Positions 1 through 64,000 of a DNA stretch of 64,000 bases are shown here, one piece after another (within the stretch, counting starts at the first letter, position 1; every line of letters begins with the position of its first letter). The position numbers and the translations under genes are program-made. Under the pieces are notes generated by a model. It did not search any database. It was given only the letters and a program-made list of their open reading frames with translations, and was not told where the DNA came from. The DNA comes from Octopus vulgaris (taxonomy: Eukaryota), in assembly GCA_951406725.2 (NCBI GenBank), contig OX597819.1, forward strand, positions 14,012,001 to 14,076,000. The letters run 5' to 3'.

Positions 1-238
1 ATCGCCATCATCAGCGATTAATCGAGAGGAGAATTTGTAGAATGCCTGTTAAGTTTGGTTATTTTGAGCAGTGGAAAGTGTGAGGTTTCAGGCTTATGCT
101 CTTCGACTAAAACAGGACTGACATGGATGGCATGGATGGGTTAAAAATGTTCAAGCTAGTTTGACCAGAAGATGACTCTAAATAGAGAAGTATTTCATGA
201 GTGTACATACTGGCACAAAGAAGTTACCAAAGTTAAGA

Positions 239-277
239 TCTGTGTCCTATCCAAGGGGAACTTGGATAGGACACAGA
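239..277. repeat. Perfect 17-bp hairpin
   Basis: TCTGTGTCCTATCCAAG-gggaa-CTTGGATAGGACACAGA, followed by about 2.5 copies of a 28-bp unit ATGAATAATTAACATAATAAATGTCCTC. Confidence 0.9.
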
Positions 278-462
278 ATGAATAATTAACATAATAAATG
301 TCCTCATGAATAATTAACATAATAAATGTCCTCATGAATAATTAATATACAATTTTTGTAACATTAATTTCGTAAGTGAAGCAGAAATGAAAGGTAAATA
401 TTATTCTCCACATATGTGAAGAATCATCATGATTTAGAAAAACATTAGCTTACTTATTAGAT

Positions 463-810
463 GCCAGCGCCGCCTCGACTGGCTTCTGTGTCGGTGGCAC
501 GTAAAAAGCACCATCCGAATCGTGGCCAAAACCAGTGCCACCTCAACTGGCTTCCGTGCAGGTGGCACGTAAAATGCACCAATCCGACCGTGGCCGATGC
601 CAGCCTCGCCTGGCACCAGTGCAGGTGGCACGTAAAAAGCACCCACTACACTCACGGAGTGGTTGGCGTTAGGAAGGGTATCCAGCTGTAGAAACATTGC
701 CAGATAAGACCGGAGCCTGGTGCAGCCTTCTGGCTTCCCAGATCCCCGGTCGAACCGTCCAACCCATGCTAGCATGGAGAACGGACGTTAAACGATGATG
801 ATGATGATGA
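463..810 (+). mobile_element. (GAT)n-tailed retro-repeat (RTE-associated 3' end or SINE)
   Basis: Three GGTGGCACGTAAAA units, then GGTTGGCGTTAGGAAGGGTATCCAGCTGTAGAAAC, ending CCATGCTAGCATGG..GACGTTAAACGATGATGATG. Related copies at 9945-10135(-), 11398-11600(-), 14250-14400(-), 41665-41983(+), 42595-42800(-), 49756-49867(-). The RTE link is inferred. Confidence 0.7.
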
Positions 811-1206
811 TTAGAGTAAGGTGAAAGTGAAGATGTAAACATCCATGCTGGTGATTTACGTTGTGTGACTTAGCATACTTGAATGTCACAAGATGAGTTT
901 AAGGATATCCTAAAAATATGTAAATTACTTCATTATTTTTATCATGACAGTGTGAGATAATTAGGTTTATTTAGGTCAAAATAACCTAAATGGTAATACA
1001 TCTATCAACGTTAAATTAAGCCAAACAACAAAGCATCGGTGTAGATGGTTTATTGTATTTAGTTTTTAGTATGGCAGTTGTGGTTTCCAATCCAACTAGG
1101 ACCAGCTTTGAAGCTTCAGTAGTTTAAGATAATCTTTAATATAAGGAAATTAATGTTTACCTGTTTAGTGTAGTGGGCATCAAAAATCTAATTAGAAATA
1201 ATTATA

Positions 1207-1339
1207 GGCACAAGCATGGCTGTGTGGTAAGAAGGTTACTTTTCAACCACATGGTTCCGGGTTCAGTCCTACTGTGTGGCACCATGGACCTAGGGTAGAC
1301 CTTGTGAGTGGATTTAGTAGATGGAAACTAAAAGAAACC

Positions 1340-1411
<72 letters not shown>

Positions 1412-1620
1412 CTTTGTTTCTATGTTTGTCCCCCACCACTGCTTGACAACTGGTATTGGTGTGTTTAGATTCCTGTAACTTAGCAGTTCAGCAAAGGAGA
1501 CCAATGGAATGAGTGCCAAGTTTAAACTGGGGTTGATTCATTTGACTAGAAGTTCCTCAAGGTGGTGCCCCAGTATGGCCACAATCTAATTAATGACTGA
1601 AACAAGTAAAAGATAAAAGA
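1207..1620 (+). mobile_element. SINE family A (tRNA-derived head, internal TA/TG microsatellite), diverged and internally deleted
   Basis: Head TGGCTGTGTGGTAAG..GGTTCAGTCC, GTGAGTGGATTTAGTAGATGGAAACT, (TA)n(TG)n, tail TGACTGAAACAAGTAAAAGA. Confidence 0.85.
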
Positions 1621-2211
1621 TGTAGTGAAGAAGCAAGTCAATTACTAATGCCATTAGCATGCAAGGCAAATCTGGACATGTTTTGGTTTTATTAAACCTT
1701 TTCAGTGAAGCATGCACTTCTCCATAGCTACCAAAGCAGTGATGAGAGAATCGTTATATCGGTGTACCATGAGTCCTCATGAATAATTAACATACAAGCA
1801 AGTTGTCCAAAGTTGTCTGACTTATTTATCAAAGTACTTAAAATAACATTTAATCATTAACTTAATATTGTCTTTTCCTCTCTACACAAGTATTTCTAAT
1901 TAGATTTCTATTGCTCACGGTATTAAATATGTTAACACTAACTTAACTATTGTCTTCTATGCAGATGGCATTTCTAAGCAATTAATATGTGTGATTTGCT
2001 TTTATTTATTATTTATTTTTTTCAGTGTTAAATTTTTTTTCTTATCAACCAGTGTATATTATTGTATTTCTGCTCTGACATTTTCACATCATAATTTGAT
2101 ATCTGTAATTGAATGACGAGGTCTGCTAAGATTGAAATATGTCTAGTATTATCTCCCTTACTTGGTGAAATTATCATAGTATTTTTAGTTATTGAGCTAA
2201 TCAGTGTCTAA

Positions 2212-2610
2212 TCTTTATATATAAAAGTGAAGTTGTGTGTCTGTCTCCTACGATTTAGATTCCTAACTACTCCCACATTTTGCGGTGCAGTTTAACCAAA
2301 ACCGGGTATCTTATAGTCGTGATTCATATCGAGCCCTTCTGGGTATTAGCGCACGTCTACGTTGAGTCTACGATTTTAAAAATAATTTACCATCATTTTT
2401 TTCCATTTTAATGCATTTTTTTCGCTATTATATAAGGGAAGTAACTCTCTAAAAATGTCTACGATGAGTCAACGATTTAAAAAAAAAATTACCATAATTT
2501 TTTTCCATTTTTAATGCATTTTTTTTTGCTATTTTTTGGCTATAACTCTCTAAAAATGCTTTATAGTTATTTCCCTTACAAACCCGAGCAACACTGGGCA
2601 ATACTGCTAG
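2212..2610 (+). mobile_element. Non-autonomous Helitron
   Basis: A|TC 5' end, CTAG|T 3' end, subterminal GC-rich hairpin CCCGAGCAACACTGGG, no TSD; near-identical copies at 21154, 47813 and 60243. Confidence 0.88.
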
Positions 2611-3147
2611 TAATGTATAATATAATGGTTGTTGTTGTTTAGCCCTGGGTTACCCCTGTTTGAGTAGATCTATGATTAGTAACTTTCCAGCTGTGACCAA
2701 CACAATCCATTTTTTTTTTCTATTTTATTGAGATATAACATATCTAATTTATGTTTTATAAGTTATATTCTGCTACTTGTGTCCAGCACATTAGGAAGGA
2801 GATATCAGCAGATAGGAATGAGTTGTTAGGCTATAATGAGATAAGTAGAGTTGATCTTTATCCCAAGCTGCAAAGAAGGCCCTCATGGGGCTTAATATCA
2901 GAACAAGACTAAATATATGGATATGATCCACATTTATTTTTCATAATTCCCATTTTATTGTAAATAGTGTGTCTTAAAGGTTTCTTACCTTTTTGTTATG
3001 GAGTCACTTGATCTGCTAGATATAGCAAATGACTTCAATTTCTTCATATCACAACCTACCATCTTAAAGAGAAATCTCATTGGTTGATAATGTGTTTTTA
3101 GTTTAAGATGGTTGGCAGTGATATGAGGGAGTTAGGATTGGTTGCTA

Positions 3148-3273
3148 TCTCTAGCAAATTGAGTGATTCCATAAAGAAGTGGTAAGGAACCCCTTACCTG
3201 TATTCAAGTTCTCTAGCAGATTGAGTGACTCCATAAAGAAGGGGGTAAGGAACCTCTTACCTGTATTCAAGTT
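3148..3273. repeat. Tandem duplication, about 62 bp x2
   Basis: TCTCTAGCA.ATTGAGTGA.TCCATAAAGAAG..GGTAAGGAACC.CTTACCTGTATTCAAGTT twice. Confidence 0.85.
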
Positions 3274-3357
3274 TCAAATCATCCGTTTATGAAGGGTCTA
3301 AAAATCCTCTGGGAAAGAACAGTTTAAGCCTTGAGATCAATTTCAAGTACACAGTTT

Positions 3358-3627
3358 AATGGTACAAACTTTGCAATATGTGTTTGATGGTGGAAACAAA
3401 ATTTCCATTCAAATGGAAATTACCAGACGATTTTCAGTTCGAGTCCAACCATTTTAAGTCGTAGTGGAAACCCGACCTATGTCGCAAATAGACATACGAA
3501 TATTGTATAAATTTTATGATTGAAAAATTTACTATATTTTGCACATACAATTACGGCAACCTGCAGGTGCAGTAAAATGGGCTCATGAGCACAATTGCGC
3601 CCATGGGCAGGGGTTTCTCCACCCTTG
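3358..3627. mobile_element. Truncated copy of the hAT-type MITE at 24447-24958
   Basis: Shares ACCATTTTAAGTCGTAGTGGAAAC.CGACCTATGTCGCAAATAG with 24800-24845; ends in TIR-like CCACCCTTG. Confidence 0.7.
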
Positions 3628-3660
3628 ATTTAAAGTCTGTTTTAGAAACACTTTTTTTTC

Positions 3661-3860
3661 TTTTCTTTTACTTGTTTCAGTCATTTGACTGTAGCCATGC
3701 TGGAGCACCACCTTTAGTCAAAGAAATCAACCCCAGTACTTATTCTTTGTAAGTCTAGTACTTATTCTATCGGTCTGTTTTGCCGAACTACTAAGTTACA
3801 TTGACATAAACACGCCAACATTGGTTGTCAAGAAATGGTGGGGGGACAAACACACACACG

Positions 3861-3896
<36 letters not shown>

Positions 3897-4064
3897 TATA
3901 TAAACACGGTGGACTTCTTTCAGTTTCCGTCTACCAAATCCACTCACAAGGCTTTGGTTAGCCTGAGGCTATAGCAGAAGACTTGCTTAAAGGGCCTCAC
4001 AATGGGACTGAACCCAGGACCATGTTGGGAAGCAGGCTTCTTACCACACAGCCACATCTGTGCC
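3661..4064 (-). mobile_element. SINE family A, CpG-decayed
   Basis: Reverse complement of the family A consensus with many CG>TG/CA changes; a 22-bp head segment is tandemly repeated to about 4111. Confidence 0.85.
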
Positions 4065-4127
4065 TATACACAGTGACATCTGGGCCTATACACAGCCTCA
4101 TCTGCGCTTATAAAACAGTATTAACAC

Positions 4128-4180
4128 CTCCCTGGTAGGGAATCGAACCCTGGTCTCCTGCGTGACAAACAGGGATACTT
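4128..4180 (-). pseudogene. 5'-truncated tRNA-Asp(GTC) pseudogene
   Basis: Minus strand AAGTATCCCTGTTTGTCACGCAGGAGACCAGGGTTCGATTCCCTACCAGGGAG matches eukaryotic tRNA-Asp from the D-loop onward, with CpG-type transitions; the 5' acceptor strand is missing. Confidence 0.8.
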
Positions 4181-5189
4181 AGCACAGGTTTCTTTCAGTT
4201 TCCATCTTCCAAATCCACTCACAAGACTTTGGTTGCCCCAAGGCTATAGTTGAAGATACTTTCCCAAGGAGCCATCCTGTAAGATTGAACCCAGAACCAC
4301 ATGACTAGGAAGCGAACTTCTTACCACACAGCCAAGCATATTTGTTTATATTTGTAATTACTTAATTAGAGTAATTACAATTATTGTTTAAAACATGGAA
4401 ATCTGGAGAAATTGTTGAATAGATAAAAAGAAGAATAAACTTATAAGGTTTTAGTGGGGCACTGCCCACAACTGTGTAGTAAGAACCTTGCTTCTGAACC
4501 ACATCGTTATGGGTTCAGTCCCACTGTATGGCACCTTGGGTAAGTGTCTTCTTTTATAACTCAGGCTCATATATTACTGTAACGATTAGTAGGACATGTC
4601 AGTCTTCATTACATCACTCAGTTGATGTTGTTTAGTTCCAGGTCAGGCCTGACCGAGCAGACCGATGGCTAAAAGCATTCAATTCAGTTGCAGCCATCAT
4701 CATCATCATGATCACCATCATCTTTTGTACTAACCGTTCTTTCTTCCTCTCTCTCTCTCTCTCTCTTAAACAATACTGTTTTTCTTTGTGCATCTCCCCT
4801 ACCACTGTTTACCACCCACACCTCTCTTGTCTTCCACTAAACCACCATAGCCCCACCCACCCACCCACACCACCACTACCACCACCACCTCCTCCTCCTC
4901 CTCCTCCACAACCTGCATAACCATCTTTTCTTATCCATCTCTCATTTCTCTTGAGATCAATAAACACACAGACTTCCATCCAAAGTCCTAAAAGACCAAT
5001 TTATCCAAGCTTTTACAAAGCCCCTCCCCTCTTTGTTTCATTTACTTAACAAGTATTTCATTCATGACAAACAGACAGACCCACCCACGCCAACCACCAA
5101 TCACTTAGCACAAACCCCTTATTTTTATCTGCACAGATGCTTTCCATTTCCTGGGTTCTGTTTTGCCGTTGGCAGCTTTCAACCATTTA

Positions 5190-5520
5190 CACATCATCAT
5201 CACCATCATCATCATCATCATCATCATCATCACCATCATCACCATCATCACCATCACCATCATCATCACCACCATCAACAGCAATGTTTAAATGATTGCC
5301 ATTGCCATTGTTGCCATCATCATCTACACCATTACCACTGCCACTCCTTGAATGACCACCACTATTGTCATTGCTGTTGTCATCGTCATCATCATCATCA
5401 TCACCAATGGAATTACCTAAGTCCCACAGCTACCCACTACTACTACTACTGCTGCTGCTGCTGTTACTACTACTACTACTCCAAGAATTGCCATCATTAT
5501 CATCATTATAACCAATACCA
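5190..5520. repeat. (CAT/CAC)n and (TAC/TGC)n microsatellite tract
   Basis: Direct reading; accounts for the poly-His ORF 5033..5563. Confidence 0.95.
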
Positions 5521-5632
5521 CTATCAAAAACAAAATTATCAGTTTGTAAAAATGAATGTCTGAATGCATATGTTGATAATTTGCTGCATGCATGTCTGTA
5601 GTAATATGTGCAGAAATATATGCGTTCATATA

Positions 5633-5865
5633 TATTTCTTTACTGCCCACAAGGGGCTAAACACAGAGGGGACAAACAAGGACAGACATAGGTATTAAGT
5701 CGATTGCATCGACTCCAGTGCGTAACTGGTACTTAATTTATCGACCCCGAAAGGATGAAAGGCAAAGTCGACCACGACGGAATTTGAACTCAGAGCGTAA
5801 CGGCGGACGAAATACGGTTACGCATTTCGCCCGGCGTGCTAACGTTTCTGCCAGCTCGCCGCCTT
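5633..5865 (-). mobile_element. SINE family B, full length
   Basis: A box GAGCTGGCAGAAACGTTAG, B box GAGTTCAAATTCC, body GTCGACTTTGCCTTTCATCCTTTCGGGGTCGATAAA, tail GCCCCTTGTGGGCAGTAAAGAAAT; TSD ATATGCGTTCATATAT on both sides. Confidence 0.92.
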
Positions 5866-5954
5866 AATATGCGTTCATATATCTGCATGTTTCTCTTTGA
5901 AGTGTTTATGTAAGTTCGATCATATTTTATCATATAACACACACACTCATGCAC

Positions 5955-6229
5955 CAGGGCTGTGGAGTCAGAGTCAGAAACAATTAAGGGATAAGTTAGA
6001 GTCGGTAAAACTATGCTGATTGCGACTCTGACTCATGATATCTTTATTCTTTAATATAAACCAGTTATAACATAAATGCCTACTCAGAGTACAAGCGTAT
6101 GCATATGCTTTATGAGATATGTAGGCCACAATCAATTACATAAAGAGGAGTCGGAATTGGATTCAGAGGTGCCAATAGTACAGGAGTCAGAGTCAGGGTC
6201 GAAGTTTTTTGTTTCAACTCCACAGCTAC
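5955..6229. mobile_element. MITE with GGAGTC subterminal repeats (hAT-like)
   Basis: CAGGGCTGTGGAGT...ACTCCACAGC inverted termini and internal GAGTCR repeats. Confidence 0.6.
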
Positions 6230-6237
6230 CTCTCTCT

Positions 6238-6273
<36 letters not shown>

Positions 6274-7089
6274 ATCATCATCACCGTCATTTTATGCCTG
6301 CTTTCCTGGCTGGCATGGGTTGGACAGGCCGTCAGTTCTTATTTGAAGTTACTACTCTCCTACATGGTTTAGGGACCACATCTTATGCATCGATGTCATT
6401 TATGGCTTGGTGTTGCTGCCTGATTGCCCTTCCTAATGTTAACCATTTTACAAACTGTACTAGGTACACGTTGTTGTGTCACTAGTCCTGGTTGGGTTGT
6501 CTTATCCCTGGCAAGACTACAGTGGCTCTCTCATATTATCTTTGTTCATTCATTCAGTAGCACTAGAGAGATTGTCTTGTCTCCAGTAAATGTAGAAAGA
6601 GCTCCTCCATCAAGCAGTATCTGTGTTCATTTCTTCCTTTCATTCCCATGCAACTGCATGGGGATAAAAAAAAAAAAGGGTCCATAGTAAATGGGTAATA
6701 GAAGAAAGAGGAACCAGAGTGAGAAGAGGAGAGTCAGCTACATCAGAGTTGTTGGTAAGGAGATCGAGTAGAAACTACAGGATTGGGAGAGTGATGTGTG
6801 ATGATGAGAGCAAGAAGTAACAGAGCAGAGGGAATGGTGATACAGCTCTATGATGGTTGATGGTAAGGAAATTGAACAGAAGCAGCATGGACGATGAGTA
6901 GAAAGATTGACAGGAAGGCATAATGTGTGTGAGAAAGAAAGAGAGAGAGAGAGAGAGAGTAAACAAAGATGGGGGTCGAAAGAGAGGACTTATTAAGACT
7001 AGTGGTATGATGGGATTGAGGGTAATTAGTAGAGACTGCTTTCACCACTTCACTCATCAATTTGTCTGCTTTTCTGTGGTTTCCTGAGT

Positions 7090-7680
7090 TGTGTAGCCCT
7101 TCTCCTACACTGTGTTTTGCCACTTGTTGTGGTCCTTTGTAAGGTTCAACCTCTTGCGATCAATCTTCTCTCTACTTCATCTGATATCTTCCTTGGTCTT
7201 CTTCTTCCACCTTTCATAAATACACCATATGCTTGCACCCTTGAAGCCTTCTCTCTTCTAAACTACATCCAATTCCTCTTTTATCAAGTTTTCCTCTCAG
7301 CACATTCCACTGTTACACATTCTGCAGAACCTGATCATCTCATTTCTTTCCTACCTATTTCTTTACTACCCACCAGGGGCTAAACATAGAGAGGACAAAC
7401 AAGGACAGGCAAACGGATTAAGTCGATTATATTGAACCCAGTGCATAACTAGTACTTATTTAATCGACCCCGAAAGGATGAAAGGCAAAGTTGACTTCAG
7501 CGGAATTTGAACTCAGAACGTAACGGCAAACGAAATACGGCTCCGCATTTCGCCCAGCGTGCTAACGTTTCTGCCAGCTCGCTGCCTTCATTTCTTTCCT
7601 ACCATTTACAAATCCCCTCATCCAAGCCCCACATTTTACTGCCATGCAGCATTACATTTTATTCACAAGCACCCACCCTT
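7090..7680 (-). mobile_element. Decayed RTE LINE, C-terminal RT fragment
   Basis: Minus strand reads GGRRRPRKISDEVEKIDRKRLNLTKDHNKWQNTV, like the RTE GRPxKTW..DR..WR motif, with MLHGSxxW-like remnant near 7625-7655; split by a family B SINE. Confidence 0.6.
7356..7588 (-). mobile_element. SINE family B inserted in the RTE fragment
   Basis: Full consensus match; TSD CATTTCTTTCCTACC at 7341 and 7589. Confidence 0.9.
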
Positions 7681-7940
7681 TAATCCACCTCCACTTTGAT
7701 AGAGAGCCCCTTCAACATCTTCCACATCTCCTTCTTATGCTACTTGTTCAGAGCATCCCTCTCTATTGTTAATCAGCTGTCAATGTCCAACCAGTGAAGG
7801 GGATCTTTCAAGCACATGCAGGTTCACTTGAGGCTGTCATGATATTTTAGGTTACATCCCAAAACTGATATCTGACATTTATAGCACAAGCCTACATGTT
7901 GCACAGAACTATACAGTTGAGAGAGTCAATCGTGATATAT

Positions 7941-8170
7941 GCGAGCTGGCAGAATCGTTAGCACGCCGGGCAAAATGCTTATCTGTATTTCGTCTGCCGC
8001 TACGTTCTGAGTTCAAATTCCGCTGAGGTCGACTTTGCCTTTCATCCTTTCGGGGTCGATTAAATAAGTACCAGTTACGTACTGGGGTCAATATAATCGA
8101 CTTAATCTGTTTGTCTGTCATTGTTTGTCCTCTCTGTATTGAGCCCCTTGTGGGTAGTAAAGAAAGAGAT
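7941..8170 (+). mobile_element. SINE family B
   Basis: Consensus match; GATATATGC repeated at both flanks. Confidence 0.88.
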
Positions 8171-8401
8171 ATATGCCTCATGTATATATCTTATTGATCT
8201 CAAAGACAGGAATTGCAAAATTTCAATATTTAGAATGATTGCTGGTATTGTCATGTAATAAGAAGTTTACTTAACAATCAAATGGTTCCAGGTTCAGTTC
8301 CACCACACAGTACCTTGAGCAACTGATTCAATGATAGCCTTAGCTGGATCTAAACCAGAACTCCATCAAATGGACTTTTTTTTTTTCTTTTTGAGTTGTA
8401 T

Positions 8402-8799
8402 ACTCTCTTTTACTTGTTTCAGTCATTTGACTGCGGCCATGCTGGAGCACCGCCTTTAGTTGAGCAAATCGACCCCGGAACTTATTCTTTGTAAGCCCAG
8501 TACTTATTCTATCGGTCTCTTTTGCCGAATTGCTAAGTGACGGGGACGTAAACACACACCAGCATCGGTTGTCAGGCAATGCTAGGGGGACAAACACAGA
8601 CACACACACACACACACATATATATATACATATATACGACAGGCTTCTTTCAGTTTCCGTCTACCAAATCCACTCACAAGGCATTGGTCAGCCTGGGGCT
8701 ATAGTAGAAGACACTTGCCCAAGATGCCACGCAGTGGTACTGAACCCAGAACCATGTGGTCGGTTAGCAAGCTACTAACCACACAGCCACTCCTGCGCC
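8402..8799 (-). mobile_element. SINE family A, full length
   Basis: Consensus match including the internal microsatellite. Confidence 0.9.
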
Positions 8800-8929
8800 T
8801 ATCCCTAAATTATGAATGTGCAAAGACTGCTCTTCTCTTTCTCATGAAGCCATGAGAAAGAATAAAAAGTGAGATTCAAACTGCGAGGGTGGGGTGGGAG
8901 CAGAGGGAAAGGGAAGAAGAGTTGGGGAG

Positions 8930-9130
8930 TGAATACCCTATCTTCCCTGCCATCATATTTTCCATTTAAACCCCGAACAATATCCCACTTTCTGTGTCCA
9001 TCTGCACAATTAAGACCTGCTCTGATAACATCAGGGAAATAGAACAACAACATATGGCAGATCTAGACAAACTCCATTGTCCATTTTCGGTACACTTGAA
9101 CACTGTAAAAAATACTTGGAGAATTCTTAA
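8930..9130 (+). mobile_element. Highly decayed CR1/L2-type RT fragment
   Basis: FSI*TPNNIPLSVSICTIKTCSDNI..ADLDKL..LNTVK resembles FxIYINDLP..IKLYADD..DLDKL..LNxxK. Confidence 0.4.
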
Positions 9131-9267
9131 TGTGCCTTGATGGGACAAGTAATTCATAGCACATGTTTGTTTTTTCTTTTTGAAAACTGTGGCTGTATGT
9201 GTTTGTGTGTGTGTGTGTACAGGGATATATTTCTTGTTCTTACGTGAACTTGTTTGTGCAGTGTGTA

Positions 9268-9309
<42 letters not shown>

Positions 9310-9390
9310 TAAAATATAGATATCATTATTATTATTATCATTATTATTATTATTACTAATAAATAATTATAATATAAGTGGCCAGCAAGC

Positions 9391-9559
9391 ATAAAAGAGT
9401 AAATCCATAAAATTTATATTTAATTAATAATTATAATTGAGGGTACACGGTGGTTTATTAGAGTATCTTTTTACTCTTATTTACAGCAATGCTGGTGCCT
9501 CATGTACCCTCAACTATAATTATTAATTAAATATTAAACTTACGGATTTACCCTTTTAT
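9391..9559. repeat. Inverted repeat element (about 57-bp arms) beside a TA tract
   Basis: ATAAAAGAGTAAATCC..TTGAGGGTACA (9391-9447) versus TGTACCCTCAA..GGATTTACCCTTTTAT (9503-9559). Confidence 0.8.
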
Positions 9560-10189
9560 TATATATGTATATATGTTTGTATGTATGTATGTATGTCAGT
9601 CATTGTTCAGTTTTATTTCAAGATTACTTGCCAACAGAGAAAGAGCCGGTTTCTAACCTTGATCCAAGGCTCCTTCATTGAAATTTCAACATCAACAACA
9701 GGGTATTTTTGTTTGTATGTATGTATGTTTGTAATGTTTTGCTTTAAGTATGTATTCTCATGCATATAGTTGCATATCTAGACATGCTCATATATATTTA
9801 AATGGTAAACTTCTGGAAAGTTTTACAGATTTTTACAGTTCCAGTGATGGATTGGATCTGTAGATGTTGAATCAGCTTTCTCCTTTCTGATTCTGAGAAA
9901 CATGGATTTAAAACACTGGATGATGCTGCTGATGATGATAATGATGAATCCTCATGATCATCATCGTTTAACATCCATCTTCCATGCATGCATGGGTAGG
10001 ATGGTTCACAGGAGCTGGCCCGGTAGAAAATCTACTCAAGGCTACTGTGTCTGTTTTAGCAGGGATTTTGCATTTGGGTGCCCTTCCTAACACCAACCAC
10101 TCTGCAGAGTGCTTTTTACGTGGTACTAGCACAGGTGAAGTTAGCTTTAGCAAGATTAATTATGATGGTAATGATAATAATAATAATAA

Positions 10190-10877
10190 TACATAAAATA
10201 CAGAATAGACAACACAGCAGAAAGTGATAAGTGCAGAATCTGTGGACAAAACAGTGAAACCGTATGGCATATTACCAGCCAATGTACACCACTAGCCCAG
10301 AAGGAATATAAGAGATGCCATGACAATATAGCCAGGCTTGTCTATTGGACACTTTGCAACAAGTATGGACTTGACAGAGCAAAAAATTGGTACAACCACA
10401 AACCTGAAGACATCGTCGAAAATAGAAATGCAAAGATCCTATGGGATTTTATGATCCAGTGTGACCATGAGATAGAGAATAGGAAACCAGACATAGTTTC
10501 TTGAGAAAGAAAACAAACTATGCTGAATCATAGATATAGCATGCCCAGCTGACAACAAGGTATGCGATAAGGAAGAAAGAAAAGTTGAGAGATATGACAG
10601 GTTAGCTTGGGAAGTTAAGCAGTTGTGGTCAAGGAAAAAGGTAGCAGTAGTACCAATAATTGTTGGAGCCCTGGGAACAGTGAGCAAAAATCTCGAGAAA
10701 TACGTGAAACAAATAGGGACTGCAATAAGGGTGGAGCACTTGCAGAAAACAGCACTGCTTGGAACCGCTCGAATACTCTGGAAGGTGCTCGAAAAATAAG
10801 AGGTGTTACCTTAGTTCACTGGTAGTGAACAGCTGATACTGTAATACATCTCCAGTGTTAGGAGCTGTGCAAAGGCA
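10190..10877 (+). mobile_element. 5'-truncated Dong/R4-clade non-LTR retrotransposon (CCHC knuckle and restriction-like endonuclease)
   Basis: KCRICGQNSETVWHITSQC..HDNIA..ILWDFMIQCDHEIENRKPDIV (frameshift) IIDIACPAD..K..RY..VPIIVGALGTV..LQKTALLGTARIL, stop at 10797-10799; flanked by (TAA)n on both sides. Confidence 0.92.
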
Positions 10878-10901
10878 ATAATAATGATAATAATAATAAT
10901 A

Positions 10902-11190
10902 ATTTCTTTATTAGCCACAAGGCCATAGCTGAGGGGGTGGGCATCACAAGGACAGACAACATAAAGGGTGAGGAGAAAGCAATGGAAAAGATGGTGAAAT
11001 GCGATAAAAATAGATATAATATACAAGGTGAATCCTAACGAAGAAATGTCTGAATGTTTGTAAAGCCCTTTCATGGAAGAAAGAAAACCAGGAAAGAAGG
11101 TTAAAATATAAAATCCAAGAAGTTGGCTGCATTGACAGTTGGAGCTTGTGAGGAAGAAATAATAATGAAAGAACTCCATTGTCAGTTAAA
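10902..11190 (-). mobile_element. Putative LINE 3' UTR fragment with a family B-like tail
   Basis: Ends TGTCTGTCCTTGT..CCTTGTGGCTAATAAAGAAATT(ATT)n like the SINE B tail, but has an unrelated body. Confidence 0.5.
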
Positions 11191-11862
11191 GGGACAGATC
11201 TAAAGGCTTTCTTCCAGGTGTGGTTGTGTGGTTAAGATATTAGCTTCCCAATCACATAGTTTCAGGTTCAATCATACTGCATGGCACCTTGAGTAAGTGG
11301 CTTCTTCTCCTGTAGCCCCTGGTTGATCAAAGCCTGATCAAAGCCTTGTGAATGGATTTGGTAGACAAAGTCTGAAAACAGCCCTTTGTGTGTATATCAT
11401 CATCATCATCATCATGTAATGTCCTCCGTCCATGCTGGGGCATGGGACACACAGTTTGACAGAAGCTGGTTATCCAGACAATTGTATTAAGCTCTACTCT
11501 CTGCTTTGTCACAGTTCCTATGGCGGGATGCCTTTGCTAACATGGACCACGTTACTGAGTGTACTGGGTGCTTTTTATGTGACACCAGCACCAACAAGGT
11601 CACCAAAACAAGACCCCCTCAGTTATATATATATATGTGCGGGTGTGTGTGTATGTATCTATCTTCTTCTCTTGACATCACATGGCTGTTGTAAACGAGT
11701 GTCACTGTCATACATGCAGTGTCAATCATTTCCAACCATTCTGTGTGAATGTGTCTGGTCATAGAAAACCTGCCTCAAAAAACTCAGTCTGACCCATGCA
11801 AAGATGGAAAAGTGGGCTTCAAAACAATGTTGATGGCAGATAACAATGATTATATACATATA

Positions 11863-12027
11863 GGCGCAGGAGTGGCTGTGTGGTAAGTAGTTTGCTAACC
11901 AACCACATGGTTCCGGGTTCAGTCCCACTGCGTGGCATCTTGGGCAAGTGTCTTCTGCTATAACCTTGGGCCGACCAAAGCCTTGTGAGTGGATTTGGTA
12001 GACGGAAACTGAAAGAAGCCTGTCGTA

Positions 12028-12084
<57 letters not shown>

Positions 12085-12295
12085 ATATGTTTGTCTGTGC
12101 TTGTCTCTCTAGCATTGCTTGACAACCGATGCTGGTGTGTTTACATCCCCGTCACTTAGCGGTTCGGCAAAAGAGACCGATAGAATAAGTACTGGGCTTA
12201 CAAAGAATAAGTCCCGGGGTCGATTTGCTTGACTGAAGGCGGTGCTCCAGCATGGCCGCAGTCAAATGACTGAAACAAGTAAAAGAGTAAAGAGT
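11863..12295 (+). mobile_element. SINE family A, young full-length copy
   Basis: GGCGCAGGAGTGGCTGTGTGGTAAG..GGTTCAGTCCC..CTTGGGCAAGTGTCTT (CORE-like)..(TA)n(TG)n..GGCGGTGCTCCAGCATGGCCGCAGTCAAATGACTGAAACAAGTAAAAGAG. Confidence 0.93.
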
Positions 12296-12884
12296 ATATC
12301 TACACACACACACACACACACACATTGTGTTTCCGTCAAAGGTTTATGCTAAGACTGTATTTATTGAAGTTGCTCCTCCTAAGTTGTTCTTGTTGTTCTT
12401 TGTATTTTCAGTATGTGAGTGACATACAGACAAAGAAATTGGCAATGTCTTTAGAACATTTGACAGAATGCCTCACACCATTTCTTCTTGGAGCTCAAAT
12501 TCTGCTGAGGTCTACTTGACCTTCATCCTTTCAGCATTGGTAAAATAAAGCACTGAATCAGGCTGAAGGATTGACAGAAGTGGGAAAGTGTTGGGTGAGA
12601 ACCTTACAGTATTTCTTCACACTGTTTGTGTTCTGGAAGCAATGTCTACAATAACACAGGGGCCAAGTTGTGTCAGCCTTAAACACAAACCATGCAGAAC
12701 CTATCGTGTGTGTGTATGTGTGTCCTCTCTGTAAGGCAGTGGTTCTCAGCTGAGGTTCATATGACCCTTGGGGGACCACATAGGTTTTTTTCTGTTCAAA
12801 CTTTTGTGCAGTTAAACTGTTTATACTTCTGCAATCCACAAAATAATTTCATTCTCTTTTTATACAATTCCTAAGAATATTTAA

Positions 12885-13110
12885 CCCTATCAATACCAAT
12901 CTGGCTGAAACCACCTCTGGCTCTGTAGTACAAATGTCTTGTTTTCAAAAGTTCTGAATTAAAATCTTCCACCAAACCTTACTCACAATTTATGTTCCTA
13001 ACACCAGCTTAATGATAACTAAGTTATTTTCCTAAATTCTTTGTTATATTTAAAATCAATAGAAAGAAACAACACAGAGCATCATCAACAGAAATATGGT
13101 AACAAAAGGG
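12885..13110. mobile_element. piggyBac-type MITE
   Basis: TTAA|CCCT...AGGG|TTAA; lies inside a CAGTGGTTCTC-terminated hAT-like MITE that starts near 12737. Confidence 0.82.
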
Positions 13111-13141
13111 TTAAAATATATAATAGAGAAACAATTCTGAA

Positions 13142-13363
13142 CCCTTTTGATACCAAGCTGGCTGAAAATGCCTCTGGCTCTGTAGTACAAATGTCTTGTT
13201 TTCAAAAGTTCTGAATTAAAATCTTCCACCAAACCTTAGTCACAACTTATGTTCCTAAGACTAGCTGAATGATAACTAAGTTATTTTACTAAATTCTTTG
13301 TTATATTTAAAATTAACTGAAAGAAACACAGAGCATCTCAAAATAAATACGGTAATGAAAGGG
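13142..13363. mobile_element. piggyBac-type MITE, second adjacent copy
   Basis: CCCTTT...AAAGGG|TTAA, same body as 12885-13110; a diverged inverted relative lies near 30935-31105. Confidence 0.8.
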
Positions 13364-15257
13364 TTAATTATAAAAATATAACAGGTCTTTTCAAAACAGA
13401 AATCAAAGGGGTCAATGGGTAAAAACTATACATAAAATATTGCTAAATCGTTAATAATAATAGTATTGATGAAGACTGTTGTCATTATAATGTGTGTATT
13501 AGGACATCTCACTTATACACACTTATAGACAACTGTGCACACACATGAACACATACATAGAGAGTGTTGAATTGGCAAAGTCTTTGGAGCATCGGATTGA
13601 ATGCTGTTGTGAAGGTAATTCCAGGTCTCTATTATCTGAGTTCAAATCCTACCCAGGTTGCCTTGGCCTTTCAACCTCTCAGGATAGATAGATAAATAAA
13701 GTACCAGTTCTGTACTGGGATCAGTTCTTGTCCTTACCGCCCTGCTCTGTCTGACCCTCTTCCTTGCTTTGTCTGTATCTCTCTTCATTCTGGAAGATAT
13801 TAGCTGTGATCAGACCTGGAGAGCAATGGGCTCTGCCAGGTTTAAATGCCTAAGATGCACCATATGGTATGACAGTACCTGCCCCACAGCAACAACAGGC
13901 AGGGCATACACAGTGATGTCTACCACTTGTAAATAGTGGTGTGAATAGCCAAGTGAGGTCCTTTTGTGTCATCATCATTTAAAGCCCATGTTCCATGTTG
14001 TCGTGGAGTGAGTGCTGTCCATACCATGTGGGCATTTAAATCTGGCAAAGCCCATCACTCTCCAGTCTGATCAAAGGTAGTTTCTTTCAGAATGAAGAAT
14101 GCAGACAAAGAAAGGAAGAGTCAGATAAAGTGGAGAGGTAAGGACAAGAATTGATACCAGTACAGGACCGGTCCTTTATTTATCTATCTTGAAAGGAGTC
14201 CACAGGCAAAAAGTCTGACACATTAATGAGATCTAATGGATGTGGAGACTGCATTGTGCCTCACTGTCTGTTTTGGCAGGATTTCTACAGCTGGATACTC
14301 TTCCTAACTCAAACCACTTTATGGACTTGGTGGGCCGGTGTGTTTTTCATGCCATCAGCTCTGATGAGGTCACCATGCAGCATGCAAGTCTATGGACCTC
14401 CAAAACAGAAGACTTTGTGCCACATGTTTTTATAATTGTCATTTAGCCTTCAACTCATCTCGTATTGAGTTGGGGGATAAATGATCCCAAGAATGGCAGT
14501 CATGATCATCTTATCATTTTCAGAGGTGTACAGGTTATTTTTACTGGCTTCCATCACTGGACTGTACCCTTACTGGGGGACAGCATTGAAACGTTTATCA
14601 AATTGATCTCAGTGCCTATTTCAAGTCTAATACTTATTCCATCAATCTTGTTTTGCTGAACTGCTAGGTTGCAGAGATGTGAGCAGATTAACACTGGTTG
14701 TCAAGCGGTGAGTGGCTAACACAAACAGCAATACACACAATCACATGCAGAAACGCACAAGCATATACATACATATGTGTGTGTGTGTCTCATTGCATGG
14801 CACATTGGGCTAGTGTCTTCTACCATAGCCTTGGGTGAACCAAAGCCTTGTTATTGGATTTGGTAGACAGGAACTGAAAGAAGCCTGTTGAATATATATG
14901 TCAGTTTAGTAAATAAATAAATAAGTTGACATAATATAATGTTTCTAAAAGTTGATCCCCTCCATTTTCTTATTGCTCTCTCTCTCTCACTATATATATA
15001 TATATATGTATATGTTTATGTGTGTGTGTTTGTCCCCACACTATCACTTGACAACCAATGCTGGTGTGTTTACATCCCCGTAACTTAGTGGTTCAGCAAA
15101 AGAGACCGATAGAATAAGTACCAGGCTAATAAAAAATAAGTCCTGGGGTCAATTTCTTTGACTAAGAAGATGGTGCTCCAGCATGGCCACAGTCAAATAC
15201 CTGAAACAAGTAAAAGAATAAAACAATACACACATGCATACGCATATGCACATATAT

Positions 15258-15308
<51 letters not shown>

Positions 15309-15311
<3 letters not shown>

Positions 15312-15512
15312 AGAGTTTACAAAAAAACACAAAAGACGAAGACAGGTGGTGTACAAAACAAACAGATGTATTAGTATAACGCTCAGGAATAGAAAAAGTC
15401 TTTTACGTTTTGAGCCTACGCTCTTCTTCGGAAAGGGACACAGAAAAAACAAGGAGAGAAAAAATGTGTGTAGTGGCTAACGATCTATCATGGCGACTGA
15501 CATGATAGATCA
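15309..15512 (-). mobile_element. (TA)n-embedded short element with decayed hammerhead-like motif, copy 1
   Basis: Homologous to 28309-28520 and 44671-44870; minus strand CTTT-CCGAAGA-A-GAGCGTAGGCTC-AAAAC-GTA-AAAG at about 15400-15435. Confidence 0.65.
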
Positions 15513-16110
15513 TTATATATATATATATAACCCATGCCTGCGCAGAAAGTAGATGTTAAAGGATAATGATGATGATATGTATGCACACACACACACATCC
15601 ACACACACCCACCCACACACACGTATACACGGAACCAACTTCCACCAACTTTCCATTTACCAAATTCATTCACAAGACATTGGTTGGCTGCGGGACTATA
15701 ATGAGGGATGCTCATTGGTTATAAAGTCAACTTGTTAACTCCACAGCCACACTCACACGTGGGCATTTAGATCTATTTTATGTAATGTGGCAGTAGAGTG
15801 TAATTTGAGGCAGAATTGGCTGCTAATTTTAACAGGTCAAATGACACGTTAACCTTTTGGCATTCAGATTATTCACAAATCCTTCAGTGTTCAGATTATT
15901 CTGTCAAATGTAAAGCTTATTTATTTACAATCTTTTGAATTTTTTCTCTGCATTTTCTTGTAGCCTTGAAATTTCAAAGATCTGATAGTTTATGCTTTAG
16001 GTTGACATAGGGTAGGTGTGTGAAGCCAGATCTGGTCAGTTTGGACATAAAACAGGGGCAGCTATGACTGGTCTTAAATGCTATGGGGTTCAAGATGCAC
16101 TCATTAGTGG

Positions 16111-16143
<33 letters not shown>

Positions 16144-16145
<2 letters not shown>

Positions 16146-16546
16146 TGCAGGAGTGGCTGTGTGGTAAGTAGCTTGCTAATCAACCACATGGTTCCGGGTT
16201 CAGTCCCACTGCATGGCATCTTGGGCAAGTGTCTTCTGCTATAGCTCCGGGCCGACTAATGCCTTGTGATTGGATTTGGTAGATGGAAACTGAAAGAAGC
16301 CTGTCATATATGTGTATATATGTATGTATGTGTGTGTGTTTGTGTGTCTGTGTTTGTCCCTCTAGCATTGCTTGACAACCGATGCTGGTGTGTTTATGTC
16401 CCCGTCACTTAGCGGTTCGGCAAAAGAGACTGATAGAATAAGTACTGGGCTCACAAAGAATAAGTCCCGGGGTCGATTTGCTCGACTAAAGGCGGTGCTC
16501 CAGCATGGCCGCAGTCAAATGACTGAAACAAGTAAAAGAGTAAAGA

Positions 16547-16548
<2 letters not shown>
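16144..16548 (+). mobile_element. SINE family A, full length
   Basis: Consensus match, flanked by (TA)n. Confidence 0.92.
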
Positions 16549-16591
<43 letters not shown>

Positions 16592-16934
16592 GTTTGGTTG
16601 TCACAAATGGTGGGGATTGAAAAGGAAATAGGGACCAGTGCAATTTAGGCTGCTTTCCGATTTATTTTCTGTTTGTTGTTTATCTATTTGTTATTGAATT
16701 TCATTTATTTATTTATTTATTTATGTATTTTGCACCTGTTGTTAATTTGCAGTTCACTGATAGGAAAGAAATGGTGGGTGAATGAGAAACAGGAAGTGAA
16801 GAACTTCCTGGTCTTATCTGGTATAGTGGGGAAGAGAGGTCATGTAGGCCAAAAATATAAGGATTTAACTGCAGATATGCTCTCTATCTTTCTCTCTCTC
16901 TCTCTTTCTCCGATTATGATGATGATGATATCTA

Positions 16935-17001
<67 letters not shown>

Positions 17002-17373
17002 TTTATTTAAAGCAGCAGAAAATTCAACAAGCCATTCATAAAGCATATTACTCTACCACTGGTATTTGAGTACTCTTTTTTTCCACCTTGTTTCACATTT
17101 ATGTGTTTACTCCAACTGAAATGTATGTATATATTAAAAAGCTTTATTCATGCACACACACACATGATTAATCATCTATTTTTGTGGTGAATTTCATATA
17201 GTGCCAAGGTAAGAAAATACTAGTGGTCTATACAGAAAACCTGGGGCTAAAATTCAAACTGAAACTAGTTGAGGAAAACTTCCTTTTTAAGATGTTAAAA
17301 TATAAAAACAATCTCATATGACCAAAAGTTTTTGTGTTGTCAAGCAATCCCCATACTCACATCAAAGGAACGC

Positions 17374-17736
17374 ATGTATGTATGTATGTATGTATATTTA
17401 GAAATGTATGTATGTATGTATGTATGTATACATGTATATTTATAAATGTATGTATGTACACATGTATATGCATATGTGTGTATGTATGTACACATGTATA
17501 TGCATGTGTGTGTATGTATGTGTGTAGATATATGTGTGTGTGTGTGTGCGATGTACGTAAGTATATATATGTAATATGTGTGTATGTATATATATATGTA
17601 TATGCATGTGTGTATATATATATGTATATGCGTGTGTGTGTGTATATATATATGTATATGCATGTGTGTGTGTGTATATATGCATGTGTGTGTGTGTATA
17701 TATGTATATGCATGTGTGTGTATATGTATATGCATG

Positions 17737-17769
<33 letters not shown>

Positions 17770-17981
17770 GAATGTATATGCATGTGTGTATATATATATA
17801 TATATATATGTATATGCATGTATGTGTGTGTATATATGTATATACATGTGTGTGAATATATATATGTATATGCATATGTGTGTATGTATATATATATATA
17901 TACATACACACACACATGCATATATATATATACACATACACACATGCATATACATATATATACACACATGCATATACATAT

Positions 17982-18033
<52 letters not shown>

Positions 18034-18042
18034 GCATGTGTG

Positions 18043-18073
<31 letters not shown>

Positions 18074-18156
18074 GCAATTGTGTGTTTGTGTGTGTATGTA
18101 TATTTATATGTTTATGCATGTGTGTGTATATGTATGTGTGTGTGTATGTATGTATG

Positions 18157-18206
<50 letters not shown>
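17374..18206. repeat. Compound (TA)/(TG)/(TATG)/(TGCA) microsatellite
   Basis: About 830 bp of alternating purine-pyrimidine repeats; accounts for the long YI/HT/CV ORFs. Confidence 0.97.
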
Positions 18207-18208
<2 letters not shown>

Positions 18209-19109
18209 GGCCCATGCACATGCGTACACACACACAACCGCACACACACACATATATCTCGGCACTATGTCAACAGTGCTGCTTATTTTGGGAATCTGTG
18301 CTGAACCCGCCCCCCCCTCTTCCCCTCCCCTCCACAACCACTGGACCACCAAAAGAACAACAACACTTCGTTGTTGTCACAGAAACATTGTAGAATTGTT
18401 CTTTGGAAATTTGTTTGTTATTATATTTGTCTTTTTTGTTTTTTTTTTTGTGTGTGTGGTAGGATGTTGTTGGTATTTCCCTGAAACAATGCCGTTACTG
18501 TTCTTGGCTCAGTCGCGCCGTCATCACCCCCACCACCCCCTCCCCGCCGCCCCGCCCCGCCGCCCCTCCCCTAATTAATAAAAAGCTCATTTGACAGGTT
18601 AAGTATATCAAAAACCATTTCATTTCACCCATCCTGTTCGCCTGTTGCTGCCGCTGGCCACCTCTCATCACCAAAATTCATTTCCTTCATCCGGTTCTAG
18701 TTTGGAGTAAATGCTGTCATCGTCAGCCTTATTTATCATCGCCATCGTCACCATCATCGTTCGCATCATCATCATTATCGTCGTTATCATCGTTGTTGTT
18801 GTCATCGTCGTCGTCCCAGCAAGGAAACCTGTATGTGGTCGTTGCATCTGCTAGAAATAGCTATCATATCTTCTTCAAAACCACATCCTACCGTCGAGTT
18901 TTGAACATCTGGTCTACAGACGAGGCCTTACAGGCGGAATGACGAAGCTAGGAAAAGAATTGTAGAAGGTTGACGTTCTCGAGTAGCAGAGTTTGGCAGA
19001 AAAATGGTTCGTGCGGGGAATGGCGTGGGCGGTGGTGATGGTGGTGGTGGTGGTGGTGGTGGTCGTCGTCGTCGTCTTTGTTGGCGGCGGCAGTAGTGGT
19101 GGTGTGTAA

Positions 19110-19370
19110 CTCTGTTTGGGTAACCAGATGAAGAGAAACGTGAGGGCTGAGTAGATGCGAGTGGAGATGGTGTGAGACTGCGTAATTCAGAGGAACGAAG
19201 TCCGTTGGAAGTTCGATGACGATCGGAAGACTCCCTGACACATTTTCAGGGACTTCCATAACAGTTGGGAGCAAGTTTTCCTTGAACCAGGGACCGAGTC
19301 TGTAATTCTTACAATAATGGAGAATGTCTCCAGTCATAACACTCAAATGTTCCAGATGATGACGTTATAT
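19110..19370 (-). mobile_element. Decayed CR1-like LINE fragment downstream of RT
   Basis: Minus strand SNGLRSSELRSLTPSPLASTQPSRFSS resembles the YxGxCSSELxxLxP..TR.S motif of CR1-group ORF2 C-termini. Confidence 0.45.
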
Positions 19371-19920
19371 ACTAGGGGATAGGATTAAGTTAAGCCGACC
19401 CCCTTGCGGGCCAGAAGTAAGATGGCATCTGTGGGCCAAAGGAAACAGCATGTCTAGACTCTAATATTTGTGTAGAATACAAGACACTGCAGGCTGAGAG
19501 ACTCTTTGGAAACGGTTCTAAAAGCAGCACAAGTTATTTTGGGTGAATGATATTTGGATAACATAGACATTTAGTTGACACGCTTTTCTGAGAATTTTTC
19601 AGTAAAACATTTTTTAAACTAGTATACTCATAGTAGCAACGGAAGTTCTTTTATACAAAAAAACCCAAACTATTATGATTTCAGGATGTATAATAGGAAT
19701 AGACCTCAATAGTTGACTTGTATTTCATTTTATCAATGTCAGAAGGATGGGAGACAATGTCGAACACGACCAGATTTGAGCAGAAGAGCACACATGACTA
19801 TGGCGTATCGCAGGCATTTTGTCCAACGCTCCAGCTATTCCGTTGTCAACCATTATAGAAAATTCGTCGAGTCCCAGACCATAGGAATGAGTTATATAGT
19901 TGCTCAGCAATATAAATATA

Positions 19921-20120
19921 TTCTTTTGTTCTTTTACTTGTTTCGGTCATTTGACTGCGGCTATGCTGGAGCATCGCCTTTAGTCGAACAAATCGACCCC
20001 AAGACCTCTTCTTTCTAAGCCTAGTACTTATTCTATCGGCCTCTTTTGCCGAATCGCTAAATTTCGGGGACGTAAACAACCAACATCAGTTGTCAAACGA
20101 TAGTGGGGGGACAAACACAG

Positions 20121-20161
<41 letters not shown>

Positions 20162-20332
20162 CACACACACGACGGGTTTCTTTCAGTTTCCGTCTACCAA
20201 ATCCACTCACAAGGCTTTGGTCGGCTCGAGGCTATAGTAGAAGACACTTGCTCAAGGTGCCACGCAGTGGGACTGAACTCGGAGCCATGTGGTTGGGAAG
20301 CAAGCTTCTTACTACACAGCCACTTCTGCGCG

Positions 20333-20334
<2 letters not shown>
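19921..20334 (-). mobile_element. SINE family A
   Basis: Consensus match. Confidence 0.9.
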
Positions 20335-20380
<46 letters not shown>

Positions 20381-21153
20381 AACGCTGGTCACAGTGCACT
20401 TCCTCTTTTTTCTTTTAGCATCCGAATGACGCCACCTCGTGGCTAGGTGAGAAGGCCAACATTCCCCCTGATCGGAAGGCTATTCCACCACAGGGTTACC
20501 CATATGCAGATGAGTGAAATTAAGTGTTTTTGCTCAAGAACACAATGTGCTGCCTAGTCCGAGAATCGAACCTATGATCTTAGTGCTCGTGAGAGCAATA
20601 CTCTAACCACTGGGCCACATGCTCTCATACATACATACGTGTGTGTGTGTGTGTGTTACGGTTGTGTGTTTTCTTCCACTCTTTTTTGACCAAGCTCAAA
20701 AGAACCGCAACAGTTAAAAGGCAAAGACATTATATGGAGTTGTGGTGATCATTCTTGCCAGAAGGGCATTAGAGGCGAAATTTAAATGAGAAAATTTTAC
20801 AGAAAAGATTTTTGTTTGTTTGTTTGTTGTTCTTTGCTTTGTTGTGTCCAGGGCAAATCAATGCCTTGGCAACCGCCACCGACACTTGCGATGTTAATCT
20901 GATGTCGCTAAACTATCGTTGATCGACAATTACAGGAAAGACATAAAGCAAAATGGAGATTATTCTTGAGAGGTCGATTGTTCAGGAGAGGAGATGACCT
21001 TGAACATAGTGACTGCTGATGGAGTTTGGAGTTAGAGAGATAACTGAGTGAGGAGTCCCTGAGTGGGGTCCGGGAATGTCATGAGATTAACCAACTCCAA
21101 GGTAAACCAGAATAGTCTACCCTTACATAATACTCATCAATCCAGTTTATACA

Positions 21154-21556
21154 TCTTTATATATAAAAGTAAGGTTGTGTGCTGTCTGTCTCCTATGATT
21201 TAGATTCCTAACTACTCCCACATTTTGCGGTGCAGTGTAACCAAAACCGGGTATCTTATAGTCGTGATTCATATCGAGCCCTTCTCGGTATTAGCGCGCG
21301 TCTACGATGAGTCTACGATTTTAAAAATAATTTACCATAATTTTTTTCCATTTTAATGCATTTTATTCGCTATTATATAAGGGAAGTAACTCTCTAAAAA
21401 TGTCTACGATGAGTCAACGATTTTTAAAAAAATTTACCATCATTTTTTCCCCATTTTTAATGCATTTTTTTTGCTATTTTTTGGCTATAACTCTCTAAAA
21501 ATGCTTATATAGTTATTTCCCTTACAAACCCGAGCAACGCCGGGCGATACTGCTAG
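21154..21556 (+). mobile_element. Non-autonomous Helitron
   Basis: A|TC..CCCGAGCAACGCCGGG..CTAG|T. Confidence 0.9.
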
Positions 21557-22135
21557 TCTTCAATATAATAAATATGGCCGTAAAAAAAAAAAAAAACTAG
21601 AAATTAACACCACTTTTTTGTTTTTGTTTCATAACGCTGTCCACATTTGTTTATAATCTGTATTTCTTTATATTCTAAAGATTTAGTTTAACTGATACAA
21701 TTCCAAAGGGATTTGAAGGGCTGAAGAGAGTATAAAGTTGTTTTTTTTTATTCTTTGTTGAAAGAATTTAATATGACAGTTAAGTCTGTAAATGTCTGCA
21801 GTGAAGTGCTAGAGATTGCCAGCCAAGGTATTTCGACACCATCAAAACACAGACGCCATACAAGATTATAGACATATGTGTTTGATGTTATTTTAACTGC
21901 AGATATATCAGCTGGTTTCATTTCTGTGTGTGTGTGTGTGTGTGTGCGTGTGTGTGTGTGTGCTTGGTCTCATAACACAATCATATACAAACTGCACCAA
22001 TATGCAGGATATTAAAAACAGCTGCACTTATAAAGAGGAAGAAAAATAAACAGAAAAGAAAAGAAAAGCAAAACAGCCTGCATCAACTCAACGAATTAAG
22101 TACTTCAGAGTAGCACCAAAAATACGCAAACATAA

Positions 22136-22175
<40 letters not shown>

Positions 22176-22777
22176 GTGTGTGTATATATATACACAGTGA
22201 TACATGTGGATAGCTACATTAATACATGGAGCCATATTTACAGCCCTACATCAACATACGACAGCAACACGTGGTTGTACGGAAGTGGAAGTTATTCTTT
22301 GACATGCTAGATATAACAACCTGCTACATCTCAACAGATTCTTTAGGGCTTTCGAATCGCAGAAAAGCACCACCACCCACCGTATTTCACACCCTAAATT
22401 TTAGGACTATATTGCCTACGACACAAAATACAGATGAATATCTCTTAGGCCCTTGATAGTTTTTGAAGGGCCTCTGCTCAGCTAGTTTCCTGGTGTAGAC
22501 GAGAGATGAATCTTCATCTGGGTGGTAAGATGTGAGTCACGTTTCCATTATTCTCAGAAATGAGGCTAATAGGATTGTGTGTACAACCCAAATGCACAAA
22601 AGAGTAGGTGTAGAGAAGTTGAACCTAGGACCTCTAAGTTAGTTGTCCAGTACTTCATTCTTCAACTTCTTCTCGTCGACTTGTGTTGGGGACGATGACA
22701 GATTGATTGATTGATTGATTCTAGTTTCAGCTCACGAGCTGTGGCCATGCTGGGGCACCGCCATTAAATGTAGAATC

Positions 22778-22830
22778 TACCTCCGACGGGACTCGAACCC
22801 GCAATCCCCGGCTTAGGAGGCCGGTGCCTT
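22778..22830 (-). pseudogene. 5'-truncated tRNA-Arg(CCT) copy fused to a retro-tail
   Basis: Minus strand AAGGCACCGGCCTCCTAAGCCGGGGATTGCGGGTTCGAGTCCCGTCGGAGGTA: anticodon stem CCGGC/GCCGG and T-arm intact, 5' acceptor strand absent. Confidence 0.85.
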
Positions 22831-23530
22831 CACACATTTTGTTAATTATAGGATTTGTTTGATGTTGTCCCATCGTAATATCATTGGAGGCTTTTAATAA
22901 ATGTTTGGATTTCCTGCAGTCGTTCACTCATAGATATCCAGATTGAAATCATCCACATAATTCTTAATCTTTTGTTGCTGTTGTTTAGCCCCAGGTCAGC
23001 CCTGATGGAGCAGAGCTATGATTAAAGTTATTCCAACCGTGGTAACCCTTTCTTTTTAGGAGATATCTAGACTCACTGTGTCCTTCGTTTATTGAAGACG
23101 GTATGATATGATTTGAATGAGATTTGGCTGCTATTCCTAGCATCATCGTTGGAACTGTTTATCCTCCTCTGACTAACTTTTTTTTTTTCAGTTTAAAACA
23201 TGCATTCATATTTTAAATGAAACCTCGTCTAGGGATCTTTTAATGCAATATTTCTATGTGTCAAGTAAACGAGTAAACTGTATAAAAGTATAATTTAAGG
23301 GTTTGCGTTGAGAAATAGGAAAGGTTTAAGGTTTTGGGAGAACCCCATCAGTGACTGAGTTGGTTGTGTATTGAGTTGTGTATCAAAATGTTGATATTGT
23401 TGTTGAGTTTCAGATCAACATTGATTAAGAAGACTTGTGATCAAACATTTTCGACCCGAATTGACCGTATTCGGGTTCTAAAGACAGTAGGGTGTGATTT
23501 CAGAAAAATTCGACTGTTTTTTCTGGCAAG

Positions 23531-23915
23531 TGGAAGCACTCCGTCGGTTACGACGATGAGGGTTCCGGTTGATCCGAATCAACGGAACAGCCTGCTCGTG
23601 AAATTAACGTGTAAGTGGCTGAGCACTCCACAGACACGTGTACCCTTAACGTAGTTCTCGGGGATATTCAGCGTGACAGAGAGAGTGACAAGGCCGGCCC
23701 TTTGAAATACAGGTACAACAGAAACAGGAAGTAAGAGTGAGAGAAAGTTGTGGTGAAAGAGTACAGCAGGGATCACCACCATCCCCTGCCGGAGCCTTGT
23801 GGAGCTTTAGGTGTTTTTCGCTCAATAAACACTCACAACGCCCGTTCTGGGAATCGAAACCGCGATCCTATGACCGCGAGTCCGCTGTCCTAACCACTAG
23901 GCCATTGCGCCTCCA
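23531..23915 (-). mobile_element. SINE family C (tRNA-Arg-like head), tail type 1
   Basis: TGGAGGCGCAATGGCCTAGTGGTTAG..GGTTTCGATTCCC..tail CGTAACCGACGGAGTGCTTCCA; TSD TTTTCTGGCAAG. Confidence 0.92.
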
Positions 23916-24446
23916 CTTTTTCTGGCAAGTAGAGTGAGCGATTGGAGCGTCTTTCGTTAGGAGAGGGCTGTTAATTATATTGGTTTCAAATTTTGGCATA
24001 AGGCCAGTAAGTTCAAGGATCTATCTAAGTCGATTAGATAGACCCCAGTCATCAACTGGTCCTTGTTTTATTGACTCCGAAAGGATGAAAAGCAAAGTTG
24101 ACTTCGGCGAAGTTTGAATTCAGAACGTAAAGAGATGTATCTATTTTGTATGGCCCTGCAGCGATTCTGCTATTTATCGAATATATTGCTAGCATTGATA
24201 ACAGATTATTTGTAATATTGGCCCCCAACATATTTAAGAAGCAACAGGTGATAAATTCGACAGCCAAACTTCTTATAACTCGTAATAATGAAAAGCAAAG
24301 CCACCTTCAGTGGACTAGGAACACAGTTTTCTAACATTGACCCATGGTCAGATATGGAGGATAGGGTACAGTAGATGAAAATGAACTCAGAACCTATTTT
24401 ATGAAATCCAAGATTTAATGGAGGTGGCGAAGGTTTGCATTTAAGG

Positions 24447-24958
24447 CAGGGGTGGGGGAACGTTTTAGTGCCGCGGGCAAAAATTTCCTAAGAAAAAGGT
24501 CCACGGGCGGATCACAAGTTCTAACTCTTATATCTGTGTAAATCTTGCATATATCTACGTATAATTCGATATACATAAATAAAGATAAGTTTAACACATT
24601 AAACTAATGCGTAACATCTTCATTAACGCCGCCACTGAATTTAGGACGTTGTTTATTACCTATGAGGTATTCTATATCATCCATCTAGAATGTAGTTGGG
24701 TCTCAAGGGCGTGGTACAAACCTAGCAATATGTGTTTCATAGTGAAAACAAAATTTCCATTCAAATGACAATTGTCGGACGATTTTCTGTTGAAGTCCGA
24801 CCATTTTAAGTCGTAGTGGAAACGCGACCTATGTCGCAAATAGGCGTACGAATATTGTATAAATTTTGATCGAAAAGTTTACTATATTTTGTATATATGA
24901 GTATATCTTCATGTGGCTGCAATAAAACGGGCTCGCGGGGGTGAGGTCCCTATCACTG
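24447..24958. mobile_element. hAT-type MITE
   Basis: Imperfect TIRs CAGGGGTGGGG / CCCTATCACTG and 8-bp TSD ATTTAAGG / ATTTAAGT. Confidence 0.75.
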
Positions 24959-24962
24959 ATTT

Positions 24963-25275
24963 AAGTAAGAAAACAGCACAGCTCCCATGACTTCAGGAAA
25001 CATTTTTTCACGCTGAGAGTTGCTGAAGCATGGAACAAACTGCCGGCATCAGTTGTTAGTTGTCGGAGCACTGCATCCTTCAAAACTTCCATGCTTCCTG
25101 AGATTCGCCAACACTACACCTGATTTTCTCCCCTCCTTACACACACAAGCATGTATCTGACTCATACATTGTTCGCTTTCCAGACATTTCTGCATTACTG
25201 CATGTACTTTATATGCACTTTCTGACAAGTTGTGGTGCACCTGAGCACTGTATACAACAATTTCATTATTATTAT
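24963..25275 (+). mobile_element. CR1-type LINE 3' end
   Basis: VRKQHSSHDFRKHFFTLRVAEAWNKLPASVVSCRSTASFKTSM..stop, then 3' UTR and (ATT)n tail. Confidence 0.85.
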
Positions 25276-25526
25276 AAATATGTTTTCTTATCGTTTTTGT
25301 ATCTGGCTAGCATAATGACTTTCCTTAGACCCACCAAATTGTTTTTCTTCTCTTATGTGGAATGCCGCTCTATAAACTGTATTGTCATTGGATACAACTA
25401 AATTTTTTATACTGTATTTATTTGATTTAATTATTCGTGGAAAGCTGGTAGATCATGACAGACTGCAGAAAATCTCTTATATAAAAGGACAAAAGCAACA
25501 CTAACAAGAAAAGAATGGAAGAAGGA

Positions 25527-25865
25527 CAGATAACGGTTTCTGTTTTGGGGTCCTTGACAGATAACGGTTTCTGTTTTAGGGTCCTTGACAGATAACGGTT
25601 TCTGTATTGGGGTCCTTGACAGATAACTGTTTCTGTTTTGGGGTCCTTGACAGATAACGGTTTCTGTTTTGGGGTCCTTGACAGATAACTGTTTCTGTTT
25701 TGAGGTCCTTGACAGATAACTGTTTCTGTTTTGGGGTCCTTGACAGATAACTGTTTCTGTTTTGGGGGTCCTTGACAGATAACTGTTTCTGTTTTGGGGT
25801 CCTTGACAGATAACTGTTTCTGTTTTGGGGTCCTTGACAGATAACTGTTTCTGTTTTGGGGTCCT
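25527..25865. repeat. 31-bp minisatellite, about 11 copies
   Basis: Unit TTGACAGATAACTGTTTCTGTTTTGGGGTCC repeated with no spacers. Confidence 0.95.
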
Positions 25866-26329
25866 TTGTGTGGTCCCCATGTATTGGCAGGACTTTGAAC
25901 TATGACCTCCCTTGGTTGTTGAACTATTATGAATTGGTCTCGCTTTGAGGCCCTCTTCCGCTTCATAACAAGCCCAGTATGTTTCGCTCAATGATGAATA
26001 AACCCCGAGAAAGTAGACTAGTTTTAATTTATGCCAATTAATTCACAATTGAATCAGTGGGTGTAGTGTTAAATGGATTTTCTCTAAAAAGAATCGGCTT
26101 ATATTTGACAACCGAATTCATATAAACTACGCCACCATTTCCCCTATTAAGTTTTCTTTTAGTACAACTCATTTGTCCTGCAGGATTGTTACGTGCATCA
26201 CACACAGCGGTGTTGGCTATCATGCGTCGAGATGAAAGCTTCACAATTGCCTTTCCAATGGTGTTAGTTGTTGCGTTATACTATGTTGCAGCGGTGGACA
26301 CTTCAGCTGTTATTTCAGGAAGGCTCCTA

Positions 26330-26494
26330 GGCGCAGGAGTGGCTGTGTGGTAAGTAGCTTGCTTACCAGCCACATGGTTCCGGGTTCAGTCCCACTGCGT
26401 GGCACCTTGGGCAAATGTCTTCTACTATAGTCTCGGGCCGACCAAAGCCTTGTGAGTGGATTTGGTAGACGGAAACTGAAAGAAGCCCGTCGTA

Positions 26495-26546
<52 letters not shown>

Positions 26547-26766
26547 TGCGTGTATGTTTGTGTGTCTGTATTTGTCCCCCTAGCATTGCTTGACAACCGA
26601 TGCTGGTGTGTTTATGTCCCTGTCACTTAGCGGTTCGGCAAAAGAGACCGATAGAATAAGTACTGGGCTTACAAATAATAAGTCCCGGGGTCGAGTTGCT
26701 CGATTAAAGGTGGTGCTCCAGCATGGCCGCAGTCAAAGGACTGAAACAACTAAAAGAGTAAAGAGT
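26330..26766 (+). mobile_element. SINE family A, full length
   Basis: Consensus match. Confidence 0.92.
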
Positions 26767-27527
26767 ATAACTAGGTACATGTTTTTATGAAATTAGGTGA
26801 CCTCACTTCCGGCTCTATTTACTTTCACTTTTGACGACACTAAACTGCATGTTAACTCCATAATGCGTATGATTTCTAAAACTCAGTCTTTTTAAAAACA
26901 GTTTGTTTTTTTTTCTAAATTTTTTCCTTCTTACTTTTGATATTTTAACAAGGCGATTAAGCACCCAAAGTGGCCGGCTACAAAATGACATGAAAGCAGT
27001 AATCTTTTATAATCGGTAATGAAATAAAAGTGAAAGGTGTTAATTTATCAGGAAAATTCAAATAATTTATATGGAATGTTTGTTGTTGTTACACAGAAGA
27101 TAAAATAAAATGATTAAATAGAAATAGTAAGTTATGAATAATGCTTATTTGTAATTTTTAGTTTTTAATCCTTGAACTGAAATAAAAGGATTATAGCGGA
27201 TTACCAATCGTTCCTTAATCTCTAAATTACTTGATGAATGAAAGTGTGTTTGAGAAAATAATACCAAGCAAACCTTTGTAAGATTAGAAGAGACTGTCTC
27301 ACGTTCCATACCTTTCACTTCCATTTTATACCCGAGTATCATTTTCTTTTGCTTTACGGTCGGCCATTTTGTGTGTCTACTTCGAAAGATCGCCCATTTT
27401 CACCTATACTTTTTTCATAGTTATTTACTCCAGTGAGCCATCATTGAGCAAATCTATGAGTAATCGTCTTCCATCTGTAACAACTCTTGTCTTTACGTGT
27501 GTGTGTCTATGTATGTATATATACATA

Positions 27528-27600
<73 letters not shown>

Positions 27601-27603
<3 letters not shown>

Positions 27604-27971
27604 GAGGCGCAATGGCCCAGTGGTTAGGGCAGCAGACTCGCGGTCGTAGGATCGCGGTTTCGATTCCCAGAACGGGCGTTGTGAGTCTTTATTGAGCGAA
27701 AACACCTAAAGCTCCACAAGGCTCCGGCAGGGATGGTGGTGATCCCTGCTGTACTCTTTCACCACAACTTTCTCTCACTCTTACTTCCTGTTTCTGTTGT
27801 ACCTGTATTTCAAAGGGCCGGCCTTGTCACGCTGAATATCCCCGAGAACTGCGTTAAGGGTACACGTGTCTGTGGAGTGCTCAGCCACTTACACGTTAAT
27901 TTCACGAGCAGGCTGTTCTGTTGATCGGATCGACCGGAACCCTCGTCGTCGTAACCGACGGAGTGCTTCCA
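27601..27971 (+). mobile_element. SINE family C, tail type 1
   Basis: Consensus match, inside a TA/TG microsatellite. Confidence 0.9.
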
Positions 27972-27984
27972 TATATATATATAT

Positions 27985-28276
27985 ATTAGAAGGTTTGGAG
28001 ATGATGTACAGGTATTATATATTAGAAGAAATAAGGTACTCAGAAATCTGGATGGTTTTATATTTACAGATTTTTATTAATGTCACATGTTTTTATAAAT
28101 CATATATTAGCGCTTGCGTCCTCTCTAGTAGAATCTGGAGGTTCAAATCAAACATTCAAATCTGGAGATTCTACTAGAGTAGATGCAAGCGCTAATATAT
28201 GAGTTATAAAAACATGTGACATATTAATAAAAATCTGTAAATATTAAACCATCCAGATTTCTGGGTACCTTACTTC

Positions 28277-28283
<7 letters not shown>
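27985..28283. mobile_element. (TA)n-embedded fold-back element
   Basis: About 120-bp inverted arms TATTAGAAGAAATAAGGTAC..CTCTAGTAGAATCT / AGATTCTACTAGAG..GTACCTTACTTCTTCTAATA around a roughly 30-nt loop. Confidence 0.85.
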
Positions 28284-28308
<25 letters not shown>

Positions 28309-28517
28309 ACGGGAAGCTTTATGAAAATAGACAAAAGACGAAGGCAGGTGGAATACAAACAAACAATTGTATTAGTATGGCGCTCAGGAATATAAATAAA
28401 ACAAGTCTTTTACGTTTCGAGCCTAGGCTCTTCAACAGAAAGATACACAGAAAAGAAACACAGAAAGAAACAAGGAGAGAAAAAAAAATGCGTGCAGAGG
28501 CTAGCGAATCAACATGG

Positions 28518-28520
<3 letters not shown>
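28309..28520 (-). mobile_element. (TA)n-embedded short element with hammerhead-like motif, copy 2
   Basis: Minus strand TCTTT-CTGTTGA-A-GAGC.CTAG.GCTC-GAAAC-GTA-AAAGA at 28406-28443. Confidence 0.7.
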
Positions 28521-28560
<40 letters not shown>

Positions 28561-29127
28561 GAGAGAGAGGCGCGTGACACGTTGCCAAACATTATGGGTA
28601 CAGTAGATCACTTTCATACTGCATTCCTATCTCTGACGTGGTATGACAATTTCCATAACTCAAGATAAGTAAATGTGCGAAGGCTGCACTCTGCGTATAA
28701 TAAAGGAACGCAGAAAACACAATCAGTGTCTATGCTTATATTATGTACACGTGTTTCAGGAGACCAGCAAAACAGCTTAAATTTCCAGTCACGCAACAAA
28801 GAGAGCCGGCTGCATTTGTCGCGCAACAAGGCATTTAAGCTCTCGCAATCGATGTTTTACGGGTCATGTAAAACACGTGCGCATGTTATAAAGTATACAT
28901 AGGGATTACGTATTCTGTGTTCCTTTTGTGTGTGTGTTCATACACGAGTGCATGTCTATTTTATGAGAAAAAAATACTAATTTTTTTCGTTCAGCTACTT
29001 TGAGTTTCTCGATCTGTGTTGCGTACGTCTTAGTTACTGCGTCATTGTAAATGGGAGCACTTTGTTTCAGAAGATTGTGTTTGGTCCTGATATTTGTTCA
29101 TTATTAAATCATAAATATATTGTTATA

Positions 29128-29289
29128 GGCACAGGAGTGGCTGTGTGGTAAGTAGCTTGCTAACCAACCACATGGTTCAGGGTTCAGTCCCACTGCGTGG
29201 CACCTTGGGTAAGTGTCTTCTGCTATAGCCCCGGGCCGACCAATGCCTTGTGAGTGGATTTGGTAGGCGGAAACTGAAAGAAGCCCGTC

Positions 29290-29357
<68 letters not shown>

Positions 29358-29552
29358 TTGTCCCCCTAGCATTGCTTGACAACCGATGCTGGTGTGTTTA
29401 CGTCCCCGTCACTTAGCGGTTCGGCAAAAGAGACCGATAGAATAAGTACTGGGCTTACAAAGAAGAAGTCCATGGGTCTAGTTGCTCGACTAAAGGCGGT
29501 GCTCCAGCATGGCCGCAGTCAAATGACTGAAACAAGTAAAAGAGAAAGAGAG
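29128..29552 (+). mobile_element. SINE family A, full length
   Basis: Consensus match. Confidence 0.92.
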
Positions 29553-29869
29553 TTATGTGGCTATTTATTATTGTCATCGTCGTGAAGGGGGCGAACTGAC
29601 AGACTCGCTGGTGCGCCGGGCAAAATACTTAACGGCATTTCGTCCGTCTTTGGGTTGTGAGTTCAAATGCCGTCGAGGTGGACTTTGCCTTTCATCCTTT
29701 CGGAGTCGATAAAATAAATACCAGTTGAAGACTGAGGTCGATGTAATTGACTAACATCCTCCCCCAAAATTTCAGGCCCTGCGCCTACAGCAGGAAGGAT
29801 TGTTATTAAGGCGATGAACTGGCAGAACCGTGAGCAAGCCTGGGAAAAGCCTTGAGTCTATAGAAGAAT

Positions 29870-30590
29870 GAACCATTATTTTACTCATGCACGGTCGGAC
29901 AGGGCTGGCCAGTCTCGCTTCTTTTGTACGTATTGGCTCTCGAGTCACTGCTGCGGAAGATGGAATAATTGAAGAGGGGCGGGGTCTCTCGTACAGGAAC
30001 TCGTGAAGGCCAGGTCGGCGTGCGCGGACAGGGTCACCGTCGTGGTGGTGGACGCCACCGAAGTGGCAACGGTTGATACTATTCTAAGCGAATATGAAAC
30101 GGTGGCAAGGGCCAAGATCAATGCGGACAACTCGCTAGGCTTGCAACTGGGCACTTGAAGAGGCGGAGCCATGCCGTTGGACACTGGACTGAAAGACCAG
30201 TTAAACTGCTCGGGATCTGGTTTGGTAACCACTTCCAACGAGGTAACGAACAGTGGCCAGTCTTGCCCAGAAATGGTCCGTGGTGAAGCTGTCTTTGAAA
30301 TAGCAGGCTGAGGTGGCGGATACTTACATCACTTCCGTTGTTGGTAACTGGGTTGCGCCAGCTACCACTTGATCAGATCGGAGCGTCTGCCATCCAGTTT
30401 TTTTGCAGAAAGGACATGTTCCTCTAGCCAAATGGTCCATCTGCTGCCAACACCCTCTGCATAGCGGCTTAGGTGTACCGTGGCTGCTGATCCGTAGACA
30501 CGCGCTGAGGCTTTGCCACTTGCAAAGATACCTAGACGGTTACCAATACCGAAAGAGATGTTGGCATCTGCCAACGCTGCCCTTATGAGC
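29870..30590 (+). mobile_element. Decayed Tx1/L1-clade LINE ORF2 reverse transcriptase fragment
   Basis: VGQGWPVSLLLYVLALESLLRK (QGCPLSP motif), SACADRVTV (YADD motif), YETVARAKINADNSLGL, PVKLLGIWFG, KLSLK*QAEVA, CQHPLHSGLGVP; stops and frameshifts present. Confidence 0.88.
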
Positions 30591-31403
30591 TTTCATGCCT
30601 GGTTTCCATTTTGAAGATACCTTCCTCCCATTAGTCTCGGAGGTCCTGTAATAGATCATGAATCCTGCCTTCCCTCCTGACTAAAAGATTTTTTAAAAAA
30701 AACAGTAACAGCAGTGGCATTACTGTGAAATTGGTAAGCGTTGGTTTGTTGACGAAAACAATTCAGTTCATTTTGTAGGTCTGCAGATGGTAATAGGAAA
30801 CCCCTCTAGTGTATATTTTCCCCTAGAATCATCATTATCTTTAATTAAAGAATTCTTATGATGACTAAGTTGATAGAAAAAAATAATAATTAAAAAGCAA
30901 AAGAAACCCGTCTTTAAACTCGCGAAGTTCTTTAACCTTTTTGTTACCATATTCCTACTAAAATACAGCCCCTTTGTTTCGATAAAACTTGAAAGCGATG
31001 AAAAATTGATATCTAGAACGAATTAACAGAATTTTAACGGGAGGTTAACAAGGAATTTGTATCATAGAAGTAGGATCGGTCTCAGGCGGATTAGTATCAA
31101 AAGGGTGACCTCGTGCCAGATGTTCTTCGGTTTCTATGCAGCCAACTAATTTAAACTACTTCCTGAACGGTTTCTAGTTATTATTGTTTGCTGACGCACA
31201 CCAATCTCTTTGGATTCCATTGTTTCACTGGGAAAAGTATGGAGGGAGATTCTAGGAACCATATACCCGGATTGGAAATTGGAAACAAGGGCATAAAAGT
31301 CTTTGAAAATATTCTGAATCCAACCATTAACATCAATGATTTCATCAATACACAAATGCAATTCACACATACACACTTACATGTGAGTATTTCAAACATA
31401 CGT

Positions 31404-31482
<79 letters not shown>

Positions 31483-31542
31483 AACTGTCTGTCTATCTAT
31501 CTATCTATCTATGTATATATATATATATATTTATTTATCGAT

Positions 31543-31573
<31 letters not shown>

Positions 31574-31614
31574 AACTGTCTGTCTATCTATCTATCTATG
31601 TATATATATATATA

Positions 31615-31645
<31 letters not shown>

Positions 31646-31717
31646 GTATATATATATATATATATATTTATCTATCTATCTATCTATCTGTCTGTCTGTC
31701 TGTCTATCTATCTCTAC

Positions 31718-31758
<41 letters not shown>

Positions 31759-31766
31759 AGAGAGAG
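31404..31766. repeat. (TATC)n, (TA)n and (GA)n compound microsatellite
   Basis: Direct reading. Confidence 0.95.
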
Positions 31767-32015
31767 CATTTGATTATCTTCTTGTTCTTTTTCATGAAAA
31801 TTATATAATAAACATTTTGTTGAGTCTGAAAACCAAAATGAATCTGTACAGAAGAACGATAACGAAATTTAACAAACTAATTGAAATCTGACTCCGACCC
31901 GTGTAAACAAAACGATAACAATAACACGAATACTCCTTTCTACTCTTGACACAATGCCTGAAATTTTGCGGTCACATCGACCCCCAGCGCTCGTTTGGTA
32001 TTTATTCTAAGTTGA

Positions 32016-32247
32016 AGGCGGCGAGCTGGCAGAAACGTTAGCACACCTGGCGAAATGCTTAACGTTATTTCGTCTGCCGTTACGTTCTGAGTTCAAATTC
32101 CGCCGAGGTCGACTTTGCCTTTCATCCTTTCGGGGTCGATAAATTAAGTACCAGTTACGCACTGGGGTCGATGTAATCGACTTAATCCGTTTGTCTGTTC
32201 TTGTTCGTCCCCTCTGTGTTTAGCCCCTTGTGGTCAATAAAGAAATA
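32016..32247 (+). mobile_element. SINE family B nested in an older antisense family B copy (about 31940-32370)
   Basis: TSD GGTATTTATTCTA on both sides; flanks rejoin into a minus-strand B body. Confidence 0.9.
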
Positions 32248-32554
32248 GGTATTTATTCTATCGATCCCGAGAGGATGAAAGGTAAAGTCGACCTCGGCAG
32301 AATTTGAACTCAGAACGTAAAGAGCCGAAAGAATGCCGCTAAATATTTTGCTTGGTGCTCTACCGATTCTGCGGATTTCGTTGTATTGAAAAACTGGTCC
32401 CTCCCAGCAAATTTTCGTTCCTTGTGCCTAGAGTAGAAATTTACTATAGGCACAAGGCACAAAATTTTGCTGGGAATGGCCAGTGCTTGACTGGTACTTT
32501 ATTTTATCGACCCGAAAATTGATAACTTATTAATTTGGGTGTTAATTACAAACT

Positions 32555-32910
32555 GTGGAGGCGCAATGGCCCAGTGGTTAGGGCAGCGGACTCGCGGTCA
32601 TAGGATCGCGGTTTCGATTCCCAGACATCTAAAAGCTCCACGAGGCTCCGGCAGGGGATGGTGGTGATCCCTGCTGTATTCTTTCACCACAACTTTCTCT
32701 CACTCTTACTTCCTGTTTCTGTTGTACTTGTATTTCAAAGGGCCGGCCTTGTCACTCTCTCTGTCACGCTGAATATCCCCCGAGAACTACGTTAAGGGTA
32801 CACGTGTCTGTGGAGTGCTCAGCCACTTACACGTTAATTTCACGAGCAGGCTGTTCCGTTGATTCGGATCAACCGGAACCCTCGTCGTCGTAACCGACGG
32901 AGTGCTTCCA
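32555..32910 (+). mobile_element. SINE family C, tail type 1, small internal deletion
   Basis: Consensus match; TSD AATTACAAACT. Confidence 0.9.
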
Positions 32911-33079
32911 TCAATTACAAACTATGTAAGACAGTGGTCCTGTATTGCTTATTACATATCATTTACTAATTTATTATGACTGTTGACATTGAATATTTAC
33001 AGTACTGTAGCGAAGTTGTAAAAGTCAAAAACAATTATTTTTTTTTACTATTTCCTATTCAAAGGTAAGAAATCAGTAA

Positions 33080-33380
33080 ATAAACGTCCTCAATATTATG
33101 ATTGATTTGACTCAAGTTCCTCCATATTCCTGGTAGAATTTATGTGGGTAGCGGGTTACTACCCATAACCTTAAGCATCCACAAGCTTTCAATAGTCTTT
33201 CAAGTGTTTAAAACAACCCTCCAGGTAATCTTTCCTGTCCCTTAGAAGCAAATTTTCTGTCGAAGCTTCATAAGGTATTCTATTCCAGTCTCCTTCAACC
33301 ATTTGTCTGTATCTTTGCTTTTAGTTCCTTTACAATTGTCGTATTCCAAATTCTTGCAAATTTCGAATTTTAAGGGATTA
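33080..33380 (-). mobile_element. Decayed Dong/R4 3' fragment
   Basis: Minus strand GTKSKDTDKWLKETGIEYLMKLRQKICF*GTGKITWRV parallels the C-terminus at 10670-10799; adjoins (TTA)n. Confidence 0.65.
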
Positions 33381-33388
33381 GATCATTA

Positions 33389-33425
<37 letters not shown>

Positions 33426-33831
33426 GGAGTGGCTGTGTGGTAAGTAGCTTGCTTACCAACCACATGGTTCCGGGTTCAGTCCCACTGCGTGGCACCTTGG
33501 GCAAGTGTCTTCTACTATAGCCTCGGGCCGACCAATGCCTTGTGAGTGGATTTGGTGAGATGGAAACTGAAAGAAGCCCGTCGTATATATGTATATATAT
33601 ATATATGCGTGTGTGTGTTTGTGTGTCTGTGTTTGTCCCCCTAGCATTGCTTGACAACCGATGCTGGTGTGTTTATGTCCCCGTTACTTAGCAGTTCGGC
33701 GGCAAAAGAGACCGATAGAATAAGTACTGGGCTTACAAAAGAATAAGTCCCGGGGTCGAGTTGCTCGATTAAAGGCGGTGCTCCAGCATGGCTGCAGTCA
33801 AATGACTGAAACAGGTTAAAGAGAGTTAAAG

Positions 33832-33834
<3 letters not shown>
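33426..33834 (+). mobile_element. SINE family A inserted in (TTA)n
   Basis: Consensus match. Confidence 0.9.
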
Positions 33835-33864
<30 letters not shown>

Positions 33865-34428
33865 TCTTTTTATCACAAGTTTTGTTGGAACTCCTGGAGT
33901 CTTGCATGCATAGCAGGCTTGCTGCCTGCAGCCTATGGTACCATCCTATACGTTCTTTTCAGCTATCTAATACTTTCCTGGTTATTCTGGCCGTGTCAAG
34001 GAGGCAGACCTTTTGTAACAGTTCTCCTGGGCACTCTATTCCAATTTCGGAATTTCCTCCTACTGGGTTCACTTCTGATCCAGCATTCAATTCCCGTTCT
34101 GTTTACCCCCTTATCCCACCTTCTTCTCTGCTTGTGGTTTTGTCTACAAGCGGTCTCTGGATGACGACCGAGCCTGCGCTGCCCAACCACAGGGCACCTG
34201 CCGGGCGAAAGGCTTTCACCTTTTGTTTCAGCCTCTTTAACATCATTATTTTATACATTTGTATTAGACATTTCTACTCAACATTGAGGTCTGTGTTTTA
34301 AGGTTAGCCTCCAAACGGTATTTCTATCGAGACACCATCTGTAGTAAATTTGTCAACCAAGACTCGCAAAGTTCTTACTACCCATAAGCTGAGCCTGTTC
34401 CCTTCGCATTTCTGTGTGTTGGGGACCA
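33865..34428 (-). mobile_element. Internally deleted Dong/R4 element
   Basis: Minus strand: 5' UTR, N-terminal MSNTN..QRRRWDKGVNRTGIECWIRSEPSRRKFR joined near 34048 to C-terminal IGIECPGELLQKVCLLDTARITRKVLDS*, 3' UTR, (TAA)n. Confidence 0.75.
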
Positions 34429-34453
34429 TATTGTTGTTGTTGTTGTTATTATT

Positions 34454-34895
34454 AAGGCAGCGAGCTGGCCGAATCGTTAGCACACCGGAGGCGAAAAGCT
34501 TAGCGGGATTTCGTCTGCCGTTACGTTCTGAGTTCAAATTAGGCGGGGAGCTGGCAGAAACGATAGCACGCCGGGCGAAATGCTTAGCGGTATTTCGTCT
34601 GCCGCTACGTTCTGAGTTCAAATTCCGCCGAGGTCGACTTTGCCTTTCATCCTTTCAGGGTCGATTAAATAAGTACCAGCTACGCACTGGGGTCGATATA
34701 ATCGACTTAATCCGTTTGTCTGCCCTTGTTTGTCCTCTCTTTGTTTAGCCCCTTATGGGTAGTAAAGAAATAGGTATTTCGTCTGCCGCTACGTTCTGAG
34801 TTCAAATTCCGCCGAGGCGACTTTGCCTTTTATCCTTTCGACTTAACCCCCCCCCCCACCCCAGTATTGCTACCCTTGTGGCGAAATTTGAAACT
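34454..34895 (+). mobile_element. SINE family B multimer
   Basis: Head fragment, full monomer, then a further body starting at GGTATTTCGTCTG and ending in the alternative tail. Confidence 0.85.
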
Positions 34896-35194
34896 ATTAT
34901 TATTGTTGTTGTTGGTATTATTATATAAAATGTAATTAGTGATTAAATATAATTTGTAATTAGCTGATGACCACCTAAAATACAACTGGTCACAAATGGT
35001 TTCTTCTGAACAACATCCATCGTATCTCTACGTTACTTGAAGAATTATTGTCTGTCAACAATCAGAAATCTTGGTTATTGTGAATACAATAGAATTTATA
35101 CCAAAATGTCGTTATGATCACGTTTTTGTCAATGTTTTTTATTGCAATATTTAAATATAGATGTGTTCAAATTCCCCCGAGTGATATATATATA

Positions 35195-35518
35195 TTACTC
35201 TTTTACTTGTTTCAGTCATTTGACTGCGGCCATGCTGTAGCAACTCGACCCCTTATTCTTTGTAAGCCCAGTACTTATTCTATCGATAAACACGCCAGCA
35301 TCGGTTGTCAAGCACAGGCACACAAACACACACGCACATATATATACATATATACGACGGGCTTCTTTCAGTTTCCGTCTACCAAATCCACTCACAAGGC
35401 TTTGGTCGGCCCGAGGCTATAGTAGAAGACACTTGCCCAAGGTGCCACGCAGTGGGACTGAACCCGAAACCATGTGGTTGGTAAAGCAAGCTACTTACCA
35501 CACAGCCACTCCTGCACC
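35195..35518 (-). mobile_element. SINE family A with several internal deletions
   Basis: Consensus match with gaps. Confidence 0.85.
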
Positions 35519-35720
35519 TATATAATATATATATATGTGTGTGTGTGTGACAGAGAGGGGAGGTGGAGGAGGTTCTCGCATATGACATGAACCAGGGCCA
35601 GATTTAAGGATAAACTAAACAAACAGCAGCTTAGGGCCTCACAATCCCGTGGGGCATCGGATTAATTAAATGACAAATATTTCTTATTGAACGGCATAAC
35701 GCGCAAACTATTTGGAAAAT

Positions 35721-36129
35721 GAGTGACTGTGTGGTAAGTAGCTTGCTTACAAACCACATGGTACCGGGTTCAGTCCCACTGCGTGGCATCTTGGGCAAGT
35801 GTCTTCTGCTATAACCTCGGGCCGACCAAAGCCTTGTGAGTGGATTTGATAGACGGAAACTGAAAGAAGTCCGTCATATATATATATATATATTTATACG
35901 TGTGTATATATATATATATGTATGTGTGTCTGTGTTTGTCCCCCCCACCCCAACATTGCTTGACAACCGATGCTGGTGTGTTTACGTCCCCGTTACTTAG
36001 CAGTTCGGCAAAAAGAGACCGATAGAATAAGCACTAGGCTAACAAAGTCCTGGGGTCGATTTGCTCGACTAAAGGCGGTGCTCCAGCATGGCCACAGCCA
36101 AATGACTGAAACAAGTAGAGTAAAAGAGT
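35721..36129 (+). mobile_element. SINE family A
   Basis: Consensus match. Confidence 0.9.
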
Positions 36130-36157
36130 ATCCATTGCATTGTAGTTGTTTATATAC

Positions 36158-36222
<65 letters not shown>

Positions 36223-36611
36223 CGTATATATAGGTGTATTAGTGGTAATAAAACATAGGGCCAATTTAATTCATGGGATAATAATTGTCTGCGGTGATAT
36301 TTTTAAAATTTCACGTTTAAAAAAAAAGAAGCATGATGCATTTTAGAAAATTTCAGAACTTTAGTCACAGAAAAAGTCCCAGTTTTGGTTATGAAAAACA
36401 AACTCGCAAGGAAAATGTTCTATTTTATTTAAATACCTTAAACAATAATTCAACAAGACTTTGTGGTTTCTGTAAAAATATTATAAACGCATTGTTATCC
36501 GGTGTCGTATAATATGTCTTCGATGAGACAAAAACAAACGTTTAATTTGACTTTTACTGGTTTTCCTTTTCCTGCGACTGTTGGTATTTGCTAAAACACT
36601 AAAGATATACT

Positions 36612-37019
36612 TACTTTTTACTTTTACTTGTTTCAGTCATTTGACTGCGGCCATGCTGGAGCACCGCCTTTAGTCGAGCAACTCGACCCCGGGACTTATT
36701 CTTTTGTTAGCTCAGTACTTATTCTATCGGTCTCTTTTGCCGAACCGCTAAGTAACGGGGACGTAAACACGCCAGCATCGGTTGTCAAGCAATGCTAGGG
36801 GGACAGACACAGACACACAAACACACACACGCATATATATATATACATATACATATATACGACAGGCTTCTTTCAGTTTCCGTCTACTAAATCCACTCAC
36901 AAGGCTTTGGTCGGCCCGAGGCTATAGTAGAAGACACTTGTCCAAGGTGCCACGCAGTGGGACTGAACCCGGAACCATGTGGTTAGTAAACAAGCTACTT
37001 ACCACACAGCCACTCCTGC
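36612..37019 (-). mobile_element. SINE family A
   Basis: Consensus match. Confidence 0.9.
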
Positions 37020-37219
37020 ATCGATATTATTTTCTCATATTTCTATTAAGTTTCCCTTTCATCCTACTTGAAGCTGTTTTACAATCCCATTTTCAGCCTC
37101 CTTAATAATAACTACCATTAATGTCGCCACTGATTCTGTTCTCACCCTGTATAAACTTGAAACTGTCTTGTCTCTTGTAGAAAAACAAAATCTTTATTTT
37201 CTTCATAATTACTTAATAA

Positions 37220-37612
37220 CGAGCAGTATCGCCCGGCTTTGCTCGGGTTTGTTTCGACCCTTTATAATTGGAATTTTTGAAAAGTAAAAATGTTGCATTA
37301 TGTAGCTTGTTATTCTCTTTAAGTGAGCATTTTTCTGGTTGAAATACACCGAAAAATGGCGACACATCAGTAAAAAATCGTAAAAAATAGGGATTTTCAT
37401 AGAAAAAAAGCACCTTTTTGATGTAAATAATTTTTGGTGTTAACATGGTCCGATTTGAATTTTTTTTTCTATGGAAGGAAGAGCAAGCCTTCTTCTATCA
37501 TACTCTCAATTTTGGTCAACTTGCGCCGCAGGGTCTTGGAGGAGATGGTGTTAGTTGAAGGCTACCAAACCTGCCATACACAGACAACTTCAGCTTTATA
37601 TATAGAGAGAGA
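37220..37612 (-). mobile_element. Non-autonomous Helitron, related subfamily
   Basis: Minus strand TC..TATATATAAAGCTGAAGTTGT start and CCCGAGCAAAGCCGGGCGATACTGCTCG|T end match the 2212 family; the interior differs. Confidence 0.8.
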
Positions 37613-38338
37613 TCTATGACGACATATACCGGCTTGGAGGATTTTAAAGGCAGGTCAGTTGCAAAAAAAAATAATAATAATTAGAAGCTACGTCACTAAA
37701 ACAATACACAACTTAGTCACGTAGATGAATTCATTCTCTTAGAGGATTAGATCGGATTTAATTAAATTGTTAATCCTACAGTTTTAAATATAATCAATTT
37801 CATTCAAAAACTTATTTAAAATTAAAAGATTTTAGTAATGGTGTCAAGGGAGGTAACTTTTATAGAGTTAACTCCCTTATCGACTACATATTCGAGAGAG
37901 ATGAAGTAATTGAGAAGGAAGGAAATAAGTTCTGTTAATAAAAGTTATCAGATGAGTCACAATTTTTTTAAAATTTCTACCAAGTTTATTGAATAGATTT
38001 CCATCTCCACGTGGTTATTATCCTACTTTGGTTAATATTTACTTTTTGTGCAAAAACCATTTGATGCAGGTATTTCTCTTCTAATCGAACAAACTTTTGA
38101 CACCTGAGTAGCAGATCGAACCCACGGTGATCATTATTTACAAAATTCGATTTGATATTCATAAATGACCAAACTATAAATGATAATTATAGGTTTATAA
38201 ACACTGGCCCTTTTTACACATGAACGGTGATGATGATGGGGGGTGGAGAGAAATATTGGTTTCTCTGCAAATCGTAAAAAGTTTGTTTTGAATCGAAAAG
38301 GCAAAAATGATCGTATTTTTTTATTAATATTAAAATCC

Positions 38339-38392
<54 letters not shown>

Positions 38393-38531
38393 CTGTGTGT
38401 GTGTGTGTGTGTGAGGGAGAGAGGGAGTGTTGAAACCTCATCTTAAGAATCAATGTACTTTTCAAAAATACTTCACATGTGATATTTTTACGAAAGGTAC
38501 CAAATTTCTGGAATTGTTTTGTATAATAATA

Positions 38532-38570
<39 letters not shown>

Positions 38571-38739
38571 CTTTCAGTCATGTGTAGGTTGCATTATTGG
38601 CATTTTTAACGAGCCTGGAAGAATGGAAGGCGAAACTGACCTCGGCGGGATTCGAACTTAGAATGTGAAAGTCTGTAACAAAATACAGCAAGACGTTTTG
38701 CCTAAGTCATGCTAGCTGTTTCATGAGTGGTATTGGTAG

Positions 38740-38910
38740 GATGACCGAGCATATTTACTATATTTTTACCCGCCAAAACTCTAACCGCCAACCATAGAAG
38801 AATGATGCAGCTATCACCAAACCGTGACATTTTCACGTCATGCTTCCTGCTCATTCGTTTTCTCACTGAGCAAGCGACAATGTCAGAGCCGTCTGACCTC
38901 ATCGTGCACC
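38740..38910. promoter_or_regulatory. Candidate promoter
   Basis: Unique CpG-retaining sequence with E2F-like CCCGCCAAAA (38769-38778), CACGTCA and ETS-like CTTCCTG, at the edge of a CpG-poor domain; motif evidence only. Confidence 0.35.
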
Positions 38911-41664
38911 CTTGTTTTTATTCATTTTGTTTTGTTTTGGGTTTTTTTCTATGGTGGTTAACCTTGACAAACTGAACATATCTTCCAATTCTCCTACATT
39001 CAGGGTGTAAGGGGAAATGACAAACTCAGAGAAGCAACAGCGAAGTGAATCGTCTGCTGCCAATGAATAAATTAACAATCTGCTGAGATGTGTTGATCTC
39101 TCTGTTTCCCATAGTTTGTACGCCCGTACATGTGTTTTTCAGGATATTTATACGTATTCATGGCAGGGAGGGATATTCCCGAGGATTGATGTTATGAGGG
39201 GAAAAGGAAGATTTTGTAAAGGGGTGGATTAGTGGAGGGCAGACATGGTGATATTCATGACAACAGGAAGGGAGAATATTTCTTCAGTGACGAGATTTAA
39301 GGAGTTTCGGAATAGACGGTATCCAATTAGCTAGAAATACCAGCCAGACTTTTCTCAGTTCACACCTTACAATCTTTGAAATCGTATAAGCACATTGCAT
39401 TCAATAAGTTTTACATTAACATATGATATTAAATATGTTACGTTTGGGTGGTAGAAAGCGGGATGATAATAGCAAGAACACATTTGGTTTCATGAGCATA
39501 GGGAGTCAGGTCTGACCTAGGGTTAAATAATAACATAGGGTTTGTTTTAATTAAAATTATAATTTTTTTAATATTGCATTGAGAATCAGTCTAGCCGTGT
39601 GCTTACTGAAGTTTGACTTTGCCTGTCATCAATCTAGGCTCAATAAAATAGTATCAATCAAATATTGGAATCAATTCAATGAACTTAGTGGAAGTAGTTG
39701 ATAAAAAATCGATTGGTTTGGGAGAAAAATGATCTGTGATGGTTGTGAAGCATTTGAAGCAGAAAGAATTGAACACTCCATCTTGAAATGATGACTTTGT
39801 AAACGAGACTTGACTTCAATCCTAGCCATTTCTCTGCCTGAAAATGTTTGTAACATCTGCAAGTTGGATCTGTTTGTTCAAAGTCCTGACTTGATTGTCA
39901 TATGAGTTCAGTTATTGTGAAGAGATGGCCTTCCTCTGTAAAGAAGTGGAAATCACCACACATACACAAACACACTTTCTCATCAAAATTTGTGAAACAT
40001 TTTAGAGATTATTTTCTTAATGAATTTATTTTATTTTTTATTCAAATTCTATTTTATTCTTATCATTTTATTCAAATTCTATTTTATATACAGTTTTCTT
40101 TCAAACTTTTATTTCATTATCAAAAGATTTTTTTTTTTACCTCACTAGTGGAAATGAAAATCTGACAAAAATATTTTATCTCTTTCAGTTTAATTCAAAC
40201 CCCATTTCATATTCAAGGAATTTTACTTCATCATACTGAGGAATATCTTACCTTTTTGGAATACTATTCAAGGAAATTAAAAGTTATCCACTAGTTTTGC
40301 AGGTAAACCAGCAATTCCATATATATACATATATATAATAATGTGTGTTTTGACAAATGTCTGCTTCACTTACCACTTTTGTTCTCTGTGTATCTCGGAC
40401 CCTATGATGAATGTTTCATGAAGAAATGAAAATAGGTTATCTTAGAACCTTGATGTTTTGTTTTAGCCTACATCTTTTTTTGTAGGGTCCCTAACGACAG
40501 TGGGTAGGTGAGTGGGAAAAGGAAGAAGGAACCATGGTTCATTGAATGGGATCACCAGAACAGGTTTTTTAAGTTTCTTTTTTTAATCTGAGAACAGAGA
40601 CCTAATCCCAAAACCTGCAAGAAAGTTGATTCTGCTGAAAGGACCCAAGGCCTGGGTGGTGAGGCTTAAATCTTTGACCCTAAGAACAAGAATCAGTTCT
40701 GCTCATCTGACAGGTTTCTAGTTCAGTTTCCATTTCAGTAGTTAGAACGTTGGGCTCACAATTATGAGGTAGTGAGTTCGATTCTCAGACCAGACTGTGT
40801 GTTGTGTTCTTGAGCAAGATATTTTATTTCATGTTGCTCCAAATCACTAACCTGTAGAAATAAGTCACAACATCACAGGTGCCAAGCTGTATCAGCCTCT
40901 GCCTTTCCCTTGGATAACATCAGTGGTGTGGAGAGGAGAGGCTGGTGTGCATGGGCAAACTGCTGATCTTCCACAACCTTGCCAAGACTTGTGCTTTTGT
41001 GGGGGGGAACTTGCTTGGTGCAATCCCATGGTCATTCATGATTGAAGGGAGTCTTTACTTGGTTGACACAAAGCTATAATGGAAGATTCTTTCTCAAGGT
41101 ACCAGGCAGAGGAATTAAATTCAGAACTCCAGGATTTTGAAGTGAACTTTTTAACCAGCACACCTCCATTACAGTAAAATGCCTCAGTTTCTTACTTTCT
41201 CACCTGTTACATTTGTATCTAGGTACAAACATAAATTAACACATTAACTATCACAGCTGTTACTTAGTGGAAGTAGTTGATAAAAAATCGATTGGTTTGA
41301 GAGAAAAATTATCTGTGATGGTTGTGAAGCATTTGAAGCAGAAAGAATTGAACACTCCATCTTGAAATAATGACTTTGTAAACAAAACTTGACTTTAATC
41401 CTAGCCATTTCTCTGCCTCAAAATGTTTGTGCAAGGAATACGTTGATTATATCAACCACAGTCTTCAGTTGGTACTTATGTATCAATCCTGCGAGGATGA
41501 CAGGCAACCCTGGCGTAATTTGAACTCAGAATGTTAAGAAGAATGAAACACCACAAAGCATTTTGCCTGGCAGGCTAATGTTTCTGCCCATTCTCTGCCT
41601 TAAGTACCCGCTTAATTATGGTAAACTTATATCAGTAAATTCTTCATTATTTTGAAAAATTAAC

Positions 41665-41983
41665 TCCGTGCCGGTGGCATGTAAAAAGCACCATTCATGC
41701 GTGATCGTTACCAGCATCACCTTTCTAGCACTTGTGCAGGTGGCACATGAAAAAAACATTCGAGTGAGGTCGTTGCTAGTGCAGGCGGCACGTAAAAAAC
41801 ACCATTTGAGTGTGGCCGGTGTGGCCACTGTTGGAGTGGTTGGCATTAGGAAGGGCATCCAGCTGTAGAAACTCTGCCATATCAGATTGGAGCCTGGTGC
41901 AGCCATCTGATTTGCCAGTCCTCAGTCAAATCGTCCAACACATGCTAGCATGGAAAGCAGACGTTAAACAATGATGATGATGA
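41665..41983 (+). mobile_element. (GAT)n-tailed retro-repeat, same family as 463-810
   Basis: GGTGGCAYGTAAAAA units, GGAAGGGCATCCAGCTGTAGAAAC, (GAT)n tail. Confidence 0.75.
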
Positions 41984-42811
41984 TAACTGGAACAAAGGTA
42001 GAATATTTGAACAGAAATTTTGGTAATGAAAGGTTCCAATCATATACACCTGCTTGGTCCATTGTTGACCACTGGACTCCAGTATAAGGTACAATGCATT
42101 TCTTGGTTCAAGCAGCCTGACCCAAAATAGCATACCCTTTTAATTTATGTTAGAATGGTTAACAATAGGTAAAGGTGTGCTTTTGTGTCTTTGTTTTAAT
42201 CTCCTCTTTGCTATTTTAGGTCCTTCTCCCTTCATGCTGTTACTAACGACCCAACTGTGAAGTAGGACTGAAACCTGTCTGCATTGTTTTAGCCATCTAG
42301 ATTTTTTTTTTAAACTGACAAGGGATCCTTTACATGGTCACATGACTTCCAAGAGAAGGTAGTCAGATAGATAGATATGTGTGTGTGCTAAAGGTGAACA
42401 ATTTGAAACTTTGTAGTTAGTGTCCTTGTAATAGTTTAATAAGTACGTACTCTAGTATATATTAGTGTACTAGAGTATGTACTCTAGTACTCTATAAGTA
42501 TTGAGTAATCCTTCGGTTTAATGTTAAAATGTTTTTATATAAAACTTGACTTAGAAAACATTTATGTGTGTGTGTGTGTGTGTGTGTACATATATCAACG
42601 TCATTTCATATCCATTTTCTATGCTCGCTTGGGTTGGACACCGACAGGTGCTGGCAACCCGGAGAGCTGCATCAGGCTCCACTTGTCTGTTTTGGCATGG
42701 TTTCTATGGCTGGGTGCCTTTCATGTGGCACCAGCATGGGAGCTTTTTATGTGGCGCCAGGACAGGTGCTTTTTATGTGGGGCCAGCATGGGTGCTTTAT
42801 ATGTGTATATA

Positions 42812-42876
<65 letters not shown>

Positions 42877-43593
42877 GCACACACACATATATATATATAT
42901 ACTTTCTGAAATGAGGCAGATTTGAATTGTATTTCACAGAAATAAAACAAAATAATTATTGTAAAACGGGGAGGAGGAAATTGTGAAGCATTTTACTTTC
43001 TTTTTTTTTATTATTATTTTTTGGGGTGAAGATGGACTTACTTGAACACACACGCAGAGTGCATTCATGCATGGCTTGTGTGTGACTTAGAAACCACCTT
43101 TTTTTTTTGTTTACCTTCCTTTAAGCAAGCACCCATTGGTGTTTAGCCGACACAGAGCTTGCAATAGGAGGAACCCTTTCTGATAAGTTTTTGAAATCAT
43201 TGTAAGTAATAAACGCAGCCACCCACCCCTCTAACTAACGATGATGTGAGTTGGTAAGGAAGTTAGTCATCTTTTATGTGAGTCTCGTTAAAGTCTTTGA
43301 AACTTGCAGTAATTAATAACCCTATTCAGGATCATCTCTGACCTATATCAAGCCTGCCAGATCATGTCTAAAAATAAATTAAACCCTTCCCACCTTTATT
43401 TTTACCTTCTGGTTTTCTTCTGCTCTTTGCTTTATATATTTTGTCATGTATTTTATTTTTCTTATATATTTCTTTTTCAATTTATTTTCTCAAATTTTAA
43501 CTTCTGTCGCCATTCTGTTCGCATTCAGTGGTTTTGTTCATATGATATACAGTCAACAAATATTACATATACATACATATACACATGCATACA

Positions 43594-43627
<34 letters not shown>

Positions 43628-43900
43628 GTGTTTTTACACCTTTTACCATAAAGAGAATTTCTTCTCCACAGTAACTGCATTGAATTTACCTTTAGGCATT
43701 GAAATATGTCACAAACATGTCTTAACTAATTTAAAGTTCACTTATGCCAGAACTCTGCTTGGTGCTGATACCAACAAATATATATATATATATTATATTA
43801 AATTAGAGACAAAACCACTATTATGCAAATCAAACAAAGAAAGACTTAAGCCAATACATAAAATAATTTATATAAATTTAGAAATTTAACAATTATAAAT

Positions 43901-43961
43901 AACCACTACGATCGTTTCATGTCTTATTTCAGCACATCTTTGAGACATTCTTCAGGTGGTT
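43901..43961 (-). ncRNA. Minimal type I hammerhead ribozyme
   Basis: AACCAC-CTGAAGA-ATGTCT(loop)AGACAT-GAAAC-GATC-GTA-GTGGTT: 6-bp stem I, 6-bp stem II, palindromic short stem III, full core. Confidence 0.85.
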
Positions 43962-44018
43962 TCAAAACCTTCTTGGCGAGTTTTAAACTATGTTTTAAAC
44001 TCGCCAAGAAGGTTTTGA

Positions 44019-44062
44019 AACCACCTGAAGAATGTCTCAAAGATGAAACGATCGTAGTGGTT
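44019..44062 (+). ncRNA. Mirror-copy hammerhead with a 17-nt deletion in stem II
   Basis: AACCAC-CTGAAGA-ATGTCTCAAAGAT-GAAAC-GATC-GTA-GTGGTT; core and stems I and III intact, stem II damaged. Confidence 0.6.
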
Positions 44063-44256
44063 ATTTATAATTGTTAAATTTCTAAATTTATATAAATTAT
44101 TTTATGTATTGGCTTAAGTCTTTCTTTGTTTGATTTGCATAATAGTGGTTTTGTCTCTAATTTAATATAATATAATATAATATTTTACTATAAAATTGGA
44201 TTCAATCCTAAATCTGATTTTTCCCTGTAAATTTGGATTTATTCCCTAATATTTAT

Positions 44257-44289
<33 letters not shown>

Positions 44290-44311
<22 letters not shown>

Positions 44312-44655
44312 AAGAATAAAGAGAAAATGGAGAAGATTATTTATTAATTATAAAACATGACAAAATCTCTGACAGCTGTTTCAATACAGAAATCTTTAGA
44401 TAATTAATTTATAAAATTAAGATCATTATAAGATGAAGCTCTTCAGAGGTAGTAAAGATATACTGATCAGAAATACTTGTTGAGATAATGGCTATAAAAC
44501 CATTATATAGAAAAAGAGCTGGTTATAGAAGGCCTCGATCTAACACAGGGGGTTTATATGGTGACCTTATAGTTGAACTCTCTATAGATTGATAACTAAC
44601 CAGTATTTTCATTGGAATTATTATCCCTTAATGAGGTTTATTACCTTTACTTGAT
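44290..44655 (-). mobile_element. (TA)n-embedded element with degenerate hammerhead
   Basis: Minus strand CTGAAGA (44446-44440), a long AT-rich hairpin, then GAAAC-AGCT-GTC (44382-44371); stem I only about 2 bp. Confidence 0.5.
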
Positions 44656-44670
44656 TATATATATATATAT

Positions 44671-44867
44671 AACATGATTGATTGCTAGCCACTAAACCTT
44701 TTTTATTTTCTCTCTCTGCTTATTTTTGTGTTCCTTTCTGTAGAAGAGCGTAGGCTTGAAACGTAAAAGACTTTTTCACTTCCTGAACATTAAACTAATA
44801 CATCTATTTGTTGTTTGTGTAAACAAACCCGTCTTTGTCTTTTGTTTTGTTTTGTTGTAAATTCCAA

Positions 44868-44870
<3 letters not shown>
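44671..44870 (+). mobile_element. (TA)n-embedded short element with hammerhead-like motif, copy 3
   Basis: CTTT-CTGTAGA-A-GAGC.GTAG.GCTT-GAAAC-GTA-AAAG at 44734-44769; homologous to 15309 and 28309. Confidence 0.68.
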
Positions 44871-44909
<39 letters not shown>

Positions 44910-45183
44910 GTGATCACGTGACCGACCAGACCATCAGATGTTTTACACATCGCTGGTCACAATGCGTTCGCACTGTTTTAGCCTTCAAATGACGCCACCC
45001 TGCTGGCTAAGCGAGCAGGCCAACAGAAGAAAGAGAGAAAGAGTGGAGCAGGGATCACCACCCCCTGCCGGAGCGTCATGGAGGTTTTAGGTGTTTTCGC
45101 TCAATAAACACTCGCAACGCCCAGTCTGGGAATCGAAATCGCGATCCTATGACCACGAGTTTGCTGCCCTACCCACTGGGCCA
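44910..45183 (-). mobile_element. SINE family C, tail type 2
   Basis: Family C head followed by GGCCTGCTCGCTTAGCCAGC..ATTGTGACCAGCGATGTG..GGTCGGTCACGTGAT. Confidence 0.85.
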
Positions 45184-45788
45184 TATACATATATATATAT
45201 ATTTGTCCACTCACACACATATGTGAGTGAGTGGACAAATGAAAGAACAACACGTTTATTAGGATTTACATGTGTTATTCAAAACAGACCTAAGGAGACC
45301 GGCTCCATTAGGGGCCTGCGAAACTTGAAGTAGCATGGAATCTGAATCAAACTGTTTCAAATAATGTATGTATGTATGTGCTTACATATGTGATTGCTGT
45401 CTCTTGCGCTTCCTCATTCTCATTGACATTTCTGACTTTTGGTCCGTGACTTCTCAGATGATTATTCCTGCTGCAGATCTGCATGGCCTACTGGTCAGGT
45501 CTGCACACATCGTTACTCTTCCATCGCCATAGGATTTCAGTTGATGGTATGACAAATGACAAATGATGTCACCATAAAGAAACATCTGTACGTCATTGGA
45601 TTATGTTGATAAATGCTTGTACAACATGAGTGCCACTCTCTAAATCTCTGTGGTTTGTGCCTAGGGACAGGCTGAAGTGAGATGACTAGTAATCCTGTGA
45701 AACTAAAGGTTTTACATCAGTCTCCCGCTCCATGAAGGATGCTGTAACAGCCAGGGGTCCCTCACTCCTGTTGGTTTTATTGTGCACA

Positions 45789-46101
45789 GCTGTCAGATGG
45801 GTGTTGATTCAACAGAGTTTATTTGTCCTTTAATGGGTTTTGTTTCTCATATGTCCTATGAGAATCACTACCCTTACCAAGTAGGCTTGGTAGGGTTGCC
45901 AGTGTAGTTTCCGATTGTGCAACCATGTGACATGTTGTCCTGGGCTGTCAGATGGGTGTTGATTCAACAGAGTTTATTTGTCCTTTAACGGGTTTTGTTT
46001 CTCATATGTCCTATGAGAATCACTACCCTTACCAAGTAGGCTTGGTAGGGTTGCCAGTGTAGTTTCCGATTGTGCAACCATGTGACATGTTGTCCTGGGC
46101 T
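45789..46101. repeat. Near-identical 155-bp tandem duplication
   Basis: GCTGTCAGATGGGTG..CATGTTGTCCTGG twice, with one visible mismatch (TAATGGG/TAACGGG). Confidence 0.92.
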
Positions 46102-46646
46102 ACATGTTACTGGTTGCATTAAGAGTAACACACTCACCTTACTGTCTTAGGAAAAGAAGAACTCATCGAATAGTGTAGTCCTAGATGCACCATGGTCACA
46201 GCATAAACACACTAGATGTTGTCCTAGGTATTCAGTGTTCAAAAGATGTATGATCAAAGTAGTCTTATAGTCTATGACTGGCTCATTAGATAATATATTC
46301 CTAAGTAGTCAATGTCTGTAAAGAAAATGGATGTTCACGAAATATTATCCTTATAGATCTGCTTGGTCAGGACTTAAATGGGGTTAAAAGAATAAACAAG
46401 AAGAACAACAACAACCTAGGGCAATAATTAATGACAATACTTCCCTATTTTAATCTGAGAACATTGCGTAAAATGCCTTCCACATTTTGGTCATGGCTCT
46501 TTACATTCTGGGTTCAAATCACTCCAAGGTCGACTTTGCATTCTCCAGGGGAATCAAGTACTAATAAAGTATTTGGGTTGATGGCATCAAGTACTGCCCC
46601 TCCTCTCCAAATTGCTGACTTGTGCCTAAATCACAAACTGTTATTG

Positions 46647-46684
<38 letters not shown>

Positions 46685-47240
46685 GAGTGAGAGAGCAGTG
46701 CGTGCAGTCAAAGTGACACTGGGGTAAAATGTACGAAGCCCAGTATACCCATCATGACTACCCGTCTGATAAGGGTACACTAGGCACATGCATCACAACC
46801 ATATGTGCACAACATGGTGATCTCATATCAAGATAAACAGCGCATGACCTTGCAGGTGGGGCCCAGTTAGAATTTTCTTCTAGTCGAGTAGCCCATCCCG
46901 CTCAAAAGGTCCCTGAATAAGGTTTGTTTAAGGATGTTGAATGAACCACCCATGTTTCCAAAGGTAAATTATTCAAACCCCAAAGAATCCCTCTCAACAC
47001 ATGGCTATCATGCTCCCCCAATATTCCTGCTCGTGATCAGAGATGCACATATCGTCAGCCACTAAGGGACATGCTCAACTGGTTATGGTCAAGCAACTGA
47101 CAAGCAAATCTGTGGTATTGAGCAGAATATTTGCTGTAGCCCATCTTTTATATCAAGACAAAACAATGTACATGATAACACTTCCAATCAGTTAAGATCA
47201 GAAGCCATGAGAGCCACTGCCTGGTACTGCATCAGGGCAT
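46685..47240. mobile_element. Non-coding 556-bp insert inside a (TTA)n tract
   Basis: Complex sequence bounded sharply by (TTA)n on both sides; no ORF, tRNA head or TIR recognised. Confidence 0.6.
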
Positions 47241-47777
47241 TTATTATTATTATTATTATTAAATACTCCGTTAAGGTGGCAAGCTGGCCGAATCGTTAGC
47301 ATGCCAGGCAAAATGCTTAGCAGTATTTCGTCTGTTTGCGAGTTCAAATTCTGCTGAGGTCAACTTTTTCTTTCAGCCTTTTTGGTGTTGATAAATTAAG
47401 TACCAGTGAAACACTGGGGGTTGATGTAATCAACTAGTCCCCTACTCCAAATTTCAGGCCTTGTACCTTTAATAGAAAGCATTATCATTATGGTTATGAT
47501 GTTGTACCTGACAAAATGCCTTCACTAGTGTGGCATGGATGGGTGATTTTTCTGTCAGACTTTGTATTTTCAGTGACAAGTAGCATTATTTGTGGTGTAT
47601 TATGTCAGTGACCTTGGTAAAGTAGATAAGGGTGTTATCACCCTTAGAAATAGTTTAGAAATTAGGATTATTAGTTCAAATCTAAATATATACGTCCAGG
47701 CATAAGATAACAAATGATGATCAATAACTAAATGGATTAAAACAAAATGTACTAAATATATACATACATCTATACTT

Positions 47778-47812
<35 letters not shown>

Positions 47813-47813
<1 letters not shown>

Positions 47814-48212
47814 TAGCAGTATCACCCGGTGTTGCTCGGGTTTGTAAAGGAAATAACTATATAAGCATTTTTAGAGAGTTATAAGCCAAAAAATAGCCCA
47901 AAAAATGCATTAAAAATGGGAAAAAAATGATGGTAAATTTTTTTTAAATCGTTGACTCATCGTAGACATTTTTAGAGAGTTACTTCCCTTATATAATAGC
48001 GAAAAAAATGCATTAAAATGGAAAAAAATTATGGTAAATTTTTTTTTAAATCGTAGACTCATCGTAGACGCGCGCTAATACCCAGAAGGGCTCGATATGA
48101 ATCACGACTATAAGATACCCGTTTTTGGTTAAACTGCACCGCAAAATGTGGGAGTAGTTAGGAATCTAAATCGTAGGAGACAGACACACAACTTCACTTT
48201 TATATATAAAGA
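47813..48212 (-). mobile_element. Non-autonomous Helitron
   Basis: Reverse complement of the 2212 family, inserted in (TA)n. Confidence 0.9.
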
Positions 48213-48228
48213 TATATATATATATATA

Positions 48229-48790
48229 CTGGCAGCTAAGCCCGGTTTCACCTTGTCGGTTTGGCTGATGTGGCTGTAAAACCTGCTCTGTGTAAACATT
48301 CGACATGTTTGGGCATGCTTACGTTAAAAAACAATTTTAGAATGACTTTTTTTTTTCTGTCAAAACACTAAAAATAACGGACCGAAAAAAGAAGAAAAAA
48401 AAACAACCAAGATTCAACCAAGTCAAAAAATAAACCTAAATACTAAACGAACAAAGATGAACCAACCCACTTCCATTGTGTGCACATACATACACAACAC
48501 AAACACACACACACATGCACACACCCCACTTTTACATATACACACATATATTCACACAGAGTTGAAATGCTCACCCCTTCCTTCCTTATTCATCTATCAC
48601 CCCTTCCTTTCTCATTCATAAACACAAGAGTATTATTATAGTAGATTATCTCGGTAACCATGGGAGCTATGAAAAAATCACCACTGGATCATTCTACACA
48701 TGTGTAATTTTTCGTGCAATTCCACCCAACCGTTTCACTGTGAATCCCAAGACAAGAAGGAATTGCCCATGTCGAATTTATATGTATAGA
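48229..48790 (-). mobile_element. Second non-autonomous Helitron family
   Basis: Minus strand A|TCTATACATATAAA start and GAAACCGGGCTTAGCTGCCAG|T end; an internal second 5'-like terminus TCTACTATATAATAATA near 48630-48646. Confidence 0.65.
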
Positions 48791-49192
48791 TGTGTATGAA
48801 TTAAACATGTGTATTAAATATAAACATGAGTGTATTTGTGTGTGTGTGTGTGTGTGTTATTAAAAAGTGTTTCATTCATAGTTTGAAAAATTGAAAACCT
48901 TTTTAACAGTTCATTTCAGTTATTTTATATTTTAGATATTAGTTGAATATTCTGTTGTGTATCCTCAAGTCAGCTTGAATCAAATATACTAGGAGACACT
49001 CAGAGGAAAATTGAAGTTGATTTGACTATTATTTCTAGCTGATTGATTGACTTGTATCACGGGTCTTCTTTTATTGGTACTGTTGTTGGTGTTATTGTTT
49101 AACCCCTGGTCAACCTTCATTGAGTAGACATACAATCAAACTTATTCCAGACATGACCATCCTGTTATCTTTGGAATACCATGGACCATATC

Positions 49193-49563
49193 TATTTCTT
49201 TACTGCCCACAAGGGGCTAAACACAGAGAGGAAAAACAAGGACAGACAAAGGGATTAAGTCGATTATATCGACCCCAGTGCGTAACTGGTACTTAATTTA
49301 TCGACCCCGAAAGGATGAAAGGTAAAGTCGACCTCGGCGGAATTTGAACTCAGAACGTAGCGGCAGACGAAATACCGCTAAGCATTTCGCCCGACGTGCT
49401 AACGATTCTGCCAGCTCGCCGCCTTTGGACCATATCATTAGCTATATAGGTTATGGCAAGGTAAAGTCGACCTCGGCGGAATTTGAACTCAGAACGTAGC
49501 GGCAGACGAAATACCGCTAAGCATTTCGCCCGACGTGCTAACGATTCTGCCAGCTCGCCGCCT
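49193..49563 (-). mobile_element. SINE family B with duplicated head and flank
   Basis: TSD TGGACCATATC; about 124 bp including flank repeated at 49319-49442 and 49458-49581. Confidence 0.88.
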
Positions 49564-49958
49564 TTGGACCATATCATTAGCCAGTGTGTCCCTTCTATTT
49601 TGAAGACAGTAGGGTGTGATATGAGGGAGATTTGCCTACTATTTTTATCTGAAGAGACTCCCTTGTTGGCTTGGTGTTATTTTAAGCAGTGGATGGTCTA
49701 CATTTTAATGTTGAGGTATCTGACCAATGCTAAATCATTGCCCATTGTCTGCTTTCTATGCTAGCATGGGTTGGATGAATGACTGAGGGCTGGCGAACCA
49801 GATGGCTGCACCAGGCTTCAATCTTGATCTGGCAGAGTTTCTACAGCTGGATGCCCTTCCTAATGCCTGTATTTCTGAACAAGGAATAGTTAATGTAGTG
49901 CAATTACCTAGAGGTTCTGAGTTCAATCCTAGGCAAGGCACTAAGGTGAATCGCAAGA

Positions 49959-49999
49959 CACCTGAAGAAGGCTGGAGCATACACAGCTGAAATGTAGTG
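49959..49999 (+). ncRNA. Hammerhead-like motif downstream of a B-box-like sequence
   Basis: CAC-CTGAAGA-A-GGCTG(loop)CAGCT-GAAAT-GTA-GTG; GAGTTCAATCCT at 49919-49930. Confidence 0.5.
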
Positions 50000-50358
50000 A
50001 AAAATGTATTAAAAAAAAAAATAAATAAATATTGGGTTTATTATTATTGAAATTACTCAGAGCTGAGTCTGGGCCTACCAGTGACAAGTAGCTCTGAGCA
50101 AAGGTTATCTAAGTTACCTTTCCTCTCTCTCTCTCTCCCCCTCTCTCTCTCTCACACACTCTCTCTCTCTCTCTATCTCTATCTCTCCCCCCCTCACACT
50201 TTCTGTACATACAATCCCATTTTTTTAGGCATAGTCCATCTCGGTCTATGTTATCTAATGTGCTTTTTCTATATTGAGAAGGTAGGATGTGCTTGAATGA
50301 AATTTTAGCTGCTATATATAGCAGATCAATTAGCCTCATTTGTCTTAGTATTATTTTT

Positions 50359-50567
50359 TATTTCTTTACTACCCACAAGGGGCTAAACACAGAGGGGACA
50401 AACAAGGACAGATATCGACTCCAGTGCGTAACTGGTACTTAATTTATCAACCCCGAAAGGATGAAAGGCAAAGTCGACCTCGGCGGAATTTGAACTCAAA
50501 ACGTAACGGCAGACGAAATATGGCTACGCATTTCGCCCAGCGTGCTAACGTTTCTGCCAGCTCGCCT
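50359..50567 (-). mobile_element. SINE family B
   Basis: Consensus match with a short deletion. Confidence 0.88.
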
Positions 50568-51477
50568 ATTGAATATAACAAGGATGGCTTAATAGTGCAG
50601 GGTGGAGGTAGGTTATGGCAAGCTTGGCTGAATTAGGTAGAGCTTGGTAGGGCTTGGGAGGTCAAGCCAGAGACAAGGTTTGCTATGAAACCTGGAAACA
50701 TCTCCTATTGTGTGTAAGAGAAATTTTTGGGGTTTGTATCTGTGGGTCATTCCAAGACAATAAACATTGTTATGTATTTCAGACATCTGCAAGGGTAGAC
50801 TGAGAATGAAATAAAATTTTTTTTAAAAAAAGCAACATAAGAGAGTATTGTGTGTGAGAAGTGTTTACCGTTCCATCTCGAACTTATACCTGTCACAACA
50901 ACACCACCACCACCACTATACCCCTGTTTGTCATCATTATCACTTACACTCTCTGTTGTCATCTTCATCATCATCATCACCACCACCACCAGTTCTATCA
51001 TTGCATCCCCCATCCCTGCCACCGACTCTGACACCTCGCCCCCCCCACCACCACCAACGCTGAAGGACCGTTATTGAGAATACAAAGAATGTGACAACGC
51101 CACCACCAACAATAACAAAAAGACCAACAACAATAAGTGAATATTTCTTTTTTTTCAGTATTTACAAAACATGTCCCTTGTTACATATTTAATGAAAAAA
51201 CATCCACCTTGGGGGTCTTGCTCTGACTAATATCTCCATGACCCACCACCACCCCCCATCATCACCTGTCAATCTGTGCAGTGGCTTGACCTATTAGAAA
51301 CAGCAGCCAAATCTTCCCCCAAACTACAAACATTATCTTAAAATAGGACACTCTAGATAATTGGCTCCTAGTTTTTTTAATTAAAAAAAAAGGGGGTGGG
51401 GTGGCTAATTTGAAGGAAGGCTACATTCTGTAATTATCACAAAAGCATAATTCACTACAAGATGTAAAATATGTGAG

Positions 51478-51735
51478 TAGGAGTGGCTGTGTTGTAAGTA
51501 GCTTGCTTGCCAACGACATGGTTCCGGGTTCAGTTCCACTGTGTGGCACCTTGGGCGAGTGCCTTCTACAATAGCTGACCTAAGCCTTGTGAGTGGATTT
51601 CATAGAGGGAAACTGAAAGAAGCCCATCGTATATGTATATATATATATGTATATATATATATATGTATATATATATATTTATATATATATATGTATATAT
51701 ATATGTATAAATATATATGTATATATATATATGTA

Positions 51736-51796
<61 letters not shown>

Positions 51797-52027
51797 GTGT
51801 ATGTGTGTGTATATGTTTGTGTGTCTGTGTTTGTCCCCCTCAACATCGCTTGTCAACCAATGCTGGTGTGTTTACGTCCCCGTAACTTAGCGGTTCGGCA
51901 AAAAAGACCGAGAGAATAAGTACTAGGCTTCCAAAGAATAAGTCTTGGGGTTGATTTGCTCGACTAAAGGCGGTGCTCCAGCATGGCCACAGTCAAATGA
52001 CTGAAATAAGTAAAAGAGTAAAAGAAT
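51478..52027 (+). mobile_element. SINE family A with expanded internal (TA)n
   Basis: Consensus halves separated by about 200 bp of TA/TG repeat. Confidence 0.9.
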
Positions 52028-52227
52028 AGTACTTGATTGTTATGAAAGGAAAGACATATTCAAGACATCATTCTAGGAGATATTTTAACCCTTTAGCACT
52101 CAGGTTTCTCTGTCAAATCTCCTGCCTATTTATTCAAAATGATTTGGATTAGTCGTGCATTACCTTGTCACTTTTAATTTTTTATGATGTGTTTGTTTAT
52201 TTTTAGAATGATATTGTAGGATAACTA

Positions 52228-52806
52228 AAGTGGCAAGCTGGCAGAAATGTTAGCATGCCGGGTGAAATGCTTAGTGGTATTTCATCTGTCTTTATGTTCT
52301 GAGTTCAAATTCTGCCGAGGTCGACTTTGCCTTTCATCATTTCAGGGTCATTAAATTAAGTGCCAGCTATGCACTGGGGTCGATGTAATCGACTTAATCC
52401 GTGTGTCTGTCCTTGTTTGTACTCTCTGTGTTTAGCCCCTAGTGGGTAGTAAAGAAATAGGTATTTTGTCTGCTGTTACGTCCTAAGTTCAAATTCTGCC
52501 GAGGTCGACTTTGCCTTTCATCGTTTCGGGGTCGATTAAATAAGTACCAGTTATGCACTGGGGTCAATATAATCGACTTAATCCGTTTGTCTGTCCTTGT
52601 TTGTCCTCTCTGTGTTTAGCCCCTTGTGGTTAGTAAGAAATAGGTATTTCATCTGTCTTTACATTCTGAGTTCAAATTCTGCCAAGGTCGACTTTGCCTT
52701 TCATCCTTTCAGGGTCGTTAAATTAAGTACCAGTTGCATACTAGGGTTGATCTAATCAACTGACTCCCTCCCTAAAAATTTCGGGCCTTGTGCCTAGGGT
52801 AGAAAA
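52228..52806 (+). mobile_element. SINE family B trimer inside a piggyBac-like MITE (about 52089-52910)
   Basis: One head and three bodies joined at AAATA|GGTATTT; ATATTGTAGG repeated at the flanks; host begins TTAA|CCCTTT. Confidence 0.85.
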
Positions 52807-55014
52807 CAATATTGTAGGGTAAGTGTGAGAGACTAAATCTGGCCAATTTGAAGATAATACAGGCAGATTGTCTTGGACAGATAAGGCTGGCTTGAATGCT
52901 GGCGGATTAAAGATTGAGATTAATAAATTCCTATTTTGAAATAAAAGAGAAATCAAATATAATAGAAATATTGAGTTACTTGGCACTAAACTTTTACAAG
53001 TTTGGTGAATGTCTTTTTTCAAATTTGTTAAAAAAAAGTCTTGGAATTTTATACTGAGGCTTGACTTGATCTAATTTAATTTTTGAAAATTTTATGTAAA
53101 GGGCCATCCATTAGGTGGTGGTGGCCACTACTTAGATAGTGTGGTTTATCATCTTCAATATTTGAGCAGGTGGTGAGTAGACAGAATCATTAAAACACCA
53201 GGTAAAATGCTTAATGGCATTTTACCCGTCTTTGCGTTTGATGTTCAAATTCCATCAAGGTTGACTTTGCTTTTCATCCTTTCGGGGTCAATAAAATGAG
53301 TACCAGTTACACACTGGGGTTGATGTTGTTGACTTAACCCCCCTCCCCTGAAATCTCTGGCCTTGCACTAACATTTGAAACCAATGTTAGCCCTGTCATG
53401 TAAAAATGAAATCGGAAAAGACAGGGTGGTCATAGCTGGATTGCCTTCCTCTAAAGTCTGTTCAATCAGTTCAGACCTGGGGCTAAAAACAAAAAAAAAC
53501 AAATTAGGTCTCTGACTCGGTGAATGTCCTTACTTCCCTCATCACCGCCTCTCATTACTCCCCACCCTCGCTCGCTCTTCCCTTAGCAATGTCCTGTTCA
53601 AACAATGTCCACATTATTTCATAAATGTTCTTCAAACTGTGTTTGTTTTGTTTGGGATTTTCTAATGCTTCCCCTCCACCCTGTACCCACCCACCCAACT
53701 TACTCCTCTCCCCCTCCTCTCAGACTTACCACTTCTGCAGCTCCCATTGTTGTTGTTGTTGTTGCTTAACCACAGGTCAACTTGTATTGAACCGACTTTT
53801 AATCAAAAGGCCTTCTTGCTGTGACCATCCTTTATCTTGAAAAGCAGGATGGTGGTGGTGGTGGTGGTGGTGGTTATGAAGATTGTAGTGGTTGTGACAG
53901 TAGTGGTAGTGGGTGTAGTTGTTGTGGTGGTGGTTATATTGTTTACACAAAGCTTTTGGTAAACTGTTTGCTTTGGTGCAATTTTGCACCAACAAGAAGA
54001 CATAATTGCAATATTTTTGCAGTTTCATCTACTTCTTTGGAGTTTATTGAGAGAGTCTACAGTCGCTGGTTCCCATGCTCTATATTAACCATTAAGCTAA
54101 TGTTGTCTTTTCCTGGTTACATAACTTTTCTTTCTTTTTTAATTGGTGTTTTAATACTCCATACATTTAATGTGTTAGTTCTTGGTTGTTGTTTTTTTTT
54201 TTTTTGTGCAGACCATGTCTCTGGGTAATTAACTGCTGTGATTAATTGTATTTTTTTTAAATATGCTAATTTTTCACACTTGCTCGTATCATGTGTGAAA
54301 GGCAAAATAGGAATTTTGAAAAAAAGTTTTTTATAAAACTAGTTTTTTAGACATAGAATGGCTATTGGGGTCCACCAGGATAAAGTAGGGATCAAACGGG
54401 TCCATAGGTGAAAAAAAGAAAATGGTTGAGAACCACTGTTTTACATGATTACTCAGCTTTCTAGAAATAGCAGTGAAATTGTACTATTACACTGCTATCA
54501 TCTTGACAAATAATTTGTCAGATAATAACAGTTATGGGTCCCTTCCATGTTGGTATAAGATGAGATGGTCATGATTAGAATGCCTTTGATTGCAGGATTG
54601 ATCTGCAGCTAAACATCAACAAAAATACTTGTTTTACTGAGGATCACTAGTAAGGCTGAAACATGTCCACAGTTGTCTCCCATATTAAACAGTGAGTGAA
54701 TGTCTTTTTCTCCCCACTTATTTCTTATTAGTTTTGGGGTTTAGTGGGCTGGAGTCATATTTTCTATTGACCAAGAACAATGGATTTGCAGAATTAGCCT
54801 AATGGTATTTCGTTGCAATGCTTCATGTTATGAGTTCAAATTCTACCAAGGCTGGCTTTACTTTCATCCTTCCTAGAACACTAAATTCCCCATCAAGTAC
54901 TGGAAGTATTGGCCAAATAGACGACCCCTCAACCCTTGAAATCAGAAGCATTAGTACCAACAAAGTGATTATCCTTCACATTTTCAAGATTTATCTTCTG
55001 TATGTTGTTCTCTT

Positions 55015-55340
55015 GTGGAGATGCAATGGCCCAGTGGTTAGGGCAGCGGACTCGCGGTCATAGGATCACGGTTTCGATTCCTAGACTAGGCATTGTGAGT
55101 GTTTATTGAGCAAAAACACCTAAAGCTTCACGAGGCTCCGGCAGGGGGTGGTGGCAATCCCTGCTGTACTCTTTCATTGCAATTTTCTCTCACTCTTTCT
55201 TCTGTTGGCCTGCTCGCTTAGCCAGCGGGGTGGCTTCATTTAAAGGCTAAAACAATGCGAAACGCATTGTGACCAGCGATGTGTAGCAACATCTGATAGC
55301 CTGGTCGGTCACGGTGATCACATCACCGATGATCACGGTG
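55015..55340 (+). mobile_element. SINE family C, tail type 2
   Basis: Consensus head with type 2 tail; TSD ATGTTGTTCTCT. Confidence 0.9.
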
Positions 55341-55729
55341 ATGTTGTTCTCTCATCCCAGGGATATATGCTGAGTGTTCCATCTGTAAACATGCTTACTT
55401 AATCTTTTTCAGGAATAGTTTATCTAGGAGTACCTTTATCCAATGTGTGCTTATTTTTGTTTGATGGTAGGAGGAAATTTGGCTGCTATTTCTAACAGAT
55501 CAAATGACTGCAAGCACATTATCCAAACATCATTCTCAATCTTTTTCCACTTTCCCTTAAGAAGGATTTTGTCAAAAATGCCGAATATTCTACCAGCTTA
55601 AAAAATCTTTACAATTTACTAATAAATTAAATTTTTGATAAAAATAAGGATCAGTTAAGTACTTAGGTTGATATTATTGACTAACCTTCTAGAATATTTC
55701 AGGCCCTGTGCTTATAACAGAAAGGATTA

Positions 55730-56098
55730 TTATTAGCTCTGCCTTAGTGAAGGCAGAGGTATTGTTTTCAGCCATATTTGTTTGTTTGTCTGTGGATGAA
55801 ATATCTCAAGAACCACTGGATGGATGTTGATGAAACTTTCAGGAATGTTTGGCCTTGTGATTGGCACAAACTGATTAGATTTTGGAATTGATCTGGTACC
55901 AGACAAGGATTCTGGATTATTTTTCCTGCTTTTTACTTAATTTTTGAGAGCGGTCGGATTCCTTTTTAGTATTCTCGTTTGTGGAGAGCAGTCGAGTTTA
56001 TTTCAGATATTCTCATTTTAAAAATCATCTCTGGCTAATCATTGAGAGGACATTGGTGTTGCCTTGGCAGAGATTTGCACTCTCTGAGTGCTCTTGTT
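55730..56098 (+). mobile_element. Helentron-type non-autonomous element (HINE/DINE-like)
   Basis: Subterminal inverted repeat CTCTGCC / GGCAGAG, (TTTG)n near the 5' end, 3' hairpin GCACTC.TCT.GAGTGC, T-rich ends. Confidence 0.7.
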
Positions 56099-56438
56099 AT
56101 TAGCTGGCAGAATCGTTAACACGCTGGATGAAATGCTTAGTGGTATTTTGCCTGTTGCTACATTCTGAGTTCAAATTCTTCTGAGGTTTACTTTGCCTTT
56201 CATCCTCCCAGAGTCTATAAATTAAGTACCAGTAATACACTAGGGTTGATGTGATCGATTGTCCTGCTCCTCACAAAAATCCAGACCTTGTGCCTGTAGT
56301 ATAAAGGATCTTTTCTTATTATTGTTGCTGTTGTTGTTAAGGTGTGTTTAGAGACCGGAAATGTGCAACTATGTGTGGGGTCAGGTCAAGGGGAGAGAGA
56401 AAGAGAAAGCATATCTGTTAAATTAAGATATATGTTAT

Positions 56439-56785
56439 AGGTGCAGGCGTGGTTCCGGGTTCAGTCCCACTACGTGGCACCTTGGGCAAGTGTCTTCTAC
56501 TATAGCCTCTTGCCAACCAAAGCCTTGTGAATGGATTTGGTAGACGGAAACTGAAAGAAGCCCGTCATGTGTGTGTGTGTATTGTCTCTCACTACCTCTT
56601 GACAACCAGTGTTGGTGTGTTTATGTCCCCGTAACTTAGCGGTTTGGCAATAAGAGTCCGATAGAATAAGCACCAAGTTTTTAAAAAAATAAGTGCTGGT
56701 GTCGATTCGTGTGACTGAAATTCTTCAAGGTGGTGATCCAGCATGGTCGCAGTCTAATGACCGAAACAAATAGAATATAAAAGAT
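56439..56785 (+). mobile_element. SINE family A, diverged
   Basis: Consensus match with a head deletion; more A fragments at 56825-57000(-), 57055-57160(+) and 57596-57742(-). Confidence 0.82.
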
Positions 56786-57162
56786 GTGTATGTATAACCT
56801 GTCGAGATCTTCCAGTGTAAACTGTTTATTCTTTTATTCGTTTCAGTCATTTGACTGTGTCCAAGCTGGAGCACCGCCTTTGGTCGAGCACATCGACCCC
56901 GGGATTTATTTTTTGTAAGCATAGTACTTATTCTATCGGACCCATTTTGCTGAAGCGCTAAGTTACGAGGACGTAAACACACCAACATCGGTCTTTTATG
57001 CTACGATGGCGGGGACAAATATACACACACGCAAATGCATACATACATACATATATGTGGTTAGAAGCTTGCTTCCCAACCACATGGTCCCTGGTTCAGT
57101 TCCACAGTGTAGTACCTTGGGCAAGTCTCTTCTGCTATAGCCTCTGGCCAACAAAAGCCGTG

Positions 57163-57209
<47 letters not shown>

Positions 57210-57210
<1 letters not shown>

Positions 57211-57554
57211 AGTAGGTGAATTAATTATCCTAGCATGGAAAATTCGTTTAACCGATACCTGGGTAGCAAATTCACGTCAGAAAACACGGTTGAAGCGACC
57301 TGTCAAGGGTAGAAACTCCGGGTTCTTGTGTGGAAATTTGTGTGTTTTTTATATGAATAAGTGAAAGAATGGAGTCGAACGAAGATTTTAACAAAATTCC
57401 TTTACTCTCGACACATGTTTCGAAGACGGCATACTTTTAATTCCGAAGGAATAAAGGGTGCATTATGCCATCTTCTCATCAGGAAAGATAAGGAGCCTCT
57501 TTCAGCCACAATGAATTTTGTTAAAATCTTCGTTTGACTCCATTCTTTCATTTA

Positions 57555-57562
<8 letters not shown>
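57210..57562 (-). mobile_element. (TA)n-embedded element with a hammerhead enclosed by inverted repeats (Penelope pLTR-like)
   Basis: 50-bp inverted arms 57350-57399 and 57513-57562 flank the ribozyme; (TA)n on both sides. Confidence 0.82.
57405..57487 (-). ncRNA. Type I hammerhead ribozyme
   Basis: CTTTC-CTGATGA-GAAGATGGCATA(inner hairpin)TATGCCGTCTTC-GAAAC-ATGT-GTC-GAGAG: canonical core, 12-bp stem II, GUC site, 5-bp stem I. Confidence 0.9.
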
Positions 57563-57596
<34 letters not shown>

Positions 57597-58020
57597 GGGC
57601 TTCCGTCTACCAAGTCCACTCACAAGGCTTTGGTCGGCCTGAGGCTATAGTTGAAGACACTTGCTCAAAGTGCCACGTAGTGAGACTGAGCCCGGAACCG
57701 TGTGGTTGGGAGCAAGCTTCTTACCACACAGCTATTCCTGCGTCTTAGACACTCATAAGCAACAAGATAAGTCGTAGAGAGAGAGAAAGAAGCCGTCTTA
57801 GTGAGGCCAGTATCTTGGCATCATTTTTACGATCGAAATACTACTTTCATATTTTGGCACAAGGCCAGCAGTTTTGAAGGAGAGTGTAAGTCGATTACAC
57901 CGACCCTAGTTCCCAACTGGTACTTAATTCGTCGATCCCGAAAAGATGGAAGACAAAGTCGACCTCGGCGGAATTTGAACTCAGAACGTAGAGGTGTTAC
58001 GTTGGAAATATTAACAGTTA

Positions 58021-58400
58021 GGCGCAGGAGTGGCTGTGTGGTAAGTAGCTTGCTAACCAACCACATGGTTCTGGGTTCAGTCCCACTGCGTGGCATCTTG
58101 GGCAAGTGTCTTCTGCTATAGCCCCGGGCCGACCAATGCCTTGTGAGTGGATTTGGTAGACGGAAACTGAAAGAAGCCTGTCGTATATATGTATGTGTGT
58201 GTGTTTGTGTGTCTGTGTTTGTCCCCCTAGCATTGCTTGACAACCGATGCTGGTGTGTTTACGTCTCCGTCACTTAGCGGTTCGGCAAAAGAGACCGATA
58301 GAATAAGTACTGGGCTTACAAAGAATAAGTCCTGGAGGTCGATTTGCTCGACTAAAGGCGGTGCTCCAGCATGGCCGCAGTAAAAGAAGAGTAAAAGAGT
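58021..58400 (+). mobile_element. SINE family A
   Basis: Consensus match. Confidence 0.9.
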
Positions 58401-58500
58401 TAAATTAATTTCATGATTGGATTATGGGGGTTATATTTCTCCGAGGTTGGGGGGGGGGTCGTACTGTGCCATGTTGGACATTGGTTCACCACCACCACCC

Positions 58501-58540
<40 letters not shown>

Positions 58541-58882
58541 AACTATGCAATATCCACCCACAACACGTCACACCAATATTCCACCCACCACCACCACCAC
58601 CACCACCACCACATCACACATATCCCCCAACAACACATCACAGGAACATGCTTAACATGTGGTTTATTTATTTGTGTGTGTATTTGTTTTATGCTCTTGT
58701 CCCAGTTTCTGATCTTCATCTGCAGTCATTTTCTTTCTCTTTTACCTCAAAACACTTGAATCAGACTTGATTCCGTTCCAGCAAAATAGTTCGTCAGTTG
58801 TCTTGGAAACATTAGATATATCTTTACACCACACCTTACACCAACATGTCTCGCATTTTTGCTCTTACTCTCCATATCTATT

Positions 58883-58943
<61 letters not shown>

Positions 58944-59312
58944 GCTTCTCTCCTTCCTTGTGTTATGTTTAAACTGTAATCCAGATCTTGTCTCCGTTTC
59001 ATGAGAATCGATCATTTTACTCATACATGCATACACACACACACACACACACATATATACATATTTAGCATTTTTATACAAGCGCACATATACATCATCA
59101 TCATCATCATCATCATTTTCTATGGCACAATGCCCTTCCTGTTGTCAACCCTCACCTATTTCCAACCAATGTAATGTTCCTCGATGGCCAGACATGTTTT
59201 TGCAGCAATTTGAAAATGAACGACACCGTTTGTACGACGGTGGCACTCATTTACGCGATGTCAAGACAAAGAGACACAAACATACACACATTCTCATACA
59301 CATATACAGGTT

Positions 59313-59790
<478 letters not shown>

Positions 59791-59824
59791 CATGAGAGTT
59801 TTATATGTATGTGTTTGTCTGTTA

Positions 59825-60137
59825 GTGGTTACGACAACGAGGGTCCCAGTTGAGCCAATCAACGGAACAGCCTACTCATGAAATTAACGTGCAAGTGACT
59901 GAGCAATCCACAGACACGAGTACCCTTAATGTAGTTCTCTGGGAGATTCAGCGTGACACAAAGTGTGACAAAGCTGGCCCTTTGGAATACAGCTACAACT
60001 CATTTTTGCCAGCTGAGTGGACTGGAACAACGTGAAATAAAGTGTCTTGCTCAACGTCACAACGTATCGCCGGGACTCGAACTCACGACCTTACAATCGT
60101 GAGTCGAATGCCCTAACCACTAAGCCACGCGCCTTCA
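59825..60137 (-). mobile_element. SINE related to family C (different tRNA-like head, type 1 tail)
   Basis: Minus strand GAAGGCGCGTGGCTTAGTGGTTAGGGCA..GAGTTCGAGTCCCGG; 3' half matches CAGGCTGTTCCGTTGAT..CCCTCGTYGTCGTAACC. Confidence 0.8.
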
Positions 60138-60242
60138 CCGTGAATAGTGTAGCCGGGAGGAGAAGGTAGATATAACTCACTATATCTGTCTTTGGTCTAA
60201 TGACTGAGTGTTTGAAAACAGTTCAAACAATTATATTTAAAA

Positions 60243-60641
60243 CTAGCAGTATCGCCCGGCGTTGCTCGGGTTTGTAAGGGAAATAACTATATAAGCATTT
60301 TTAGAGAGTTATAGCCAAAAAATAGCAAAAAAAATGCATTGAAAATGGGAAAAAAATTATGGTAATTTTTTTTTTAATCATTGACTCATCGTAGACATTT
60401 TTAGAGCGTTACTTCTCTTATATAATAGCGAAAAAATGCATTAAAATGGAAAAAAATTATGGTAAATTTTTTTTTTTAATCGTAGACTCATCGTAGACGC
60501 GCGCTAATACTCAGAAGGGCTCGATATGAATCACGATTATAAGATACCCGGTTTTGGTTAAACTGCACCGCAAAATGTGAGAGTAGTTAGGAATCTAAAT
60601 CGTAGGAGACAGACACACAACTTCACTTTTATATATAAAGA
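60243..60641 (-). mobile_element. Non-autonomous Helitron
   Basis: Reverse complement of the 2212 family with CTAG and TC termini. Confidence 0.9.
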
Positions 60642-60930
60642 TATTAAGAGACACTGGAAATGTTTAATTATTTATAAACTATCGAACTGGAAAATTTATA
60701 GCATAGTATTTGTTGATGTATGTAGCTGTCACGTTAGGAAAGGAGAAATCAGTCATGAATTATTTTTCAACTGTTTGGTCTGATAACAGTTTGAAAAAGG
60801 TTTGAAAACCTCTATCTCAGAATGGCGGTTAAAAAGATATTGGTAAAAAAAATTATAAAATAGTCGGAAATGCAAAGCATCCTCCAGAACCTGCTGAAGC
60901 GATTATAGTTTGGTAAAACTTTGACGATAT

Positions 60931-61242
60931 AGTAAAGATTATTTGCCAACATAACATGGCAGTCCTGGTTTAGGACGAATGTTGCTGTAATTTAGCCCCA
61001 GGAGACATCGTCTCCAGCTGGCTATACGACACGATCTGTGTCCTTATATTTTCGAACAAGGGAATCTAGGACCCCCACTCAGCTCAAAACAATATCTGTG
61101 GTGCTAGATCCCCTTGTTCGAAAATATAAGGACACAGATCGTGTCGTATAGCCAGCTGGAGACGATAACTTCTGGGACTAAATTACAGCAACATTCGTCC
61201 TAAACCAGGACTGCCATGTTATGTTGACAAATAATCTTCACT
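60931..61242. mobile_element. Fold-back element with about 139-bp arms
   Basis: Arms 60931-61069 and 61104-61242 are near-perfect inverted repeats. Confidence 0.88.
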
Positions 61243-62084
61243 CCAAAGTACTGTTGCCGAATATCTCTTGTTGTGAGATTTGCAAATAGTAATTTTCTAA
61301 TTTACGTTATAGTTCAAATTATTATTTTAAAATTTGAAATAAACGTGAACGTGTTACTGTGATGATTGCAAAATAGGCAGATATTTTGACTGTAGTGTAA
61401 TTTGAATTTAATAGGTAAGAAGTATGATTTTAAAAACTGTTTTCGTTTTTACGGTAATGCAATGAAATTTTCCTTTGGAAATACATCTACGGCCAAGTGA
61501 ACAAGCATTCAGGTGTATGTGCTTACAAGATTGTGAACTATGGTTTGATTAGGAATCGGATGCTAGATAAAGATAGCTATGCCTTGTGATGGAATAAAAT
61601 ACTTTTATAAAATTTTAACCACAAATTTCTAACTCTGGAGCTAAAAATTATTAAATTTAAAAAAATTTGTTATATTTATGGTGATGGGGGAAGTGTTTTT
61701 GCCGCAAGTTGAAGAATGTTTTAGCTCCAGAGTTGGAAACTTGTGGTTAAAAGGAGTATTAAACCAAGTGGTGTTTCTTTTCGGAGAATCCACTTCGTGC
61801 TTATCGCTTCATTAAATTACTCAGAAATGTCAATGAATGCAGCTTCGTTGGCAGAGGATCCTGAAACGCATAAAAAAAAATCTAACAAGAATATTTAGAA
61901 TATTATTGGTGATTAGGGAGCGGACTCAATGGGTTTTCTAAAAGGAGAGAACTGAGGAACGGAGATTGACAGTTACGACGAGAAAGCTGTCTTTAAATTA
62001 GTCTCGATAACGAATTTTAAATTTAGCTCCTGGAAAAAGTTATGAAGTTCTTTCCTAAACTATTTCTGCAAAGTCTTTTCACAT

Positions 62085-62470
62085 TGGAAGCACTCCGTCG
62101 GTTACGACGACGAGGGTTCCGGTTGATCCGATCAACGGAACAGCCTGCCCGTGAAATTAACGTGTAAGTGGCTGAGCACTCCACAGACACGTGTACCCTT
62201 AACGCAGTTCTCGGGGATATTCAGCGTGACACAGAGAGTGACAAGGCCGGCCCTTTGAAATACAGGTACAACAGAAACAGGAAGTAAGAGTGAGAGAAAG
62301 TTGTGGTGAAAGAGTACAGCAGGGATCACCACCATCCCCTGCCGGAGCCTCGTGGAGCTTTTTTAGGTGTTTTCGCTCAATAAACACTCACAACGCCAGG
62401 TCTGGGAATCGAAACCGCGATCCTACGACCGCGAGTCAGCTGCCCTAACCACTAGGCCATTGCGCCTCCA
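62085..62470 (-). mobile_element. SINE family C, tail type 1
   Basis: Consensus match; TSD CTTTTCACAT. Confidence 0.92.
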
Positions 62471-62959
62471 CCTTTTCACATTACCCACTTCTCAAATATA
62501 CTGGGATGTATGATGTAAGCGATTTTTTGTCTGTTCGATTAGCGATAACCTAAGCGTCCGTCTGTATGTATATACGTGTCTGTCTATGGCTGTGCGTGCA
62601 TGTGTGTTCGCGCGCGTGGTTCTGGATCATAATCCCAAAATTACACAACTCAGGAATGGCGTAATCTCGAAAGCTCGGGCTTGTGGGTTAACCTTCCGAA
62701 ATTATGGGGGTTACGTGTGTGTGTGTTTTTTTATGTCTTCGGGAAGAATTCTGTTATCGTCAGGCCTACAGCGGGATGGGATCCTCCTGGTCTAAAAGTA
62801 CCCGAAGAGACGGTGTCTCTATCACTCCTTCAAGGAATTGAGGACCCAGAAGACACAAGCATGCGCGTGCCCGTACACACACACACACGCTGTATTAATG
62901 TTTGTTTTTATGTCGAGTTATAAAAGCAATTTAGCATTAAACTGAAGGATTACTCAATA

Positions 62960-63108
62960 CGTCACTTAGCGGTTCGGCAAAAGAGACCGATAGAATAAGT
63001 ACTGGGCTTACAAAGAATAAGTCCTAGGGTCGAGTTGCTCGACTAAAGGCGGTGCTCCAGCATGGCCGCAGTCAAATGACTGAAACAAGTAAAAGAGTAA
63101 AAAGGGTA
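62960..63108 (+). mobile_element. 5'-truncated SINE family A (tail module only)
   Basis: CGTCACTTAGCGGTTCGGC..GAAACAAGTAAAAGAG. Confidence 0.88.
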
Positions 63109-63802
63109 ATACTTTTTAGTAGAGTACATTTTTATCAAACTTTTACAAGGAGAAGCTTAACTGTGTAACGAGGGCGAGCAAGTCGAAACTTAGAAGTCAT
63201 TGTCCACCTTTTCTTCGTGGAAGTTTATACACACACCCAGGTGGATTGATCTCGACGGAAGGCAATGTGTGTGTGTGTATGTGTAATAAATTTTGCCACA
63301 AGCCTTGTCTATGTCTGCAACTGTTTGCTTGTTAACTTAACCCCTCACAAATTCGCACCACCGAAACACCGGTGTAAGTTTCTGGTTCCCAGACAGGGTC
63401 ACATACTTCTTAAGATTATCTCTCTCCCATGAAGCTGTCGTCTAAAACAATATGGCTAAAAGGTGCCTAAACTCCGAATTATTAACAAATCATGCAAGGT
63501 AGCAGGAAAATGTCAACTGGCAGCCGTTCGACCCTTAGTTTATTTTCCCGCCCCGTTTATCTAATGGCCAGCATAGGGTTCTCTGCATGTATGTGTGTAA
63601 ACTCCACTCACCCCTTCTCCACCTGCACCCACACCGCTCACACACTTCTTTTCTGCCCCTCTCCTTACACAGAAGCCCCACCCATTCTTCTCTTCGTAAC
63701 GCCCCCATCGCCCCCCCCCCCCTGGAGAACTGCATTTGCTCCAGGCCCCTAAACTTTTTTCTCTTTCTTCTTCCAGCCTTTCTGCCATTCTTGTTCCTTT
63801 CG

Positions 63803-63838
63803 TTTTCTGATGACGGTTTAATGTCCGAAACGTCAAAG
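63803..63838 (+). ncRNA. Minimal hammerhead motif with loop-less stem III
   Basis: TTTT-CTGATGA-C-GG(TTTAATGT)CC-GAAAC-GTC-AAAG, about 60 bp upstream of a TA/TG tract. Confidence 0.6.
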
Positions 63839-63934
63839 ACTGTTTTTTTTTTCTTTTTCAAACGTTTTATTTTTCTTGTATTTCTTGCTCATTCATCATA
63901 TGTATGTGTGTTTGTATGTATGCGGGTGCGTGTA

Positions 63935-63977
<43 letters not shown>

Positions 63978-64000
63978 GTATGAGTGTATATATATATGCA

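Follow-up and report, generated by a model that had tools for sequence, protein, structure and literature searches.

A (TA)n-embedded repeat of Octopus vulgaris carrying a Penelope-type minimal hammerhead motif with U at core position 6

Three copies of a short element, about 190-200 bp in length and set in (TA)n, occur in the 64,000 nucleotides of Octopus vulgaris DNA analysed here (contig OX597819.1, positions 14,012,001 to 14,076,000; hereafter the window). The motif at the center of these copies matches the minimal hammerhead (min-HHR) of Penelope-like elements (PLEs) at every feature except core position 6, at which nearly all sampled copies of the family have U. This ~200-base repeat is abundant, and we consider it reasonably probable that it is a non-coding, non-autonomous derivative of a PLE pLTR, the PLE-type hammerhead of which has been weakened by U6.

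The initial annotation had recognized three homologous copies lying between TA tracts, and both observations were borne out. The copies (Table 1) show 73-79% identity in pairwise blastn comparisons (E 2e-18 to 4e-39), with ends trimmed to 28519 and 44672 in two of them, and all 6 ends are situated about 1 nt or closer to a TA tract of at least 10 nt, against a background of 0.84% of window positions within 4 nt of the edge of such a tract. A search of the 64-kb window with nhmmer recovered no fourth full copy, its sole extra match being weak and partial (63745-63845; E 0.001). The outer arm of the inverted repeat at the 5' end of copy 1 is missing in copies 2 and 3, and is scarcely covered by public contigs. 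This short inverted 5' duplication resembles the inverted 5' copies of PLE insertions described in PMC8557442.

Table 1. Element copies, hammerhead motifs and flanking tracts in the window
Feature	Position	Strand	Details
Element copy 1	15309..15512	minus	~200 bp; substitutions relative to contig majority at only three listed positions, all in hammerhead core
Element copy 2	28309..28519	minus	two short T-rich insertions absent from copy 1
Element copy 3	44672..44870	plus	full element copy
Minimal hammerhead, copy 1	15400..15435	minus	CUUU/CCGAAGA A GAGC GUAG GCUC AAAA CGUA AAAG; C3 15431; extra A 15424; stem II 15423-15412; G12 replaced by A (15411); ACGU at 15408-15405; predicted cut 3' of 15404
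Minimal hammerhead, copy 2	28406..28443	minus	CUUU/CUGUUGA A GAGC CUAG GCUC GAAA CGUA AAAG; C3 28438; core CUGUUGA; stem I of 5 bp; predicted cut 3' of 28411
Minimal hammerhead, copy 3	44734..44769	plus	CUUU/CUGUAGA A GAGC GUAG GCUU GAAA CGUA AAAG; C3 44738; core CUGUAGA (majority form); predicted cut 3' of 44765
(TA)n tracts of copy 1	3' end 15261..15308; 5' end 15514-15529
(TA)n tracts of copy 2	3' end 28282..28308; 5' end 28520-28556
(TA)n tracts of copy 3	3' end 44871..44907; 5' end 44656-44671
11-bp inverted repeat, 5' end of copy 1	15482..15511		arms 15482-15492 / 15501-15511

The original reading of the motif likewise stood in all three copies. Each has an extra A between positions 9 and 10.1 and a stem II of 4 bp; the closing pair of this stem is G-U in copy 3, in which U takes the place of C11.1, and copy 1 has A12, both changes falling at CpG sites. 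In copy 2 stem-loop II forms a perfect 12-nt palindrome. The segment ACGU-A, with no loop III, a palindromic 15.2-16.2 and an NUH site, is present in 3/3 copies, and the proposal that stem III cannot close within a single motif is upheld, its closure requiring a second molecule or a second motif in tandem. Stem I comprises 4, 5 and 4 bp in copies 1, 2 and 3, respectively, in register with C3 and H17; in the folded full-length monomer this stem is predicted not to form (pair probability 0.00-0.02). The predicted cut site is located mid-element, with 95-110 nt of flank on either side in all three copies. When up to 2 core mismatches were allowed, a minimal-hammerhead descriptor recovered the three copies and one unrelated motif at 49962 in the window, and gave no match in dinucleotide-shuffled windows (n=60); at 0 mismatches none of the three copies passes. 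A split-core or permuted hammerhead was also considered and rejected. The sole CUGA of each copy is found 3' of the cut site, at a distance of ~17 nt (23 nt for copy 2), and follows a C that is unable to form a pair with A1.1; the CUUU already in place, in contrast, provides a stem I of 4-5 bp in the correct register. Alternative registers of CUGUAGAAG were rejected as they offer no C3-G8 pair or no stem II.

The extra base, loop-less stem III and need for a dimer had been presented as an atypical build, but they belong to an already published definition. Cervera and de la Pena (PMC4209133, 2014) describe the PLE minimal hammerhead with the consensus CUGANGAH...GAAAN-palindrome-NUH, an extra base between 9 and 10.1, no loop III, a palindromic 15.2-16.2 and a dimer mechanism. 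The octopus motif shares with this form the type I order, the short stem I, the extra base, G10.1-C11.1, GAAA, the loop-less palindrome, the NUH site, U-rich flanks, a mostly solo occurrence and the need for a dimer. By our count 29 of the 56 examples published there have the loop-less ACGU, and the Acropora digitifera Neptune row in Fig. S3 of that paper displays the same build (extra A, 4-bp stem II, tetraloop, ACGU). The PLE-linked variants of Lunse, Weinberg and Breaker (RNA Biol 14:1499), to judge by the title and the review PMC6765202, are also small and dimer-cleaving, with a very short palindromic stem III. The octopus family is unlike the published rows in its family-wide U6, in a stem II shorter than in most of them, and in that no linked PLE ORF was found in the window. 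A hammerhead-derived and PLE-like nature of the motif is supported. The contention that standard descriptors would miss it holds for Rfam, which gave 0 matches at gathering score over the whole window, and no hammerhead family among the 18 (copy 2) and 7 (copy 3) matches at E up to 10; it does not extend to the PLE form, a descriptor for which has existed since 2014 (PMC4209133), and it is U6 that causes a strict version to miss this family. The low-stringency Rfam matches themselves, GcvB included, are TA-tract or low-score noise. The dimer architecture is nothing new, and U6 is what differs from the published form.

To survey position 6 across the family, letter shares were taken from a single alignment onto copy 1 of depth-weighted contigs with at least 80% identity; summed contig depth, being unsuited to ranking parts of the element, was kept out of estimates of copy number, expression and 5'-versus-3'-half representation. 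U6 accounts for 96.6, 94.8, 97.9 and 99.1% of aligned depth in the four public runs (X1, X7, X10 and X13, respectively), the last of which may be of RNA, and as the reference copy has A6 the alignment is biased toward A6, not U6. G12 is found in 90-97% of aligned depth, and both G12 and U4 are intact in the contig majority, relative to which C4, A6 and A12 of copy 1 are minority letters. Hence, the majority core is CUGUNGA, with the box letters other than position 6 intact, rather than the CUGANGA (or U3-A8 covariant) box of the PLE minimal hammerhead. Variation in the contigs is seen at N7 (U 2.7-9.2%, G 2.7-7.5%) and H17 (U 1.7-12.4%). U6 is shared by copies 2 and 3, the identity of which is no more than 73%, and by the contig majority near copy 1, which indicates that the change is old and stable. 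The U6 initially noted in two copies is therefore real, but is the family norm and not a defect of those two, and the CUGUNGA consensus argues against an efficient dimer ribozyme.

Since a normally fixed letter of the catalytic core is changed in nearly all sampled copies, the U6 hammerhead is likely to cut weakly or not at all. A natural A6C hammerhead is reported to cleave slowly (PMC3088659), an engineered A6C in another hammerhead to be >10,000-fold slower in Mg2+ than in Mn2+ (PMC7151607), and the CUGA-motif mutants of a full mutational scan to be all of low activity, except for the C3-G8 swap (PMC9901934). The Bcep176 phage hammerhead also has a natural change at position 6, but this is A6C, assayed and slow in Mg2+ (PMC3088659, PMC7151607), whereas the change in the octopus element is A6U, in a high-copy animal repeat. 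Against our reading, the core mutants given in the pertinent passages of these papers are A6C and those of the scan, not A6U itself; no natural A6U hammerhead (cores CUGUAGA, CUGUUGA, CUGUGGA, CUGUNGA, CUGUCGA) was among the literature matches listed.

The parent PLE ORF and tandem copies that the initial annotation had proposed to look for were not found within the window. Pfam models of GIY-YIG or RT catalytic domains were absent from all 270 filtered ORFs of at least 55 aa in the window, and at the curated cut-off these ORFs gave no Pfam match of any kind. A single sub-threshold zf-RVT match lies at 10190-10501, distant from the copies. Scans of viral, metagenome and prokaryotic contig collections with the family motif gave 0 matches, as expected for an animal repeat, and none of three 12-letter element motifs occurs in the supplement of PMC8557442, the text of which has its long sequence runs shortened. 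This lack of a parent in the window ORFs and in those collections counts against the preferred reading, and the PLE link consequently rests on motif type, target and geometry. Autonomous EN+ PLEs have an ORF with a telomerase-like RT and GIY-YIG between pLTRs; the octopus copies, in contrast, are ~200 bp between TA tracts and encode neither RT nor GIY-YIG. With a PLE-type (TA)n target at 6/6 ends, they are in this respect consistent with a non-autonomous PLE derivative. The supplement of PMC8557442 gives (TA)n as the preferred target of PLEs of the Hydra clade and of cephalopod Naiads, and the paper discusses the TA bias of Neptune/Naiad PLEs. The features shared with (TA)n-targeting EN+ PLEs (Neptune, Hydra, Naiad) are (TA)n or AT-rich targets, a hammerhead near the 3' end and inverted 5' pieces. 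However, the Hydra-clade hammerheads listed there have a longer, looped stem III, and Naiads are reported to be without canonical hammerheads (PMC8557442). As to geometry, the distance from the start of stem II to the 3' end is 115, 122 and 125 nt in the three copies, similar to that in the Anolis Poseidon element PAc; in the active lizard PLE reverse transcription is reported to begin 111-118 nt downstream of this stem II position (PMC11167929). According to the same paper, hammerhead-dead mutants of the lizard PLE insert normally in vitro, and its main template is unprocessed RNA.

These parallels suggest how a derivative of this kind might be mobilized. A copy of the element would be transcribed into RNA, probably by read-through, and a PLE RT/GIY-YIG protein encoded elsewhere would bind this RNA and nick a (TA)n target. 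Reverse transcription would then begin downstream of stem II, about 115-125 nt from the first position of this stem. The template would be the uncut RNA, because a mid-element cut would lose the 5' half, and in a solo element a weakened ribozyme would then be neutral or even favoured. Retention of the stems and of most core letters would likely reflect their part in an RNA shape recognized by the PLE protein.

Other explanations bear mainly on the state of the ribozyme and on the origin of the copies. It is conceivable, though in our estimate improbable, that U6 is a functional natural core variant selected in master copies, the PLE protein or a different metal ion assisting dimer cleavage at GUA; equally improbable is its stricter form, an A6U hammerhead fixed under selection in a very abundant retroelement, in which dimer cleavage would require licensing, either from the PLE protein or from an ion other than Mg2+. 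The distribution of U6 across divergent copies and the contig majority favours such a variant, as does the variation of N7 and H17, which a working hammerhead permits. The lizard PLE hammerhead is described as cleaving only together with its protein (PMC11167929), and A6C as cleaving well in Mn2+ (PMC7151607). Moreover, the 6 motif columns that vary among the three copies comprise 3 copy 1 minority letters, 1 CpG change in copy 3, and 2 free positions (N7 and loop II), but the contrast between free and constrained positions is not significant (2/6 versus 1/22, P = 0.11). Conservation of the motif exceeds that of its flanks among the three copies, with invariant columns numbering 32/38 in the motif and 95/147 in the flanks (one-sided Fisher P = 0.014), a difference not required of a long-dead ribozyme and hence a point against our reading; it does not do so in the contigs against all flanks (1/22 versus 12/130, P = 0.41), with P = 0.058 against the proximal 3' flank alone. 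Even A6 minimal hammerheads are reported as poor cleavers in dimers (PMC4209133), and the octopus copies are solo, 13-16 kb apart. In no copy is the double-hammerhead fold the most stable predicted dimer (-14.1, -14.9 and -8.9 against -19.4, -36.0 and -18.0 kcal/mol for the best dimers of the three copies, tertiary contacts being outside the model).

With regard to origin, the copies might be no more than pieces of an autonomous PLE, either solo pLTRs or 3' ends truncated on the 5' side, and have no independent life as elements, which we judge to be rather unlikely. Most published minimal hammerheads are solo motifs, probably related to truncated PLEs (PMC4209133), and fixed ends would be expected here as well. 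Yet the element starts agree to 2 nt across the three copies, the copy 1 duplication discounted, and upstream of the shared start the contigs of run X1 show A/T-rich letters that agree poorly (0.41, 50 contigs), with no common upstream sequence; furthermore, A6 is present in 56/56 published representatives, with 30 species PLE-linked (PMC4209133). Somewhat less likely still is that the copies are dispersed monomers derived from non-LTR retrozymes that form a tandem array at another place in the genome and replicate through circular RNA. Animal non-LTR retrozymes are similarly short, non-coding, low-GC, hammerhead-bearing and proposed to be PLE derivatives, the octopus unit is within their reported size range, and dispersed monomers have been described (PMC7229834; bioRxiv 10.64898/2026.07.22.740005). 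Retrozymes are nevertheless defined by circular RNA and by units in tandem, each with a complete hammerhead, those tested in PMC7229834 being described with canonical type I hammerheads, whereas the octopus copies stand solo in (TA)n with a minimal, damaged U6 core; no tandem copy is present in the window, and no end-to-start joint is found among the 13 joints listed, though TA spacers might mask one. A Pol III SINE with a chance likeness to a hammerhead is very improbable and is largely refuted: B-box-like words with one mismatch do occur inside the motif, but an A box is absent from both strands of 3/3 copies, the hammerhead strand has five to seven runs of T4 or longer, a tRNA scan finds no tRNA gene, and the 60 shuffles had yielded no descriptor match.

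Hammerheads are said to be universal in several clades of PLEs (PMC8557442), and at the same time they are reported to cleave poorly (PMC4209133) and to be dispensable for insertion in vitro (PMC11167929). The spread of an abundant non-coding element bearing a U6 core provides a natural experiment on their role in PLEs. If U6 is dead, mobility in vivo would need no cleavage, and the motif would be a leftover or a handle for a protein. An active U6 would mean that hammerheads tolerate a wider range of cores than published, and that strict descriptors undercount such motifs. Were a licensed A6U hammerhead to prove true, it would be the first U6 core found in print and would constitute a built-in brake, by which a solo element is copied whole and cut only at a late step, thereby offering a natural test of the purpose of the PLE hammerhead.

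The three copies of the 200-bp element lie where the initial annotation had placed them, share 73-79% pairwise identity (E 2e-18 to 4e-39) and, as it had also noted, sit between TA tracts: tracts adjoin all 6 of their ends, against a background of 0.84% of window positions that are no more than 4 nt from a tract edge. Their start points are nearly identical, and a profile of the three detected no further complete copy in the window. The cut predicted after GUA falls near the middle of the element: 109, 110 and 95 nt precede it and 95, 102 and 105 nt follow it in copies 1, 2 and 3. Copy 1 additionally carries an 11-bp inverted duplication, the outer arm of which has scarcely any contig coverage in every run.

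Coordinates of the element copies and of other features in the window
Feature	Position	Strand	Remarks
Copy 1	15309-15512	minus	
Copy 1 minority letters C4, A6, A12	15411-15430	minus	within 20 nt; one is a CpG change
Copy 1 inverted duplication	15482-15492 / 15501-15511		
Copy 2	28309-28519	minus	
Copy 2 stem-loop II	28419-28430	minus	perfect 12-nt palindrome
Copy 3	44672-44870	plus	
Minimal hammerhead	49959-49994	plus	unrelated to the element; descriptor match at 49962
Third minimal-hammerhead-like motif	~63811-63849	plus	T-rich tail up to (AT)n tract at 63938
Long imperfect inverted repeat	28023-28281		MITE-like; 85% self-complementary over 186 nt; directly adjoins copy 2 TA tract
Broken coding remnant	10190-10810	plus	zf-RVT match below threshold (E 0.005); probably from the 3' part of a LINE
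Tandem array	25525-25866		31-nt unit, 11 copies, 96% alike
Other dispersed repeat families (examples)	12026-12302, 11861-12098, 34536-34817, 20108-20329		several across window; 220-280 nt, 5-8 copies per family; TA/TG tracts inside some of them

The hammerhead motif in these copies is real. A descriptor of type I hammerheads that lack loop III (stem I of at least 3 bp, CUGANGA, one extra base, a stem II of 4-8 bp beginning with G, then GAAA, a pairing dinucleotide and UH) matched copy 1 with two core mismatches and copies 2 and 3 with one each, and had no match in 60 dinucleotide-shuffled windows, which argues against chance. Rfam gave no hammerhead family, whether the gathering score or a limit of E 10 was applied, in line with the expectation that standard descriptors would miss the motif. 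The motif order is that of an ordinary type I hammerhead; a split-core reading was rejected, as stem I fails. Folded as a 42-nt monomer, each copy is predicted to form stem II, but stem I is absent from the predicted full-length monomer. Double-hammerhead dimers have energies of -14.1, -14.9 and -8.9 kcal/mol (copies 1, 2 and 3; core tertiary contacts lie outside the model), and the best predicted dimers, at -19.4, -36.0 and -18.0 kcal/mol, pair via the near-palindromic stem-loop II, so that two copy 2 molecules are predicted to join there and not through stem III.

The element or part of it was found in 20 of 24 listed public runs, from 10 studies. Aligning four runs on copy 1 placed 25,863, 15,621, 8,229 and 4,413 contigs, numbers that mark an abundant repeat (depth itself is not a copy number). 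Substitutions between copy 1 and the contig majority were listed at only three positions. They all belong to the core, where most contigs carry U4 (96.9-99.6% of depth), U6 (94.8-99.1%) and G12 (90.2-97.0%), as measured in a single alignment of contigs with at least 80% identity, weighted by depth. Because the reference carries A6 and favours A6 contigs, A6 can account for no more than about 1-5%. The loose end met most often at position 6 likewise shows U6, followed by U7, in each of the four runs; the family core is therefore CUGUNGA. This settles a choice between CUGANGA and CUGUNGA that the initial annotation had posed: its U6 in two copies (2 and 3) holds, as a property of the family rather than of particular copies. 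Positions 7 (U 2.7-9.2%, G 2.7-7.5%) and 17 (U 1.7-12.4%) vary among contigs, and since hammerheads tolerate variation at both, this supports the register of the motif.

On whether the motif has changed less than its surroundings, the evidence is mixed. Across the three copies, no variation is seen in 32 of 38 motif columns versus 95 of 147 flank columns (one-sided Fisher P = 0.014), but the flanks contain fast-changing T runs. Contig variants at or above 5%, counted without six CpG positions and the two other copy 1 minority positions, affect 1/22 constrained motif positions versus 2/6 free ones (P = 0.11), 10/44 in the proximal 3' flank (P = 0.058) and 12/130 in all counted flanks (P = 0.41).

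The extra base, missing loop III and dimer action, initially taken as marks of an atypical variant, already belong to the minimal hammerhead of Penelope-like elements (PLEs), which is defined without helix III and loop 3, acts as a dimer, and shows an extra nucleotide between 9 and 10.1, a G10.1-C11.1 pair and a palindromic 15.2-16.2 (Cervera and de la Pena 2014, PMC4209133). Such hammerheads number in the thousands in a genome and are for the most part solo, probably stemming from truncated PLEs; monomers did not cleave, and dimers and trimers cleaved weakly (PMC4209133). In Fig. S3 of that paper A6 occupies 56/56 rows and, by our count, 29/56 have the loop-less ACGU. The dimer-hammerhead paper of Lunse et al. 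is covered by the review PMC6765202. Our motif is built alike, but the core box fails at position 6, making it a variant and not a member of this class. Craig et al. 2021 (PMC8557442) give (TA)n as the insertion target for PLEs of the Hydra and cephalopod Naiad groups; the motif also differs from the cephalopod Hydra hammerhead in that paper, whose stem III is longer and looped. No U6 core is reported among the literature titles listed, though supplements and repeat databases may contain the family; the words "hammerhead" and "ribozyme" are absent from the main text of an octopus repeat annotation (PMC13282606).

The element is not an autonomous PLE, and we consider it probably a non-autonomous PLE derivative, copied whole into (TA)n by a PLE reverse transcriptase (RT)/endonuclease from elsewhere. 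No GIY-YIG or RT catalytic domain was found in the 270 filtered ORFs of the window, and thus no sign there of the parent PLE ORF that the initial annotation suggested looking for. That the copies are simply solo terminal repeats of an autonomous PLE, or ends of one left by truncation, would agree with the solo habit of minimal hammerheads, and is unlikely given the position 6 departure. Slightly less probable still is descent from a retrozyme array; the window has no tandem copy of the element. A chance motif within a SINE is very improbable: the shuffled windows were empty, and a Pol III SINE is disfavoured by the absent A box and by T4+ runs, of which the hammerhead strand has five to seven in each copy.

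An active U6 variant helped by other factors is somewhat better placed than these, if still doubtful. The hammerhead of the lizard PLE PAc cleaves only with protein, and dead mutants still insert (PMC11167929). A natural A6C hammerhead is slow (PMC3088659), an engineered A6C in another hammerhead is far slower in Mg2+ than in Mn2+ (PMC7151607), and a full mutational scan gave low activity for every CUGA-motif mutant but the C3-G8 swap (PMC9901934).

Under the preferred trans-mobilised origin, the element would be transcribed, and its RNA, perhaps recognised by protein, captured by the PLE enzyme and copied full length into a nicked (TA)n tract. The 3' ends lie 115, 122 and 125 nt past the stem II start (copies 1, 2 and 3), compared with 111-118 nt for the PAc RT start (PMC11167929). 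All copies span the internal cut site, which requires an uncut template; on such a template a weakened core, with activity presumably lost, would be costless and may be helpful.

Two further motifs occur in the window. That at 49959-49994 matches the descriptor with zero mismatches, its core being canonical throughout (CUGAAGA, extra A, 5-bp stem II, GAAA, U-G, UA, 3-bp stem I), and has an A/T-rich tail, with no relative in the window. That at ~63811-63849 (CUGAUGA, extra C, imperfect stem II, GAAAC-GUC) is followed by AAAGAC, as in the 200-bp family, matches the family profile weakly (E 0.001) and may represent a sister family, now decayed, that has A6. The sole point of interest in the element is its family-wide U6, for which the minimal hammerhead at 49959-49994 provides a natural A6 control in the same genome.

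What the first reader, a model, noticed from the sequence alone, without database searches (positions are those of the whole stretch)
43790..44260. Palindromic TA-embedded element with a hammerhead ribozyme on each strand
Seen: a palindrome of about 380 bp plus a one-sided extension of about 85 bp, inside (TA)n. Each arm has CUGAAGA/GAAAC-GAUC-GUA with stem I AACCAC/GUGGUU. The minus copy is intact; the plus copy lost 17 nt of stem II at an ATG microhomology. Known: minimal type I hammerheads with palindromic stem III are typical of Penelope-like element (PLE) pseudo-LTRs, are thought to cleave as dimers, and PLE insertions often have inverted pLTR ends. Inference: a non-coding PLE derivative in which a transcript from either strand contains one ribozyme and its antisense, so hairpin formation could compete with self-cleavage.
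Basis: partly seen in the sequence, partly recalled or inferred. Interest (0 to 1): 0.85.

Follow-up and report, generated by a model that had tools for sequence, protein, structure and literature searches.

The report
Spliced Penelope-leader retrocopy, inserted head-to-head
This 470-base mirror-image insert is an intron-less copy of the front end of a Penelope-like jumping gene, present twice head to head, and because longer copies in the same genome keep that intron it likely shows that these elements are copied from spliced forward-strand RNA, with the two self-cutting motifs likely only passengers.

Summary
The palindrome, one-sided tail, (TA)n site, both hammerhead motifs and the 17-nt deletion are real. 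The element belongs to a large family (3,548 motif hits, control 0). Longer copies show its origin: the endonuclease end of a Penelope-like element (PLE) with Hydra-clade motifs, then a 28-nt exon, a GT-AG intron of about 1 kb, and the hammerhead exon. The window copy is the precise exon1-exon2 splice product. None of 64 spliced arms reaches upstream of exon 1. Of 40 head-to-head pairs, 39 join a tail-less arm to a tailed arm, and 0 of 32 classifiable pairs mix spliced and unspliced arms. The template is therefore very likely a spliced sense RNA, which argues against the published antisense self-priming explanation for PLE palindromes and intron retention. Twin priming at two internal start sites on one RNA is my inferred mechanism (about 55%). 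Opposite-strand hammerhead pairs are already described in PLEs; a read-through RNA is predicted to bury both in a hairpin. No RNA or cleavage evidence was obtained.

The parts
43778..43792 (.). left (TA)n target run, merging into the AT-rich end of the short arm
   Evidence: sequence
43789..43992 (-). short (tail-less, S) arm: spliced leader from exon 1 through the hammerhead to the first 3' end site
   Evidence: blastn 98.6% to a natural copy; 2 mismatches over 175 nt to exon 2 of long copy L243
43969..43992 (-). exon 1 remnant (24 of 28 nt), joined directly to exon 2 at 43969/43968 where long copies have a 0.95-1.3 kb GT-AG intron
   Evidence: 0 mismatches over the 22 nt compared with exon 1 of L245, 2 with L243, 1 with L248; donors and acceptors
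43901..43961 (-). intact type I hammerhead motif: 6-bp stem I, 6-bp stem II with 18-nt loop, 2-bp stem III with palindromic GAUC loop; predicted cut 43907/43906
   Evidence: same layout as Hydra-clade motifs in File S2 of PMC8557442; cleavage untested
43989..43993 (.). head-to-head junction of the two 5' ends; the family's TATG-loop-CATA centre is shortened here
43992..44174 (+). tailed (T) arm, palindromic part; exon 1 remnant 43992-44011, exon 2 from 44012
44019..44062 (+). second hammerhead motif with a locus-specific 17-nt deletion that removes the 3' strand of stem II
44175..44258 (+). one-sided tail of about 85 nt between the two fixed 3' end sites (inferred RT start sites); in full-length relatives it runs on into the ORF start about 75 nt later
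   Evidence: fixed ends; 4 genomic copies continue into the ORF
44259..44308 (.). right (TA)n target run

Best explanation
The element is the precisely spliced 5' leader (28-nt exon 1 joined to the hammerhead exon, ending at two fixed 3' sites) of a Penelope-like retroelement with Hydra-clade motifs, present as a head-to-head pair in a (TA)n run, and it was likely made when the element's reverse transcriptase primed both target ends on one spliced sense RNA. Shown: identity to exons of long intron-bearing copies linked to a GIY-YIG frame; hard 5' limit at exon 1; one tail-less plus one tailed arm; same splice state in both arms. Inferred (about 90%): it is a cDNA of spliced sense RNA starting at the transcription start, i.e. 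a by-product of priming at the 5' copy of the start sites that the RNA also carries in its 3' terminal repeat. Inferred (about 55%): the endonuclease cuts both strands in (TA)n; one end primes at the tail end, the other about 85 nt upstream, both cDNAs run toward the 5' end of the same RNA, and their 3' ends are joined through 1-4 nt of complementarity or end-joining, which gives either loop orientation and variable truncation of either arm. Inferred (about 85%): the two hammerheads are passengers with no role at this locus.
For: Splicing: L192/L193/L202, L243-L249, L261 and the distant subfamily L194 carry exon 1, a GT donor, a 0.95-3.6 kb intron and a TTTTAG acceptor at exactly the junction that short copies close; two subfamilies with different exon 1 show it. 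Exact 32-mers: 38 spliced-junction and 48 intron-junction hits in the genome. 0 of 64 spliced arms extend more than 30 nt upstream of the junction; 21 of 64 stop at 28-30 nt (19 on inspection). Partner: L243 has a GIY-YIG frame (PF01541, E 2e-4, 21.9 bits, just under the 22.6 cut-off), exon 1, intron and a tailed arm 99% identical to the window subfamily, with an inverted tail-less arm at its 5' side. L252 reads spliced leader remnant (7 nt of exon 1), hammerhead, tail, RT frame pieces, endonuclease, 3' UTR, exon 1, retained intron, hammerhead. Pairing: 27 of 31 neighbouring motif pairs within 10 kb among the first 100 listed hits are divergent; 39 of 40 divergent pairs are S+T (37 by script, L011 and L138 by inspection); 15 intron/intron, 17 spliced/spliced, 0 mixed, 8 unclassifiable. 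Subfamily marks sit in both arms (7-nt deletion in 6 of 6 loci covering it in both arms). Against plain fold-back: of 9 intact centres 5 have the loop in one orientation relative to the tail, 3 in the other, 1 symmetric; the S arm reaches more than 20 nt further 5' than the T arm in 15 of 59 events, the reverse in 19; L001 has a 217-nt spacer that duplicates neighbouring DNA. A PLE protein cuts and extends both strands, starts at two internal sites that delimit the tail, is predicted dimeric, and does not need ribozyme cleavage (PMC11167929).
Against: No intact full-length frame of this family was found; all frames seen are broken or truncated, and the only near-complete copy belongs to a sister subfamily (about 75-89% identical in the leader). 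The spliced-5'/unspliced-3' arrangement rests on one copy and 7 nt (L252). 8 variants are shared by both arms yet seen at only one of 54 loci; this fits fold-back copying or later arm-to-arm conversion at least as well as twin priming; the one I followed up (L020) recurs at two other loci that differ elsewhere, so it is probably recurrent mutation and settles nothing. T arms that stop at the S site, the classic twin-priming signature, are only 6 distinct of 58 events, not clearly above chance. Loop flipping and one-sided truncation can also arise after insertion in any palindrome. Loci were chosen by targeted searches, not at random. One pair is S+S across a TA run (L007) and L269 has three arms. 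No RNA data were obtained.
Confidence: 0.72

Rival explanations
1. Same origin (spliced leader cDNA), but the second arm is made by fold-back: one cDNA from the tail end reaches the RNA 5' end, snaps back and copies itself as far as the AT-rich S site; loop flips and one-sided truncations happen later.
For: Arms always agree in splice state and subfamily; 8 both-arm variants confined to one locus; 19 of 59 events have both arms near full length; a fold-back is seen at the 5' end of a truncated Neptune-type copy (L105).
Against: Predicts one loop orientation, but 5 of 9 intact centres have the other; S exceeds T in 15 of 59 events; long copies have unique centres up to kilobases and L001 a templated spacer; does not by itself explain why the copy ends at one fixed internal site.
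Confidence: 0.2
2. An independent non-autonomous palindromic element (retrozyme- or MITE-like) that moves as a 470-bp unit and uses ribozymes on both strands, with hairpin formation regulating cleavage.
For: Fixed centre and one-sided tail at many loci, 97-100% identity among top copies; conserved hammerhead core and palindromic stem III alternating GAUC/AAUU.
Against: No arm-specific variant lineage across loci; centres vary widely; the unit is an exact splice product of a longer element; the same S+T architecture occurs in intron-bearing copies with arms up to 3,968 bp; predicted hairpin buries both motifs.
Confidence: 0.04
3. Head-to-head palindromes arise by self-priming on an antisense transcript (hypothesis of PMC3846280), and the intron-less copies come from some other process such as deletion.
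For: Head-to-head orientation and intron-bearing copies are what that model was made to explain.
Against: 85 of 160 classified-set arms lack the intron at the exact GT-AG boundaries, in at least two subfamilies with different exon 1, and stop at exon 1 +1; an antisense template cannot be spliced at sense signals.
Confidence: 0.02
4. The palindrome at this locus is an assembly or library artefact.
For: No contig from four public runs spans the locus; palindromes are a known assembly hazard (own knowledge).
Against: The arms differ by a 17-nt deletion and an asymmetric tail; dozens of unrelated loci show the same design with unique flanks; short-read contigs of other runs contain head-to-head junction variants, though with short sides (table 5).
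Confidence: 0.02

Closest known systems
Hydra clade of C-terminal-endonuclease PLEs (Craig et al. 2021, PMC8557442; section 11, passages, supplement part 2 of 59 read)
   Same: DKT, CxCx5C linker, CxxC and CxH around a GIY-YIG domain, (TA)n targets, hammerhead with an extra base on each side of stem II; Penelope-13_HM is listed with an inverted 5' copy and a hammerhead on each strand; an octopus family Hydra-1_Obim is listed.
   Different: KWK instead of RWK; hammerhead sequence differs from Hydra-1_Obim and two of my motifs had 0 hits in that supplement; long 3' UTR, a 1-3.6 kb intron in the terminal repeat, an asparagine-rich stretch, an 85-nt tail rather than 30-40; spliced short copies are not mentioned in what I read.
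PLE insertion unit with inverted 5' copy and one-sided tail (Arkhipova et al. 2013, PMC3846280, parts 1-4 of 5 read; Frangieh et al. 2024, PMC11167929, parts 1-2 of 4 read)
   Same: Head-to-head inverted repeat, palindromic junction, tail on one arm, AT-rich target, ATG at the start of stem II.
   Different: Here the unit has no ORF and is intron-less; the 2013 paper explains such palindromes and intron retention by an antisense template and calls for a test; the 2024 paper maps two start sites but, in the parts read, does not tie them to the two arms of the inverted repeat.
Metazoan PLE hammerheads, including opposite-strand pairs 100-700 bp apart (Cervera & de la Pena 2014, PMC4209133, parts 1-2 of 4 read)
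   Same: Type I core, weak palindromic helix III, opposite-strand pairs attributed to truncated PLEs; intron 3' end next to helix I in D. virilis Penelope.
   Different: No G10.1-C11.1 pair here; that paper only predicts a spliced form of the motif, whereas genomic spliced copies exist here.
Non-LTR retrozymes (bioRxiv 10.64898/2026.07.22.740005, part 1 of 5 and passages read; PMC7229834 search listing only)
   Same: Short, non-coding, type I hammerhead, derived from a PLE terminal repeat.
   Different: Retrozymes are head-to-tail tandems thought to use circular RNA; these are head-to-head pairs of a capped-end-type linear leader with an uncut ribozyme inside.
L1 twin priming (recalled, no call)
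   Same: Two target ends primed on one RNA give an inverted 5' part.
   Different: L1 inversions do not duplicate sequence and the internal site is not fixed; here the arms overlap almost fully and both 3' ends are fixed.

Membership tests
Endonuclease-bearing Penelope-like element (parent of the window copy) | ORF with RT and C-terminal GIY-YIG linked to this terminal repeat | tested here: met
   L243, L244, L251, L252: frames with PMG..S and YRDD motifs and GIY-YIG end upstream of exon 1/intron/hammerhead. Pfam GIY-YIG E 2e-4 but 21.9 < 22.6 bits; no Pfam RVT_1 hit for 3 RT-bearing pieces; 70 homologues at E<=1e-5, 30% identity over 307 aa to one annotated PF00078
Endonuclease-bearing Penelope-like element (parent of the window copy) | Terminal repeat in partial tandem or inverted, with optional one-sided tail | tested here: met
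   L252 tandem; L243 inverted with tail
Endonuclease-bearing Penelope-like element (parent of the window copy) | Intact, active coding copy | tested here: inconclusive
   None found among the copies fetched; 4 genomic hits continue from tail into ORF, all broken or truncated
Hydra clade PLE | DKT in place of DKG | tested here: met
   SDKTRN in L252
Hydra clade PLE | RWK motif | tested here: inconclusive
   RIKWK here; aligns with RMRWK of homologues
Hydra clade PLE | CxCx5C linker; CxxC and CxH near the end; no CCHH | tested here: met
   CTCRDKSKC, CYLC, CRH by inspection of frames
Hydra clade PLE | (TA)n insertion and canonical hammerhead | tested here: met
Hydra clade PLE | Placement in the clade by RT phylogeny | not tested
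   No reference sequences were brought into a tree; membership rests on motifs
Type I hammerhead ribozyme, dimer type | Core CUGANGA / GAAA / UH with stems I-III | tested here: met
   core invariant in 16 aligned motifs at 60% mean column identity (chosen by motif, so partly circular)
Type I hammerhead ribozyme, dimer type | Covariation in the helices | tested here: inconclusive
   138 arms: stem I paired 125-134 of 138 at four positions but nearly invariant; stem III loop alternates between palindromes GAUC (84) and AAUU (20) with GAUU (18); first stem II position paired in only 71 of 138
Type I hammerhead ribozyme, dimer type | Rfam hammerhead match | tested here: not met
   none at E<=1 in 42000-46000
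Type I hammerhead ribozyme, dimer type | Self-cleavage | not testable with these tools
   needs in vitro assay
Non-LTR retrozyme | Head-to-tail tandem units each with a hammerhead | tested here: not met
   40 divergent pairs against 6 other neighbour pairs, none a clean tandem array
Non-LTR retrozyme | Circular or monomer-length RNA | not tested
   no RNA data obtained
MITE / fold-back DNA transposon | Fixed unit moving as DNA, with terminal repeats and target duplication | tested here: not met
   variable centres, one-sided tail, precise intron loss; target duplication cannot be read inside (TA)n

The most novel reading that the evidence does not exclude
These short palindromes are a genomic record of the Penelope-like transposition cycle: the enzyme primes both target strands at the two internal start sites of one sense RNA (giving the head-to-head repeat and the one-sided tail in one step), and intron 'retention' is positional: the cap-proximal intron is spliced out while the copy in the 3' terminal repeat is kept, so priming at the 5' start sites yields thousands of spliced leader stubs and priming at the 3' sites yields intron-bearing copies.
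Probability: 0.45. Interest if true: 0.75.

Novelty: new variant of a known kind. Interest (0 to 1): 0.55.

Why it matters
What matters is what the family shows about two open questions named in the papers read: why these retroelements keep introns ('significance unknown', PMC8557442) and whether head-to-head palindromes come from an antisense template (PMC3846280 asks for a test). Here spliced and unspliced versions of one terminal repeat coexist in similar numbers, both form the same tail-less plus tailed pair, and pairs do not mix. That points to a sense RNA template and to both arms coming from one molecule, and it gives a ready natural data set (thousands of insertions) and clear in vitro predictions. 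The many near-perfect 200-bp inverted repeats would also be double-stranded RNA substrates wherever they are transcribed (untested).

Tried and rejected
Rfam scan: no hammerhead hit, only low-complexity miRNA-like matches. The abundant 781-aa Neptune-type element was first taken as the partner and rejected: its ends do not match and it gave no hit in the long copies L192-L199 or L212-L241. The L001 spacer was suspected to be ORF; it is a duplicate of neighbouring DNA. A DNA search with the tail found nothing because common words are skipped, which is uninformative. An extra G before +1 as a sign of the RNA cap: seen in hairpin centres and in L012, L034, L069, but T or A in L001, L026, L054, L061, L205; not claimed. 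'One arm is always full length' was dropped because the first search selected for full arms. Clustering of T-arm ends at the S site: 7 of 59 rows (6 distinct), not convincing. Lineage test of one both-arm variant: ambiguous. Expression: no RNA holder listed and no RNA run was laid, so splicing and expression in vivo stay open. Contig depths were not used as copy numbers. Earlier-finding look-ups by sequence, by seven words and by place were empty. Nine paper searches gave no paper that, in the parts read, reports spliced genomic PLE copies; Arkhipova 2003 and Evgen'ev & Arkhipova 2005 were not read, the preprint's supplements were not seen, and only 1 of 59 parts of the Craig supplement was read whole, so prior mention cannot be excluded.

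Full report
Observation. Rfam does not recognise the motif, but a relaxed pattern has 3,548 exact hits in the 2.8-Gb genome against 0 for its control.

The family. A search with the left arm gave 1,296 candidates, 40 scored, 65 matches. Among 81 loci then held, 54 were distinct; nearly all show a tail-less arm (S, ending near position 200 of a 281-nt natural reference) and a tailed arm (T) pointing away from each other, each ending in a TA run, with either arm shortened at the centre. In 36 of 42 pairs with enough overlap (5,534 nt) 47 variants were in both arms, 55 in T only, 49 in S only; no variant marks one arm type across a lineage, so the palindrome is not inherited as a unit. The window's 17-nt deletion is unique among the 54. 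Among the first 100 pattern hits, 27 of 31 neighbour pairs within 10 kb are divergent.

What the unit is. Hits fell into two classes: an AT-rich stretch ending in TTTTAG just before the hammerhead, or a short leader at the same point. Long copies resolve this. L192, L193, L202, L243-L249 and L261 have a 28-nt exon, a GT donor, an intron of 0.95-1.8 kb and the acceptor; the distant subfamily L194 has its own exon 1 and a 3.6-kb intron. The window's arm equals exon 1 plus exon 2: 0 mismatches over 22 nt to exon 1 of L245, 2 over 175 nt to exon 2 of L243. Exact 32-mers give 38 spliced and 48 intron-bearing junctions for this lineage. None of 64 spliced arms extends beyond 30 nt upstream of the junction; 21 stop at 28-30 (two of these look like chance extension). 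The boundary falls on an initiator-like TTAGTT or TCACTT (motif recalled). The inference is a cDNA of spliced sense RNA that ends at the transcription start.

The parent element. Searching with the promoter region led to copies with a coding frame upstream. L243 has a GIY-YIG frame end (Pfam E 2e-4, just under the curated cut-off), 3' UTR, exon 1, intron and a T arm 99% identical to the window subfamily, with an inverted intron-bearing S arm at its 5' side. L252, a sister subfamily, is nearly complete: hammerhead, tail, ATG about 75 nt later, RT pieces, asparagine-rich stretch, endonuclease, 3' UTR, exon 1, intron, hammerhead. Its 5' hammerhead is preceded by the last 7 nt of exon 1, not by the acceptor, so in this one copy the 5' intron is gone and the 3' one kept. 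The protein has DKT, CxCx5C, CxxC and CxH and lacks CCHH, the marks of the Hydra clade (PMC8557442 section 11), with KWK for RWK; its homologues share them. Hydra-clade hammerheads in that paper's supplement have the same layout, one family is listed with a motif on each strand, and the listed octopus family has a different motif. No intact frame was found, and no tree was built. The abundant Neptune-type element in this genome is unrelated in its ends.

Mechanism. Of 40 divergent pairs in which both arms keep the motif region, 39 are S+T (37 by script, two with variant tails by inspection, one true S+S); 15 are intron/intron (two of them one duplicated segment), 17 spliced/spliced, none mixed, 8 unclassifiable (an earlier, cruder pass agreed). 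Both arms therefore trace to one RNA. A simple fold-back from the tailed cDNA predicts one loop orientation and an S arm nested in T; instead 5 of 9 intact centres have the opposite loop, 3 the expected one, 1 a symmetric one, and S reaches further than T in 15 of 59 events. A purified PLE protein cuts and extends both strands, starts at two internal sites that bound the tail, and works without ribozyme cleavage (PMC11167929). Joining these, I favour twin priming on one RNA with joining of the two cDNA ends (about 55%), over fold-back with later rearrangement (about 25% of the mechanism question). Results against: 8 both-arm variants confined to single loci, an ambiguous follow-up of one, only 6 distinct of 58 T arms ending at the S site, and the fact that palindromes rearrange after insertion.

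The ribozymes. The core is conserved and stem III alternates between palindromes (GAUC 84, AAUU 20, GAUU 18 of 138 arms), as expected for a dimer type, but stem I shows almost no covariation and the first stem II position is paired in only 71 of 138 (sets anchored on the core, so partly circular). A read-through transcript is predicted to be an 86%-paired hairpin at -287 kcal/mol, against -6.8 for the hammerhead fold. On either strand the antisense arm is made first. The motif lies uncut inside every copy, so the template was uncleaved RNA. I read the two motifs as passengers. Opposite-strand pairs 100-700 bp apart were already reported as truncated PLE ends (PMC4209133), and unchecked notes of this scan describe similar stubs in shark genomes.

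Novelty. The architecture is known. The part I did not find in print, in nine searches and the parts of six papers read (PMC8557442: abstract, passages, section 11, supplement hits and part 2 of 59; PMC11167929 and PMC4209133: parts 1-2 of 4; PMC3846280: parts 1-4 of 5; PMC2377424: passages; the 2026 preprint: part 1 of 5 and passages), is abundant precisely spliced genomic copies beside intron-bearing ones. PMC3846280 explains head-to-head palindromes and intron retention by an antisense template and asks for a test; PMC2377424 offers selection as the reason; PMC8557442 calls the matter unknown. For this family the antisense idea does not fit the spliced copies. Unread older papers and unseen supplements could hold a prior mention. 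No RNA, cleavage or long-read evidence was obtained.

Verdict. Real feature; new variant of a known kind; interest 0.55. The dual ribozyme alone would score about 0.2; the splice evidence is what lifts it.

Noticed in passing
L112-L128 (many places in G000): A young Neptune-type PLE with an uninterrupted 781-aa frame (RVT_1, Cys linker, GIY-YIG) in many copies; 6,136 first-look candidates for GIY-YIG, 150 scored. Its ends do not match this family.
   Followed up: partly
L105:2300-2602: A tailed arm plus a piece of a tail-less arm of this family is fused without a TA run to the fold-back 5' end of a truncated Neptune-type copy: a possible chimeric insertion between two PLE clades.
   Followed up: partly
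L001:1277-1493: The spacer between the two arms is a 98% duplicate of DNA about 450 bp away on the same strand, like a templated insertion made while the two cDNA ends were joined.
   Followed up: partly
L090:208-455 and L119:335: Other hammerhead families with different stem I but the same GAUC stem III; L090 has a motif on each strand.
   Followed up: no
window 44725-44907; also 28420 (-), 15426 (-), 54637 (+), 63807 (+): A different abundant repeat with a degenerate hammerhead-like core ending at a TA run lies 450 bp to the right of the finding; further core-like sites elsewhere in the window.
   Followed up: no
L192 and L193: Two near-identical 6.5-kb regions about 373 kb apart, each with a long intron-bearing palindrome (arms 1,852 bp, 99.3%): segmental duplication or assembly duplicate.
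   Followed up: no
L244, L251, L252 coding frames: Asparagine-rich stretch between RT thumb and endonuclease, as described for rotifer Penelope elements in PMC3846280.
   Followed up: no
L269:2495-4637: Three intron-bearing arms sharing the same variants (S, T, then an inverted second T), a more complex single event or later duplication.
   Followed up: partly
L266, L267, L268: Copies that run from the tail into the ORF start but are cut off 5' before the hammerhead; L267 has only about 100 nt of ORF before another tail-less end.
   Followed up: partly

What the first reader, a model, noticed from the sequence alone, without database searches (positions are those of the whole stretch)
57210..57562. 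Canonical hammerhead held in the loop of a 50-bp inverted repeat
Seen: a complete CUGAUGA/GAAAC/GUC hammerhead with 12-bp stem II and an inner hairpin, between inverted arms, inside (TA)n, and unrelated in sequence to the 43.8-kb element. It lies between two oppositely oriented family A SINE fragments whose internal microsatellites provide the TA tracts. Inference: a second, independent family with the same layout (TA target, inverted repeat, hammerhead). The family A pol III head at 57596-57742 points toward the ribozyme on the same strand and could transcribe it.
Basis: partly seen in the sequence, partly recalled or inferred. Interest (0 to 1): 0.8.

Follow-up and report, generated by a model that had tools for sequence, protein, structure and literature searches.

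The report
Penelope-type stub with long-stem hammerhead
A well-formed hammerhead ribozyme motif sits in one copy of a very abundant repeat, and the 50-base inverted arm around it is most likely a by-product of how Penelope-like jumping genes insert into (TA)n, so this is probably a known kind of remnant whose only unusual trait is a very long helix II.

Summary
The minus strand carries a type I hammerhead motif: core CUGAUGA/GAAAC/GUC, 12-bp helix II with an inner hairpin, and a palindromic mini helix III. It lies between 50-nt inverted arms in (TA)n; none of 150 simulated windows gave such a motif. Public contigs show an abundant family (3189 contigs laid in one run). The arm is not part of the family unit. 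Depth across this copy's arm junction is 0.4-12% of the mirror position, other contigs continue upstream with different sequence, and fold-back joints start at seven other places but end at the same TA-rich site. This matches the published insertion product of Penelope-like elements (PLEs): 5'-truncated copy, inverted piece, one-sided tail, (TA)n target. Variants in helix II fit pairing (G-C to U-A, U.G to C-G; unphased). The SINE-promoter idea is weak: the flanking head belongs to one SINE split at its microsatellite, its B box is altered, and a T4 run precedes the ribozyme. No link to a PLE reading frame could be made, and cleavage is untested. Unusual points are the long compound helix II and a 140-nt tail. 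Verdict: new member of a known kind.

The parts
57210..57349 (-). One-sided 140-nt extension ('tail') at the element's 3' end, present on this side only
   Evidence: family sequence with depth in all 4 runs, and pieces reach the (TA)n end (table 8, records 17, 18, 25)
57350..57399 (-). Family sequence downstream of the hammerhead; template of the inverted arm. 57350 is a TA-rich internal end site
   Evidence: loose ends at 57343-57350 and joints
57405..57409 (-). Helix I, 3' strand
57410..57418 (-). Palindromic mini helix III (57418-57411) and cleavage triplet GUC; predicted cut 57410/57409
   Evidence: 8-bp two-molecule duplex -6.0 kcal/mol; monomer pairing at most 0.04
57417..57421 (-). Core GAAAC
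57422..57475 (-). Compound helix II: 12-bp stem, asymmetric internal loop, 9-bp inner hairpin (54 nt in all)
   Evidence: family variants fit the pairing
57476..57482 (-). Core CUGAUGA
57483..57487 (-). Helix I, 5' strand
57488..57511 (-). Family sequence upstream of the hammerhead; this copy is 5'-truncated at 57511
   Evidence: Loose ends behind 57511 in X1 (14), X7 (17), X6 (4) continue with other sequence
57513..57562 (+). Inverted 50-nt copy of 57350-57399, specific to this copy or a small minority
   Evidence: junction depth 0.4-12% of the mirror position
57523..57526 (-). TTTT run, a possible RNA polymerase III stop ahead of the hammerhead
   Evidence: terminator role from general knowledge, untested
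57169..57207 (.). (TA)n target, left part
57558..57593 (.). (TA)n target, right part
57601..57745 (-). Head of the host SINE (family A), B box altered
56850..57056 (-). Body of the same host SINE, split from its head at the microsatellite
   Evidence: query 166-366 of the intact copy at 58020-58400, 81%
57056..57171 (+). Separate SINE head fragment inside the split
   Evidence: 80% to the intact copy

Best explanation
This is one copy of an abundant hammerhead-bearing repeat inserted in a SINE's (TA)n tract, and it is most likely the 5'-truncated 3' end (pseudo-LTR region) of a Penelope-like retroelement or of a non-coding derivative moved by one, with the inverted arm likely made during insertion. 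Inferred mechanism: a PLE RT-endonuclease nicks both strands of (TA)n. One 3' end primes reverse transcription at the distal RNA site (57210) and copies the tail, the arm template and the uncleaved hammerhead, stopping at 57511. The other primes at the internal AU-rich site (57350) and copies only 50 nt. The two products are joined head to head, which leaves a hairpin with the tail on one side. The hammerhead is predicted to cut only as a dimer or with protein help in the parent's tandem transcript; in this single copy it would be largely idle. Shown: anatomy, abundance, variable fold-back points, shared end sites, variants that fit pairing. Inferred: PLE origin, two-site priming, dimer cleavage.
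For:: 3189, 1228, 98 and 121 contigs laid in runs X1, X7, X6, X8. Depth in the junction bin 57512-57524 is 3765, 1177, 7.6 and 72, against 811100, 128826, 487 and 611 in bin 57395-57407 (mirror side). Loose ends behind 57511 in 3 of 4 runs continue with other sequence. Joints into the mirror arm start at 7 other places (57346, 57358, 57382, 57404, 57413, 57425, 57472), all land at 57524-57552 next to the same TA-rich end, and none starts at 57511. Both arms carry T at 57387 where 82% of X1 depth reads G, so they came from one template. The mismatch at 57361 is private to this copy (A in over 99% of depth). The 43.8-kb element, unrelated in sequence, has the same build. The structure is described for PLEs in PMC8557442 (inverted 5'-truncated copy, one-sided tail, (TA)n target) and PMC3846280. 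Two RT start sites that bound the tail, priming on both strands and protein-assisted cleavage were shown in vitro for a lizard PLE in PMC11167929. Palindromic helix III and dimer action: PMC4209133.
Against: No link to an RT/GIY-YIG frame: no genome is held, 0 of 124 window ORFs hit such a Pfam family (124 of 382 candidate ORFs sent), and upstream loose ends are short and disagree (agreement 0.63-0.67). The tail is 140 nt against the published 30-40. Helix II is 12 bp plus a hairpin, against 3-7 bp in all 26 Hydra-clade rows of the PMC8557442 table. The joints come from short contigs laid at 80% likeness with short sides of 21-30 letters, which the tool flags as less reliable; tables 3, 4, 7 and 8 were cut. 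One fold-back joint (57472 to 57550) has depth 490 in X1, so some fold-back stubs may themselves be multi-copy. In X8 the junction depth is about 12% of the mirror.
Confidence: 0.74

Rival explanations
1. The parent is a short non-LTR retrozyme: tandem monomers of 300 nt or more are transcribed, self-cleave as dimers and circularise, and this copy is a solo monomer reverse-transcribed from such an RNA by PLE proteins.
For: Type I hammerhead with palindromic helix III, no ORF in the unit, high abundance. Depth falls steeply just upstream of helix I, and 5 of the 32 listed pieces end at 57488. Monomers of 51-972 bp and a PLE origin are reported in 10.64898/2026.07.22.740005; circRNAs in mussel in PMC7229834.
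Against: None of the 8 joints in table 5 goes back head to tail, and the loose ends behind 57511 do not read like the 57210 end. One copy only in the 64-kb window. A longer monomer is not excluded.
Confidence: 0.14
2. The long arm is an intrinsic, selected part of a subfamily that isolates the hammerhead as a folding domain.
For: The whole insert folds far better than shuffles (z -8.5). The arm lowers the predicted cost of the hammerhead fold from 9.4-10.0 to 4.0-4.6 kcal/mol. One other fold-back joint has high depth.
Against: The junction is rare in all 4 runs and fold-back points vary. The two arm mismatches are not compensatory. With the arm, helix I has only 0.08 pairing probability against 0.93 for the isolated motif.
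Confidence: 0.05
3. The arm arose after insertion by a DNA-level template switch during replication or repair of an AT-rich, hairpin-prone locus.
For: Both arms share a minority allele, which a local duplication would also give.
Against: Independent copies fold back into the same end site from 7 different points, and an unrelated family at 43.8 kb has the same build.
Confidence: 0.04
4. The SINE head at 57745-57601 transcribes the hammerhead by RNA polymerase III, giving a functional SINE-ribozyme unit like the schistosome hammerhead SINEs.
For: Same strand and direction; the A box is near consensus. Promoter-plus-hammerhead SINE-like repeats are described in PMC6765202 (passages).
Against: The head is half of a SINE split by the insertion; its B box is the only one of 20 with a change at the third position; TTTT lies 41 nt before the core.
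Confidence: 0.03

Closest known systems
EN+ Penelope-like element insertion unit (Craig et al. 2021, PMC8557442 fig. 2; Arkhipova et al. 2013, PMC3846280)
   Same: 5'-truncated copy with an adjoining inverted piece, extension on one side only, hammerhead near the 3' end, microsatellite target without a readable target-site duplication.
   Different: No ORF is left or linked; the tail is 140 nt, not 30-40; the inverted piece stops short of the hammerhead, so only one core is present.
Hydra-clade PLEs (including Hydra-1_Obim; PMC8557442 files S1 and S2)
   Same: (TA)n preference, CUGANGA/GAAAC core, near-palindromic helix III, position within a few hundred bases of the 3' end; one family is listed with an inverted 5'-truncated copy.
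   Different: Helix II is 3-7 bp with loops of 3-10 nt in all 26 rows, here 12 bp plus a 30-nt structured loop; helix III spans 9-10 nt there and 8 here; the Hydra-1_Obim motif is a different sequence (by eye).
Minimal/dimeric type I hammerheads of metazoan PLEs (Cervera and de la Pena 2014, PMC4209133)
   Same: Short helix I (5 bp), G10.1-C11.1, palindromic helix III that needs a partner, mostly solo copies in truncated elements.
   Different: Helix II is longer than the 7-8 bp called 'larger than usual' there, and has no bulged base after the core.
Non-LTR retrozymes (PMC7229834; bioRxiv 10.64898/2026.07.22.740005)
   Same: Non-coding, type I hammerhead, about 350 nt, low GC, high copy number.
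   Different: No tandem arrangement seen here; fold-back structure; circular RNA untested.
Poseidon element of Anolis (Frangieh et al. 2024, PMC11167929)
   Same: Two RT start sites that bound the tail and priming on both target strands would give this build; the hammerhead is dispensable for insertion and cuts only with protein.
   Different: There the start sites are adjacent, inside the ORF and not homologous to the target; here they are 140 nt apart, no ORF is seen, and the inner site has short TA homology to the target.

Membership tests
Hammerhead ribozyme, type I | Conserved core CUGANGA, GAAA, NUH with helices I-III | tested here: met
   chance 0 of 150. Helix III forms only 2-3 bp in a monomer.
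Hammerhead ribozyme, type I | Core kept and helices covary among homologues | tested here: inconclusive
   Among the variants listed (14 weaker rows not shown): none in CUGAUGA, GAAAC or helix I; C17 to U 3-12%; one G-C/U-A swap and one U.G/C-G change in helix II, unphased; the two sides of the swap differ in share (0.49 against 0.80 in X1).
Hammerhead ribozyme, type I | Match to an Rfam hammerhead model | tested here: not met
   no hammerhead family listed.
Hammerhead ribozyme, type I | Self-cleavage at the predicted site | not testable with these tools
   Only contigs were available; table 6 is empty and contigs cannot show RNA ends.
EN+ Penelope-like element | ORF with PLE-type RT and GIY-YIG endonuclease, in or linked to the element | tested here: inconclusive
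   None in this copy or among 124 window ORFs; longer copies could not be fetched. A stub is not expected to hold it.
EN+ Penelope-like element | Variable 5' truncation with an adjoining inverted piece | tested here: met
   This copy and 7 other joint positions (tables 5 and 5c; short sides).
EN+ Penelope-like element | One-sided tail of 30-40 bp | tested here: inconclusive
   A one-sided extension is present but is 140 nt.
EN+ Penelope-like element | Type I hammerhead with short palindromic helix III near the 3' end | tested here: met
   cut site 200 nt from the distal end.
Hydra/Neptune/Naiad PLE clades | (TA)n insertion preference | tested here: met
   This copy; contigs reach (TA)n at both end sites in all 4 runs (table 2).
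Hydra/Neptune/Naiad PLE clades | RT phylogeny and domain order | not testable with these tools
   No protein is linked to the family.
Non-LTR retrozyme | Head-to-tail tandem monomers, each with a hammerhead | tested here: inconclusive
   Single copy in the window; no head-to-tail joint among 8; longer monomers not excluded.
Non-LTR retrozyme | Monomeric linear and circular RNAs | not testable with these tools
   No run on record as RNA and no raw reads.
Pol III SINE with hammerhead | Intact A/B box head joined to the hammerhead as one unit, no terminator between | tested here: not met
   B box altered, TTTT before the core, head pairs with its own SINE body beyond the insertion.

The most novel reading that the evidence does not exclude
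A very abundant, non-coding PLE-mobilised family whose hammerhead keeps a 54-nt compound helix II under pairing selection and has two priming sites 140 nt apart. Such motifs fall outside Rfam and the usual descriptors (core spacer 7-17 nt in PMC8557442), so they would mark a hidden long-helix-II class of PLE hammerheads, with the extra helix acting as the binding site for the RT protein or as a folding aid that allows cleavage.
Probability: 0.2. Interest if true: 0.55.

Novelty: new member of a known kind. Interest (0 to 1): 0.3.

Why it matters
As a PLE fold-back stub it is ordinary: the layout is in print, and other windows of this scan were read the same way. What it adds is an abundant family that I did not find described in six paper searches and that standard models miss. 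With many copies, it offers a good covariation and breakpoint set for two open points: what PLE hammerheads do, and how the inverted arm and tail arise. If the long helix II proves to be a protein-binding or activating element, the role of PLE ribozymes would become directly testable.

Tried and rejected
Whole genome: not held. Rfam at gathering score and at E up to 5: no hammerhead; only (TA)n hits to miRNA models. Gapped core pattern: 0 hits in viral contigs; 2 in metagenome contigs, L001 and L002, rejected as chance because they lack helix II and any similarity in the flanks. blastn against phages: none. Earlier findings by sequence and by place: none. Expression: no RNA holder listed; X6 and X8 are only guessed to be RNA and are contigs, so their cover says nothing on transcription. 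Pfam on 124 of 382 candidate ORFs: no RT or GIY-YIG; two weak hits below cut-off. Naiad_Ovul ('HHR_half_core') as the parent: its visible 3' end has the core halves in the other order and does not resemble this sequence by eye; one 16-letter motif was not found in that supplement, though line wrapping can hide a match. The joint '57390 to 57524, opposite strands' was set aside as a mirror artefact of the inverted repeat, and '57287 to 57328' as an internal deletion. Summed depth was not used as a copy number. PMC5785218 is not held. The supplement of PMC13282606 was listed but not read; bioRxiv supplements are closed; repeat libraries held elsewhere may already name this family.

Full report
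Observation. The minus strand holds a complete type I hammerhead motif: helix I 57487-57483 with 57409-57405, CUGAUGA 57482-57476, helix II 57475-57464 with 57433-57422 (12 of 12 pairs), GAAAC 57421-57417 and GUC 57412-57410. Loop II holds a 9-bp inner hairpin, 7 pairs of which form in this copy. The arms are 57350-57399 and 57513-57562, 50 nt with 2 mismatches, and (TA)n lies on both sides. My scan found no motif with helix I >=5 and helix II >=8 in 150 Markov-simulated windows; at helix II >=6 the mean was 0.007 per window, while the real window has two. Rfam lists no hammerhead here. Helix III is a near-palindrome of 8 nt: monomer pairing probability is at most 0.04, and two molecules can form an 8-bp duplex in the productive register at -6.0 kcal/mol, equal to a shifted 6-bp register. 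This is the dimer type described for animal PLEs and retrozymes (PMC4209133, parts 1-2 of 4 read; PMC6765202, passages).

Setting. The window is animal DNA rich in SINEs and microsatellites; the SINE looks like octopus SINEs, which is recalled and comes from no call. An intact SINE at 58020-58400 aligns with its first 146 bases to 57745-57601 and with bases 166-366 to 57056-56850, both on the minus strand. So one SINE was split at its inner microsatellite, and the gap holds the hammerhead element and a separate plus-strand head fragment (57056-57171). The head's B box differs at two positions from the form found in 12 of 20 heads, and it is the only one changed at the third position. A TTTT run at 57526-57523 lies before the core. 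That polymerase III tends to stop at four or more T is general knowledge. Read-through is therefore unlikely but untested.

Family. No genome is held. Of 24 runs listed, 20 hold the stretch or part of it, from 9 studies and 3 organism labels; none is on record as RNA. I laid 4 of them at 80% likeness: 3189, 1228, 98 and 121 contigs. All 29 bins have depth in all 4 runs. The tool warns that summed depth is no copy number; the contig counts alone show an abundant, diverse family. The junction bin 57512-57524 has depth 3765, 1177, 7.6 and 72, against 811100, 128826, 487 and 611 in bin 57395-57407, which covers its mirror: 0.5%, 0.9%, 1.6% and 12% (0.4% in X1 against bin 57382-57394). Loose ends behind 57511 (14, 17 and 4 contigs in X1, X7, X6) go on with other, poorly agreeing sequence (0.63-0.67). 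Of 8 joints in table 5, 6 lead into the mirror arm; I set aside one as a mirror artefact and one as an internal deletion. With table 5c the fold-back points are 57346, 57358, 57382, 57404, 57413, 57425 and 57472, all landing at 57524-57552 beside the same TA-rich end, and none starts at 57511. These joints have short sides (21-30 letters where given), the tables were cut (14 variant rows, 213 loose ends and 4658 pieces not shown), and one joint has depth 490 in X1, so some stubs may be multi-copy. Both arms have T at 57387 where 82% of X1 depth has G, and G at 57361 is private to this copy. The arms thus came from one template and have since drifted.

Conservation. Among the listed variants none falls in CUGAUGA, GAAAC or helix I; C17 to U is seen at 11%, 3%, 11% and 12%. 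In helix II, 57469 G to U and 57428 C to A would swap G-C for U-A, 57428 C to U gives G.U, and 57470 U to C turns U.G into C-G. In the inner hairpin, 57436 and 57439 repair this copy's two mismatches, and 57455 with 57437 would give C-G. Against a clean reading: the columns are unphased, and partner shares differ (0.49 against 0.80, and 0.21 against 0.08, in X1), so some copies may be mismatched.

Folding. The insert folds at z -8.5, which the arms explain. Helix I has probability 0.93 in the isolated motif, 0.08 with the arm and 0.00 in 57210-57511 without it; the cost of forcing the hammerhead fold is 2.5-3.1, 4.0-4.6 and 9.4-10.0 kcal/mol.

Mechanism. PMC8557442 (passages; supplement searches and part 2 of 59) describes PLE insertions as 5'-truncated, often with an adjoining inverted copy and a 30-40-bp tail at one end, with (TA)n targets for Naiad and Hydra families. 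PMC3846280 (passages) describes the same build. PMC11167929 (parts 1-2 of 4) showed for a lizard PLE that both target strands are cut and extended, that two RT start sites bound the tail, that uncleaved RNA is the main template and that the hammerhead cuts only with protein. Applied here by inference: priming at 57210 gave the long product, priming at the AU-rich site 57350 gave the 50-nt product, and the two were joined head to head. The 43.8-kb element has arms over 43776-44185, a one-sided extension of about 70 nt and hammerhead cores with a palindromic helix III on both arms, and shares no sequence with this one. Two unrelated families with one build point to a shared insertion mechanism.

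What does not fit. No reading frame could be linked. The tail is 140 nt. Helix II exceeds the 3-7 bp of all 26 Hydra-clade rows in the published table; the nearest there is a Selaginella PLE-X motif with 9 bp and a long loop, marked as deviating. The clade cannot be assigned, and membership in PLEs rests on structure, not on a protein. A non-autonomous retrozyme parent remains possible (PMC7229834, passages; 10.64898/2026.07.22.740005, parts 1-3 of 5, where 1 of 9 tested dimers cleaved): 5 of 32 listed pieces end at 57488, just upstream of helix I, but no head-to-tail joint was listed.

In print. Six searches found no description of this family. An Octopus vulgaris repeat paper counts 31 recently active Penelope-like families and has no occurrence of 'hammerhead' or 'ribozyme' in its main text (PMC13282606, passages; supplement not read). 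Repeat libraries may hold it unnamed. Earlier notes of this scan on other genomes reach the same reading for similar objects; they are unchecked and I do not count them as support.

Verdict. The arm is most likely an insertion by-product of a known kind (0.74), and the SINE is a host, not a driver. New member of a known kind, interest 0.3; the long helix II is the one trait worth a bench test.

Noticed in passing
window 43776-44260: Second fold-back insertion in (TA)n with a hammerhead core on each arm (43955 minus, 44025 plus) and a perfect 8-nt palindromic helix III; the plus copy has lost part of helix II. Its core and start of helix II resemble the published Hydra-1_Obim motif by eye.
   Followed up: partly
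window 57232, loose ends: 13 contigs in X1, 5 in X7 and 1 in X6 have extra bases here that this copy lacks; read on the minus strand they appear to make a second CUGANGA word near the distal end, with no GAAA after it. Possibly chance.
   Followed up: no
window 57472 to 57550, joint: One fold-back junction inside helix II has depth 490 in X1 and 74 in X7, well above single contigs, and is shared by two organism labels: a stub that may have been re-amplified.
   Followed up: no
window 57358 to 57524, joint: Seen in X6 and X8: the forward part ends near 57358 and the inverted part covers sequence beyond it, an inversion without duplication, as two-site priming would give.
   Followed up: no
window 57056-57171: Plus-strand SINE head fragment nested in the microsatellite of an opposite-strand SINE, next to the hammerhead element; order of events unknown.
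   Followed up: partly
window 25431-26042: Minisatellite-like tandem repeat visible as repeating peptides in the ORF list.
   Followed up: no
window 17322-18304 and 59247-59881: Very long (TA)/(TG)-rich microsatellite tracts.
   Followed up: no
PMC8557442 supplement, file S1: Eight Naiad families, two of them from cephalopods, are marked 'HHR_half_core' with core halves 35-50 nt apart; some might be long-helix hammerheads missed by descriptors. Only the Naiad_Ovul end was seen, and it does not look like one.
   Followed up: partly
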